Positions 1 through 64,000 of a stretch of 64,000 bases of DNA are shown one piece after another; the stretch's first letter is position 1, and each line of letters opens with the position of its first letter. Where the stretch lies: contig RDEW01000003.1 of the NCBI GenBank assembly GCA_011109175.1, forward strand, positions 1,422,429 to 1,486,428, given 5' to 3'. Both the position numbers and the translations under genes were made by a program. The stretch is from Dicyema japonicum (taxonomy: Eukaryota; Animalia; Dicyemida). Below the pieces are notes generated by a model. The model was given only the letters and a program-made list of their open reading frames with translations, was not told the DNA's origin and made no database searches.

Positions 1-1140
1 TGACAAATGGTTCGTAACAAGTCTTCTCCGCGATGACATTATCGTCCACATCAAATATCTTTTTAAGCTGTGTCTAAAAAAAACTAGAGGTATTTCTTCT
101 TCAGCATAGTAGGTACCATCCGGTTTCTTGAGCACAATCTTGTTTGCGATTGACTCTGGGTTCCTCACTCTTCGGTGTACCTTCCAGAAATAGGGATTGT
201 GTTTGTTTAGCTTCCTTAGTTGAGAGTTCCACTTATTCTCATTCCAACTTTTGAATTGTTCCGACAACTGCTTTTGTAGTTCGTCGATTTTGTGAGGCAA
301 TGCTAAGCGGTCGTGTGGATCTACGTATCTCCTCAGTTTGGTCCTTAGATTATTTCTTTTCAATACAGTCTTCTTGATGTGCCATAGAATAGGGACAACA
401 TTATCGTTTCTTGAGTATATTTTTCTAGCAAAGTTACCCAGATAGATTAATATCAGATCCGTTACTCGTTTAATCAATTTTCAGACGAGTCTTGGGCTCA
501 GTATGCCCTAACATCGATTCCTTTACAATGATCATCCTATAGTGATTCCAGTTTAGATTCTTGGTATCGTAACCGACAGAGACTCCAGGTCCATTAATCA
601 TTTTCATATCCACAGATATTAGCAATGCAATGTGGTCACTACCAATATCCGAAAGAGTACATGGTTCGTCGGCGTATTCTGAAATAGCAGGGGAAATCAA
701 GAAGACACCAAGCTTGTCATTTTCGTAGGGAGAGATATGGTTATCCTCTTTCGACTTTACTTCTAGGCCTTTAGATAGCTTCATCAGGAGCTTGCCATCC
801 CTGTTACTCTTCTTGCAGCCAAAGGATGTGCTCTTGGAGTTGAGATCACCTCCCAGTATGGTCATCGGGTTTTCACTGAAGAACTGGGAGATATCTCCGG
901 TACATTCTCTCAAGGATTTGGAATACATACCGCCAATTGCGAGCCATCCGTCGACACAACGAACATCAATGGCGACAAACTCACAACAAATTGATGAAAC
1001 AATTCTCGGATTTCTTGTCTTTAGATGACACCGATAAAAAATTGATGTTCCAGTCCTTGGTATAGCCCCTTCTTTCCAGTATAAAGATATCGATTCGAAA
1101 CCCGGGAGTACCGTATTCTCACTTGACTTCATTTTCGTTT
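1..1140 (-). mobile_element. LINE ORF2 remnant (APE endonuclease plus linker; runs off the window start)
   Basis: ORF 470-1132 carries EEP endonuclease motifs ILGGDLNSK and DIGSDHIALLI. Downstream translation gives the typical ORF2 linker ..KWNSQLRKLNKHNPYFWKVHRR.. Confidence 0.8.
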
Positions 1141-1301
1141 CGTTGACAATTATTGTGACCGGTTGAATACGAGCCGTTAAAGCCGTTAGAAATCAATAAT
1201 TTTTAATGAAAAATAAATCAATAAATTAATTAATTCCTATCTTTATAATTAGTAATTTTAATAATTTTATTTCTCACAAATTTTCATTTTCTTAACGGCT
1301 A

Positions 1302-1564
1302 ACTCCGCATAGGCAGGACATACACTTTATTTAAGTAAAGGACAGTTTATTTTAACTAATCGTAGAACCAAGGAATGATCTTCATTTCTATTTTCTTTTT
1401 CTTGTGTGTGGGTCCTTTTTTGATTATCCAGTTCCACAGTGAGAGTCCACTGATGACGGAGTCACTCTTCAAGCCTTTTAGCATCGTAGATGAGTGGAAC
1501 CTTCCACCAGGTGAACAGCAACGAGAATTGAATTCGTAACCTAAGTCACTTTAGCTCGACACCT
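1302..1564 (-). mobile_element. tRNA-derived SINE copy, 5'-truncated
   Basis: Reverse complement aligns over about 260 bp with the copies at 29639-29975 and 44013-44333 (aggtgtcg..gttcacctggtggaaggttccac..catcagtgg..aaataaagtgt..cctgcctat). Confidence 0.9.
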
Positions 1565-1609
1565 AGAATAGTAATAGATTTTTGTTCACGCTTGTTTTTG
1601 CTTTTTGTT

Positions 1610-2600
1610 ATGAAGGTTGTCTATTTTACTCTGTTACAAAAGCAAGAAATAATAACCTTATCTGAGATACCAAATTTTTCCATCCAATTTGCTGAAGGAA
1701 AGACGAAATTTCATAAGAACTGCGTCATTATTCAGACTAAAAGACTCATTGCCGACTCAACTAGTTTTTTCAAAACAAGTGGAATTTTATTAACACGTGG
1801 TCGCTGTGGAAGAAGATGAACAGAAGAGGATATTTATTGAAAATGTTCACCTCAAAAATGGACATCCTGGTCGTGATAGACTTCTTTCTCTTCTAAAGAA
1901 TCTAGTCTATGCATCTTGCAGAGATGAAGTTATGGTTGTTCTCAGGTCTTGTTCACAATGTCTGGCAAGACGGCTTATGAACACTCGACCAACTATAACA
2001 CCTATCAGAGCATATACAGTGAGAGAAAGGTACTAATTAACTATTCTAATTTCAGGTATATTTTTGATTTAGTTGATCTACGACACTATTCAAATTTCAA
2101 TGAAAATTTTTTCTGGCTTTTGGTTGGGTTGGATTCCTTTTCCAAATTTTGCTGGACAAGACTTCTAAAGAGTAAATCGGCTATGGAGGTGTCAAGTGCA
2201 ATAGAGCATAATTTTAATGTTTTGAAAACCAACCATTTTGCACACGGACAATGGCAAGGAATTTGTAAATGAAAAAATGTTCGAGTTATGCTCAACATTG
2301 GTATAAAGCACGTCAGGGAACGTCCTAGGTGTTATGGGTGCAAGGACAACCACCATAACTCGTTCCGTGATCATCGGAATTTGCAGTTGATACAGGATCT
2401 TATATTGTTCGGTTCTGGGCACTCCGGGGAACTTTGTGGTCCTCCACAGATGAAACATTTCTTTGCCCAATTGCAATATGCCCGAAATATTGACAATCAA
2501 ATATCTTGAAGGTGGTCTTCTGGCCCACTCACAATCGATTTCTATCCATCCAATGACAGACGTAGCTTCTGCCCGTGACGTTAAGCTCATCTTCACAACA
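1610..2600 (+). pseudogene. Ginger-like DDE integrase (H2C2 zinc finger plus rve core) with a 26-nt intron; degenerate
   Basis: HLKNGHPGRDRL..CSQC zinc finger, then FDLVDL..LDSFSKF..LHTDNGKEFVN core. Removing GT-AG intron 2030-2055 joins VRER|YIFD in frame. In-frame stop near 1790 and later frameshifts. Confidence 0.8.
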
Positions 2601-2610
2601 ATTCCATGAT

Positions 2611-2686
2611 TTTCATTCCATGCTCTTGTCTATATCCGAGAGTTCAACTTTCATTCCATGCTCTTGTCTATATCCGAGAGTTCAAC
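2611..2686. repeat. 38-bp perfect tandem duplication
   Basis: tttcattccatgctcttgtctatatccgagagttcaac at 2611-2648 and 2649-2686. Confidence 0.95.
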
Positions 2687-2689
2687 CAA

Positions 2690-5150
2690 TGATCTGTCGA
2701 CTCCACTCTGGTCGCCGATTTGGGTTTGTCTTTCCCAGTTAACGGTTCCAGAGACAGATCCTTAATGCTTTCAATACAGCTTTTCTTTAAAACCTCTCCA
2801 GAGATAGCTTTTTTGATTTTATTAATCCTNTTTTTTAACGACTGCATCACCACACAAAAACGAGTAAATTAACTAATCAAGCGGATTTTAATCCAGATTG
2901 GTGGTAATCCTCCTTCTCTTAGAAGAGTGTGCCATAACCTCCCTGTTACTCCGCATCTCCACATCAAATTCAGTCAAAATATCTTCTTTAGAGTTCAGTG
3001 GGCTATCCTCACGACATATCAGTTCTACAAGTTGGGAGGTAGCAGAGGCGTATTCTTCACCGTATACCTTTTTTCCATGCTTATGTTAATGAACATACTT
3101 TCGAGCGTTCTCTTTAGCGCAACCGATTGGATGTATGTCATCTTTGATTCTTCAATAGATAATTTATCCATTTGATTCTTGAAGCATCTTGAGATAACTT
3201 TATCCCATGTCAAAACCACTGGAATAATCTTCACTTAATTCATAGAGTAGCGAAAGTTCATTTGCAAGCTAGTCATTTTAGAAAGCTCGACATTTGTTTC
3301 ATCAATACATTTGAAAAAAATAGTGTAATTTTCTGCAATAAATTTTATTTAATAAATATTTCATCTGAGTGTCCTTGAGGGACTTAACATCCATGCTTTC
3401 CCTATCGAAAATTCTATATTTAGAGGCAAGAAATCCTGCGATCTTAGCTTTCTTTATTTGCAGGTTTGAGGTTCAACTTGAGTGACGCAAGCAGTTGCTG
3501 TAATAGCATTTTCAAGTATGGACTCCATAACTTTGTTTTTAAGAACATTACTTCCCTTGTCTTCAAGAACACCCAAATATCGATATCCATTGACTCCTTC
3601 CAGAGTCTCACATCATGATAACGATTTAACATTAGAGGCTGACTTTTCCGAATTCATCTTCATGCCGGCAACATGAAAGAATTCGCGAACAACTTCCATC
3701 ATTTTAAATATTTCTTCTTTTAGTCCAAATATTTTTAGGTCATCAATGAAAAACAAATGATTGGTAGAATAAGCCAGAATATTAGGATCCTCTTGATTAA
3801 TTTGGAGTCTTAGGAACATAGAGTTAAGGATCCTGCTCAAGGGTTCCACTGCCATAACAAATAGTTGAGGGGATAATGAATCTCCTTGCAGCATTCCACG
3901 TCCCAGCTTTACAGAACCAATTCTTCTTCCATCTAAGTGGAGATTTACAGTCCACTTCTTGACTATGGTCTTTATTAAGTTACAATCCAACGGGGTATTC
4001 CTGAACAGTCCAATAGATGAAATAAAAATTCATGATCAACAGAATCAAAGGCCTTCTTCACATCCACCCAAGCAGAATAAAGGGCGTTTCCATACTCCTT
4101 ATTTAAGCATTGATTAATAAGGGCCTGTTCCTTAGCGCCCTGACAATGTTTCCTCGTTTCCAGCTGATTGTCAGATAATAGACCAAACGAATCCACAAAA
4201 TCTGAGAGTTTAGAATTAACACATTTAGTAACAAGCTTATATAATGTTGGCATACACGTTATAGGACGTAAGTCTTAAGAAGTCTCGCAATCATCCTTTT
4301 TAGGTATTAAATAGGTTATTCCAGTATAAAACTAACTTTCAGGCATATATTCTCCATTAATAGTTCGATTAATCTCAGTATATGAAAAACCATGTACAGA
4401 TTCCATTTTCTTAATAAAGAAATTGTATGACCCATCGCATCCATACGCCTTCCAATCGGGGAGCCATTTAATAACATCCAGGATAAACTCATTTGTGAAC
4501 TCTGACAACATGCCTTTAATAACAGTATTTACTTTACCCACACTGTCATATGGCACGTGCATCTCTTTTCTTTTAGACCACACTTTTTTCCAGAACGACA
4601 TACAATCCTCATCATAAAAACCTAATTCAAAACAACAGTTGTCCTTACGAAAGTCCTTCCTCAAATAATGTACAGCTATTTGCTTCTTCTTAATTCTGAA
4701 GGTCACACAGTAGAGCCTCAATTCTGGCAAGCTCCCCCTTTTGTATCCATGGGCACAAAGAACATCCATAACCTTTTGTTTTTTCAAACACAGAGAGAGC
4801 CTGTGTAGAAAAACGATTGACAAGTTTTAATTCTGCGACAGCATTGAAATTTTCTTATTAGTGTTCTCCAACCATGTAAGAATATCAGTAATTTGATATC
4901 TTGAGGAGGATTATCTTTCGGAATATAATAAATTGCAGAATTTAGTCCCGACAAAATATTAACTCTGACATACTTTCTCTGAATTTTGGTGTGGTTTTCG
5001 AGTATCCCTCGGGATTGACTTAATTTTATCAGCTGGGAAGCCTGCTGCCTCGAGAGTTCGCGAAATAATTCATGCGGTGTGACGAGGAAAGCGACCTGCA
5101 CTCCTTTTGAAAGACAATGTTGATAAATCATTTGTTGTCAAATGACCCTC
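2690..5150 (-). mobile_element. R4/Dong-like non-LTR retrotransposon remnant (RT region, frameshifted)
   Basis: RT motifs WKAYGCDG, QGAKEQALIN, WVDVKKAFDSVDH, QGDSLSPQLF, NHLFFIDDLKIF, YRYLG spread over several frames. The NHL..DDLK pattern is typical of the R4 clade. Confidence 0.8.
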
Positions 5151-5578
5151 CAAAACGACATAGCATCGCAGAATTATATCAAACTTTGCAATCACCAGAA
5201 TTGTATAATAAATTATGCCTAAATCTATTTGGCTAAAACAGGGTAAGAAGATAAGTACTAAGTAATATGTAGTGATTAATCTACAGCCTAAAGAAAACTA
5301 ACTGTGCTGCTATAAAGTGTCCAACTCGAAACTTTTTTTGAAAAGTTTCATTAGAGAGGAGCAAGAACGTTGCATTCATAATAAACGGTATAATAATCAG
5401 TATGATGATAACCCACCCCCATCGCGCGAATGGTAGTCACTGATAATATGATAATCCAAGTCAAACAATAAACAAAGAACGATTAAAGCTACAAAATAAA
5501 TCGGGTCCTTTTAGCGTTAGAAAGAAGCCGCATTCCTCATATTAAGCACTCCTCTCCCGATTAGTCCGAGCTGGGGTT

Positions 5579-7263
5579 TTAGACATCAACTGACCTGTCC
5601 TCACTACAATGCAAACAACACCAACCAGGAGTTGCAACCAATCTAGCCTTCTTCTCCCTCGCGGCAATCACAGAAGGCAGTACATTCCGTTCCGCCTTAT
5701 CCACACTCTCCTCAACTGAATAACCCAAGCACTTACACTCATCACAAATGGGCTTCAAAACAACTATGAACTTTTCCATATCAGCGAGCGCACGGTCCAC
5801 ATCCATCATCGAAGTAATAACCTTCAATAACACCATCAGCTCACCTTGGCAGAAATCTCAATCTCCATCCTGGAAATACCTAAAATGACCGCCAAAAATA
5901 CATTTGCAAAAACGGTTGCAATAAATACAGGAGCCCTCACGTATCGGCTTCTTGATCTCCACCTCCTTGGCCATCTCCGCAAACTGCATCACTTTCTGTG
6001 GAAATCATCCCTCATAATACAATATTCTCATCAAAATCAGAAACAGCCGGTTTGCAGCACACAAGCATGTTAACAGCTCCATTCCCATCGAAATAGTACT
6101 TGAAGAGATGGGTGAGCTTTGAGTTCCTGTAGGGGACAAGCTGCCAATAACAAAACCCTAACCTTTTGTTCTCCATTCCGTTGGTTGTCCCTCAGACACT
6201 CAATGCAACTTCTCAAGGCCATCAGAGAGTTGTTTATGCATCCTAAGTAACGTAAGTAACATACCAACCTGCCTCCCTCAGCCGTACTCCCTTGTTCATA
6301 GTCCGCCCAGCTCTTTCACTCCCAGCCAGATCAACAAAAGAGATAATATTCGAGGTAACGTCCCCCTTACAATCAAATTCAAATATACCGCCAAAATTCG
6401 GACAAACTTTAATATAAATATGACGTGGCTCCGAGATGAGGATATGTTGAGGAAGTCTCACACATTTTCCTCCGTTTATTACCTGGATATGACAACCACG
6501 AACCTTTCGCTAGAATATTCATGGCTTCATTGAAATTTCCCACCTCAATCTCTATAGCATTCATGACGTAGCATCTGTGCAGTTTATCCTCCCTGATGGT
6601 TTTGGAACTGTTCCTTTAGTCAATACCAATACTACCCTTTCCTCACGTCGAGTTCTTCGTCCAGAAGGTCGAAGACAGAGTTGTTGTAGATCTCTATGTA
6701 TGACACGAACACAGTGTTGTACTCAGCAGTAGGGGCAACGTCCATTTGGTCCTTTAGTGGACCACTTTGCTTCAACGCAAAACCGTTGTGCCCGTCCGAA
6801 TGAACCAGCTTCAATTTTAACGAAAAAATACGTTTTTTGAATTTCTCTGGAGCAATAGAGTTAAAGAGATAATTAATGGAGTAAGGAAGAACTCCAGGGT
6901 CGGCGGTTGTTCCGTTCATGGTGTAGGTTTTTCCCGATCCGGTAACACCGTATAGGAATATGAGGCTATCCTCCCCGAAAAAGAGGTTTTCAATAGATTG
7001 GAGACAGCAGGCATTGAATATGTCCTTTTGTGAGGAATTCACGTCGAAGATACGGTCGAAACGGTAAGTGGTTTTGGAAAGATTTTCGTCGTTCTGTGAG
7101 TATGATAAGATTGGAGTACCTTTAGCTTGAATGAGACTGATATTCCGTCTGTGGAATATTCGAAGGGAATGTCAGTTTTTGGTAAAACTCGGAACCGACA
7201 GAATACCTGAATTTATGTAAAATTGATTACTTTGAGCGAACTATCAACAACAGTGTGCGACAT
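5579..7263 (-). CDS. KIF23: Kinesin-6 family motor (KIF23/MKLP1-like), multi-exon, short C-terminus
   Basis: ATG 7263. Introns 7207-7230 (24 nt) and 7094-7119 (26 nt) give VFCRFR..FDRIF. Motifs [47 protein letters not shown] and [11 protein letters not shown] are kinesin-6 signatures. The 3' end is uncertain. Confidence 0.85.
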
Positions 7264-7383
7264 GGATAACCGAATACAAGCGCGTATTTTATTTCCGAAT
7301 TAAAATATTTTTTATTTTAATATTAATTAAAAAATAATAATAAATCGTTTATTTTTTAATTGAATTATTTAGATTTCCTAATA

Positions 7384-7538
7384 CAGACAAACCTCTCGAA
7401 TCCGCTTGTTTTAATCGATAATTTCGAATTTTAGATTGTAAATTTTTAACTAGAATAGATTATTTAACGTTTAAATTGTTTCTCGGATCCGCTTTTTTTG
7501 GCCGGTCCCAAAATCGGTGGATTCGAGAGGTTTTACTG
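7384..7538. mobile_element. Tigger/pogo-type MITE (155 bp)
   Basis: TIRs cagacaaacctctcgaatccgc / gtggattcgagaggttttactg flanked by TA on both sides. The TIR matches the element starting at 63313. Confidence 0.85.
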
Positions 7539-7569
7539 TATATTTATTTAACTTACTAAAAAGTTTATC

Positions 7570-7920
7570 AGGAATAATGAAGATTACAGACAATACATCG
7601 AGTCATGTTTCTCATATGCATACGCTTCGTGGAGACCGTCCATATCTTTGGCAAATATGAGGAAAGTCGAGTAAAAGAGGGCTTTCATAGTGGCATTTCA
7701 TTAGATTTGTGGAGATCATCGAAGCAGACCAACGCCTCTGAAAAACCTTATGAGACTAGAATGCGGCCCGTATATTCAGTCAGTCGTTCGTACGATTATG
7801 CGTGGTCACGAGGAAGGAACACCGAACAAAGATGAGGTCACTGTTGAAATGCATGGGGATCACGCGATAATTAGTTTGTTTTTACCGTGGTCTTGGGTTG
7901 TTAAATAAATAAAATAAATA
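7570..7920 (+). mobile_element. LINE 3' fragment with terminal stem-loop and (TAAA)n tail
   Basis: YRQYIESCFSYAYASWRPSIS (post-RT region), stem arms ggatcacg 7857 / cgtggtct 7886, then aaataaataaaataaa. Confidence 0.75.
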
Positions 7921-8063
7921 AACTTACAAAAATTAACTATAAATCCTTTAAAATAGTAATATTTTTTTTAACTACTTAATTGTACCGGATTTGTATTAAT
8001 AATACTAGTAATACTAATTATTGGTTTAAAACAAATTAATATTAGTTAAAAGGTTATTTTCAA

Positions 8064-8145
8064 GACAGGTCTCTATTATGGTCTGAGCACGCAATGGGAG
8101 TTAGCACTTATGATCGCCATCTTGTCATTCTAGGCTCTCCCTTCC
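8064..8145 (-). mobile_element. CRE-clade retrotransposon 3' tip (internally deleted relative of 30560-30735)
   Basis: Aligns with 30625-30735 with two microhomology deletions; translates GEPRMTRW..AIISANSHCVL. Confidence 0.7.
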
Positions 8146-8169
8146 TAGTTTTATTAGTTCTGTAGTCGT

Positions 8170-8350
8170 GATGGCGTGGTGTCATAAGCGCCGGGGAAAA
8201 TCCGAAAAACCAACTCTCACGCCTATATGGGCCCGGGTTCGATCTCACTGATGTAAGTTCCGGCTAAAGGTTTCACATCTACTATGCTTCGGATATGACG
8301 AGCTTACATCTATTGAATGTCTGCTGACTCTTATGATTAATGAAAAGCCT
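8170..8350 (+). mobile_element. Diverged SINE copy with extra sequence between A and B boxes
   Basis: A-box-like tggcgtggtgtcataagcg, B-box gggttcgatctc, then a body homologous to the 55145 copy (catctac..atgct..tgacgag). Confidence 0.65.
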
Positions 8351-8379
8351 TGGCTTGCTTATTCTCATAAGCATGGAGA

Positions 8380-9378
8380 GACTTCAGACTCAGCAGACAT
8401 AGAAATCCAATGTTCTGAATTAAGTATCGAATGACGAATTATACTGGTTTGAAGTCCGCTGGTTGAAAATTAAAAACTTGTAGGATCATCTGTCTGAATC
8501 TACACGTGTAGGATAATATGATTATATGTTGCTAATCATAGTAACTGATAATTCACTTAAGGCTGACTGGATTAAAACAGACATTGATGCCAATTTCCTC
8601 ATTTCTAATCTCCTATTAGTCCTTAAGAAATGGGATTACAGGCTGTATCCACCTAAATGAGATAACGTATATTGTATTGATCTGGATAAAGAAAAATCAA
8701 TTGTGGATAAAGAATATAGTTCAACCTCCTGGCTTAGTAACAATTAGACTACCTGATTAATGCTCATTGAAGTGTTTTTATGGACTGTGACATTTATTAT
8801 TGATCGGCATTTATATATCTTATTTTGATCAAAAAATCTTGTGTTTAACAATTATATTTGTTGATATCACGTTACTTATACGCTCATAAGCTCATGTTAG
8901 AAAGAATTTGAGACGAATTCCAATAATGAGAGGTGACAATTTATTCACGTGACATCACTGAATCACTATATTTCCACCATTTTGAGTGATTAATTTACTT
9001 ACCTACTTGATCGAATGATATTTTCGTTCTTTGCATTTTTAATTCCTCAGAAGTGTCATGGGAAGACCCTAAAGATGATCAGTGTGTTGCAGGAATCCAA
9101 AAAAAATCCTCGCTTCCCTACTTCAATTGAGGGATTTCCACAGTTGCGAATATGGATGGCAGTGATGATTTGGAAGATGCGCCTCACTACGGCCGTGAGG
9201 ACTGGACAAAATTTCTTTCAGGTATATACGGGGATATTAAAATAAAAAAAACGATTAATTCGCAGAGATTTTCTTTCAAGTAAAGTGTGAAATACTTACT
9301 TTTCCTCGAGACCCAATCAAGGGAATTTGAGAAGTGTCCAAGCCACGTTACAGGACTAAATACTATACCTTCCAACTA
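8380..9378 (+). CDS. Unidentified multi-exon gene (boundaries approximate)
   Basis: Open stretches separated by short GT-AG segments, ending ..EIFFQVKCEILTFLETQSREFEKCPSHVTGLNTIPSN*. No family recognised. Confidence 0.3.
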
Positions 9379-9399
9379 ACTCCTACGTTCTGTCATTAA

Positions 9400-10500
9400 T
9401 TAAGTAGTTGATTTTGGTTACTTTTTCCAGAGTTGATATTACATCCGTGGGAATCATGTAAGATTCACAGTGTCTTTTAGTTCTTGTGATTGCTAGTTTT
9501 TTATAAATTAAGTTGATAACCAAAAAAATTTAATACAAGTTCTACAGGCACAGATCTCCGTGAATCTCGTTTGGAATCCTGATAGGATAGCCACGAAGTC
9601 AGGGCAGATACCATATGGGTTTCGGATTGATTTTTTAACGAATAATTAATTGTGTCCAACGAAAATACAAATGAAAATGAAAAAAATTAAATCCCATTTT
9701 TTGGGATAGTTGGGGGAAGGGGGGGAATTAAAACTCATCACAACTGACCTTATGCAAGAGTCTAACTAATTCTGAGATAGGTACATAGATCTGTGTATTG
9801 ATTTAAAATTTCACGAAATGAAAAAGCACCATGGCTTGATAATTTCAAGGATCAGTGAACCTAATGAAAGACATCACTGGAATCCAGACTCTCACGCTAA
9901 TTGATATCAATTTTGTTTCTAAACAACTTGACTCTGATAAGTTCCCCAAATGTACTTTTATCAGTAACCTCTTTGTTAGCTATGTTTTCGAAAGTAACTT
10001 CAATTGGCAGATTTGAAATCCTTGTAAAAATCAGTCAAAGGATCACATTAATTCGTAAATTTGGAGGTTACTGAAAAAGACTATTTTTCCTACCAGTCGA
10101 TGATGTTTAGATTTCTTCAAAGTTATGGAAATAGTTTTCTTAAGCAGCGAAGTAGGTTGTAACTATTGGATCACTTTGAAGCTTCAGCCCCACGTGCTTT
10201 TTGTAAGAAACTAATTTGCTTGATGATAGCTTAAAATCATCTCAAATAAGTAAGATGGAATCCAAGGAAGCACTGAACAGTAAATACCTACAACTATGCT
10301 CTTCTATCTTGGTCTCACTTTTCATCAACTTTTAATAGATTCAAAATCTCAGTATATGACTACCACTGGTTGTGTCTTGATCTTCACTAAGGAAACGAAA
10401 CTGACTCGTCCAAAGAAAACTTTTACTCATATAGTGCTTAGGTAACTTACCACTTGTTCGATTCATTATATGACATTGATAATATGCTGAATATATTAAG
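9400..10500 (-). CDS. Unidentified probable multi-exon gene
   Basis: Exon-like open stretches such as ..RISNLPIEVTFENIANKEVTDKSTFGELIRVKLFRNK.. No family recognised. Confidence 0.25.
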
Positions 10501-10977
10501 ATTAGTTATTTAGTACAACATGCAATTATCATGTCAGAAAATAATTTACAAAAACCAACTCTCACGCCTATAAAACCATTAAGATTTAACTGAAGATTTC
10601 AGCAAAGAATTTAGTTCATCGTCATGCGCGTCATTATGAATGCATGATGAGATGAACTTCTCTAAGAGCCAAGTCATAGTTCTATGAAAAATAAGCCGAT
10701 GATAAACCAATTCACACATCTGATGAACCATTACGACCTAACACCGAAGATCCCAAATGCATTGACGACAATACTGCATTGAACATTCTGAGAATCATGC
10801 CACTAGCTCTCTTATAACAGAAAAGCCCACTGTATTGGTAAAAAAATCTAAAAAACTAACCAAATTAATTAAAAGTTTAGCACACACCAATTTTTCAAAA
10901 TCGACAAAAACGGAAAATATCAATAAATCGATCATAACCATTAACAATCTCAGTTAACAAAAATAAGCAAATATTAG

Positions 10978-11978
10978 TTACAAATAAAGATCCTTAGTCA
11001 AAGTGGAGACCATTTGGGGGACCTGCTTTTTGCCACCAAACTCCCCCAGAGCGTTAGACTCGAACTCATAGGCCACTAAATGTGACGCTCGGGAAACTAT
11101 CTTCACAAAGTCGAGCCGATCCTTGAATTCCGCTATGCATGCACATAAAGCCTGCACAAACCAGGATCCGTAGGACGAGTTCCTCCAAGAGAAGTACCCT
11201 ACGAAGTCCTCACCACCACAAACCTTCAACAGTCGAATAGATCGTTAGAAAGTCAGCTTCCGAAGGGATTTTACTTACGGCTCCACACGTACTGTCAATT
11301 GCATCGTAAACCTCGACTCCCTTCATCAGTCGGTCCCCTCGGCAGGCCTGTACAATGAAAATCTTCGGTTTTCCAGCCAAGGAGGGGCACATGTCAGCTT
11401 TGAAAGGATCTAACAAGCTGCTGAGGTTGAGAGGGGCATCAACTCCATAAACGTAGTTGGCATCTCCGTGACTAAGAACTGCACAGACGAACATGTCGCA
11501 GTCCTCGTGGCTCGTTGAGGCGGCTGACGATGATTCCACAAAAAAACCTTGGATCAGTAACTTTTTCATGTTGCAAGCAGTCACGTTGTTGAATACTTTG
11601 ACGAATTTTTTGCTGAATCCCAGAGTTTCTATGAGCCGTTTGTAGAGGATTTCGGCGTCTTGATCGGTCCCGTTTCTCGTTGACATTTGTGTGGCCGGGT
11701 GGAAGTCTCGGTTGTTGATTATCACGGCATATCCGCGACTTTTGTGGTTCATTTTGTAATTTAGAGAAACATCTGGTATTTTTCTACTGTTTAGTTAAAG
11801 AAAACTCTATGGAATCCTTAAATTGAGGGATTGCTTTTAAAGGAGGAGATTTGCTAGCATCCAGGGAGTCCCCAGGAAGGTCAAAGAAATCTAAATTTAT
11901 TCTAATTTTCTTACCGCAGCTGTAAATCCAAGCGTCATCATTGTCATCTCCCATACACAAATTAATGGTATACATCAT
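10978..11978 (-). CDS. Short-prodomain effector caspase (caspase-3/7-like)
   Basis: YKMNHKSRGYAVIINN, LSHG catalytic His, KPKIFIVQACRG catalytic Cys, IPSEADFL, GSWFVQAL. 24-25-nt introns restore QAASTSH and STVEGYFSWR. Likely ATG at 11954. Confidence 0.92.
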
Positions 11979-12084
11979 ATTATTATCAATTGGTTAACCA
12001 ATTTAAAATTTATTTTTTATATTAAAATCATGTTAATTATTAGTAAAATCGAAAACTTACGATACTACTGATTGTTTAGTATTA

Positions 12085-13438
12085 TTATCTAAGTTTGAGA
12101 CACTGCTCAGCATTAGTGACTAAAATATAGTCACACGTGGGTTTACTTTTAAATTCACATACGTAATTCCTCCTTAACCTGCACGAAATTGCCTTCATGT
12201 AGCCACATCCTTTAAATTCGACACAACTATGACGACGACTTGGCTCAAATCGTCCCCAAATTTCGTACGGCTTCGCATTATTTGTCATTTTACAATTGCA
12301 TCACGTGTTGTGCCGTCAACGAAAGCACCGTTAATCTTCTTGGTGTTCAAAATTATGTTGAATTTACTGGAATACATAAATTGTGCTTGAATGACTTAGA
12401 CGCTAACCAAATATGAAGTTTGCCTCGTTCTCGCTGCTCAGAATCAGTGATTTTCCTCCTATGGTCTCACATCGTTTTTTGGAGGTCTCAAAGGTTGAGC
12501 TTTGGTTGAAGTAAAGATAGCAGTAATTTCCAAATATCCCGGCACAGTTACATCGCAGACGAGTTCCTATTCCGTGATTTAACGGATTTACTTGATGTTG
12601 AACATACTACAGCGTTTGTGGACTTTGGGTTAACTGGCATCCATTTTTCGCAGTCGTTAAGCACCGCGTGCGTAGATCCCTTGTTCTTTTGGTCGAACCA
12701 GTTCTCATATGGAAGCTAAACAGTAAAAATGGCCTGAACATTTCCTGTTGAAGTGATCCACATGTTCCTTTTGTGCATATCGACAAAGTATGCTGAAATT
12801 TATACAAACTGTACTAAAGAGAAAGTTATTCTCCGTTCGGTCCTGTACCATGGGGATGGTCATTCCAAATCTCCCGCATAACTCGACGGCACTTTCCTTC
12901 GTCATTACAGCGTCTACGTAAATGTAGCATTTTGTAGGTGAACATAGGACATTTGAGGATCCTACAATAAAAGTTTCGATTACGAATAAAATCTGTGAAT
13001 ATTAGAATTCCAAGGCAATGCAGAATCCTAAATTGTACCAAACTCCTACATTTAATTTCCGTCCTAGTGAACGGACAAGTGTAAAATAATACAGATAATG
13101 CACCATATTGTATGTGAAGGGTCATTTCTCTGATATCAAAAGAATTTGAGTTTTCATTTGTACAGCACATGTTCATTATTTGCTACAAGTGCTTCTATGA
13201 GATTTGTTGAGGTTGGTGTACCTCTATTGAATGAAATGTCTGCTTAGCTTCATGTTGGGTGAAATCTTTGTCTTCTGGTGGGCATATACAAGGTGACAGA
13301 CTCAGAAAACATCGGAAACCCAATGATTTTAATAACGGAAGTGTCGAAATGCACATAGGATCCTGGTTCGACCCAAACTTGGGAGATGGTAGTTAACATG
13401 TGTGCTGCAATAAGGAACCAGTAGACAAAGCATCCCAT
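12085..13438 (-). CDS. Secreted protein with two C-type lectin-like domains
   Basis: Hydrophobic N-terminus. Domain 1: ESAVELCGRFGMTIPMVQDRTENNFL..ENWFD..WMPV..NAVVC. Domain 2: NYCYLYFNQSSTFETSKKRCETIGG..SENEANF..WGRFEPSRRHSCV..ISCRLRRNYVCE. Confidence 0.7.
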
Positions 13439-13823
13439 TATTTTTTATTTCATGGATTCTGAAAAATCCATCGAATGTTCCATTCAAAAGTGGAATGTTG
13501 GAAAACTAATATCTTCCCCGTTCTTCACTCGAGGCGTTTAAAAATTCGCCCAGATGGAATACAAACCCAGAGTATCTTTAGGTTCTGAGACTGTATATTT
13601 ATGATTCGTGATTTGTCATTTCTTTGCGCCACTAGAATATGGGGAACAAGAGGATCCATTCATCTTGATGAAACAAGACTTTTTATGTACTTGGTTTCGT
13701 CACCAATTCAACCTTCCGACCAATTAAAACACGTGCTGAATACGGGATTTGAACCAAACTTATTATCTCTAAGGCTACCAATAAGCGACAGAATTGAGTT
13801 TCTAGGGAATCGGATTTATGCAC

Positions 13824-13900
13824 GAACAGGAGATCTGCTGGTTATTTGAGCGAATCTCGCTCGCAATCTTGAGAGGGAATAGCCGCGTAGTCAGGACAGC
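13824..13900 (+). mobile_element. CRE-clade 3' tip
   Basis: EQEICWLFERISLAILRGNSRVVRTA; closely similar to the reverse complement of 42374-42478. Confidence 0.8.
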
Positions 13901-13904
13901 TTTG

Positions 13905-14152
13905 TCCATTTTATTTTGTCTTGCTTCTAAATCCGGAACGTGACGTTTAATTATTAGAAGCTTTGTGTCATATTCATTTTCAGTTTTTAATGTTAAAAGA
14001 CAAAATATTATCGGAGTTATCACAGATTTTGTGAATAACTGCTTCCAAAGAAGAGGGCAGACAGAAAAAGTCTCATCAGTATACCATATTTTATGATTTT
14101 TTAATAATGTCGTCATTTCAGAATTAAAAAATAACCATATTTGTCTCAACAT
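13905..14152 (-). pseudogene. MULE transposase remnant
   Basis: LKNHKIWYTDETFSVCPLLWKQLFT..TPIIFCLL matches the MULE W(Y/F).DGTF..P..F.QLYT motif seen intact at about 35500. Confidence 0.7.
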
Positions 14153-14790
14153 CTGAAAAGTTAATCATTAATATACCAATATTTTGGCGAAAACTGTGTC
14201 CAAACTGATAGAATCTATGCTCCACAAATATAGTTCTCGATGGACTTGTGTGCTAAGAAGACCCGTCATCAGCACTTAATTATTTTTTATTGATAACTTC
14301 AGTCTCGGTTTATTGGGAGTTGATAAAAATTTGGTTAGTAGACACATTATAACTATTAATAGTCTGTTATAAATAGAAAGTTATTTTTAGAATGGCAGGC
14401 TGGCTGATAGTTTCGACTACTGCGCTGGTGACTGTACCTTCGCTGGTGTGGTTATTGAGATAGTTGGCTGGCTAGCCCACCCATAGGGCTAATGCCTGCT
14501 TCATAAAAGGGAGGCGAAGAGGGTGCATTGCTTTATGTTTTTCGTATCGTTCGTTTATATTTTATAAGATCCCTAGTTCGAATCCCATTTGGCGATTTTA
14601 TATATAATACAGTTTAAACCATCATCATTCGATCACCTCTTTGAAATATAACAGCTTTATCGAATAATTAACTATAAAATTACCCACATTGCAAGTTCAG
14701 TGCCGGCAGGATATAATGGAACGTTTATGGACAAATTAATCATATTTTAAGTGAATATAATTCTAAAAAACAATTAATAATGTAATTAAA

Positions 14791-15000
14791 TTAACACAGG
14801 CAACCATCCAAAGTGGACCCCGCTGACATTATCGACGTTGCGTTGCCTCTCACGATTGCAACAGAGATCAACTGAAGAAACCACCGGGTCTCACTTACAT
14901 CGTGGCTTTTTAGTGTAGCTAGGCGTCCAAGTTTCTTTAGAAAGCGAAGCGATTTTCCACTTGTCCTCAAGTTGTCTCGACCATAAAAAACTGTATTCAT
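14791..15000 (-). mobile_element. CRE-clade 3' tip
   Basis: FLKKLGRLATLKSHDVSETRWFLQLISVAIVRGNATSIMSAG..*. Confidence 0.8.
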
Positions 15001-15229
15001 AATTTCATAATAATATTTAAAAAAGATGATATTTTTATTTAAAGATGTCGAGGACCTTGGTATAATGTTCCATTTACCTATAGGACCCGTTTAAATCAAT
15101 TTTTATAAGATTTAAAAAAATGACTTTTTTACCTAAAGATGTCGTTTCGCTAAAATCTCGTGATTTTTGTTGATGAACTTATCCAAAATTTAAAAAATTT
15201 TTGAATATTTTTTTCAATGAGGAACCGGA

Positions 15230-15335
15230 TCATCTATGAAGGACTCATGCGCAACAAAAAGAAGTGAAGATCATTCTTTGGTTCTCCCTTTCTACGATTA
15301 GTTATCATGATTGTTTGTACACTAATAAAGTCCTG
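15230..15335 (+). mobile_element. SINE 3'-half fragment
   Basis: ggaaccggatcatct..aaggactca..aagaagtgaagatcattctttggttctcc..ctacgattagtta..aataaagt matches the SINE body. Confidence 0.75.
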
Positions 15336-15808
15336 TCTGTCAAAGCTATAGGGCTCTCGAGAACAATCTGGTCTTATTTTTATTATTTTTTCTGTTTCTG
15401 ACAGATTATCGTCAAAGTCAATTCACTTTGGCCTTGTAGGGATTGCACTCGGGTGCTTTGTTTACCTAACCGTCCGTCTTTCGTTCAGAACTTGAGTTTT
15501 CTGACGTATCAAGTCATTTACCTCGTCGTAAAAGAATAAAGACAAGTACTTTCCTGATGTCTCTTAAGTCCGTTACCTCCCACGAAAAGTATGAAGACAA
15601 GGACTTTCATCCATCATAAAGAACTAATCGAGATTTAGATTTTCTCAATATGAAGCAACTGATGTAATTTATTGTCATTAATTCTAAAACCAAGAATCAC
15701 CGATGATGTCATTTTCTGGGATCCCCACGGTGGCTGTTTGTTGCATGCATTTGATGAATCGAGCACTCGTTTTCTACATGGACTTTATTGCTCATATATT
15801 GAATTGGA

Positions 15809-15912
15809 TGACAGTTGAATGAATTGAATGGATCTCTTCATCTTACTGAATGTCTCAAAGTGACAGTTGAATGAACTGAATGGATCTCTTTATCTTTACC
15901 GAATGACTCAAC
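15809..15912. repeat. About 52-bp imperfect tandem duplication
   Basis: tgacagttgaatgaa(t/c)tgaatggatctctt.. at 15809 and 15861. Confidence 0.85.
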
Positions 15913-16864
15913 AGTCGAAAAGTGGAGCCTGTTTCCTTCAATTTTGCTGCGATAATCTGATTGATTCCATCGGTCAGCGATAAAAGTCTGAGTTCCACAG
16001 CTTTGAAAATCCTCTGAGCGTTGTGGATACATGAAAGCGGTGGGAATGGTTGAGTAAGACCGAAAACTCATTGCGTCTGTGATAAGGAATACTGAGATCA
16101 TATAATGAGGCTTAACACTTATTCGTATTCTTGAAATTAAGTTTCATGGCACGTGCTAAGAAAGTACAATTACTGACGTCAAAGTAGAAATTAAGTTGAA
16201 TTCACAGAGAATTTTATTAAATGTCATTCCTTTCAAACAACAGTCACGAGAACTCTACAAAGGTTCTCCACTTCGTTGTTGAGACCAACTTCTTTCGAGG
16301 CTCTTGTCAGGAGAAAGAGAGTCCTAATAGCACCTCCAAAGTTTCCAGTATACGAGAATGCAGTAAGCAAGTTGGATCTTGTGACGAACACTGGGTAAAG
16401 TTGAGATGACTGCTAAAAGAGGCCGGTATCACCATACGGCCATGTTTTTCCTCTTAATTTGTCGGTGATTCTTGGTTTAAATAAATAAATTCTAAAAACA
16501 GGAAATTTTGTCGACAGCATCGACTATGAATTCCACCCTGTCCTAAATAATCAAAGGAAAACGTCTTTTTGCGCCAACAAAATCCATCCTCAAATAGTCC
16601 ATTACAGCTTCCGCTTCCGAAGAGAGGTGAAGTAGGTACGCCCTCTTCCATTTTCGTTGCACGTCCTACCGTCGTTGACTTCATTAATAGATGGAGGAGT
16701 TTTCATAATGGATAATCTTCATCAATGGTTTTTTCGACCAATTAAACAATAAACTAATCAATTCAAAAATTCAATTTTGATGATTCTTCATATATTTCGT
16801 TTTTGTATTTTAAAAGAGTCATTATTTAAATTTTATCGGATCTCTTATCACAAAAAAGAAGAAT

Positions 16865-17060
16865 ATGGGAGAAAGGAGCTGGCTTATTAAGCACATTTCC
16901 TTAAAAATCGTCAGTGAAAATGAGTTTTCAATTCTGAGTGCGACCAGCCTTTACTGAAAGGAATTTCTATTAGTTTTTAACTGTTTGACTCATCGAGTTG
17001 GTCTCCATAGCGTCCTAAGGGGAAACGTCACATCAATAAAGTCAATGGGAATTAAATAAT
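16865..17060 (+). mobile_element. Two adjacent degenerate CRE-clade 3' tips
   Basis: GERSWLIKHISLKIVSENEFSILSATSLY* (16867-16957) and ELVSIA(V)LRGNVTSIKSM (about 16995-17050), the latter homologous to 63250-63295. Confidence 0.55.
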
Positions 17061-17216
17061 TGCTTTCTAAAATAACCTTATTTATTTAATTAATTAACCT
17101 AAAATTATGAATTAAAAATTTTTGAAGTGAAAAATATAATTGTTAATTTTTTATATAAGTCATGTGTGTGAAGAATTCAAATACCAATTTTGTTTCCAAG
17201 GAAATCGGCGGTTCAA

Positions 17217-19837
17217 ATGTACGACGATATTTACAATTTTGAGGAGAACAGCGATTTCCAGATAGACAAACAGGTGATTTACAAAATTTGAAGTATTTTA
17301 GGTCAACCAGAAGCGTCAAGTGCGGATGACAGCCATGAAAGGTTCCAGTGTAGACGTACGACCGATGACTGCCATAGTGGGGGCTGGTTATAAATCGGCA
17401 TATCAAAGTAAACTTATTCTCTCAAAATTTAGTAACCGGAGGGGGACAAAAGAAGAAATTAAACGCTATCACTCAGCTGGAGAAGGAGGATAGCGAAGGG
17501 TAGAGACTGAAATGAATTTTTAGCTTTGATATTAAAATCAGAAAACAGGAACTACAGATTGAGGCCTTAATTTTGGATTCTTGTTTTGCACGTGAACAGG
17601 GAAACGATCAGCAGGCTTTAGAAAAAGCCAAGGAAGCTGTGCGACATGAGAAACAGCTCAAGAGACTGAGTGAACAAGATTCCAACTACGAATATCCCAA
17701 TCTAGACATCCTTTTTTCTGTAACTCCCCATATCCCCATTTTCAGGTGACCTTGAATTTGGCCCTGCAACTGACTCATAACGGATTCTACAACGAAGCTC
17801 TCGGAGTGTACACGAGCTTAGTAAAGGACAAAAAGTACAACTCGGCAGGTTCCAAGTTGTAATATTCCAAATAGGACGACTGCGAGTGAACATGGGGAAC
17901 ATTTACTTTACGATGAAGGACTACAGAAACGCCATAAAGATGTATAGAATGGCACTGGATCAGATTCCAAAAAATCACCGCCAACTGAGGTAGAAATGAA
18001 CGGAAATTTCCAGGAAACGAATAATGATAAACATTGGAATCAGTTTTATGACGATAGACCAACTGAGCGACGCCATCTCCACATTCGAGCATATAATTCT
18101 CGAAAAGAAGGATCTCCAAGCTTCCTTTAATCTCCTAATTTGCTATTATTTGATGGAAGACAAGGAAGGGATGAAAATGTCCTTCCAACAACTCCTCAGT
18201 TTCTACAAACCGAACGAATCAGACAAGTATTCGTCCTATTTCACGGTACTCCCACATTCTTACAACTAAGGACGGTAACAAGAAACTGGAACTTCTCCTA
18301 GATGTTATAAAGAACGACCAACTCTCTAAATACGAGATCGCGTGCCAGCAAAGGGATATTACCTCAATAAAGAGGTCTGCCAAGCTCATCTCCAACGTCA
18401 TCGAGAAGGATTTTGAGACTGGCTTACAATTGGTGCATCGAGCAGGCCAGACAGTCCTCTAATAGCAGTCGGTTGGTCAACGATCTTGTCATAGACACGG
18501 CTCTTTTATATTTGCGGAAGAATAATATCCAAAAAGTAATGATTTATTTATCAAAGGCGGTGGAAATTCTCAAATCATTCCAAAAGTCCGACCCGAAATC
18601 CTCAGGGACTGCCTCCTGCAATTTGTCCTTCATTTATTTTCTGGTTTTTCCGGTTTTTTGTTAAATCGAGAAACAAGATTACTCTTTGGCCGAAAAATAT
18701 GCCAACTTTGCGATGGAGGCTGACGAACTGAATCCAAACGGTTTTCAAATTTTACTTATCACAGTTCTCGTAAACAAGGGAAACTGCTATTACGCCAAGG
18801 GAGACGTAGAAACTGCCATGAAGTACTACAACTCTGCCCACGAGGTCGACCCGTCTTCGATTGGGGCACTGTTTAATCTCAGTTTATCTTCGTTATAACG
18901 CAGTAATTCTGCACAAAAGTCAGAAGGACTACAACAAGGCAATCGAGTATGCCTTCAAATTGAGAGGGATCTTGCCAAACGATCCCCAAGTTTACCACCA
19001 TATCGCGGACATGTGAGAGATGTCTAGATTACGTTTAGATACTACAGAGTGGAGGACTTTGATCATTCTCTGGACTGGTTCCTTACATTTTTTATTCAGG
19101 TACATTCAACTGGTGGGAATCGTTCAAACTGATGCTTCAGTATTGGAAAAGTTGGGGGAGATTTACGAGGCTCGTGGAGACAGAGCTCACGCACTTCAAT
19201 ACTACTCTGATGCCTACAAATGCTATCCAGCCAACCCACGTGTCGTAGAATGGCTTGGAAGCTTTTATATGAATTCGCGCCTTCCTGAAAGAGCATTGGT
19301 TTACTACGAGACCGCTCTGAGACTAAAGTTTGGAAGGATATTGATTTCTTAGTCCTAAGGAGATCGTCTGGTACCTTCATTTGGCCACGTGCTACCGACA
19401 AATGGGGAACTCGTTCCAAACATATACTCTTTTAAAGGCAGCACATGATAAATTTCCTAACAACATCGATTGTGACTTTTTCAGTGACTTTAGGTCTTAC
19501 AAGTCTCATCCAGGTCGCCAAGGAGGTTGAGCCAGAGGAAGCTGCCGAGTATTCGAGTCGATTGGAGAAGATATATAGGGAACGACACCGACGCCAAGTA
19601 ACCTTGAATTCTCATAGTACAAGGACTCCATATCCGCAGGGAAACTCCAGCGTAGAAGCACCGAAAGTTCTAACAGAGATCAAAGTGGAAGTGGCAAAAT
19701 AATAGACAGAGTAGAAACGAGCCAATCAAACTCACTAGAATGTATTTTTGGTAGTAAAAGTAGTCGAAAACAATCAAAGCATCAAAGAAAAATCTGATGA
19801 AAAAAGCGATGACGACTTCCAGGTATTACTTCCGTAA
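17217..19837 (+). CDS. IFT88: Intraflagellar transport protein 88 (TPR protein), many short introns
   Basis: RPMTAIVGAG, QALEKAKEA, NLDILFSVTLNLA, RLRVNMGNIYF..AIKMYRMALDQIP, RLAYNWC, VLVNKGNC, VVEWLGSFY. Introns such as 17500-17523 (24 nt). Confidence 0.93.
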
Positions 19838-19925
19838 GAAAATTCAAATTTGATTAAAAATTAATTCACGAATAAATACTGGAAAAATTAAAAAAACATA
19901 TTTGCAAATAAAAAAATAAAACTAT

Positions 19926-20663
19926 TTAAATTTCAGATTCCAGTTCATTCTCGAGGAGTGAACTTGAAGAATTTGACGATGAGATATCCCACATCCTATT
20001 TTGTGACATTTTGTTGTCCTCGTCACCTACAAATAGGTGAAATCCTAATTCCTACATTCCAACTCAATTTCCCCGTTCAACAGCTTGTTCTGAACATCGA
20101 TAAGATCACGTGCTGATTTGCACTCAGAATACATCGAGAGTCGGGTCTGATTCATATTTAAAAAATTGGTTCCCCATGGAAATGGGTCCAGAAGTCTACA
20201 GGCGGCCTCTTTGTCCCCTGACAATCAATTTACAGCCAAACCGATTATGTAAAGAGCTGATGCAAACGCTTCGACGCAGCTGAGCGTGCAGGCCTGTCCA
20301 CCACGTGTTGAGTTGCCTGCGATTAGAAAGGGAAGGAGTCGTGCGTGCTTGTGACGTAGTTTTAGCTTATGGAGATCGTCGATTTTATTCCATGAGCAAT
20401 CAATGGCACATATTCCAATCTTTTCGACCATTTCTTTGTCCTCCGGGGAAATCACGTGGGTAGCTAGCGGAGTGAGGACGATCCCGTTGAATCGTTTACG
20501 TAGTGGGATGAATTCTGCATACCCAAGCTTTACTAATCTCACTCCACTGCACTTCTTTCGATCACATTGGCCTAGATCCCACAAACGAAGATTGTAGTCG
20601 AATGTGTCTAAAAATGATTTTTTAATCGTCACAAGAAGCAGTTGATTCATCTGAGGAGCACAT
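19926..20663 (-). CDS. TSR3: 18S rRNA aminocarboxypropyltransferase TSR3
   Basis: WDLGQCDRKKCSG, LTPLATHVISPED, IDCSWNK, RLLPFLIA, LSCVEAFASALYI, FPWGTNFLNMN. Short introns restore the frame. Confidence 0.92.
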
Positions 20664-20769
20664 TTATTTAAATTTATTTTATTCAATATTATTTTTTATT
20701 AATTATCGGTGATAATTTTTTTTATTTATACACAATATTTAGAATTTTGAGATTTACCCTTATGTTGGT

Positions 20770-22480
20770 TGAGTGGTTGACATCTCTTTAATAATGTCTT
20801 TATCGCAGTCTACTATTATCTCTACTCCTTTTTCAATTGCACTTTCGATGTCAATGGGATAGCTTCGAACACTAAACAGGAGACCTTATGGGCGATTTTG
20901 GAAAGATATATAATTAACGTGTTGCTCCTGCAAGAGATGAGGGTGAAAGTGGATCGGAGTGTACGCTAATACTACTATCGTCGACAACCGTCACTATGAA
21001 TTTGATTTCCATACGTCTATTAATTGGGAATCGCCTAATCAAAATGGAGAGTCTCTGACCTAATTGCTGTCACATAATTGGTAATGATCACGTAAGAAGA
21101 AATTGATTTTCCCCACAAAGGAGGATTAACAACTTCAATGGATGAGCTTGATGATCTTTATTCAAGTCAATCCGAAATATACTATCCGAGTTTCAAAGTG
21201 AGAATTAAACGTAGTGATGGAAACTGTATTAGAAACTACGGAAGGGGTTATTGCAGCTCATCTGGAAACTGTCTGATAAACTTCTGCAATGCTACGATTT
21301 GTTTTTGTGGAACACAGCCTTTCAGCATGAAATTAAACAAAAAACTACATGATCTGGGCGCAGAAAAAATAAAAAAGGAGAGGAAATAATTTTTAACAAA
21401 TTTGACTATATTCAGTGTAAACAGACGCTCAAAAGACTAATGATGGACTCCCGTTCATATTGTGGAACATTGACGATTAGCGATCACACGATCGTAGTAG
21501 GCTAAGACTCAAATGATTTTATGGAGTATTCTATGCGACCCGTGATATGGAAGAGAAAACACACAAGATTGATGAAATGGATAAATATCTAAGTCTCCAT
21601 GGATGGTAAACCTCATGCATGTAAGGAAACAACAGGGCATTAAAATGAAAATCTAAACCTGCAGCCCTAAAAATATAGGTCACTTTGTAGTGGGCGCAGT
21701 CACTTTTGGAAAATTGTTAAATCTTTTGATGTGCACAGGATAAAATGGTCAATGGCGATAAGGTGAAATGGGTCACCCAACTATGGGTTACTATTACATT
21801 CTTTCTCGGTGTTCCTGAAGTTTTCTAAATAAAAACTAAAGTGGAAAAAATGCCCCGAGTGGGACTCGAACCCACGACATTCGCGTTATTAGCACGACGC
21901 TCTAACCAACTGAGCTATCAGGGCTGTTTATCCCTATTTAAATTTTTTTGAATTATAATTTATATTTTTTCCAACATCTTTGGATTAGCACAACTATAAT
22001 ATCAGATGTATGTTTCTTATATAGACCAAATTTGATATGTTCACTGTCTGAATGTATACTAAAAAAGGATTTTATTATCTGAGGAAATTAACATTAGTGA
22101 ATTTGTTATCCAGCAGGTCATAAACATAACCGTGTGTCCAAATTCGATTGGGCCAATGGACTGTTTGAATATTTCAAACGAAAATCATATCTATTCAATT
22201 GAGTACTTCAACGTTTTTAGACTAGTGCACCTGTCCTTATAGTCTTCCACACTTTTCTCTTATGCTCCCCCAGCATCCCAAAAAGAGTCGACTTTATATC
22301 CATTTTATTTGCTTCATGGATGTACAGTATCTTTGACAATTAGAGTCATTCTTTTGGGGGTGTACGATTGGGATAAACGAAAGAATGTTATGAAACTATC
22401 CGCAGGTCAGTCTTTCACAATTCTCCTGTTTGTTGCCAATGCGTGTGGTCATCTAGGTTATATCTATTCTGAGGGTTTCC
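20770..22480. repeat. Segmental duplication copy A (LINE endonuclease 5' remnant, tRNA-Ile and flanks)
   Basis: Colinear homology with 25385-26900, with indels. Includes the NVNG..K..L..LQE endonuclease start. Confidence 0.85.
21851..21924 (-). tRNA. trnI-AAT: tRNA-Ile, anticodon AAT
   Basis: GCCCTGATAGCTCAGTTGGTTAGAGCGTCGTGCTAATAACGCGAATGTCGTGGGTTCGAGTCCCACTCGGGGCA folds into a cloverleaf and is followed by a T6 Pol III terminator. Confidence 0.95.
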
Positions 22481-22619
22481 CAGGTCTCTTAGAGAAGTTA
22501 ATCAGCAACACATTCTTATTCCCTCTCCAAATCATTCCAGTTCCACAAGTAGAAACTTTTAATCAGGTGTCTTCATTACAACTGATTCAATCAACCTTCT
22601 AATATTTAGTCAACATGGA

Positions 22620-23680
22620 GAGTTCACCTTTTTAGACAAAGTTACTCATGGAACTCCAGAACAGTCTCAATGAAATGAAAATTCCAAAAATCATAGTAAA
22701 ATCAAACTAAACACGTGTCCATACACGATGCAGCAAGGATCTTATCTTTGGAAGACATTCTTCCCCCAAGAAGGATTCAAAAAGAGTTGGTGAGGATTTA
22801 TTTACTTATAACTCACGGATCGTGCATTCCATGAAGTTGATCTATCCATGAATTTGTATCCAACATGCGAAGAGTTGAGTGTAAAGTGAGTAGATTCGGT
22901 TGATGTTGGTTCTGACAGAGCGAATCTCAATGCGGTAGTGGCATTCTCCAAAACCGGTCTGATGGTCTGTGGGTAGAGTTTTGGGATGGATTTCCCAGAT
23001 TGAGAGTTCTCTTGGCGAGTGCAAGTAAACATTTTGTTTCTGTAGCCCTTTGCCAGGGCTCACTTAGCATGGGTGTGAATTTCATCAGTCTGTTACTCCG
23101 AGAAACGTTGCGGTACAGGGTCAATGAGATTCTGAGTTGTTTACATCGCCGTAGATTTTTCCAATGAGGTATTTCCTCAGTACTGTGTCGAGAGCTTTGC
23201 TGATATCAATGGGGACGAATGCAGTTCGGTATATAAGGTGGGACTGATCTTCATAACAAAAACCATGTTGGAATCCCGGGTTGCAGAAGAGAAGGGGGGT
23301 AATTACATGAGTACAAGTTGTAGACAAAAACAGGTTAATGAAATGGACAGAATTAAGCAGAATCTACTTTCAGTTTTTCTTGGCTTTAGTATTGGAGAGA
23401 TAAATGAGTTCTTCAAGTTAGTTAAGTAAACCCGGCTTCAATAACTTGTAGGAAAACAGGGGGTAGTGAGAAGCAGCAAAAGCCGATCAGTTCCATTGAT
23501 CGGTCAACTTTGGAGTGGTGGACAAACAGAGTACAAGTTCAAGGAAATTTTTGCTGTCAAACTCAGCAGAAGTTGTAAAAAACAAAGGGCAAATCTCTTG
23601 CATCATCCAGTTGAAACGGATCCCGTGAACTGGAGTTCATCAAAATGAGGAGTGATGGACATTAACGAAAAGTCGTGACC
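22620..23680 (-). CDS. Unidentified multi-exon gene, head-to-head with SMG9
   Basis: Overlapping minus-strand ORFs (..GFQHGFCYEDQSHLIYRTAFVPID..; ..WEIHPKTLPTDHQTGFGECHYRIE..) with exon-like composition. No family recognised. Confidence 0.35.
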
Positions 23681-23743
23681 CACAGAACCAAAAACTAAAT
23701 TTATTTAAATAATATTCATAATGAAATTTAAAAATATTGTTTA

Positions 23744-24973
23744 ATGAAGAAAAGCGAACTGTTAGCATTGAAGGGAGAATTTAGCACTAATTATGAACGA
23801 AAACCGCTAAGCGAATTTGCCGAAGGTTTCATAAATAAAAATTGCAGAAATAAGATTATTGTGTGAGCAAACTAAATTATTCACTTTGATAGATAAAAAT
23901 CTCGAACTGATTCCGCTAAAGGATCGAGTTTTTATTTTATAAATCCTCAAGTTATTGGATTCCCAGAACACCAACTTCCTAGTAATCGGGGTCATCGGTC
24001 CCCAAGGCTCCGGGAAGTCCACGTTATTGAACTCCGTCGCGGAATTCTACAAACCGAACATTACTCGATTATTTAAGACTAAAAATGTGGAGAGGTCCAA
24101 ACAGGAAGCTCATGTAACTAGAGAGGTCGGGGTCCTCAATACTTGTGATGGAGTTTTGCTGATTGATACTCCGGTTTTTGAGTTCTTTTACTTTAGCCGC
24201 TTTTTTCGGCCTCCGTTTTCGATGAGTTTATCCTTTCTGACAAATCTCTGAAAAACTTTGGCTGGAAATACACAAATTCGTCGAAATTGAGAGCTACCGA
24301 ATTTTAATGCTCATCTTGAGCATATGCCACGTGGTCTTGGTGGTCCACGACCCAGTTTTGGATGAAGACTTCTTTAGGTTATATTCTTTAATTAGTTCAG
24401 ACGTCTAGAAGTCGCAGTGACGCTGAAACCGGTTCCCTTGGTTTTCAAAGACATCCATGAGCAGTCAAAAGTATTTGAATTCAAACCTCACGTGGGTTAT
24501 TCTGTTTTTTTCAAATTTCTAGTGCAAATTTTTAACCAAGTTGATTCCATCGTCTTCAGTGATCAAATCTTGCGGCAAGAATTGGACTCAGCAGTTAAAC
24601 CTCTGTTAGAAAGTGACAGGTCGATCAACAGAGGTCATTTTTGTATATATTCAGACTCGTTGGAGGAAGGATCTCCAAATATTGTGATTCTGCCACGAAT
24701 CGATGGTATTTGGCTTAACTTATCTCCCAGAGCTTCCAGTAGTTTATAAAGAGAGGGTTAAGGAACTTGGGGAGAAGTTGAAGAGGATTGACGCTGGTAA
24801 ATTCACTGGGAAAAATATTTCAGAGGAAAACTGGTAGTTTCTAGATTTGAATGAGGTACCTGTACGTTCGGAATATCTGGAATGTGATTCTCCACGATCT
24901 AAAAATTGAAAATTTTATTAATGATGAAGGCTCCTTTACAAAGCGTGAAAATACTCTTAATTTTCCTAAATAA
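23744..24973 (+). CDS. SMG9: Nonsense-mediated decay factor SMG9 (G-fold protein)
   Basis: NFLVIGVIGPQGSGKST, VLLIDT, LILSICHVVLVVHD, KPHV and C-terminal ISEENWYLYVRNIWN match SMG9 blocks. Start codon approximate. Confidence 0.8.
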
Positions 24974-25384
24974 CTTTCTCAGTAAATTTGTTGGCAAAAG
25001 AACAGCGAGAATTAATCCAATAATTCTGTTAGCCTAAGGGAGACACCATTTATTTATGTCGAATCTGGTTTGGATGATTGGTAAAAAGAGCTGCGTTAGA
25101 GGATCGAAGCATTTCTATAAATGATCCCTGTGATCATTTCAACCATTTATTATTAATGTACTATCACAAAAGCACGTGCGGCCTGGAAACTAACAAAACA
25201 ACATCATATCCACTCGTTTTTGTCACGAGCAAGTTCTTGCAATGCACCTTTCTGAGATGCCTTTTTTGAAAGTCACCGTCTTTTTATAGGGCGGTACAAT
25301 TATTTAATTAACCTGATGTCGAGTCGATAGCTAACAAATAGTTAAGTATCGTCCTAATAATATTTTGAATTTTGAGACTCATCT

Positions 25385-26900
25385 TTGAGTGGTTGACATC
25401 TCTCCAATTATGCCTTTATCGTCCTATTGCTTTTTTAATTGCAATTTTGGATCTCAAAAGGATCGTTTCGAACTCTAAACAGGAGACTTTGTAGACGATA
25501 TTGGAAAGATAAAATTAACTTGTTGCCCTTGCAGAGATGAGGTGACGCTAATACTACTATCTTCCGACAACCGTCACTATGGAATGGAATTTCCAGTACG
25601 TTTATCAATTGGAAACCGCCTAATCAAAGTATCATCTAGAATAACCGGCAGTGTTGTCCTCGGCCGGCCGCGGAAACGAGAAGATTTTAGGACAAAATAC
25701 TCCTCCATTGCTATGTTGGCAGGGGTCCCCATATCGTGGCGGAGTATGTGTCCAAAGAGCCTCCATCTTGAATCAGTAATCTCACATGATATTGGCTCAG
25801 TTCCTGTTCTCTTGTATAAGATTTCAAACTTCTTCGATATTTTTGTCTCTTGGAGACATCCGATTGATATCTTGTATTTTGAAAGGTCTTCACAAAGTTC
25901 TTTTCTTTTCCATGCAATTTTCGTGTTTTTCAGACATACTTTTCAAAAGGGACGTCACCACCTCAACCAAAGCTGCGACCGTGATATGCAAGAAAGAATA
26001 CAAAATCGAAACATGCAGCTCTAAAAATAAATATCACTTTGTAGGGCGCAGTCACTTTTGGCAAATTGTTAAATCTTTTGATGTGAACAGGATAAAATTG
26101 TCAATGGCGATAAGGTGAAATGGTCACCCAACTATGGGTTACTATTACATTCTTTCTCGGTGTTCCTGAAGTTTTCTAAATAAAAACTAAAGTGGAAAAA
26201 ATGCCCCGAGTGGGACTCGAACCCACGACATTCGCGTTATTAGCACGACGCTCTAACCAACTGAGCTATCAGGGCTGTTAATGGTTATTTAAATTTTTTT
26301 GAATCATAATTTTTATTTCTTCCAACATCTTTGGATTGGTACAACTATAAATATCAGATAAGTTTCTTATAGACCAAATTTGATGAGTTCACTGTCTGAA
26401 TGTATACTAAAAAAGGATTTATTATCAGAGGAACTTAACATTAGTGAATTTGTTATCCAGCAGGTCATAAACATAACCACGTGTCTTCCAACATTTACTC
26501 ATATTGAAATGATATTTTCCTAAAGATTAATGTTAACCTTCAAAATCTAAAGTCCAAAATCCCAGCTACTAGAATTTTAGTGATATCCGTATTTCTTAAC
26601 ATCGACGACGAATTCGATGGGGCCTAAGTACAGTTTAAAGATTTGAAGCGAAAAAATGATAACTACTCAATTGACCACTTCAACGTTTTTAGACAAAGTG
26701 CTCCTGGTTTCCATAATCTTCACACTTTTCTCTTTTGTTCCCCAGCGACCCAAAGAGAGTCGACTTTATATCGATTTTTATTTGCTTCAATACATATTGA
26801 CTAAGGGATGTACAGTATTCGAGAAACTATCCGCACGATCAGTCTTTCACAATTCTCCCTGTTTGTTGCCAATGCGTGTGGCTCATTTAGGTTATATCTA
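25385..26900. repeat. Segmental duplication copy B
   Basis: Colinear with 20770-22480; the two tRNAs are offset by 4351 bp. Confidence 0.85.
26202..26275 (-). tRNA. trnI-AAT: tRNA-Ile, anticodon AAT (identical second copy)
   Basis: Identical 74-nt sequence to 21851-21924, with a T6 terminator. Confidence 0.95.
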
Positions 26901-26971
26901 GGGCAACCAATTACAATAATTTGCCTGATGTAGAGTCGATAGCTAACAAATAGTTAAGTGTCGTCCAGACG

Positions 26972-27100
26972 AGATCGCTTGGGTCAATGATATCGAAAGT
27001 GAGTAACGACCGTCGGAAAACCGAATGGCTGTTCCACAGGATTTCTCTGGCATTTGCCATGGGAAACAGCCACTCCATCCTATCAGCTGGATTATTTTGA
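26972..27100 (+). mobile_element. CRE-clade 3' tip, open frame to stop
   Basis: RSLGSMISKVSNDRRKTEWLFHRISLAFAMGNSHSILSAGLF*; same subfamily as 62700-62833. Confidence 0.8.
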
Positions 27101-27199
27101 TTGTCTTGTTACGAAATAAATTTTTTTTGTTTAAAAAAAGTTAAGTGCATATGTGTTTCAGTGGTAAGTTGATCTTAACACAAGTCCATTAAAGACCAG

Positions 27200-29500
27200 A
27201 GTGGAGAAGAAACATTCAACACAAACAATGGTGGAAACTTACTCAAGGAATGGATAAGGAAGGTTTAATGGTCCTCCTTGCAGTTATCCTAGGAACCGCG
27301 GAAGCATTGCTAACCTGTCTAGTCATAACCACTAAGCTAGTAACCCCTTTTGGTGGACGATATTTGTCAGTGGTGTAGATGATTGGTCTTCAATTTTTTG
27401 AGGTATCTTTTTTCACAAATGAGATCCATGGTTTCTTCTTTTTAGTAGGGTTGTAGTATCGGATAATTTTTTGGCAATGAATTATTTGTCGACTGACAGT
27501 ACAGTTGAATTAAAAAAGGTCACTTCCATATTCGGGGAAGTCATGTTATCCACATAGCCTCAGTGACGGCCAAATAAATTGTCTGGACTTTCCTGTTCAG
27601 GATGCGGAAACTACTTCGTTAAACTTTCCTAGGCTTCTGCATGCGCGCTTGATATCTGATATTGTACCTTCTGTCTCAGTCTCTGTAGAGGGATTCTTCG
27701 GATTCCTCGTAACGAAACTATAAGACGCTTTCTTTTCCAAAAACCACATAAACCATCATTAGGCATTTTCCATAAGTTATCGACAAACACCCACTTCCCT
27801 CTCACAATCTGCGGCCCGTGCCATCATCTCACGAAGTGAGCACCTTAATCGAACGATGGAGTACTTTTGACGATTCGGAATTTTACCCCAAGGATAAGAA
27901 TTTTACTACCTATTCTGTTGGAGACCCGGGTGTCCATTTTGTATCCTTTACCACATCTCTATAAACCTGATTCTATTGGAGGCTTCCCAGATGCAATCCA
28001 TCGCGTAAGTTCTTTGCAACTTAATCGCCTTATAAAAAACGAAGGCGGAATCCGTCCGATATTTCTCGGTTTTTTCTCAGGAAACTAGCTACTGGGATCG
28101 TCAGCGAAAAATCTGTTTCCGTCGTCTCACATTTTCTAAGACCTACTCAACGCTAGCTGTACATACGGGAACGTCTCCAGATTCAGACAAAGACGCAAAA
28201 AAACACCACTAAAGGTAAATACCTTGATTTGATTAGTATACACGTAATGTTTCTGGTATACAAGAAATAATGCACGAGTCTTTTCATGGTCGATTTCCAA
28301 TGCATATGAAATACTGTAGCGAGAAAACTCTTTCAGCCATAAAAGTACGGTTTGTCCAATTTAGTCTTGGATAAAGTACTTAAAAGACCTGCATGCCTAA
28401 CACTATCAAGTGCCTTCGAAATATCGACACATGTGGCTTTAGGATATTCCTTGTTTTTTGAGCGATATAAATGGCTGTCCTCACTTCAGTAAAGCAATAA
28501 TCAGTTTTTCTGTTTAGACGGAATCCCCACTGATCATTTGAAAGAAATTCACAGTCTTCGAGATTACTAGATAATTTATTAGAAACAATTCTTTCCATAA
28601 TCTTGATGGCAATGGATGTTGGGTATGCTAATCTACTCCAGAGCATCAGTACCTTGAGGACAATGAGACTGTATCGGAATCGGTTGACTGGAAGGGGATT
28701 CACTTTTTTCCTGCAGAATTTGCGCTTGGAGATTCCTCAGACACACCGCCATCAACTAGATCATCAAACGTGGATTAGAGTCAGGTAGGTTTTATTCTAT
28801 GGGAATTGAAAAAGACCCGATTCCCATTTTCACATAGTAGATCTTTCGTGTGGGACATGAGATAAGTCAACTCGTTTACTGCTTCTCTGTATTTTCTGGC
28901 CATTCCGACTTCCAAATGCTAACTCCCCAGTGCGATATTGGGAATGCAATCATGACGCGACTCAGAATCCTCCATGAACGGAGATGGTTCTCTCTGGCTA
29001 GGAATCGCCATCTTCTGGAACTGCTCAATATCTCTAGACAGTAAGTGCCTGACTTGCTTCTATCGCTTAATAAATATTGAGTCTTTCAAAAATTTTTTGA
29101 CATTGTGCAGATAAGACTAATTGGTATATATTTTCCGTATTTGATCTTGGCTTACCTTCTTCGGGATCATTAGCACAATCGTTGTCTCCCATGCAGGTGG
29201 GATATACCCAAAGCTCCACCAAGAATCAAATAATAACAAATCCACATCAATTAACGATATTTCTGCATTCTTGAAAACATTTACCGGAAGGAGCTTCTTC
29301 TTTGGATCCGACTGCCGCAAGTTCACTTCATCTAAAGAAATGGTTCCAGACTAAGGTCCTTTAAATGAAGAAACTTTCCCCCAACCACAAAATTTGTTTT
29401 TAATATCCAACGGAATAATCGACATATGATTCACTTCTTGAATTCTTACAAACTGTTCTTGTAGGTTTTCTTGTACTTTTTGTTGGATCCGAGTATCTTC
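27200..29500 (-). mobile_element. Degenerate APE-type LINE ORF2 (RT region)
   Basis: PPAWETTIVLMIPK, PTSIAIKIMERIV..LSNDQWGFR blocks with many stops and frameshifts. Confidence 0.7.
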
Positions 29501-29638
29501 TGGAAACTTGGGATTAATCTCTTCACACTTTTTTTAGTTTTCACATTTTAATTAAAATAGAGACTATCTTTAAAACAATCACCACAGGAATATGTTCCCT
29601 AATCCTATTAGAATGTCCTTTTCCACCAAAAGGATTGT

Positions 29639-29975
29639 AATAATAATAATTAAGCACTACCGCGTTGCCATAAGCACATAAAGTCCCTAGGGTTTCGCTC
29701 GTGCAGAACACACACACTTTATTTAAATAAAGAACAGTTATTATAACTAATCGTAGAGGGAGAACCAAGGAATGCTCTTCACTTCTTTGTTTTTTCTTTT
29801 TCTTGTGTGTATGTCCTTTTGATTATCCAGTTCCGCAGTGAATCTCCACTGATGACGGAGTCATTCGTCAAGCCCTTTCCGCATCGTAGATGCGTGGAAC
29901 CTTCCACCAGGTGAACAGCAGCGAGAATCGAACCCGTGACCTAAGCCACTTTAGCCCGACACCTAACCACTATGA
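29639..29975 (-). mobile_element. tRNA-derived SINE with 12-bp target-site duplication and (TAT)n tail
   Basis: TSD caaaaggattgt at 29627-29638 and 29976-29987. A-box remnant catagtgg, B-box gggttcgattc, distinct 3' tail. Confidence 0.92.
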
Positions 29976-30559
29976 CAAAAGGATTGTCTTATCAAAAATA
30001 ACTTTAAAATCTTTCAAATCGTTCTTGTTCATGAAATGGAAAACGAATTCTCCCAAGTTCCTACGTCACACTCCTGCCTTCTTGGCCGATTAAAGAGGGC
30101 AGGAATATTGAAGGGGGTAATCTAGTCTTAGGATTTATTTACAACGGAACGTTAAACTAAGAATATTTTTGTGGAACCAAGGGAAGTAACTGCAGAATGA
30201 AACCTGAAAAATTAGGTGGTGTAGAACCAAAAAACTGTAAAACCAAAATCTCAGAATCATAAGCACCAGACTTATTTATTCGTAATTGACCCTCTGAATA
30301 GTAAGATTCACAGTTGCCGTGGTGGTTGATCCTCAATAGTTTGGGGAATAGGCTTAATACCCTTTAGTAATGGAATTATTCTTTAACGTTTGCTTTACAC
30401 TGGTAGTCTTCGACTTAGAACGCTTGTAAAATATTAATCCCAATAAGCACTTAACTCCAAGTCCGTGTGGTCGACGTAGTGATCAACTGGTCAACACGTA
30501 AGAACAGGCTATGATTTATATAACGAACAAAAAAACCGCAGATAACTAATCAATCTGAG

Positions 30560-30735
30560 TTTATGGGGTTTTCCCGAGCACGTCTGAGTTTATCAGGTTA
30601 ACCGGACGCCTTGCGGGAAGCGGAAGGGTGAACCTAGAATGAAGCGATGGCTTTTTCAGAACATTGGGCTCGCGATTATGAGAGGTAATTCCCACTGCGT
30701 GCTCAGTGCCTGCAGACCATAATGGAGACCTGTCC
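30560..30735 (+). mobile_element. CRE-clade 3' tip
   Basis: EFIRLTGRLAG / GEPRMKRWLFQNIGLAIMRGNSHCVLSACRP*. Confidence 0.8.
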
Positions 30736-30975
30736 AACAACTTTACTTTTTTTTAAATATTACTTTCTAAAAACTAGTCAATTTAAGAAACCATTATTAT
30801 TAGACATAAAGTAAATGAACCAGCAACAGTAATAAAACAACAGAAATGAATAATCACATCAACTAAAAATTGTCAGTTTAACAAAAACCACAGAAATGAG
30901 TAAACAAAAACAGCTGTAGTGATGAGAGCTAAAAAATATAAAAGAAATGTTAGAATGTAATTAACAAAGTAAATA

Positions 30976-33087
30976 TTATCGACTAAGACGATAGTACAAC
31001 AAAATCGCCGTTCCTCCAATAAGTAACCCCGCTGATAAAGCAGGCAATATCCATCCATACTTACTATAAGTCGTCACAGTATCTTCAACAGGAGACTCCG
31101 CAGAAGTAAACTTTTTTAATCCCTTCTTAAAGAACTCCTTGTCATCGTCATGTGACTGCTGTTTCCTAGACCTCACAAAAGCCAGAGTCTTGTTGACATC
31201 CGCCACGTGGTCCTTAAGAAAGATGATACATAAAGACAACTTGCTCAGGCCAAGTAAGGGACCCTTCCAAAATAGTGATGGCCTCCTGATAGTAAGAGAG
31301 CTTGCAAAGGGCCTAGGGACTCAAACAAGGAATCTACAATTGCCTTCCTTCTGACGGCCTTGTAATTGTGGGGGAAGCGTTTTATCACCACTGAGGATAG
31401 AGATATCGCGGAGTTATATTTAGAGTTCTAAATTACATCCTCTGCAAACCGCCATTTCACAAGAAGCCAAATTATTCAACATTTTATATAGTAGACAGTC
31501 CACGTGCTCGAGATTCTTCACCTCGGAACTACATGATTCGAATGAGAGTGATTGCACTGCCAAATGACCCCAAAATAAACTCAATGTAATTCCTTCTAGC
31601 AGAATCAATATCATTGGCATTATAAGATGCACGTGCTACATCATTCCTGGTAGTACAAATAAAGAGAATATCCTCCTCAATCAGTTGGGAGACGGTATCC
31701 GCTAATAGGACTGATACAGAGATTTGGATGAGAGCAAACTCACTAAACTAAAACATATGAGGACAACTTAGGTGACTCACTCACAAAGTAGGACAGAGGT
31801 ACCACAAATAAGCTCACTTCCCCCATAGACATCGTCATCAAAAAGTCTTTTATGGCAGACTGGAATGAGATCACCCCAATGGTAGCACAGTAGGGAGAAC
31901 CAAATAACAGTTCCCTGTTCTCCTTGTAAAACTGAATGTCCCCAATCACAGTATTCCCCACAGCCAACTCTTTCGAGGATTCCGACTTCAGAACGATCTA
32001 CCAATAAGAGAAGGACCACCTTGTATGCGTTACCAAACAGCTCTGTGTATGTGAATCCATCGAGAGAGTTGAAGGCTACAGGAGATTCCCCAAGAGACTG
32101 TGAGAAGCCCTCACTCACACATGTCTCGGACTTTATGATATCGCAGATAACTGTAGAATGAGTGAATTTGAGGGTATCAAAGAGGGAATTGGCACATTTA
32201 TTTATTGCTGGAGGCTCTAAATCCACGTGCTGTGATTCAACAGTGGACATGTAGTCTTCTTGATTGACGGTGGCTGACTCAGGATCATCAAAATAGCTCG
32301 CAGAACCAATTTGTTCTCCCTCAGGGTGAATTCCATGAAGAACATAATCCTCTACTGAGAGGAGATTCGTCATTTGTTGTGCTTCTGAATCATCCTCACG
32401 TGGAAAATTCTGAATGTCCGCAAATAACGAGAGTTGTTCGTTTTCACATCCCCCATGTTCAATTTTAGACTCAATTCCAGCATCAGAGGACACATTGACC
32501 ACGTGCTGAGGCCAACCACCCACATCAGAATCTAAAAATTGATCACTCAAATCGATACTTATTAAATTGACCTCATTAGTCTCAGTGGTCGTGAAAAATG
32601 AATTCCATAACATTGACGGGTCATCTAATATGTCAGTCGTAGGAACACACGACACGTGATTAGATCGTTCGCCATATTCTGCAGGAATATCTGATATATT
32701 TGTAAGCATGGACTCATCAACCCTTGAGTGACAATCTGTCGAAATATCTGGATTGATGTCATATAAAGAGTCATTTCCCATAGGTTCCTGAAATTCCAGG
32801 AGGCTAAATAATTCATCAGAATGTTCCATGGTTTGAGGGGCATTTCCTGTTTCAGAGTTGTAATCGAGAATCTGAGAGATTTCTTCATATTTCGGAGTAC
32901 GTGACTGATCAGAGGAGATCCTTTGAGCCTCTTCGGCTTCCTCAGTTAAGATTCCAAGGTTTGTGTTTTCTTGGATCATTTTCTTAAGTATCTCCTCCTC
33001 AGAGACTACGTCATTGTTGAGGATGAAATCTTCACCCACATTCGAAGTGTTCGATATTTTGGAGTTAACTCTTTCGTCGCTTTTCAT
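30976..33087 (-). CDS. FKBP8: FKBP38-like protein: acidic N-terminus, FKBP-like domain, TPRs, C-terminal tail anchor
   Basis: Long D/E/S-rich exon, then ..DFLMTMSMGEV.., TPR LNNLASCE..NYKAVRRKAI|ALCKLSYYQEAITILE, basic KEFFKKGL and a terminal TM segment WILPALSAGLLIGGTAILLYYR. The domain order matches FKBP8. Confidence 0.75.
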
Positions 33088-33209
33088 TTTGTAATATGGA
33101 AACAATTCGGGTGTGCCCAAATTCGCCCGAGAACGAGATATTGTATTTTTAAATATAAATTATTATATAAATCAACGATTATTAAATAATAATTAAAAAA
33201 AACAAAAAT

Positions 33210-33375
33210 AGACACCAATGCCAAAAAGAAAGTGCTCGTCCGCAACGAATCTGTGTAGGCTCAAGGGATCAACACCGAGAAAAGATGAGAGCCTTGATCC
33301 AATTCGTCGGGATCACTTAGTTTAGTTTTTTTCGGTTTAACAGTGGTTTTTGGAATTAATTTAATTTAATTAATT
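33210..33375 (+). mobile_element. LINE 3' tip with terminal stem-loop
   Basis: gggatcacttag (33309)..agtggttt (33342), then a (TTAAT)n-like tail; same end as 51734. Confidence 0.65.
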
Positions 33376-33729
33376 CATCAGTCCTCATTTAAATCGTTTT
33401 AGAGAAATGTATCATTACTTCTTTTCGCCGCGTGACGCCATGTGGTGCTGCGTGCTTAATTGGTTCAAGTTTCTGCTTGCTTGTCTGTTCCTCCTCTCTC
33501 TTCCTATTAGAGTGGCGTCATGTGATCCACCTGTCTAGGTGACGCCCAGTGCCATGCCGGTGAAAAAGATCATTTGCTCTCTCCCACTCCACTGGAGGGG
33601 TTTCCACAACTGCAAGTATGGACGTCTTTTACTTTATGTTGATTCCGGATGGACTCTGTTTCTGTAGAAGTGGAAACTGGATGCACTTAATTAGTTGTTT
33701 ACTTTAACTTCTTTTTCAGTGTATCCGGG

Positions 33730-34241
33730 GTTAATTATTATTACCCTCAGGATCACTGAGTCAAAGAGAAAGAAATAAAAGTTCTCATCTAACTAAGTGA
33801 TCCCAGACCGACAAAGAAGAGGACGAGTCCGGCGGGGTCGAGAATCCTGAACAGCTCTTCTCATCAGACATGACATCGAGTCAAAATTTCTGTATGATTG
33901 TAGATATTTCGATAGTGTATGGAATAGAGGGCAGCTCGGTAAACTCCTCCTTTAAGAGTTTCCGTTGTAATTCGAATAAGAAATTTTCAATGGGTTGGAT
34001 TTTGTGTTCTGGTCCAATTATCATTATTGCAGTCTCCTCGATTGCGGATAGTTTCAATGAGGAGGATCGTGAAATCTGCATTGCCCATGAAGGACTTTCA
34101 TACGTCATCGTTGGTCGAATAAATTGTTCATAAATCGTGGCAAGGCCACCAGTTTGGTCTCTAAGTGTTTTTGAGAGCATTTTTAAAATTCTCATTTTCT
34201 TCAGAGCAGAAGTTACTTTGTTTTCAACATGTCGGATAAAG
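33730..34241 (-). mobile_element. LINE 3' portion, downstream of the MULE insertion
   Basis: FIRHVENKVTSALKKMRILKML..IYEQFIRPTMTYESPSW. 3' stem ggatcact/agtgatcc (33796-33803 / 33750-33757) and (TAA)n tail. Confidence 0.85.
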
Positions 34242-36888
34242 GGTTCTAGGTAAATTCATCGCCGGTAAATTCATCGCTGGTAATTTCATCGCGAGGTAAA
34301 TTCATCGCTGGTAAATTCATCGCCGGTTAATTCAAGCGACCACGTGGGTTCTTAAAAAAGAGGTCGAAATTTTGATTTTTTATATTATCATTAAAATGTA
34401 ATTTTGGAGATTAATTTGACGATATGAGTCACGTGGCCAGATCCCCAAGATAGAAGAAATTTGAAAACCTCAATTCTCCAAATAGTGTTAAATTTACTCA
34501 ACGATGTGCACCACACGTGTGTGTATTGGTTAAAGTGATAGAAAAATTATTGATTATCTTACTGATTATTGATTAATAACAAAGGTCAAACTTTAAGTGA
34601 ATATTTATGATAATATAATTTTTAGAAAACAAGTTTATGACAATTATTAACAAAAACATTGTGTTAATTTCTAAAATGCTAAATTATAGGCAATGCCTTT
34701 TAAATAGTCAAGAATTTCGCGATTATCGAAGTCATTTACAATGCGTTGAATTCTTAAAGCATTATCTCTGTATTTTTTCTTTTGTGTAGGACCTTCCCCA
34801 CCAGCAATATACTGTTCAATTTTAATTTCATTTCTTGCTTGTTCTTTCTTCAAAACATCAATAAACTTCCAAATCGTAGGATGACACGCTCCAATTAAAG
34901 AATTAAAAGAATGATGCCATCCTTCGCAAGAGTTATTCGTTTTAGGCCCAGCAACTCTCGCTGCTTCAAAACAATTCCACAATTCATGGGCAAAACGTGG
35001 ACAACGACGTACTTGACGGCGGTCGGGACGTCCTATCCAAATATCTTCTACATAATCCAGTACAGGTTGAGCTTCTTCTGGGAAACTGTTGTAATCACAC
35101 AAATGTTCAAAATAATGAACAACGTGTAATGTTGGGACAAATGCCAGCGCCGCAATCATGCGCATTTTCAGAGCGAATTCTGAATCTCTTTGATATAATA
35201 ATTGCAATCCTGTGATTGGATGCATCTAAATATGGATTGGGACAAATGAAAAAAACAGCCCTTTGTAATAGCATCAGGAAATATAATATTAAATCCATTT
35301 ATAGCTGCTTTTTCGAAATCAGTCATAATTGTCCTCGGTGATAACGATGGCTCCAATGATTTTAATTCCGAAAAAAACTTTTTTATAGCTTTCTTCCGTT
35401 CTTTTACACATTAAAATGTATATAAGTGGTAAAACATCATTATTTACTAGTCCATGAATCGTATATAATTGATTAAACAAATATGGGACTGTCTTAAAAG
35501 TACCATCCGCATACCAAAAGTTTGTAGTGGAAAGCAAATTTAGATTTTTTCTCGTTGTAAAAATTATTGTTCTGTTAACACTGTCTTCACTATCAAACAA
35601 TAGAAAAGGTTCATTGGCATAAGAGTATCTGTATTCTGGAGGTATTCTTAACTGGTCTATGTTAAGTGGATTAGGAGGAGCTTGATCTTTTGTATTTCTT
35701 GAATTTCTAATGTTTCTTTTAATTAAAGAAGCTATGGGTAGTCGGGCAGACACCTCTAGTGGCAAACCCACACACACTTCAGTCGTAATAATATGTGGAT
35801 TATCTTGTGATGCAAGAGCTCTTCTTTTTATTTCTTGAGTAATTCTCTTTGATTCGACATATGCAGCATCACCAGCATGATTGTGTTCGTTGACTCTTTT
35901 AATAATGATGTCTCCCTTGGTGTGTACTCTCGCTTTACATTTAATTTTGTAGTAGGATTCACATTTCCATAATGTGACTTTGCCATTAAATTTTTCAAAA
36001 CAGTAAATGTATCCATCTTCAAAAAGTTTTCTCTTATTTCTATCACTCATTACAAATTGCAAAGCCATGCTGTCAAGATATAAGAAATTAGCGAAAAAAT
36101 ATCACTTTATAGTAATCAATTATGATAATGACGATAAAGTACAAAAGAATTCAAGGGCATTATCACCACATTACAAAAGAATTCAAGGACATTATCACAG
36201 ATTATAAGCTACTTTATCAGTTAAAAGAAACACAATTACATGCAACCATTACTCTTGTGTTTAAGATAGAGATGAATACTGTCCTCAGCACTAAAGAAAA
36301 CTGGCAATTTTATGTTTCAATCGTCGTATATAGATGAATACTGACAGAGTTATTTATTTTATTATTTGTAAGCCACAGGCGTACAATCTTTGGTAAGCCT
36401 AGCAAAAACAGTCATTGGTAATTAATCCAAGGAGGGAACGCAAAAGAGAACGTCTGCTTGTGACAACTAAATTGATCCCGCCAATAATACATGCCAGGCA
36501 TACGTCAACTTCTGAAGAGAGGTGAAAAAATAGGTCCTCTCTTCAGTTTTCATAGGTCCTACCGTCACGGATACATGATTCCTATCGCCGAATAATCTCC
36601 AAAATCGCAATTTAACTATAATATAAAAAATCAAAATTTCGACCTCTTCTATCTAGACACCAGCCACGTGGTTCTTTGATTCAACTGGATGAATTTACCT
36701 CGCGATGAATTTACCAGCGATGAATTTACCGGCGATGAATTTACCGGCGATGAAATTACCTCGCGATGAATTTACCAGCGATGAATTTACCGCGATGAAT
36801 TTACCTCGCGATGAATTTACCTCGCGATGAATTTACCGGCGATGAATTTACCGGCGATGAATTTACCAGCGATGAATTTACGGTTACC
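34242..36888 (-). mobile_element. MULE/Mutator DNA transposon (2647 bp) with 9-bp TSD and tandem subterminal repeats
   Basis: TSD cggataaag at 34233-34241 and 36889-36897. TIRs are built of 14-16-bp units ggtaaattcatcgc (about 6 left, 13 right). Excision restores the LINE frame QGLT|FIRH. Confidence 0.95.
34671..36068 (-). CDS. FLYWCH-MULE transposase (two single-base homopolymer frameshifts)
   Basis: DGYIYC..TLWKCESYYKIKCKARVH..HNH (FLYWCH), WYADGTFKTVP..QLYTIHG, IMTDFEKA, GCFFHLSQ, RTNN-like KTNNSCEGWHH. Confidence 0.88.
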
Positions 36889-37040
36889 CGGATAAAGGTG
36901 AGTCCCTGATCAAAGGTTACTCCCAGAATCTTAGGTGTTTTGATAATAGGAATAGCTTTGTTTTTCATAAAGATTTTTGGTTAGATACAGAGCTGTCTTT
37001 TGGGTAAACAGCGTGACAGAGGACTTTGTTGCTGATGTGT
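36889..37040 (-). mobile_element. LINE portion upstream of the MULE insertion
   Basis: KIFMKNKAIPIIKTPKILGVTFDQGLT continues in frame into 34241 once the MULE and one TSD are removed. Confidence 0.85.
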
Positions 37041-37244
37041 TGGGGTTAATAAATAAATAAATCATTTTAGAAACTACTCAACCGATGAAAGCAATAAAAT
37101 AAGCATTCCACGTGGATAGGTTACTAGAATTTGATTGAATGTGATGTTTTAAACAAAATATTCTGTCACTCTTGTTAATATCCCTTACTGGTGACACTAT
37201 TTGACGAGCAATTTGCCATTTTAAAGCCCGCTTAAAACTAATTA

Positions 37245-37450
37245 AGTCGAAAGGCTAAAACTAAAAAGTATTCAGACCTCTCAATTGATGTCGCATTCAT
37301 TCCTCTCGTGGTAGAAACCTCCTGAACATTAGACTTTTATCTTCTATCTTAAGTCTAATCTCAGATTGCTCCGATGATCTCTAGACCGCTGTTGGCACCC
37401 CGGCGTATTTCCCTTGCGGTTTATAGAATGAACAGGCATCTAAATAACTG
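37245..37450 (+). mobile_element. CRE-clade 3' tip
   Basis: KAKTKKYSDLSIDVAFIPLVVETS..RRISLAVYR. Confidence 0.7.
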
Positions 37451-37499
37451 ATTATTATTAGTGGCAGAACGTAGAAATATATAAAGTTATATTTCCACA

Positions 37500-37900
37500 T
37501 GTAGGGCACCTACTAGTTTCTTCCGACTTCCTCTGTTGCATACTACACTCCTCGAGGCATCTAGATCGTCTGAAGTTTTTAGTTGTCATTTAACTTATTT
37601 CAGATCACTTTCAAGCACGGATGGAAAAGTTGTTTGCTGCCAACCATGGTATTGCTTTCCATCTGACATGAAATTGGTAAAGCATGGGGCCTGACTGCCA
37701 ATATGATAAAAATAGCTATGATACGTAATGACATGTATTCCTCAGCTTGCACTCTACCTTATTGTGTTAGTCTGTCAGTATAAATAATTCTCGTGAACCA
37801 GAGTACTTATAGCCACACATGTCCAGCTCAAGACATATTTTAATTGTCAGTCTGTTCCACACTCATCTATCGTTAACCAGTAATCTTATAGAATAGTCCT
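37500..37900 (-). mobile_element. Possible RTE-type LINE 3' remnant
   Basis: ..AGHVW.. resembles the RTE C-terminal WAGHV motif; heavily degenerate. Confidence 0.3.
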
Positions 37901-38039
37901 CCAACAATATTGATTTTTTAGCATAGAATCAAAGAAATTGTGACTTTAATAAATCATAACTAAATATTTATTAAATACAAAGAGAAGGCGAATCAATTCC
38001 GAATTTGAATATGAAGGTGATAAACCCCTCTGACACTAT

Positions 38040-38225
38040 CAAATAATAATTTATGTTTTCCAGGTACTTTCCCCTTTCATGTAAAAAATGCTGTTTCGAC
38101 TTTTTCGAACTCACAGCCTTGATGGAAGCAACATCAGTACTGTACGATACTCGAGAGAATTTTGTGAGGATAGAGGGATTATCAAATAGGGTACTTTCGT
38201 TTGATTATTTTAGACTGGAAGTTGT
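38040..38225 (+). pseudogene. Degenerate copy of the Miro EF-hand exon region
   Basis: tatgttttccaggtac..KKCCFDFFELTALMEATSVLYDTRENFVR aligns with 40090-40290 (KYCFDFSLEPTALMEVKSMLYDFSENFVR). Confidence 0.8.
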
Positions 38226-38289
38226 TTTACCTAAGCAATAATTTTTTATAAAATAATTTTTTATAACAAAAGAAATTGGAAAAACAAAA

Positions 38290-39124
38290 CTATTGCCAAA
38301 GCTGATACTCGAAATTATAACTAAAAATATGAAAAGCCTTACTCTGAGCGTTTTCTATAATCTTCCCGATCCGTATTTATCGGCCTTGATTTCGGCAGAG
38401 TTAACCTCTTTGAAGGGATTGAGGGTGGATGAAATTCGCCAAATTAGTACCAATTTAATACTACTTTCAAACACCAAAGAATGGTTTCCTAAATTATTCC
38501 ACATTGTTTTCGAAGAATTCGGCTGTCGTCGAGCAGAACTACACGTTAACAACGTCCTTACTGCCTATCGTAAATGACATCCTGGCTCTAAAATTCTTCA
38601 TTTACACACCTTTTCAGAGAGCCGATCTTTCAGATAGGCGATTTCTTTACTCATTTCCCTGATTTTGCTTAAATTAGGAAAAATTCCTACTTTTCGTACT
38701 TTCGATGTCTTTCTTCATTTTCACGATTTTTTTGTGTCAACTGAAAGTCAGTTATTAAATACTTTTTGTGACATGTATGTAAACAAATGAGTACGATGAC
38801 TTTGCTGAAAATTCAGAGCGTGTGTAAATTTATCGAACAAGTTATGAATACTTGAGAATAAAGATCCCGGATTTTGAAAAAGATTAGCAATCTTCGGGTT
38901 TAGCTAAGAATTTGAAAAAATGGAGTTAACTTTTTTCGAAAACAAGACGTAATCACAAGGTTTCCCACAGGCCTGGCACACAGGATTTATGGCTAGGTGT
39001 AAGTTTGCTTAATACAGGATTTAAGACAAGACTCGCAGAATATATGACCACAGTTTGTAATGAAAAATTTAAGTTTGTTGCAGCCTATTCGATAGCAATT
39101 ATTGCAGTGAAACCAATCGTGCAT
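38290..39124 (-). CDS. RNF212: RNF212/Zip3-family meiotic RING E3 ligase (absent from the ORF track)
   Basis: MHDWFHCNNC..FFITNCGHIFCESCL|..VCQACGKPCDYVLFSKK|..ALNFQQSHR matches the RNF212 W..CN.C..F.LT.CGH..C..CL..C..C..FQ..HR pattern. Needs short introns and one homopolymer correction. 3' end approximate. Confidence 0.8.
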
Positions 39125-39279
39125 ACAACAAAAAAACAGCAACCTAATTAAATGACAAAATTTCCCTCTCTTATATAGAGAGTTTATTTTATTTTAAATT
39201 TAAAATCAATTAAATAAATAAATTTTAATTTTTAATAAATATATTTTGTTTTCACGGTTTAATTGTATTGTTTGTTACA

Positions 39280-41533
39280 ATGAAAAACTTCATTAACGTC
39301 GTTCTTGTAGGAGATGGTAATTATCTTTCTTTATGACTCTAAAATAGCTGGAACCGGCAAGACTTCGATAATTCTTTCACTTGTAGGAGAAGAATTTATA
39401 AGCGATGTATATGTTGAATTTACCTATTTCTAGGTTCCTCCCAAGATCGACAATATCACCATTCCTCCTGATATGAGTCAAGATGGGATTAGCACGAATA
39501 TTATTGACACGTCACGTTTACTTATCATTTATTTTTAGTCCAAGAACAAGATGAGATTGAAATAGCCGATCATGTCCGTCAGGTGATCTAATTTACTCAT
39601 TTTTCAGGCTGACGTTGTCTGTGTGGTTTGTGACTGTACTAATATGTCTTCATTTTACTCGGTTGGGAATTTTGGTTTACTTTCAGCTGGAGGAGTTCTG
39701 GTTGGATCTAATTAGAGACTCTTCCTTCGACGGACCCAGAAAACCAGTCATCATAGTTTGCAATAAGGCAGATCTTGTAGAACAGGCTCAAATTGAAGTT
39801 CTTATAACTTTAATGCTTAGTATGCGGTAGAGATGATGGATAAGCATTTTCAAATAGCCACGTGCATAATGGTTACTATTTTTAATATTTTTAGTCCTCG
39901 GCTGTGACTTTAAAGAATATTAGCGAGGTTTTCTACTACTCGCAAATGTCGTATTTGTACCCGATCCCCGTTTTGTACGACGCAGAGAAGTTCTGTCTCA
40001 CAGAATTGTGTCGAGAAATTTTTACTCGGATTTTTCACGTTTGATGTCTTTTAATGTTAGATTTGTGACCAAAATAACGACGGAATTCTCGACGATGATG
40101 AGATGTATGTTTTCCAGGTATTTTCTTTGTTTATGCAAGAAATACTGCTTCGACTTTTCTCTCGAACCCACTGCCTTGATGGAGGTGAAATCAATGCTGT
40201 ACGATTTCAGTGAGAATTTTGTGAGGGATGGAGGGATCACCAAAGAGGGTACCTATGTGTGATTATAATAGGCTTTATTAAACTGCAAGTCGTGTTTATT
40301 CAACAAAACCAGCAGGAAACTGTATGGAATGTGCTTAGAAAGTTTGGATACGACGAAGATCTAACTTTTATGGATGCCATGAGGATAGAAATGTGACCCC
40401 ATTATGATTTAAGGAAGACTGAATGTCTCAAATAATTCACAGATCGTCGAATGACTGAGCATGGAGTTGAATTTGTCCTTTACCTCTTCGATAAGCACGA
40501 TTCAGTTTGTTTTTTTAAATCACGCGTGTTAGGATAATGACGGATATTTGTCATTTTCGGACTTAAATCAATTCACATTGCTGGATCCGTCGTTCTTTTT
40601 CAACGACACGTTTTATTTCGACATTATTGGACGAATAAGCCGCAAACTGTTTCTTATGATGTGGCGGTTTTCCACATTTTTTTAAATTTTCAGAGTTATG
40701 GTTCATGTGGAACCAATTTCGGTTTTGAGGGCTTTTGTTTACCTCGGATTTGGCTTCCTTTACGGTCCTGTGGATTCTGCCATTAAAGGTTGGTGGCATT
40801 TGTTTTTTTAGTTATACCACGTGTTGGGTTGTTTGATAGTGGAAGGTCTGTTTTTTTCAAAGGTTTTCTCCACGAGTTATCAGTCAAAGGTTCAGTCGTC
40901 CTTTATTGTTAGATTGACCTTTTCTCTCAATTTCAAGTGAAGTATTCAGCTTTGAGGCTCACAAATTTTGGGTTTGACGAAATATTCACAAATGATTCCT
41001 ACAAGTTGTTAATCGTTAGGCTTTGGATTGATCTTTTAGTTGGAGGACTGCAATCCTACAAATTTTACGAGTGATAGTCTGGCATCTTGTGATGGTGCCT
41101 GTTTTCTGTACGATGGAACAGATCCTTCCAGTTTTGATGCGTGCTCACGTGTCTGTAAAGTAGGTCATTTATGGTGTTTTAAGCAAATTATGGTTGATGG
41201 ATATCCCACTCCTTCACTTGTAGTTATACGCGGTAACGGGGATCGTCGTCAAGTTATACAAGACACTCCACAGCAGCCACGTGTGTTCTGTTCTAATAAT
41301 CAACTTCCTTTGGTCGATTTTCCCGCCTCCTCATTCAAGGAATTTTTGAAAAATCTTTTTAAGGCTTTTTCAAAGTAATATAAATTTATCATTTGAGTAG
41401 TTCCGAGCCTGTTGAGAATGACAAAAAAATTAACTTTTTTCCGTTGAATATATCAAATACTACTTTGACTGTTTCTTTTTCTGTTGTCATACTTGTGATT
41501 GGTTTTTTTATCGGCAGATCATTAAATAAATAA
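39280..41533 (+). CDS. RHOT: Mitochondrial Rho GTPase Miro (GTPase-EF-EF-GTPase-TM)
   Basis: VVLVGD|AGTGKTSIILSLVGEEF, DQNNDGILDDDEM, QETVWNVLRKFGYDEDL, CDGACFLYD and C-terminal TM LTVSFSVVILVIGFFIG. Confidence 0.92.
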
Positions 41534-42275
41534 CTCTTACTTTTTCTTAAATTTATTGCATAACCCCATCGTTGGTTTTTTCTTGCTAAGAAATGGGTGA
41601 TTATCTGTGTTTTTTTTAAAGAATTATTATTTCTTACTTGAAATGTTGAACAGGATTTAGACACATCAACATCCCAGAATCGCTGGAATTTGCATTGACA
41701 ATCTTGGTCGAAGATATTCTTAATTGGGCGGGTCAGGATGGAATCAATGTGAATTCCAAACGGTATTGGGTTCGATTTTTGTGGATTATCATTGTTGACC
41801 GCAAAGGGATCCTGCTGAAGGAGAGTTGTAAGGTTCCCTGACAAACTTTCTTGAACGACATAATCAAACGTGGTCTAGAGGCTGGATGGTTTCACCACAG
41901 TAATATAACCTCCTCATATGGACCATGAAGACAGATAGCGGGAAGACAGGATTACGATCTTTCTTTTTCTCTTGTGCATCAACTCTTCTTCCTCTCGTTT
42001 GTCGTTTTGAACCTGTAGTGATTATCCACCTACTGACTATGCCGAATGATCGCCATTTTACTGGTTCCTTTGCAGTTTATTTTCCCGGAAATTAAATTGC
42101 TCACTTTTATGAGATTAACAGTGCCTTCATAAGTCTCACTATAATTAATGCGGATTATTGCTAATTCCTTTAAGGTGATTAATTTTGAGAAACCAAATCC
42201 TACCAAAACTGTTGCATAAAGTTTTTTCCTGAGACTATCTTCTGTTGGATTCGAAATAGCCTTGCTTGCGAACAT
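41530..42275 (-). CDS. Unidentified gene convergent with, and abutting or overlapping, the Miro 3' end
   Basis: ATG 42275 (MFASKAISNPTEDSLRKKLY..) and a long open frame 41389-41844 containing an intron-like gtaagaaat..cacag. No family recognised. Confidence 0.4.
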
Positions 42276-42373
42276 TTATAAATTGATAAAACGTTGATTC
42301 ATTTTTTGGCAATTCTTCAAAAAATGATTTGTTTTTTTAATTAGTCTTTAAAATTAAAGAAAAGAGAGTAAGG

Positions 42374-42478
42374 TTATATAGCGGCTGCCCTGACTGCGTG
42401 GCTATTCCCTCTCAGGATAGCGAGCGAGATTCGCTCAAATAACCAGCAGCACTCACGAGGGTCTCCTGTTCGTGATTT
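42374..42478 (-). mobile_element. CRE-clade 3' tip, open frame to stop
   Basis: SRTGDPRECCWLFERISLAILRGNSHAVRAAAI*. Confidence 0.85.
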
Positions 42479-42749
42479 GTTTTTATAAAAAAATAATCTT
42501 AATTTCATTTATAGATAATTTTTCAGTTATATTTATTTACATAACCCCAGAACATCGAGAAAGAAGGTAATAGTAACCGAACTAATTAGACAAGACAGTT
42601 TTATTTACTGAAAAACCCAAGACTAATTAAAGAATAGAAAATCCGAAAGAAAAGCTGAAAAACTAATTCAGAGGGTTTGTATCTTCTGAGTGGGGTTAGT
42701 TTAATAAGACACAGTGTGTCTTTTCTCAGGTAGAAAACCTCAAATTACA

Positions 42750-43650
42750 TCACACGTTATTACATATGACGTAATATTTCTTCAATTGTTTTTTCCTTAA
42801 GGAAGCTTCAATATCTTGCCTTAAATCAATCAAGACGCCAACTTAATGGCATATCTCCTGGATTTCTCAGGTAATTTTAGGAATTTGTTTCTTTCTGTCT
42901 CAAACCACCATTGATAACCATATATCAAGAATTTTTCAATGCATGCAAAACCGAACTAATTAGGTGATAATTATTCAGTTATTTGACACAGTTCCCCATT
43001 TGATTGCTGGAATGTAAAAATAAGTTGTTTCGAAGATCCTCCCTAACGAGTAAATATTTTTTTGTTTCCTCAGCAGAGTTGTATAATTGAAAAATTGAGT
43101 CTTTTGTGAACAAAAATTATACGTGTACGAGAGGAGATTCAGATGATGTTCGCATCTCAGCCTTGCAAGATTTATTCAAATGCTATGAGGGAGTTTTGAT
43201 TTAGAATAATGTATTTTCGGAGATAACTTATCAATGAGTTTATTTACTCAAAGTGTAGTGATGGATCTAGTCGCTATTTTTGTGTGAAAAATTTTAAGAT
43301 ACCTCCGGGTGCCGCGATATTTTTTTGAAAGCAACTGAGTTGACAGTCGAACCTTTTTTATTTCAGAAAAAGCGGGATTTATCCATAAATAGTTGCAAGA
43401 CTATTTCTTCAACGACACGCAAAATAAATTGGGTCTATAGCATTTCAAAGAGGTCGGTGATAATTAGCATTTTGCATTCTCAATGAATGTGCTCTATGTG
43501 TGACGTTTTAGGCTGCAAGATGGAATCCGTAAACAAATGTTTTGAATTTTCCGCATTTTTTCCAGGTTTTTAAGGACACAAAATACCCATGCTAGCATAA
43601 TTATAGAGTTTTCCGACCATTAACGTAACTTTCCCGATCAATAGCGTCAA
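42750..43650 (-). mobile_element. Possible Helitron/PIF1 helicase remnant
   Basis: Degenerate matches AAPGG (DAPGGTGKT), NGELCQITE (NGT..V..L) and IPKIT..PGDMPLSWR (IPRI..P..QFP). Many stops. Confidence 0.3.
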
Positions 43651-43664
43651 TTTCTACTAACAAT

Positions 43665-44010
43665 AATAATACCAGAAACCACGGTTACATAAACTAATTA
43701 ATCACGTGATCCCAGCACGCTCTAGCAAGGACCACATCTTGGCCGATGCTCCTCCCTCGACCCCACACAATCACGTATTGGTCGAGTGACTGGATCTTCG
43801 CAGTCATGATTATAAGTTCCGTGGTTCATTAGCATCATGGCTTCAAAAGGCATTGGTGGCTGGAACTCATCAGAAATCCAGCGTTCCATGATTTTGGAGA
43901 GCTCCTTTTTGACTAGATCTTCAAGACATTTGTCCAAGAGATGAGTGGGCCCCAGATATAACATGCTTAAGAGATGCATGGAGGCTTCTTTTCGGCTAGA
44001 TCTTCAGAAG
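43665..44010 (-). mobile_element. LINE 3' fragment with terminal stem-loop and (TAT)n tail
   Basis: Reverse complement reads ctgggatcacgtgattaattagttt..ccgtggtttctggtattattatt; same subfamily as 7857 and 50291. Confidence 0.7.
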
Positions 44011-44012
44011 CC

Positions 44013-44333
44013 GGGTAGCATAGTGGTTAGGTGTCGGGCTAAAGTGACTTAGGTTACGGGTTCGATTCTTGCTGCTGTTCACCTGGTGGAAGGTTCCACG
44101 CATCTACGATGCCAAAAGGGTTTGACGAGTGACGCCATCATCAGTGGATACTCACTGCGGAACTGGATTGTCTAGAAAGGACCCACACACACAAGAAAAA
44201 GAAAAAAAAGTGAAGATCATTCCTTGGTTCTACGATTAGTTAAAATTAACTGTTCTTTACTTAAATAAAGTGTGTGTCCTGCCTATACGGAGTATTATGG
44301 CTCCGTGAAAAAGGTTGTTATTATTATTATTAT
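44013..44333 (+). mobile_element. Full-length tRNA-derived SINE
   Basis: A-box tagcatagtgg, B-box gggttcgattc, conserved body, 3' hairpin acggag/ctccgt and (TAT)n tail. Confidence 0.92.
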
Positions 44334-44755
44334 GTCAAGTGATCAGTGTGATTTGATTGAGTTGGTGACGTAAAACACATCCTGGAGAAATCGTACTTAT
44401 CAAAAACCAAGACCTATATACAGCCTGTAAATCGAAGGACTTAGATACAATTATTACCACGACCAGATAGGGATTATTTGGGCGCATATTACAAATGAAT
44501 CATGGCGTTACTGATTGCGATATTAGGGCTTCCTCTGCTCAGGGGATTTTAGAAACAATCCACAAACAACTTTTCTATCAATAATCACAATCTCGAAAAG
44601 ACCGTGGAGGAGTCCAACAGACCGGATCATTCGGAGGGTGGCACAAGCAACAGGAATGTCATAACTTTCTTATTGCGAGTGTGCATTATAATAATAAATG
44701 ATCAAAGTGAAAGGAAACAGCAAATCCATCAAAGAGAAGGACCATTTCTTATAAG

Positions 44756-46290
44756 TTGAGAAAATTGATAATCAAACAGGCATGCATTGGTTGCGACAAT
44801 ATAATTTCACGAATTCTGAGTCTTTTACGAATTACTATTTCAGAAATTGTTTACATAATTTTGAAACAAGGTGTATTCAATACAACTTCTCATGGTGGTG
44901 ACAGTAGAACGAAACTTACTGCAGCTGTTGGGAAGACAAGAATGCGACTATTTCTCTTACGCGTCCCGCACGGGTTACCCATCAACTGCTGGTAACATTT
45001 CACCTGTAATCACATGTCACTTGTCATTTCTTATCAAAAATCAAAGAATTTACGACATGTCACCTAACATCAAATCAACACTAATTGGTTTCTAATCAAA
45101 GAATGCATTTTCTTAAGTCTATATTTTCTTGACTCGATTCATCTTGACTTTTCAATTCTCCTGATCCTGTCTTAATCTGTGATAAAAAATTAAATAAACC
45201 TCTATTCGGTTGTTTGACAAAATTTGAGTAATTTTACTTAGCTTTTCATATGGAAATTCAAATCTGCTCAACCTTAGCGTTGAATTTGTCCCATAATCCT
45301 TTAAAACTCGTATCTAAATTTGTTCACTAAAAATACCTCATTTCCAATAGAAAAATCATACTTTGTTTGATGAACGTTGTGTCTATCTGAAGAACAGCGG
45401 CCGAATGCCGCTTAGGGATCTAGTGTCTATCAGGTTTTCAAATTTTCCGTATTGAGGTATAGTCGACCATTAATGACAATAAATTTCTCGGATTTTTTCA
45501 TTAATTTGTATTTCGCCTGTCTTGAAGATGTCTGTAAAAAATCACCATTTAGAATGCTCACGATGAATTGATATTCTATAATATTTTTGACAAAGCCTAT
45601 TATTATCATATAAAGAGATAAACATTTTATAGGGCACATGTTGAATATTTGTGAATAACGGCAAAATATATTATGTATGTCCGACACGATTAAAAATGAT
45701 CAAAGCCACATTAAGTATGACATCTGGCATGTGGCTTGACAGTGATTGACAGGTAACATGTAACCAGTGTGGGACGCGTCATCACCACGGGACGCGACAT
45801 AATAATTTGGTTCAGAATGTTCAGGAAAGGTTTTCTATAATTGTTAGCCGGAGCACAATGGACAGATGTTTAATGGATTTCCATTGTACATTGGAAAACT
45901 GGGGCTGTTATCCTTGAGAGGCTAAATACAGATGTAAATATGCTCATTCAATAATTTGCCTTTAATTGTTGATGATTGTCAATTTATTTTTATTGATGAG
46001 TTCGAATTTTCAGTATCCTAAGACCAAAACGAGGAAGAGTTGATTCAGGATCTTCTGCCTACATTCCTGTAGGGGGCATGTGTCGTTGCATCAATATGGT
46101 ATGCTTAACAACCATATTAATGGAATACTTCTTAATATGGAAGATTTTAACATTTTTCCAGAATCCTTAAAAATCTTTGTTCTAAAAATTAAAGCGTGAT
46201 CTTTATTTTTAATAATGCCCCCATTCATCTTTATACGGGCATTAAAGAATTGATTGAAATAGCAAATCTCCGTGACCTAAAACATTCTCT
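44756..46290 (+). mobile_element. Tc1/IS630-type (DDE_3) transposase remnant split by an inserted element
   Basis: ISRILSL..SHGGDSRTKLT..KNATISL | NLVQNVQERFSIIVSRSTMDRCL..PERLN..FIDEFEF..FNNAPIH..IKELIE. Confidence 0.7.
44959..45799 (-). mobile_element. Non-autonomous Ginger-like element with imperfect TIRs and internally deleted integrase
   Basis: Inverted repeats acgcgtcccgcac..acctgtaatcacatgtca versus tgacagtgattgacaggt..gtgggacgcgt. The right terminus ends ..gcgACA. Coding remnants KYKLMKKSEKFIVINGRLYL and FSIGNEVFLV..KITQILSNN (GPY/F-like). Confidence 0.65.
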
Positions 46291-46345
46291 AAAAATTAAT
46301 TAAATAATCCAAAAAAATAATTATATTCAATTAAGATGGATAAAA

Positions 46346-47153
46346 TTATAAAGTAAATAAAACATGTCCGTCACATATTCCACTTTGAATTTTAACCAAT
46401 TTGAGAGATAATCGAGGACCAATCTCCTCCAATAGAACAGTCCTCTTCTCCTCAAGTTTTTCACTTTCAACCAAATCGGCCATTTCTTTTAATTGAGACA
46501 AATCAGGTGGAAGTCTTCGAGACAACAAAGAATCCACTGTGCCTCCCAATTTAGGAGTAGCCCCCTCAATGAGACTCTTCATTCTGATAGAATAATGTCG
46601 TAATTGGAAGACATCATCACAATAACAGACTGTCACACAACGCTTTATATTGTTAGATTCTACTTCCACCGCTGGAAATAGACCTTCCAATAATTTGATA
46701 ATCAACGTACCCACACGATCACCCACTTTCGATATATTTTTGAGAATTAAGAGAGGAGACATCACAAAGTCATATTTATTAAGCCCTTCCTTGGTTATAT
46801 TATCAGCATTTGTGACATTGAATGTAATAGTCGGTCCATGTGGGAGTTTAATGAGATTGAGTGTGAGTACGTCAGTCTGATTCAGAGTTATTAAATGAGT
46901 TAGCTCGGAGTCCTCAATCAGAGGTTGAAGGGAGTCTCCATAGTTGGAGTTAATACGGTGCGATGTGTTTGGCCTAATCATACTTCGAATGCTCTTTGTT
47001 AGTCTTGTAAGATTCACTGAACGAAGTCCAATGTTCACAACCATACAATAAGGTAATTTCACGTTTTCCTTTTCTGCTTTGCTTTTGGCTCTGTTACGTC
47101 TTGTTAATTTTCCCTAAATTATATTTTATATTTACTCTTCGTTTCTTCCCCAT
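46346..47153 (-). CDS. PPAN: Brix-domain ribosome biogenesis protein Peter Pan/Ssf1
   Basis: MGKKRR|GKL (22-nt intron 47114-47135), LIKLPHGPTITFNV, QLRHYSI, LPPDLSQL, LEEIGPRLSLKLVKIQSGICDGHVLF. Confidence 0.9.
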
Positions 47154-47247
47154 CTCACAAACTATCCACGTTTATTAATAATTTTATTTTAAGGTTTAAT
47201 TTTTAAAATTAATATTTAAATAAATAAATAATAAATATTTAATATTA

Positions 47248-47619
47248 ATGGAAGATCGTTGTGATACTAAAAAAAGTGGTAAATATTAAAAAATATAATT
47301 ATCAGTGGGAGATGACTCAATTGGCAAGACTGAACAACTAATTAGCGATGAAATGTTAAAATCACTTGAAAATAATAGTCTGGAGTTTAAATATATGGAT
47401 TGGCGGTTTAATGTGGAGGTCATAAGTTATATCTATTAATAGGTTGGTAGTAGAAGTTGTATGAGTAATATACGCCCCACGTGTCTAATTAATATTTGCC
47501 TTAGTAAATATAATTTCTCAAATGTGACTGAAAGATTGGAAATTGACTGTGGAATGTTGACCAGACTTACTAAATCATTAGAAGAGGCTAACAAACTATT
47601 ACAGTTTAATAAATACTAA
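47248..47619 (+). CDS. About 100-aa ORF with a degenerate small-GTPase-like P-loop
   Basis: Removing two GT-AG introns (26 nt at 47279, 24 nt near 47419) gives a continuous frame MEDRCDTKKSVGDDSIGKTEQL..LLQFNKY*. Confidence 0.5.
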
Positions 47620-48984
47620 GTTGTGGTTATATTTTATAACATTAGTTAGTTAAATGCACTCCCGCGTTACCCATAATCATATGAATACTAAAGGTTCCGC
47701 TTTTGCCGTGCTCTTCACTATTCGTTCAACCAGTTCTCTCAATGAACTTTCCTCTTCGCACGTCTCTGCTGTTCATCATGTCGTCCGCAGTCCTCTAACG
47801 TTGATATATTATCAGACTTAACATGAGATCTAATAGTTTCTGATAAATTAAGTATCCTTTATACAAGTTATCCTAGCGGGTGGTGGACTTGATTTTCATC
47901 TGGTTACTTGGTCGAAAGGTTTCTCGACCATTTCGCAGTTCCTTCTATCCATACTTTCGATAACGTGACGTCATGTGACCCACTTGTTTCATAAAGCACC
48001 CAGTACTAGGGAGACATCAAAAATATCATTTAGAACATTCCCCTGAAGATCTTCACAGCTGTATTTTAGATTGACTTGTCTCTTTACGACGACGGCTGAG
48101 GAAACTGATCGCATTTAATTAGTCGTTGACTTGCGTGGGCTCGAGGGAGGAACATAGTGTTAATTGAAGTCTCTGTTGGATAGTGCCTGAATCACGTGAG
48201 TAGTTAGTTTGGTGTTACCGTATTCGAAATTCAAACCAAAAATAGAAGACACTAAGATCTCTTTTTTTACTTAAATCCAAAACTAGCACATGCATTGAGA
48301 AAACTCTTAAGAGTGATTGAACACAAACATGGAATCAAGGTGTCTAACGAAAAGTTCATCTTTGCCTCCAACCAACATGTTGAACTGATATGTGTAGTTC
48401 AAGAACATCACTTCCGATGTGAAAAGAGGAGATACGACTGTTTCGGATGTGGAGAGAGGGGATAAAAATGTGTTGAAAGTTAATTCCTCTGGGGAGGGGG
48501 ACTTCCATCAATTCGGATAAATAGTCTAAATATATGCAATGAGTATCGAACCATTCTTGACTTCTTCACTTGACTTTTCATGAATGACATGAAAGCGAAA
48601 AAGTAAATTTGAGACATTTCAGATAAAACCCCGAGGCTTACCATCCATGCGCGTTAATAAGTACCATGGTTCATGTGAAATTGTTAGATAAAATCTTGAG
48701 CAAACAATCCACCGATCCGTTGTATCCTGTTTTTTTGACAGGACTTGCTTATTAGAGCTAGGATAAGTCAGTACATCAACATAATCTCTAATGAAATGTT
48801 TTCCTTATAAATACTTAGTTTCATTTACTCCACTAAGGTAAATAACCACCGGTTCTACCGTCTTTGGACAGTTTTCCTAATAAACCATATTAATAATTGG
48901 GAGTGGTTACTTTTCTTTTTTTCTCGGCGTGTCCAGAAATTCAATATTAAGAATTTTCCCATCATTTTTGATATTGATTGACTA

Positions 48985-49086
48985 ACCTTGAGACAATTCC
49001 TTAGATTGCAGTTGTCTTTTGGGATTGCGGTTGTCCGCGGAAACGCTTACTCCGTAATGTCAGCAGCCGCTCTCACCCATTGTTAA
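48985..49086 (+). mobile_element. CRE-clade 3' tip
   Basis: QLSFGIAVVRGNAYSVMSAAALTHC*. Confidence 0.75.
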
Positions 49087-50269
49087 TAAATAATATTTTA
49101 TTTTTAAATAAATGAATTGGCATTCCTTAGATGTAGAAATTGTTGGGTCTATAAAGTTTACTAACAGTATCCGTCAATAAAGTCAAAAAATTGACGGGGA
49201 TGGAAAAAAAATCCATGTAGTTTCGAGTTAAAAACCTCGTTATTGTGCACAAAATCCATAGTTTTCACATATCTACGACGCTACTGGGTTTAACCAGATC
49301 GTCTAAAAACGGTAAGTATTGAGTGTCTAGTGAAAAAAAAACAATTATTATTTCAAAATTGGTAAAATATAATTTTTAGGTCAATTTTTATTGATTTTAT
49401 TTTCCTGATTTTTATTTCAATCAAACACATTGTCGCATGGTCCTTGAATTGATTGTTTAATAAGAGGTCATTGAAGAGGTTAAGTCTGCTGTAGAAAAAA
49501 TTTTTGGGAATTTTTATTGACTAGAAATTGGATCCTTATGCGGCATATTTTTAACTGCAAAAAACAGTTTTTATTTAATCATTCGTTTTGTAAACATCTC
49601 AAAGTAACAGGTTTATAATTTATTACTAAACAACTTGAAGGAGCGGCCTAGGGCCAGCTTGATAGCATTTTCTGAGAAAATCTTTGTGAAAGAGATGAGG
49701 GTTTTTTAGTTGATAAGAAAATAGCATTTAATTTTTGTTACGAGGAGGTTACCCACATCGAAATCTTGATGGTAGCAAGCTTCCTACATGTTAGTTAGGT
49801 CGGGGTAACTAACTATACAACATATGTTAATATTCTACAAATATCAGTTTTCTTGTCCCATCTATCAACTCCAGGATCTCCAGGATATTAAAGTTATGCT
49901 AAATCCGATATTCCTTTGCATAAGTTGAAAAGCTTGCAAGACTTGTTTGGAGAATTGTATATCATCTTACGTCCCCCTACGCTTGCCGATAAAGTGTAGA
50001 AAATATATATTAAAGACACTTGACAGAGTGAGTTAATGAGGTTTTACTTAACTTTATTATCGAGATAAAAAAGCTTTTTTTCGTATTAGGGGACGGAAAA
50101 ATAAAAAATCACATATCAAAAAAAAATTTTGACTCAAAAAAATAATTTTAGTATCACGTCTTCTGCGGCTTTCAAAAAACTATGTGAATTTATTTTCACC
50201 GCTATAGTCATTCAAAGATGACATAGTTTTCTCTCCTTAGTTTTCTTATACGGGTACGAGGATTCATAT

Positions 50270-50365
50270 CGATTATTTATTTAACATCCAAGACCACGGT
50301 AGAACCAAACTAATTATCACGTGATCCCGATGCGTTCTATTAGAGATCTCATTTTGGGCGGATGA
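50270..50365 (-). mobile_element. LINE 3' tip with terminal stem-loop
   Basis: Reverse complement reads gggatcacgtgataattagtttggttctaccgtggtcttggatgttaaaataaat. Confidence 0.7.
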
Positions 50366-50369
50366 CATC

Positions 50370-51820
50370 TTCTTACCTCTCCTTATGTTCCTCATCAATG
50401 TTTCCCCTCATCAACTGGACTGTAAAATATGAACTAAAAAGTGATCACGACCCTATTATGATGAAAATCAACACTGCAAATAAATTTATCAGACAGAATT
50501 CCACTTTTTTAAATTTTGAAAGCGCAGATTGGTCCAACTTCTTCTAATTACATCGACACCAATATGGAAGTATTTTACACATTGGTATTCTCATCAATTG
50601 ACCACATGATCAAAACTTTCACGGACATTATACTCCAAGCAAGAAAACTATTTATTCCAATGGGATGCCATCAAACAAGGAATACCTAATAAAAACACTT
50701 ATCAGAGAAAGAAATAAATTAAAGAAGCAAAAGGAATTATCAAATGACGATTTCCAAAAAATGAAATCCTTGTTTCCCGGACGCTGCTTATAGAGAAAAT
50801 TTCTAACACTCTTATAAATCCAAACATTAAAAGATGGCTGTCGAACTTTTTAAGTGGAAGAAGAGGACAAGTGATGTCAGACAACAGAAAATCTAAATCC
50901 CGTTTATTGCCGAATGGTGTCCCTCAAGGTTCACCTCTCTCTCCCCTGCTCTTCAACCTGTACATTAATGACCTTCCCACCAACGACGATCCCGATACAT
51001 TAATACTCTCATACGCAGATGACATTGTTCTTTCAACGAGAGACTCTAACTATGAGAAGGCAGGGATAAAACTTCAAAGTTATATTAGTATGCTGGAACA
51101 TTGGCTCACATCAAATCGACTGGAAGTTTCTACAGGAAAGTCGTTTATAACAATTTTCTCTACATATAGAAGATCATTATACTCTCCCAAAATCAAATTG
51201 TTTGGATATGAAATTCCTATGAATAAGTCTCCAACAATACTAGGATTAAAGTTGGATACTCTCCTGACATTCGGCCAACATGTCAATGACGTTATTACCA
51301 AAGTCAGGAGGAGGACTAACATATTGAAAATTTTGTTCCGATCACCAATGAATTTACCGGACCATCGGGCACAACACCTTCTTACTACAGAAAATTTGCA
51401 GACAATACAGACTGCCAGTAATCGAATATGCATGTCCCTCCTGGAGCTCGATGATTTCTGAATAGTCGTATCAAAAATTAGAAGCCGCACAACTTGCTGC
51501 CTTGAAAATAATAAATAAGAAAACTGTGGATAACGTATTGAATGTTAAAGAACACCTAAGGTGGAGAGTGATGTCATTTCTACAGTGGGCAATAAAAACC
51601 GGCTGTCCGCTTTCACTCTATATCTGACTATCTAGAAAATGCGGGAAATCTATGGAGAATGAGACCGTCCCCGTTTCTACCAATTCTGTTGGATCTTCGA
51701 GGACCCCGAACGAGAGCCAGAACCCGGAAAACTGGGATCACTTAGTTAGTAGTTAACTTTTAACTTTTTCTTTCTATTTTCTAATCCGGTGATCTTGGGG
51801 TAAAAAAAAGAAAAAAAAGA
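50370..51820 (+). mobile_element. Internally deleted APE-type LINE with 3' stem-loop and A-rich tail
   Basis: KSDHDPIMMKIN (endonuclease end), NGVPQGSPLSPLLFNLYINDL, SYADDIVL, PTILGLKLDT. 3' end gggatcact..ggtgatct..aaaaaaaag. Confidence 0.88.
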
Positions 51821-52922
51821 CACATCACCACATTGTCAGGGACGAGAAGATACCAGCATAGTCCCAGATAGACAACATAGTGTGCAGGTAAGTGCAAAAG
51901 AGATTGCTAGTTGACTTCTGATCCTATAGCAATCATGTGACCTCATCGGATAGCAGAATAGTTGAAATTACTTGGAGATGTATCCCCAACATAATGATAG
52001 AAATCAGTCACAATGATCATGAAGCTTGCAGTCACCATGATCCTAAATACTGGCATTCTCTGACACTCAATGACATTAAAAATTCAGACAACTGTGGTCA
52101 ATATAGGGTTGCCCCACCATTAGCGTCACTTCCCCGGCCAAACATATATTTTTCCTTATCCCAATGTTAATGATCAGAAAGTTACGCTAATGGTCGGGAG
52201 AGAGACTCCTCGGTAACTCATGCGATTTAAATAAAAGAGACTAGGGATTACTCCGCCCAATCACTCAGCATCAGTTGAAGATTATGTGACATAAATTCTA
52301 ATAGCATATTGGATGAGATAGAAGTTTATTGCAGAATCCCACGTGCACTTTCACTATAATTAACGCTTCAAATTCACTCTAATTAATGAATCGGTCACTT
52401 TTGATGAAAGAGAAAAAAAATCATGACCAAATTGGACCAAACTTGGAGATTGAACAAAGATTTCATGTCGAATTAATGATTCTTATAAAACATCAATAAA
52501 AAAATAACAGAATTTTTATAAGATCCATAATACTTATAGCTGCGCATGTGCAAAACATGAACTTTGTTTTTGGAGTAGGTCAACTTTTTCCAAGAACCTG
52601 AATGTTAACTAGGACTCTCAATAACTTCATGTTGTCCGCGTTTTTTTATTTTTTTTGTTTTCCTAGCCGTTTCGTAAAAAAATGGAATAGTTACCCCTGT
52701 TTTTCCGCGAAAGCGTCCTTCTTTGCAAACATAATAGCTTTCCATGGATCTCTTTTTCTAATATGTTTTCAATTTTTTTGTTACGTATGAGTAAAATTAT
52801 TAAAAATATATATAATTAAATCTTCTCATAATAAATACAGAAATAAAATTATTTAATTTTTTTTAATTTTTGATTGGTTAACCTAAATAACCTAATAAAG
52901 CCACATTATTACAATTATTCTA

Positions 52923-53868
52923 ATGGGTAAAGAAAGTGATCTCTCTTTTCTTGAGAGTTTTGCGTTGAGCGGAGTTGCAGCCGTTGTTTCAAAAACAGCA
53001 GCCGCTCCAATCGAGCGAATCAAACTTCAAGTTCAAAATCAGAGCGAAATGATCAAAGCAGGAAGACTATCTCACCCATATTCAGGGATCATTGATTGCA
53101 GTGTAAGGACCTACAATGCAGAGGGTACATGTTCGTTTTACGCCTTTGATAGGATTCTTATCGTTCTGGCGTGGAAATTTGGCTAATTGTCTGCGATATT
53201 TCCCAACCCAAGCTCTTAATTTTTGCTTTCCGTGATCAAATCAAAGCTGCTTTCAAATCAAGCAAGAATGAAAGCTATGGGCTGAAAGTTTCCAAGAATA
53301 TAGCCTCGGGTGGAGTCGCTGGAAGTCTTTCGTTGGCTTTTGTGTATTCCCTCGACTATGCTCGAACTCGACTGGCCAACGATAACAAGGCCACGACGAA
53401 GGGGCTCGCTGAACGACAATTCAACGGTCTGATTGACGTTTACAGAAAAACTATCAAGTCCGACGGGTTTATTGGCCTCTACCGGGGATTCGTGATCTCT
53501 TGTGTTGGAATCTTCATTTACAGAGGCTTTTATTTTGGCTTGTATGACACACTCAAGCCGTTTTTGCCTAATGAGAACTCGATCCTAATGAACTTCATTC
53601 TGGGGTACTTTGTAACTGTGACTGCTGGACTTATGTCGTACCCAATTGACACAGTTAGAAGGCGAATGATGATGACTTCAGGAGAGGCTGTGAAATACAA
53701 CGGATCGGTGGATTGTTTGCTCAAGATTATTCGCACAGATGGGAGTATGTCGTTAATGAAGGGGCTGGAGCCAATGTTCTTCGTGGGATTGCCGGTGCTG
53801 GTGTGCTTTCTGGGTTCGATAAGCTGAAGGAGGTGTACATCCAGTCAAGAATGAGATTCGTTGTTTAG
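52923..53868 (+). CDS. ANT: ADP/ATP translocase (SLC25A4/5/6 family)
   Basis: [62 protein letters not shown] (RRRMMM signature). 28-nt intron 53125-53152. Two homopolymer frameshifts (+T near 53221, -G near 53762). Confidence 0.95.
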
Positions 53869-54179
53869 AGTTCTCTATTAATTCTACCATTAATACTACT
53901 AATGACAATATCCTGTTTTAATCACTTCACTTGTTTAGTGGACTATTTGTTACTATAGGAATCATGAGGTCAATCTGATGGGATTGGTTATTAGTGACGT
54001 AATTTTTGTTAACCAAGCTATTTATTACCTTAAATTGGTAGTTTTGTTATTTAGGCTACTGTAGCTAATTACGTCATTATCTCTAGTGCATGACGTTAAT
54101 TTACGTGGATATTGATTGTTTAAAAAATAAGTTTTAATGAATGATGCTTTACCCATATTTGTTGTTATGCATATCTTTA

Positions 54180-54352
54180 GATTAACTCCCAACCGAAATT
54201 TTAGGGATTCTAGGAACCAAATCGCTTATTTTTATACCTGTCATGGGTCGATGATAGCAAAAAAGGAGGGACAACCGAGAAGACTGATAGAACGCATTTC
54301 CTTATGAATCGTAAGAGGGAATGTGTTCTCAGTTGCGAAAGCTGCTTACTAA
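54180..54352 (+). mobile_element. CRE-clade 3' tip
   Basis: PTEILGILGTKSL..GSMIAKKEGQPRRLIERISL*IVRGNVFSVAKAAY*. Confidence 0.75.
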
Positions 54353-54674
54353 TTTATAACTTTGGGATTGGAGTATTGGACACAGATGATACTACGATCT
54401 AGGACCACACATATAAATTATACATTGCACGATTTTATGGTTACTGCTACACATATAAATTATACTTTGCACGATTTCATTAATTATTTAATTGATGATT
54501 GACTCACCATAACAACTATCATAGGTCAAATTATATTAAATTGTAATGTACTTCATAATCCACAAAAGTAAAAGGTAAGAAAAATTATTTATTTTACCTT
54601 ATGAAATTGATGACCCAATTTATGAAGAACTAACATATTTTTAATGATTTAAAAATGTTAAAAGAACACTTAAT

Positions 54675-54870
54675 TTACGGAGCTTGAATAACCATGCTGT
54701 TTCCTCTGAAGATAGTTATCAAAACACGCAGCCATTCAGTCTCACTTGGATCCATGGTGACCCTTGGGTTCATTGAGCCAATCATACGGACTAGATCGTC
54801 AGCTTGTGGGCCAAGTATTCTTGACGTCTCAACAGCAAATGGGACAAATAACTTACATATTTTAGAAAGA
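54675..54870 (-). mobile_element. CRE-clade 3' tip, open frame to stop
   Basis: FVPFAVETSRILGPQADDLVRMIGSMNPRVTMDPSETEWLRVLITIFRGNSMVIQAP*. Confidence 0.85.
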
Positions 54871-55144
54871 GAAAAATTAAAACGGCGAAACGCATGCAGG
54901 TAACTCCTCTTAAAGGCTAAGAGTAACTAAGAAATTGGCAATTTGAGCCACTTTATAAAATTTATAATCGTTGTTAGAAAAAAAACCGCAAATCAAAACA
55001 TTTAAAATCTGAAAGACCACAAAATAGTAAATTGGACATATAATTAGTTTTTTGGTCATTTAAGTTATTTAAAGCATTTAATTACGGCTTTAACGATACT
55101 CAAGAATGAATATTAGTTTCTCTTAAGATTTCATGTCTATATTC

Positions 55145-55450
55145 CGGATGCGCAGTGTCATAAGTGCAAAAGGCCTGATGGCTCTGGTTCGAATCTCGCT
55201 GCTGTACATTCCGGATGAAGGTGCCACGCATCTACAATGCTTTGGCTTGACGAGTGACGCCGTCATCAGTGAAAATTTCACTAGGAACCGAATCGTCTAC
55301 AAAAGGACTCACACGCAACAAAAAAAGGAAGTGAAAAGCTTTTCTTGGCTCCTCCTCATTGATTAGATATCATAACTGTTCTTTACTTAAATAAAGTGTG
55401 TCCTCTCTGGGTGGAACTATAGGTAACACGGCTCTGCGTAAAGTGCAGAA
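55145..55450 (+). mobile_element. SINE, second subfamily, with a third type of 3' tail
   Basis: B-box ggttcgaatc, body tgacgagtgacgccgtcatcagtg, aaataaagtgtgtcc, then tail ..tctgcgtaaagtgcaga.. Confidence 0.85.
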
Positions 55451-56239
55451 TTTATTTTATGCCTATATTCTTACCAGTTAGTCGAAGGTTGAGGGGTGCA
55501 GCTATATTGCGCAGAATGTCTACTTAGTTTCATGTTGTATGAAAGGTCATGTCTTTTTTTCTTGAACTAGACCATTCCTTCCCGTTCTTCAGGTTCTGAA
55601 TGTAAGATATTGTAAAAACTCAGCTTCTGTGACAATAAGAACTTGATAAAATTTATTAGTCAGAAAATTTCAGGTATTTTTGAAAAATGATTAGAAAACC
55701 GCAATTAATGAAATTTATTTCACTATTTTCATCAAACGATCAAAAAATCAGTTTGCGGTTGAATGAAAATTCAATTTTTGAAAATAAATATTTTCCCTTT
55801 TCGAACGTCCAAAATACGAATCCGACGAGCATTTCAATATTTTTCAGTAAATTTTCGTGATATTGTGAACCTATTTTATTATTTTAATATTATCTGCATC
55901 ACTAACATGTGGTTATTCACGTGGACTCAAAAATATTTTTAAAAATAGTAATTTTAATATTTTCACAATTATTACGAATACTTGGAGACAGTGAGGACAT
56001 GAGGGTCATAGTGGGTATGGACATATTAATGGAACAATACTTCAACAATGAGAAAAGACCCCTTCTCCCCTTTAGAGGAAGCCGAGGGTCACTCTTCCTG
56101 TGGTCCTCAACAAGGATCTTAAGATGATTGTAAAGAAATCGAATTTATAGACGACCTTGAAGATATACGGCTGCATGCCGCTGACGGAGTCACTGGAGAC
56201 GTCTGGTGAAGAAGAATCATGTGGAGACCAACTTTCTTT

Positions 56240-56330
56240 TGGCCATGTTAGTCGAAGATTGACGAGTGACGCTGTAATCAGTGATTCATAACTGGAAAAA
56301 AATTGTCTCAGGGACTCACACTTGTCAAAC
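56240..56330 (+). mobile_element. SINE body fragment
   Basis: ttgacgagtgacgctgtaatcagtg..aactgga..ggactcacac. Confidence 0.65.
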
Positions 56331-58130
56331 TGAAGCACCGGGTCCTTCCTCGACCCTGGCAATAACAACCTCTCAATATAAGAAAAACAAGAATCCCTTA
56401 ATTTGGAAAAAACTGATACACCATATCCTGAATAAAATCAAACGAATAAACTTCCAGTCCTCCTGCCGGTCGCATCCATCATTTGTGCGTTGTCACGGGT
56501 GTTGGAAAACTGATCCATCTCAAGATCCGTCCTTTCGTAACTCTACCATCTTTTCTACACGGATTCCGCGAAGGACACCCAACAACAACCCATTTAACAA
56601 AACTGGTTCAATTTATTTCGGACCTCAAATCCACACAAAAGAACCGTGGTGGTCTCAGTGGATGTAGAAAGGCTTTTGACTCAGTATCCCTCAAGATCTT
56701 TAAGGCAAAATGTTTCATGACGTCGATCCACCCTAAATTCAAGTGGTGGTTGGCTAACTTCATCAACTCAATATGTTTCTCAGTGACCTCCTCTCCCGAA
56801 CTACCAAAAATTCAATTCTTTATCGTACGCAGATGATTTCGTGATTGCAGTGAAATATCAAAGAGTCGAGGAGGTCCGTGCAAGAGATATTAAACTTGAT
56901 GGGTATTTGGTTCTTGAAGAACCGCGTCAAAGTATCACCAGGAAAGTCACATGTAACGACGTTTACCTCATTACGAAAAAAGATACGGAGAACACCAGAA
57001 GTAAAATTATTTGATTTTCTGATCCCCAGTAAGAAGACCATTTCAATCCTTGGAGTCACACTGATCCCCTCCTTAAAAGAGGGAAGATCGATTGTCTCAC
57101 ATCTAAATACATGAAAGAAATTCAGAACAGACGGTTTAAACAAAAAACCCAGAAAGTCGATTGTCTGCTCAATCGACATCCAGAAAGCATTTGACTCAGT
57201 TCCGAGGAAGATCACCACCAACAAAATTTATTCGTCGAATATTGACGCAAATGTTAAGTTATGGTTGGGAACTTTCTTGAGCGGTCGCCGGGGCCGAGTA
57301 CGACAGGGTAATCGATGTTCCGCATCAAGAATATTACCAAATGGCGTTCCTCAGGGTTCCCCATTATCTCCTCTCTTATTCAATCTCATGACGAATGACC
57401 TACGAATTCCACAAAGTGACAACGACACATCACTCTCCTACGCGGATGATATAGTGTTGCATCGAAGGATGTGAGTATTATCGACGCGAAGATTACAGGA
57501 CAGCCTGAATAATCTGAGTATGTGGATTTATGGAAGCCAATTGAGAGCAAGTCGAAGAAGTCAATCTGACACTTTCAGTCAAACAGGAGACTGGGGAAAC
57601 TGTTAATTGGCGTCAAGTTAGGCAGGAAAACTATTCCGCAAAACAAAACCCAGAAGATCCTCGGAGTTACCTTCGACACTTCTTAACCTTTTCAACCCAT
57701 GTTGAAAGGGTGGTAACGGCTTGTATGAAGAAGATCAACTTCATGAAGGTTTTTTGGAACCTAAGAGACTCCAAAGACCTAAATGGATTGGATACCCTAT
57801 ACAGACAGTACATTGAAACTACAATTGGGTATGTATGCGCTGCTCAAGGGACAAACCTCGCCGCGACGATTCCTAAAGGTCCATAATATTCAGTCAAAGG
57901 CGGCGAAAATACTAAAGAAATCTTTTTGCAAGGAAATCCTGCCCAAAAGCTTTGAAAATATGGTTAATGCAGCTGGAACTATTTTCTGGCAAAGATTCAT
58001 CCGCGTGAACCCCGTCCTTATCGTAAATATGGTGGAAAGCAATCTGAACACCAGGAAAAGATGTGAAGACTTCTGAGGGAGGCCGGGATCACCTGAATTT
58101 TCTCATTCTAGCTATGAAGGTTTTGGTTAA
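56330..58130 (+). mobile_element. Two consecutive degenerate LINE RT segments
   Basis: First set: HGFREGHPTTT, KAFDSV, SYADDF, ILGVT. Second set: IDIQKAFDSV, GVPQGSPLSPLLF, SYADDIV, KILGVTFD. Ends near gggatcacc at 58084. Confidence 0.8.
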
Positions 58131-58429
58131 TAAATTTAATTTTAAATTTCGATCTTTTGTGAAATATTTGATATTAGCGAAATAGCTTTTTCCACAGAGG
58201 CAGAACATGCAGTACAACTTTCAAGATTTGCATAGACAAATGGTGGGAAACTTTTATTCGAATCTTTTTCATCTAACTTCATTTTTGAATTCCTTAAGTT
58301 TTCTTGGATTGCAACAGAAGCGTGTGTCTGTCGTCAACGATATCTTCGAGTGCACTCTAAGTATACTTGTATCTATTCTGAAGATATGTCAAAACAGTCC
58401 CCACCTCTCTCTATAGTATCCATACATTT

Positions 58430-59420
58430 ATTTATTTTATTTATTTAGAACCCGGATCACCAAGAAAGAAAGACAAAAAACGTCAAACAGTTAGGTAATC
58501 CCAGTTCTCGTAATCAAATGAGCCATCCAATGTCTATGGTCTCCTATTGTTCCCACTACCGTGCGAAAGCAGAGGAATCCGATTGGGGAGGAAAAACTTC
58601 CTAACCAATCGACTTTCTTTTGCCTTGGAAAAGGACAGGTTAAGCGGGTTTCCGTCCTCCTTACAGACATGAAGGAATCCGATTCGCGACTACGGTCGCA
58701 GCTTCCGTGAGTAGGGATTAACCGTTAATCAGAGTGAGGGCCCATCATAGATATAGTTTTCCGGTATATGGAATTGATTCTGTGGAGCGTAGTCTCTGAT
58801 AACGCGAATCTCCATGCAACAGAGGTACACTCCACATCTGGGGCGGTTTGCCGGTAGAGTTTTCCAACAGAAGCGTCCAAATTTAAAGAAGTCTTTCAGA
58901 CAACCGCGCGAATAAAATTCAACTTCTGCAGTCCTCCCAACCACAGCTTTAGGTTCGGACGAACCTTCGAATCAAAAATCTTCCCAATAAGAAGCTTTCT
59001 TGGGACTGTGTTGAAAGCCTTGTTTATGTCGATTGATACCATTATAGTTCGATGTGTGGTGGAATGACATTAAATCCATCGGCTTTGAATTGGATAAACC
59101 TTCCAAGACGAAAACCATGTTGAAAAGCCGTTTGAATAAGGTAATGGCAGATAGTACCAGTTTTTCAAGAAGTTTTAATAATGTGCTGGTTATGGAGATT
59201 GGCTTGTATGAAGCAGGTTGTCTTTCCGGTTTTCCAGACTTCAAAACTGGTTTGATAACAGAGTTCTTCCAAATATTGTAGTTAATAGACAGGTTAAATA
59301 CTGCGTGAGGTAGCCAATTGTGTATTTGTTTAGGTGTTTCAGGTGAATTGAAGATACTTTGTAGTACCGAGGTCCGTGAGTACTTTAATCCGGCGATAAC
59401 CTCTGAGTACCCATACATAG
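58430..59420 (-). mobile_element. Internally deleted LINE with 3' stem-loop and (TAAAA)n tail
   Basis: WKNSVIKPVLKSGKP..SYKPISITSTLLKLLEKL. 3' stem ggattacc/ggtgatcc at 58494/58454. Confidence 0.8.
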
Positions 59421-59499
59421 TTAAACAAAAAATTAAGACTAAATTTTATTGAAAGTACAAAATCAATAAGCATCATTTATTAGTTTGACACAAGTATCC

Positions 59500-62400
59500 T
59501 CAATGGAAATGGGTAATAGTGATATAATATCATTTGCAATGCTCAATGTCTGATCAGTTTTACGACGATATACTATTTCCAAGATAGATTTTGACATTTT
59601 GTTTTGCGCAATACTGGTAATATAAATTAATAATAAACCGACAGAATTTACTAGTAAGATTCATGTGGATGATAAGTGGGAATGATCTCCATAATAAGTG
59701 AAAATAAGACATTCGTGGAAACATCGTTCTAAAGTAGTAATATAACCGTACCTCACGCTCTACAATCGTCCAATATTCCTTAAATAAGCACAGTTTACTG
59801 ATGTTATAATCGGGAATTTCCTCCTTATGGGGAGATATGACTTTTATGTACTTATTTAACAGCGACACATTCCCTAGCAATAACCAATAAAGTGACCATC
59901 AACAAAAAGGCGCGAAGCCAGCCCACTCCTACAAAACACAAAAATGTGCTCTGCAGTACTGAGCAGACAGGAGTAAGAAAAACCTCAGAATTGATGTGAT
60001 TCAACGCACGTGCACAATAAGCCTATATAAATATAGTAAGCAAAACTTTTGTCTGGTAGATAAGATTAACAGGAACGCCAATCGACACACAAAATTGTTC
60101 TTTCTCATTCAGGGGATAATCACAAGAGCTTAGGTTGGAGTGCAATATATGTTCAATCGTGGTGGTACGTCTGAGCCAATAAACGAATAAAATACATTTT
60201 ACAATTTTGAATGAACATCGACACATACACCCCCCATTTCCAGAGCCCGTCGTTTTCAAGCTGATTCGCAAAACGAACAGTGCAATCGTCGACGATGGAC
60301 AATTCTTCATCTTTGACGACATTCAAGGACGTAATCACCATGGCAACCAGCCAACTAAAAATAAAAAAAGAAAATAACCTAAAACTGTGATCTTCAACTT
60401 CTTCAGAGTTACTAATAGGATTAAGCAAATCAGCCAAGTCATATTCAACGTTGGAGTATCTTAGAAGGAGGGCAAATGACATTACAAATTTACGCCTTAA
60501 ATTCGCGCCCAAATTAAAAAGAAGGTTGGGTCAATTTTGAAATATAATCTGAATGGGGGTTAGCAAGCCCATAATCCTCGTCAGACGTTATAATATTATA
60601 ATATTGAATGAATCACATCACTTATGGAAGCATCAGACACAGATATATACCTAAAGTAAATGTAATGTAAAAATACTTCAAAAGTACAGCAAACATGAAA
60701 GCCATGTGCAATCATCACACGCATTAATGATTATTCCATCATCCACCTTGACTGACAAAAGTCCGCCCATGATGAGGTATATACGCAGAACATCATCATC
60801 CATAGATATTTGGAGATGTCTCTTCGATCCATGATATAACCTGCTTTCTAATATATTCTCTCCGATGAGACCCACAGTGAGACATGATGAAAGCGAGACG
60901 ATGTAAACTATTTCCATAGCAAACTCGCATGCTTTATCGACTTGGAGTGATGACAATAATTTTTCTTATATTTGTAATCCCACTTCCAGGACAAGGCAGG
61001 TGATTAGTTAGCATAAACTCTTGAAGGAAACTCAATAATCTTTTCTTTTGTGAGTTTGGCAGACAATCCTCTGACTGCCATAAAATAGGAATAAGCCCAA
61101 GAACGAGTAATCTTTCCTCTAAGTATCACATTTATCTTTAAGTACCATTAAAATGAAATCCAGTCTTACTGAGTTAGTTCAATAAAGTCCCCGGGGTTAC
61201 TTAGTCTGAAAAAGTCCTCATCATTCGTCTTAAATGAGCATTTAGTAGCAAATCCAAAATCTGGGATTATACAACCTTGGTTACAGGCATCAATTTAATC
61301 GAAGACTTTTCAGGCTTGGTGTTGCAAAACTTTAGTAAATGCACGTCGTTAATGGAAGTAAGATTGCCCGACAAACGATCCTCAAACATAAAGTCACTGC
61401 GATCAGCATCATCGTTTACTAAAGTGAAGATAAAAATTACTAATTGCTTTAAGGGGGTGAATAATCCGGCACTCGTTTATAGGAAAGGCTGAAAATGACC
61501 TCGAAAACAAGGTCCCGACGTCGGCGATCGTCAATTTCCGGCCATTATAGAGGGAATTCTTACAACTAGACAGAGCCTTCTTTTTTTTGTGAAGGTAATT
61601 TATACTAATTCCTAGTACCCTCAGTAAAACTTATATACCCTCATAAATTTTATCAGATCTATTTTCACGTTTTACAACTAAATCAGAGACCGAATTTTCG
61701 TCCACTCGAGTGTCTTCAACAACCATTGACTCAAACGAAACGTTGACCTGGGATTAATATATAAGAAGAACCTGATCTTCAAAAGAACTAAAGGAATCAT
61801 TAACCAATCCATATTTCGTGAAATGCTTCACTGCAAATTTACAAACTCCTCTCGATAGGTCATATGACAAAAATTTTCCTCCCATCTTCGATACAGTATC
61901 AATTAGAGTGCTCTCATAGGATATATCTTGAGATCCCGTAGGCCAGCAAAAGTTTAAAGTGATTATCGCAGTCCGATTTAGTCCAAGACCACGAGGAGGA
62001 GTGTAGTCAATGTCATAAACTTTGACATATTTATCCCCTATTTTAGCTTTTGGTAAAAAAATGTTGAGTACCATGCGTGTAAATTTCATTAAAAAGACGT
62101 TTCGGTAACACCTGGAAACAATATTGATCCATAATCATTGTAGATTATTAAATTTCTGAACTTTGTCAATGACTCGTACATATCTATTGAAAAGTTAAGC
62201 AAATATCACTGTAATAACAAGAGAAATGTAAAATTTTAAAAATTTACAAATTTATTATTAATAATTTAATTTATAATCAAAAATATTTATATCTCATTGC
62301 ACAATATTTTCTGTCACAGTCCGTAGGTCAGATTCAATAAGCACTTTCGAGGCTGGCGTGTCATCGATGATTTGTTTTGTGGGGAAATACGAATATAATT
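59500..62400 (-). CDS. NUP98: Nup98-Nup96 precursor-like: autoproteolytic domain plus Nup96; no FG-repeat region seen
   Basis: APD: YGSILFPG..VKVY..PPRGLGLNRTAIITL..WP..GGKFLSYD..GVCKFAVKHFTKYGL. Nup96 C-terminus: FANQLENDGLWKWGVYV..EKEQF..GVP. Both ends approximate. Confidence 0.85.
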
Positions 62401-62609
62401 TTCTTTAAAGTCAGAATTGTTAATGTTATTTTTTTATATTTAACGAGTTTGGATAGAAAATGATGAATTACTGGAACAGCCTATAAATCAACAGAGGAAA
62501 TCCATGTAATGACATGGAATATCAAATCGGGAAACGCGTGACTTGTCAATATTTTTTCTAATTTTAAAACTAAGAATCACCGACAAAATGAAATAAAAGA
62601 AAGTTCAAG

Positions 62610-62833
62610 ATAGAAAAATAAGACAGCTTCTCCACAAGATTCCACGTATAGCACGTTGTTGTCGAAGACGATGAGTTTTCGAGCCCAATACGGTCTTTTT
62701 TCTAAGATCGCTTGGGTCAATGATTAAGAAAGTTAGTAATGATCGTCGGGAAACCGAATGGTTGTTCCAAAGGATTTCTCTGACAGTTGTCAATAAAAAC
62801 AGCCATTCCATTCTATCAGCTGGATTATTATGA
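62610..62833 (+). mobile_element. CRE-clade 3' tip
   Basis: FEPNTVFFLRSLGSMIKKVSNDRRETEWLFQRISLTVVNKNSHSILSAGLL*. Confidence 0.82.
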
Positions 62834-63019
62834 CTTCGGCAAATCAAAGTCAATTTTGTTTCGATTCAATAAAGAAAGCAAAAGACATTATGATAGTTTA
62901 GATTTATTGTTTTTTATGTACTCTCTGGTAGACAGAAAACACAAAACTTTTACTGGGACAAAAATTAGATGACTGACATTGCAACAAGAGTCTTCAATTT
63001 ATAGATATCTAGGATGATG

Positions 63020-63305
63020 GACATCAATACAAAGGCAGTACTAATATGTCAACTCTCTGTCATTTACCAACATCGTCGGGAGCGAGGTAAAGGCACTTTC
63101 CGACGCAGAAAAAACAAAGAGCTAAGGAAAAGAAATATGGAGCACTTTTCGATCGATATACTTTTCCCGCGTTTGTTATCGAGACAACTGGAACGATAAG
63201 CAACAAGTCCTTGATCTCGAACGTATTGACCAAGAAACGCATGACTTATCTAGTTGGTCTTCATAGCGTTCATGAGGAAAAGCATATCACTATAGTCGAC
63301 AGAAT
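63020..63305 (+). mobile_element. CRE-clade 3' region
   Basis: KALSDAEKTK..KKYGALFDRYTFPAFVIETTGT..LVFIAFMR fits the AE..K..KY..F....ET.G pattern. Confidence 0.7.
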
Positions 63306-63312
63306 TAATATA

Positions 63313-64000
63313 CAGAAAGTCTCTCGAATCCGCGAATTATAACTAATAAATTCTTTAATCCGCCATTTTTTGCTAACAAAATTTCTCGATTCCGCCATGA
63401 ATCCGCCATGTCTCTTAATTTTAAATAATTTTATAGATAAATAATTAAATTATTAACACGTTGTCATTGTTTATTGTTGTTTTTATGAAACGTAACTGTA
63501 CACGATTAAAAAACAAACAAAAAATTGCCATTTTAAAGTTTATTGAATCGAATATTGAATTACCTTCTATAAAAATTTCAGAAATTTTTTTTCAAAAAAT
63601 ATAATGCACCTATTTCTCTTAGATCTATTGATGATTGAGAAGTAAAAGAAAATCTGAAAATATGTTGAATAAAATCTGAGGATTTGTTACAAAATATGCA
63701 TGGAGAATCTGCAACTTTAAATTTTGACCCTATTTTGGTGTCAGATTTTATTGAATTAATCAAAAATAAAATCAATCTCTACGGAGCTCAAAATGTTTAT
63801 AATGCCGACGAAACTAGTTTATTTTACAAAATGATGCTGTCCAAAAGTGTTTGTATAAACCTTAAATCAGGTTATAAAGCATTAAAAGACAGAGTTTCAG
63901 TCATGTTATGCACAAATGTGGACGGTACAGATAAACGAACACCTTTACTAATTGGGATGTTTAAAAATCCTAGATGTTTCAAAAATTTTGATTATTATTC
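63313..64000 (+). mobile_element. Tigger/pogo DNA transposon: left TIR and DDE transposase fragment (runs off the window end)
   Basis: TA + cagaaagtctctcgaatccgc TIR. VYNADETSLFYK..GYKALKDRVSVMLCTNVDGTDK..PLLIGMFKNPRCFK is a DDE_1 signature. The N-terminal HTH is not seen. Confidence 0.85.

Follow-up and report, generated by a model that had tools for sequence, protein, structure and literature searches.

Genes and mobile elements of the window

The window analysed here, a 64-kb stretch of the tiny-intron genome of Dicyema japonicum, a parasite of octopuses, holds conserved host genes, mobile elements and DNA lacking open frames of 40 codons, and the palindrome CACGTG is scattered through it in approximately seven-fold excess (Table 1). 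The name FKBP8 that the initial annotation gave to the gene with the most sites is not supported, as the ORFs tested gave no Pfam or PDB match; this gene contains no internal repeats. It is expressed: in an RNA-derived contig (run X5) an intron of 27 nt at 32532 has been spliced out, and the encoded protein is acidic and of low complexity. The site counts first given for this gene (seven), IFT88 (three), TSR3 (three) and SMG9 (two) proved right. Two of the four sites ascribed to Miro were verified, whereas the other two (39859 and 40818) lie upstream of the GTPase exon, in putative Miro exons.

Table 1. CACGTG sites, genes and mobile elements in the window (a dot marks features without strand)
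Feature	Position	Strand	Evidence or remark
All 43 CACGTG sites, scattered singly, flanks unrelated	1794..60012	.	shuffles, flank comparison, hexamer ranking
LINE fragments (EN + RT ORFs)	473..5137	-	part of the transposon-ORF set without excess
KIF23, site-free	6635-7171
Third MITE-like copy, CGCGTG in place of CACGTG	7810-7910	-
Sites in DNA lacking 40-codon open frames	8503, 8946, 10191 (span 8503..10196), 16150, 34341, 48193, 52340	.	ORF scan, both strands
Caspase, site-free	10796-11993
Pair of sites, 141 and 309 bp upstream of where the caspase gene begins	12134..12307	.
IFT88, about 10 exons, micro-introns	17516..19701	+	TPR Pfam matches; PDB IFT88 8bd7; chain model; sites 17589 (Ala-Arg-Glu), 19237 (Pro-Arg-Val), 19386 (Ala-Thr-Cys)
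TSR3	20046..20695	-	Pfam Ribo_biogen_C; PDB TSR3 5ap8/5apg; sites 20453 (His-Val), 20302 (Thr-Arg-Gly), 20107 (Ala-Arg-Asp)
TSR3 site turning Asn-Tyr of the N-P-V-N-Y-G motif into Arg-Gly	20302..20307	-	150 homologues
SMG9 gene pieces, sites 24328 and 24489	23943..24746	+	P-loop Pfam matches; PDB SMG9 7pw9/6l54 alignment
Site lying 5 bp from one boundary of a duplicated 450-bp segment that bears tRNA-Ile	26478..26483	.
Expressed gene without Pfam or PDB match, seven sites	30977..33159	-	RNA-derived contig; codon phases; sites 31204, 31501, 31630, 32224, 32397, 32500, 32653
MULE transposon, inverted ends formed by 15-bp tandem arrays	34249..36881	.	carries CCACGTGG
Miro C-terminal GTPase exon, sites 41146 (Ser-Arg-Val) and 41278 (Pro-Arg-Val)	41040..41375	+	PDB Miro1/2 5kso, 5ksz, 9e2p
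MITE-like short dispersed repeat, site 43703	43660..43760	+
Brix/PPAN, site-free conserved gene	46349..47113	-	no internal CACGTG
Second MITE-like copy, site 50318	50275-50375
ANT, site-free	52899-53826
Nup96-like gene part, site 60007 (Ala-Arg-Ala)	59492..60530	-	Pfam Nup96 on 60156-60530; chain model

CACGTG is the most over-represented hexamer in the window

We counted 43 CACGTG in the window; the 42 listed in the initial annotation were all correctly placed, and one further site was found at 13730. The expectation from 100 dinucleotide-preserving shuffles was 6.05 (SD 2.4, maximum 14). When all 4096 hexamers were ranked under a first-order model, CACGTG was the top outlier (7.15-fold; the next palindrome 2.0-fold), and under a maximal-order Markov model it was still the most over-represented hexamer (43 versus 22.9). 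The near-cognate words AACGTG, GACGTG and TACGTG occur 7, 1 and 3 times, in line with the handful of each noticed at first, and the hexamer ranking of the window contained no second outlier among other CG-containing words. Beyond a weak preference for C at position -1 (CCACGTG), the 43 sites share no flanks and thus do not form a repeat family; 37 of them have no repeat context.

The force acts on the DNA word

All three codon phases are used, as originally reported, with 8 sites encoding His-Val, 8 x-Arg-x and 1 Ala-Thr-Cys. The confident host ORFs (7.2 kb) contain 10 sites, compared with 1.96 after synonymous-codon shuffling and 1.03 after codon-order shuffling (P < 1/3000). The excess therefore persists under codon-preserving as well as dinucleotide-preserving shuffles, which bears out the view that amino-acid use is not its cause. 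His-Val pairs are themselves 2.6-fold too frequent (10 versus 3.85 expected, P = 0.004) and eight of the ten are spelled CACGTG; in the gene at 30977-33159 all five are. At SMG9 site 24328 the word makes synonymous use of a permissive spot, since human SMG9 shares the His-Val pair (C-H-V-V). The TSR3 site at 20302, by contrast, contains the replacements N131R and Y132G at positions where 137 and 143 of 150 homologues have N and Y, respectively, and none has R or G; across 40 conserved columns the protein departs from its homologues only five times, and these two changes are among them (hypergeometric P = 0.013). Because the excess survives codon-preserving shuffles, His-Val is inflated and two near-invariant TSR3 residues are overridden, the signal lies on the DNA word. 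Some force acts on the double-stranded word itself, with enough strength to dictate codon choice, to raise the number of His-Val and x-Arg-x contexts and, at this one TSR3 site, to displace two near-invariant residues.

Conserved genes that offer few permissive contexts are spared, as are intact transposon ORFs. The absence of CACGTG from ANT, PPAN, caspase and KIF23, already noticed in the initial annotation, was confirmed, with 0-3 permissive codon contexts in each of KIF23, caspase and ANT. Single sites stand upstream of Brix/PPAN (47478) and ANT (52340), and these, like the pair upstream of caspase, may have a promoter role.

CACGTG in exons, ORF-free DNA and mobile elements

Supported host exons contain 18 sites in 10.2 kb, 14 times the expected number, although this density is somewhat inflated because the exon set was partly assembled by pursuing site-bearing ORFs. 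The DNA outside them holds 25 sites (about 5 times the expectation; 5.7x), so that supported exons are approximately 3.7 times denser than the rest. Thus the enrichment inside exons described earlier holds as a preference but not as a restriction: DNA without an open frame of at least 40 codons on either strand has 7 sites in 7.3 kb against 0.42 expected, and the excess is 4- to 17-fold in non-coding, ORF-free DNA as well as in some mobile elements. The proposal of a DNA-level code overlaid on gene bodies was likewise right about the DNA word and wrong about its confinement. The density of CACGTG is about 0.5-1.8 per kb across coding and ORF-free DNA. Neither a repeat nor the use of amino acids or codons explains the excess, which also extends beyond exons; CACGTG is a hyper-abundant, singly scattered palindrome of the long-resident DNA of this genome.

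Transposon ORFs (those of the LINE fragments and of the MULE, plus the RT ORFs at 50748-51458 and 57115-57471) have 1 site in 5.6 kb versus 0.6-0.66 expected, that is, no excess. Old LINE debris does lack the word, as was first stated, although gaps of this size (4.7 and 4.1 kb) can be expected by chance among 43 random points in 64 kb. The MULE, which encodes a FLYWCH-MULE transposase (ORF at 35322-36101, minus strand) and has a read depth 60-340 times that of unique DNA, carries CCACGTGG conserved just within both ends (34341 and 36665) and further sites at 34430 and 34514; opposite 34430 the other arm reads CATGTA. In the sister copy of the tRNA-Ile segment (22125-22138) two adjacent bases differ and CACGTG is absent.

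Local spacing of the sites

No two CACGTG sites are separated by less than 84 bp; 13 pairs fall at distances of 84-200 bp (median 151), with 6 pairs versus 1.34 expected in the 150-179 bp bin. For this local order, jitter nulls gave P values of 0.005-0.013 and about 0.0005, the spacing statistic having been devised after inspection of the data. Rayleigh periodicity over 100-250 bp was marginal (P = 0.057), and the 43 sites of the window showed no distinct peak around 300 bp. The multiples of about 150 bp proposed at first thus come down to a first-neighbour preference, whereas the harmonics are marginal. This spacing at nucleosome scale is no more than suggestive. We found no cross-correlation of CACGTG with near-cognate words and no tandem duplication as a source of the pairs. 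At the scale of 1-4 kb the positions are near Poisson (variance/mean ratio 1.0-1.3).

Discussion

The behaviour of CACGTG resembles that of HIP1 (GCGATCGC) in cyanobacteria (e.g., PMC5861425), a short perfect palindrome that is many-fold above composition-aware expectation, occurs as single scattered copies in coding and non-coding DNA, biases codons and amino acids, and whose cause is debated between selection and drive. The two differ in that HIP1 is an 8-mer containing GATC, found in bacteria at 15-300-fold excess, whereas the word described here is a 6-mer with a CpG centre, at 7-14-fold excess, in an animal nuclear genome with spliceosomal micro-introns and with a possible nucleosome-scale local order. 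A search of the literature found no published report of a CACGTG excess.

Tentatively, and at somewhat below an even chance, we favour a HIP1-like pressure that acts on the DNA itself throughout the genome, probably exerted through a CACGTG-binding dimer on chromatin and sustained by selection or by drive coupled to that reader. A perfect palindrome implies duplex DNA recognised by a symmetric dimer, as with bHLH-ZIP proteins and type II enzymes. In that case CACGTG would be recognised by a dimeric reader, for which a class-B E-box bHLH-ZIP protein of the Max/USF type is the likeliest candidate. Such a reader would occupy resident DNA densely, and the sites would be kept up either by selection or by biased repair or gene conversion coupled to the reader. 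Because no pair lies below 84 bp and the preferred distance is near 150 bp, the reader may operate on the scale of nucleosomes, each nucleosome of a dense stretch having about one site; one possible task would be to establish or shield active chromatin on host genes, in a genome of which transposons make up half. Cbf1 and USF organise nucleosomes or serve as chromatin barriers. The class-B E-box (Myc/Max, USF, TFE/MITF; yeast Cbf1 at promoters and the centromere element CDEI) has the identical core and a symmetric dimer, and the weak C at -1 resembles Myc/Max-type flanks. However, E-boxes with a regulatory role are sparse and confined to promoters or enhancers, whereas the Dicyema word fills coding and ORF-free DNA and overrides protein conservation. 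D. japonicum has 14 HLH-domain genes, among its largest transcription-factor families (Lu et al. 2019, PMC6736024, Table S5). A small parasite population could hardly maintain roughly 45,000 weak sites by selection, a consideration that speaks for drive. The large-scale spacing of the sites is no more even than random, whereas a requirement for regular coverage by a reader predicts otherwise.

A function-free molecular drive is possible, if rather unlikely: biased repair, gene conversion or a much reduced mutability of the word after its formation would lift CACGTG to a high equilibrium in old DNA, with purifying selection on proteins limiting where sites settle and young transposon copies being too recent. 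The nearly random positions at 1-4 kb, the enrichment of ORF-free DNA and the lack of excess in intact transposon ORFs are in agreement with this, as are the site-free genes almost devoid of permissive contexts and the seven sites of the weakly constrained acidic protein. Moreover, the overriding of near-invariant TSR3 residues looks blind rather than adaptive, and in two of three paralogue contrasts the sister copies differ by two changes within the hexamer while the flanks are 90-96% identical. Nevertheless, the 18 words one mismatch away show no depletion (146 versus 147 expected), neutral drive predicts a maximum in unconstrained DNA rather than in exons unless the unconstrained DNA is much younger, and a context-free process predicts neither the gap below 84 bp nor the peak near 150 bp. 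Very-short-patch repair in E. coli (CCWGG excess, CTWGG deficit) illustrates how a context-dependent repair enzyme can enrich a word genome-wide; in the Dicyema window, however, the deamination neighbours CATGTG/CACATG show no deficit and are if anything in excess (33 versus 26 expected, at the low power of 64 kb), a result that speaks against T:G to C:G correction of the Vsr type. Bacterial USS/DUS and Chi sites are likewise words in genome-wide excess, kept up by a molecular process (uptake or recombination bias) that extends into coding sequence, but they are asymmetric, 8-12 nt long and linked to transformation or RecBCD, and we know of no comparable process in animals.

It is improbable that a sequence-specific DNA methyltransferase or another modifying enzyme targets CACGTG and that resident DNA is kept rich in the word as a self-mark or protected site, an idea raised earlier for cyanobacterial HIP1 and its methyltransferases. 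In being a palindromic hexamer centred on CpG, the word resembles type II recognition sites (PmlI and Eco72I cut CACGTG), and host DNA differs from transposon ORFs in the excess. Against this, the CpG observed/expected ratio is 0.88 with no other CG word prominent, a marked decay signature at CACGTG is lacking and the window encodes no such enzyme; to our knowledge, Dicyema, unlike HIP1-bearing cyanobacteria, has no cognate methyltransferase for its word. The periodic linker CG methylation of Dnmt5 algae is a similar CG-containing gene-body signal with near nucleosome-size spacing, but there all CG dinucleotides cluster periodically, whereas in the Dicyema window a single hexamer is prominent and the harmonics are marginal.

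Still less probable is a link to mobile elements, in which CACGTG would be a transposon target or binding site and the host sites footprints, targets or decoys. The word conserved inside both MULE ends, its presence in two of three MITE copies and the site 5 bp from a duplication boundary speak for such a link; however, 37 of the 43 sites are outside repeats and LINE ORFs are without the word. The sites in conserved exons are not insertion or excision footprints, because codons are replaced without length change relative to homologues.

Finally, normal regulatory E-boxes combined with codon or amino-acid bias and chance would account for the few sites 140-560 bp upstream of caspase, Brix/PPAN and ANT, where a Myc/Max/USF site is unremarkable, but as an explanation of the excess this is very improbable, being contradicted by the dinucleotide shuffles (0 of 100 above 14), the codon-preserving shuffles (1-2 sites versus 10 observed), the 18 sites within coding sequence and the hexamer ranking.

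CACGTG is the most over-represented hexamer in the window

A pattern search detected 43 copies of the CACGTG hexamer in the single 64-kb window to which all our counts refer, whereas 100 dinucleotide-preserving shuffles gave a mean of 6.05 copies (sd 2.4, maximum 14). The initial annotation had listed 42 positions against an expectation of about 6-9; the shuffle mean agreed with that expectation and every listed position was recovered, but one site, at 13730, had been omitted. The G+C content of the window was 37.1% and the CpG observed/expected ratio was 0.88. When all 4096 hexamers were ranked under a first-order model, CACGTG came first (7.15-fold), followed by words that overlap CACGTG itself, and the next palindrome reached only 2.0-fold. 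It was also the top hexamer under the maximal-order Markov model (43 observed versus 22.9 expected), and within the NACGTN family the other members occurred 1-15 times each.

The 20 bases on each side of the 43 sites were unrelated among sites, which indicates a dispersed word as opposed to a repeat family. A repeat family or transposon-borne motif was therefore rejected, as no extended flanking sequence was common to the sites. Flanks were unique at 37 of the 43 sites, the repeat-borne ones being confined to a MULE-type transposon (four sites) and a MITE, a short dispersed repeat (two sites). The flank signal was limited to a weak preference for C at position -1 (30 of 86 half-sites versus 25% before other CAC triplets, P = 0.03), and the G+C profile around the sites was flat to 400 bp.

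The excess affects codon choice and protein sequence

In the confident open reading frames of the animal's own genes (host ORFs, 7.2 kb) we observed 10 sites. Only 1.96 were expected when synonymous codons were reassigned with the proteins and pooled codon usage kept, and 1.03 when codon order was permuted, none of 3000 shuffles reaching 10. Both codon shuffles thus reject an amino-acid or codon artefact, in line with the original claim that amino-acid use does not explain the word. The sites occupied all codon phases, as had been reported, encoding His-Val eight times, x-Arg-x eight times and Ala-Thr-Cys once; phase 2 requires Thr followed by Cys or Trp, a combination that is rare and costly. 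Moreover, His-Val pairs were themselves in excess (10 versus 3.85 in composition-preserving shuffles of 3030 host residues, P = 0.004), and CACGTG spelled 8 of the 10, whereas fewer than two would be predicted from codon usage. KIF23, caspase, Brix/PPAN and ANT were confirmed to lack sites, and each of these genes offered 0-3 contexts in which synonymous respelling could create CACGTG.

The most marked effect on a protein was found in TSR3, which was compared by local alignment with 150 representative homologues, the closest being 54% identical. The window protein deviated at 5 of the 40 columns that were conserved in at least 90% of homologues. In the N-P-V-N-Y-G motif, Asn131 is present in 137 and Tyr132 in 143 of the 150 homologues; here the two positions are Arg and Gly, both written by the CACGTG at 20302 and found in none of the 150. 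Both conserved columns that lie under a site deviate (hypergeometric P = 0.013). Outside the TSR3 example, CACGTG occupies spots that tolerate it: SMG9 uses it for a His-Val also present in human SMG9, in Miro it falls on a conserved Arg with variable neighbours, and in IFT88 it is located in a TPR loop. A search of protein collections for dicyemid proteins or contigs found none.

Sites are denser in exons but are not restricted to them

Homology- or RNA-supported exons (10.2 kb) contained 18 of the 43 sites, with up to 7 per gene, giving 1.76 sites/kb and a 14-fold excess over the expected 1.27. Transposon-derived DNA (15.8 kb) contained 7 sites (0.44/kb, 1.62 expected, 4.3-fold) and the remaining 38 kb contained 18 (0.47/kb, 3.16 expected, 5.7-fold). 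The exon annotation of the window is approximate. The exon preference is real, although the figure of about 3.7-fold in density is somewhat inflated, because part of the exon set was verified for the very reason that it holds sites. The described enrichment inside exons therefore stood as a difference in density but not as a restriction. DNA that lacks a 40-codon open frame on either strand (7.3 kb, 30% G+C) had 7 sites versus 0.42 expected, and the longest open frame over a site had a median of 70 codons versus 74 at random positions; an exon-only signal was rejected on these grounds. On a large scale the scatter of sites was near Poisson (variance/mean 1.28, 0.99 and 1.13 at 1-, 2- and 4-kb resolution).

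Intact transposon ORFs showed no excess, with 1 site in 5.6 kb versus 0.6-0.66 expected, and the difference in rate from the host ORFs had a P of about 0.02. Of the seven sites associated with transposons, six were in two elements, the MULE and the MITE. It is true, as had been noted, that the LINE debris has no sites; however, 43 points placed at random on 64 kb would be expected to leave largest gaps at least as long as these site-free stretches of 4.7 and 4.1 kb.

A possible preferred distance between neighbouring sites

Gaps between neighbouring sites included 84, 89, 103, 129, 132, 149, 151, 153, 161, 168, 173 and 195 bp. Among all pairs, none was closer than 84 bp, 13 were 84-200 bp apart (median 151) and 5 were 201-400 bp apart. 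When each site was jittered by ±100 to ±300 bp, which preserves local density, the probability of no pair below 84 bp was 0.005-0.013, that of at least 13 pairs at 84-200 bp was about 0.0005, and a scan statistic joining the two features gave about 0.0003. In 30-bp bins, there were 6 pairs at 150-179 bp versus 1.34 expected (z = 4.2) and 4 pairs at 420-449 bp versus 1.04 expected (z = 2.9), with no peak in the bins near 300 bp. When periods of 100-250 bp were scanned with a Rayleigh test, the maximum fell at 143 bp (look-elsewhere P = 0.057). Because the pattern had already been noticed in these data when the statistics were devised, the spacing suggests a preferred first-neighbour distance and a short-range exclusion zone but does not demonstrate periodicity. 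The proposed multiples of about 150 bp are thereby reduced to this suggested first-neighbour distance, harmonic periodicity being marginal.

Exon length was rejected as the source of the spacing, since pairs occur both within single exons and across introns. Tandem duplication was likewise rejected for the 150-bp spacing in the minus-strand gene that carries seven sites, where no internal repeats were present. Cross-correlation of the sites with one-mismatch words revealed nothing.

Neighbouring words and paralogous copies

The 18 one-mismatch neighbours of CACGTG were not depleted as a class (146 versus 147 expected), and the CpG-decay products CATGTG/CACATG were if anything slightly elevated (33 versus 26). 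Both results disfavour a drive by Vsr-like T:G correction, although 64 kb gives little power. Among paralogous sequences, CACGTG was present in two of three MITE copies, the third having CGCGTG; the tRNA-Ile duplication (450 bp) had CACGTG 5 bp from its end, where the sister copy differs at two adjacent bases; and one MULE arm had CACGTG versus CATGTA in the other. Two of these three contrasts differ at two hexamer positions amid 90-96% flank identity, and the double changes hint at concerted change, the cases being anecdotal. In the single-copy part of the window, no variants at the sites were found among the matches listed from DNA-like and RNA-derived contigs.

Possible basis of the CACGTG excess

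Taken together, the counts show that resident DNA is under a pressure, at the DNA level, towards a single palindromic hexamer; protein constraint filters this pressure, and intact transposon ORFs are free of it. Word excesses this strong that cross coding sequence are known from bacteria, namely HIP1 (the highly iterated palindrome of cyanobacteria), uptake sequences and Chi. The behaviour of CACGTG is closest to that of HIP1: a short perfect palindrome exceeds composition- and Markov-aware expectations many-fold, it is dispersed as single copies with unrelated flanks in coding and non-coding DNA, and it shapes codon choice and amino-acid sequence from a cause that is unsettled. As to the scarcity of HIP1-type words in mobile DNA, transposon ORFs had 1 site versus 0.6 expected, compared with 10 in host ORFs, but the MULE and MITE contain 6 sites, and chance could account for the LINE stretches that have none. 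HIP1 belongs to cyanobacterial genomes with cognate methyltransferases, whereas the present sites are in an animal with genes such as IFT88, caspase, SMG9, Miro and Nup96 and a 27-nt spliceosomal intron. CACGTG cannot be a member of the HIP1 family, because the host is an animal, the word is another one and no methyltransferase is known for CACGTG here.

A perfect palindrome implies that duplex DNA is recognised by a symmetric dimer. CACGTG is the class-B E-box word, also the core of yeast CDEI, and our preferred reading, held tentatively, is that a putative dimeric bHLH-ZIP-type reader would occupy the sites at nucleosome scale, and that this occupancy could be maintained by selection or by biased repair coupled to the reader. 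The published gene set of Dicyema japonicum includes 14 HLH genes within a very reduced set of regulators (PMC6736024, Table S5). The main rival, a function-free drive or a lowered mutability of CACGTG, seems to us somewhat unlikely; it accounts for the random large-scale scatter of the sites, for the blind override of residues in TSR3 and for young transposon ORFs being empty, but it gives a poorer account of the higher exon density and of the local spacing. A decidedly unlikely, more far-reaching form of the reader model is that one hexamer, read by an E-box dimer at about one site per nucleosome, might serve as a genome-wide self-mark keeping resident genes in active or retained chromatin, distinct from the transposons that make up half of the genome, with a pressure that rewrites conserved residues.

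That CACGTG is a site of DNA modification is improbable. In the Dnmt5-type linker signal all CG cluster, whereas here no other NCGN word or CG palindrome stood out at the CpG ratio of 0.88; that signal is periodic at the nucleosome repeat length with harmonics, and here a first-neighbour peak at 84-200 bp, with no pair below 84 bp, is accompanied by z values of 4.2 (150-179 bp) and 2.9 (420-449 bp), nothing near 300 bp and a Rayleigh P of 0.057, all obtained post hoc. The two dicyemid genome papers do not mention a methylation toolkit. A transposon-linked origin is highly improbable given the unrelated flanks of the other 37 sites and the transposon ORFs free of excess, although the MULE and the MITE carry the word. 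Ordinary regulation plus chance is hardly credible, as regulatory class-B E-boxes share the CACGTG core but are few and located in promoters and enhancers, not in exons at up to seven per gene.

Full-text literature searches found no paper linking dicyemids with CACGTG and no comparable coding-region excess of CACGTG in an animal. If the pattern is genome-wide, purifying selection on near-invariant residues can be overcome, in a metazoan, by a force that acts on DNA. The case would then provide a tractable system for asking what maintains iterated palindromes and would bear on the chromatin organisation of a transposon-rich, regulator-poor parasite. At 67 Mb of genome, 5,000 genes and one 6-mer, the system is small, with DNA and RNA reads already public.

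Genes and mobile elements of the window

Genes were identified by Pfam and PDB searches on open frames, with models from a stop-free chain finder that allows GT..AG micro-introns; a self-trained codon-usage gene finder was set aside because codon bias was too weak.

Genes, mobile elements and other features of the window
Feature	Position	Strand	Evidence or remark
KIF23	6635-7171	-	Pfam/PDB
Caspase	10796-11993	-	Pfam/PDB
Caspase micro-intron	11183-11207	-	25 nt, GTT...TAG
IFT88 (cilium gene)	17516-19701	+	Pfam/PDB
TSR3	20046-20695	-	Pfam/PDB
SMG9	23943-24746	+	Pfam/PDB
Seven-site gene	30977-33159	-	Expressed, family unassigned
Seven-site gene micro-intron	32532-32558	-	27 nt, GTA...TAG
Miro, C-terminal GTPase	41040-41375	+	Pfam/PDB
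Brix/PPAN	46349-47113	-	Pfam/PDB
ANT	52899-53826	+	Pfam/PDB
Nup96-like gene	up to 60530	-	Pfam/PDB
LINE EN and RT ORFs	473-5137, 50748-51458, 56-59.4 kb
MULE-type transposon	34249-36881		Inverted ends are 15-bp tandem arrays
MULE ORF	35322-36101	-	FLYWCH zinc finger fused to MULE transposase domain
MITE copies	7810-7910, 43660-43760, 50275-50375
High-copy repeat	33065-34270
Segmental duplication	21650-22138, 26002-26485		450 bp, 91-96% identical
tRNA-Ile(AAT)	21851-21924, 26202-26275	-	One per duplication copy
Dispersed repeat family	1302-1565, 29712-29974, 44019-44293, 55244-55401, 56256-56315	both	~100-260 bp, 80-91% identity

The gene names first proposed were correct overall, with the exception of FKBP8 for the seven-site gene: its tested frames matched no Pfam family or solved structure, and this identity was not supported, FKBP and TPR domains being undetectable. 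The large exon encodes an acidic, low-complexity protein rich in Ser, Asp and Glu, without internal repeats and probably disordered, in which all five His-Val pairs are written CACGTG. No homologue was detected in a search of 5.8 billion proteins.

The stretch was present in four public runs from 2019, unspliced like genomic DNA, and in one small run from 2017, whose RNA-derived contig lacks the 27-nt spliceosomal GT..AG micro-intron. Over 865 nt this contig and the window disagreed at 4 positions, all outside CACGTG. All three unspliced DNA-like runs lacked one base at 31541 (depth 350/350). It is apparently a 1-nt assembly error in the seven-site gene. Such an error would account for the differing frames of ORFs 31532-31747 and 31423-31635 with no need of an intron, and the site at 31630 would then fall within an exon. 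At 32708, A>C made up about half of the DNA contig depth in two runs (X1 and X2) and is probably a heterozygous or population variant.

The caspase micro-intron joins two ORFs. The signals of both micro-introns are minimal, and that of caspase breaks the usual GTR and YAG rules. A cilium gene such as IFT88 would not be expected in a myxozoan. The micro-introns, 37% G+C, numerous LINE fragments and IFT88 of the window fit the published D. japonicum genome, in which G+C is 36.7%, introns average 38 bp and repeats make up 49% (PMC6736024). Among animals, introns as short as these have been reported for dicyemids and myxobolids only (PMC13644364).

Many LINE fragments are present in the window. 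The end unit of the MULE, GGTAAATTCATCGCC (15 bp), is repeated in 5.7 and 12.7 copies, and a conserved CCACGTGG lies immediately internal to each inverted end (34341 and 36665); the element has two further sites. The high-copy repeat reached a summed contig word depth of 1-2.6 million in run X1, versus about 350 in flanking unique DNA, which suggests thousands of copies; its ORFs of 110-124 aa had no Pfam matches and it contains no CACGTG. The dispersed repeat family, no copy of which has CACGTG, adjoins LINE fragments and may represent a LINE end or a SINE.
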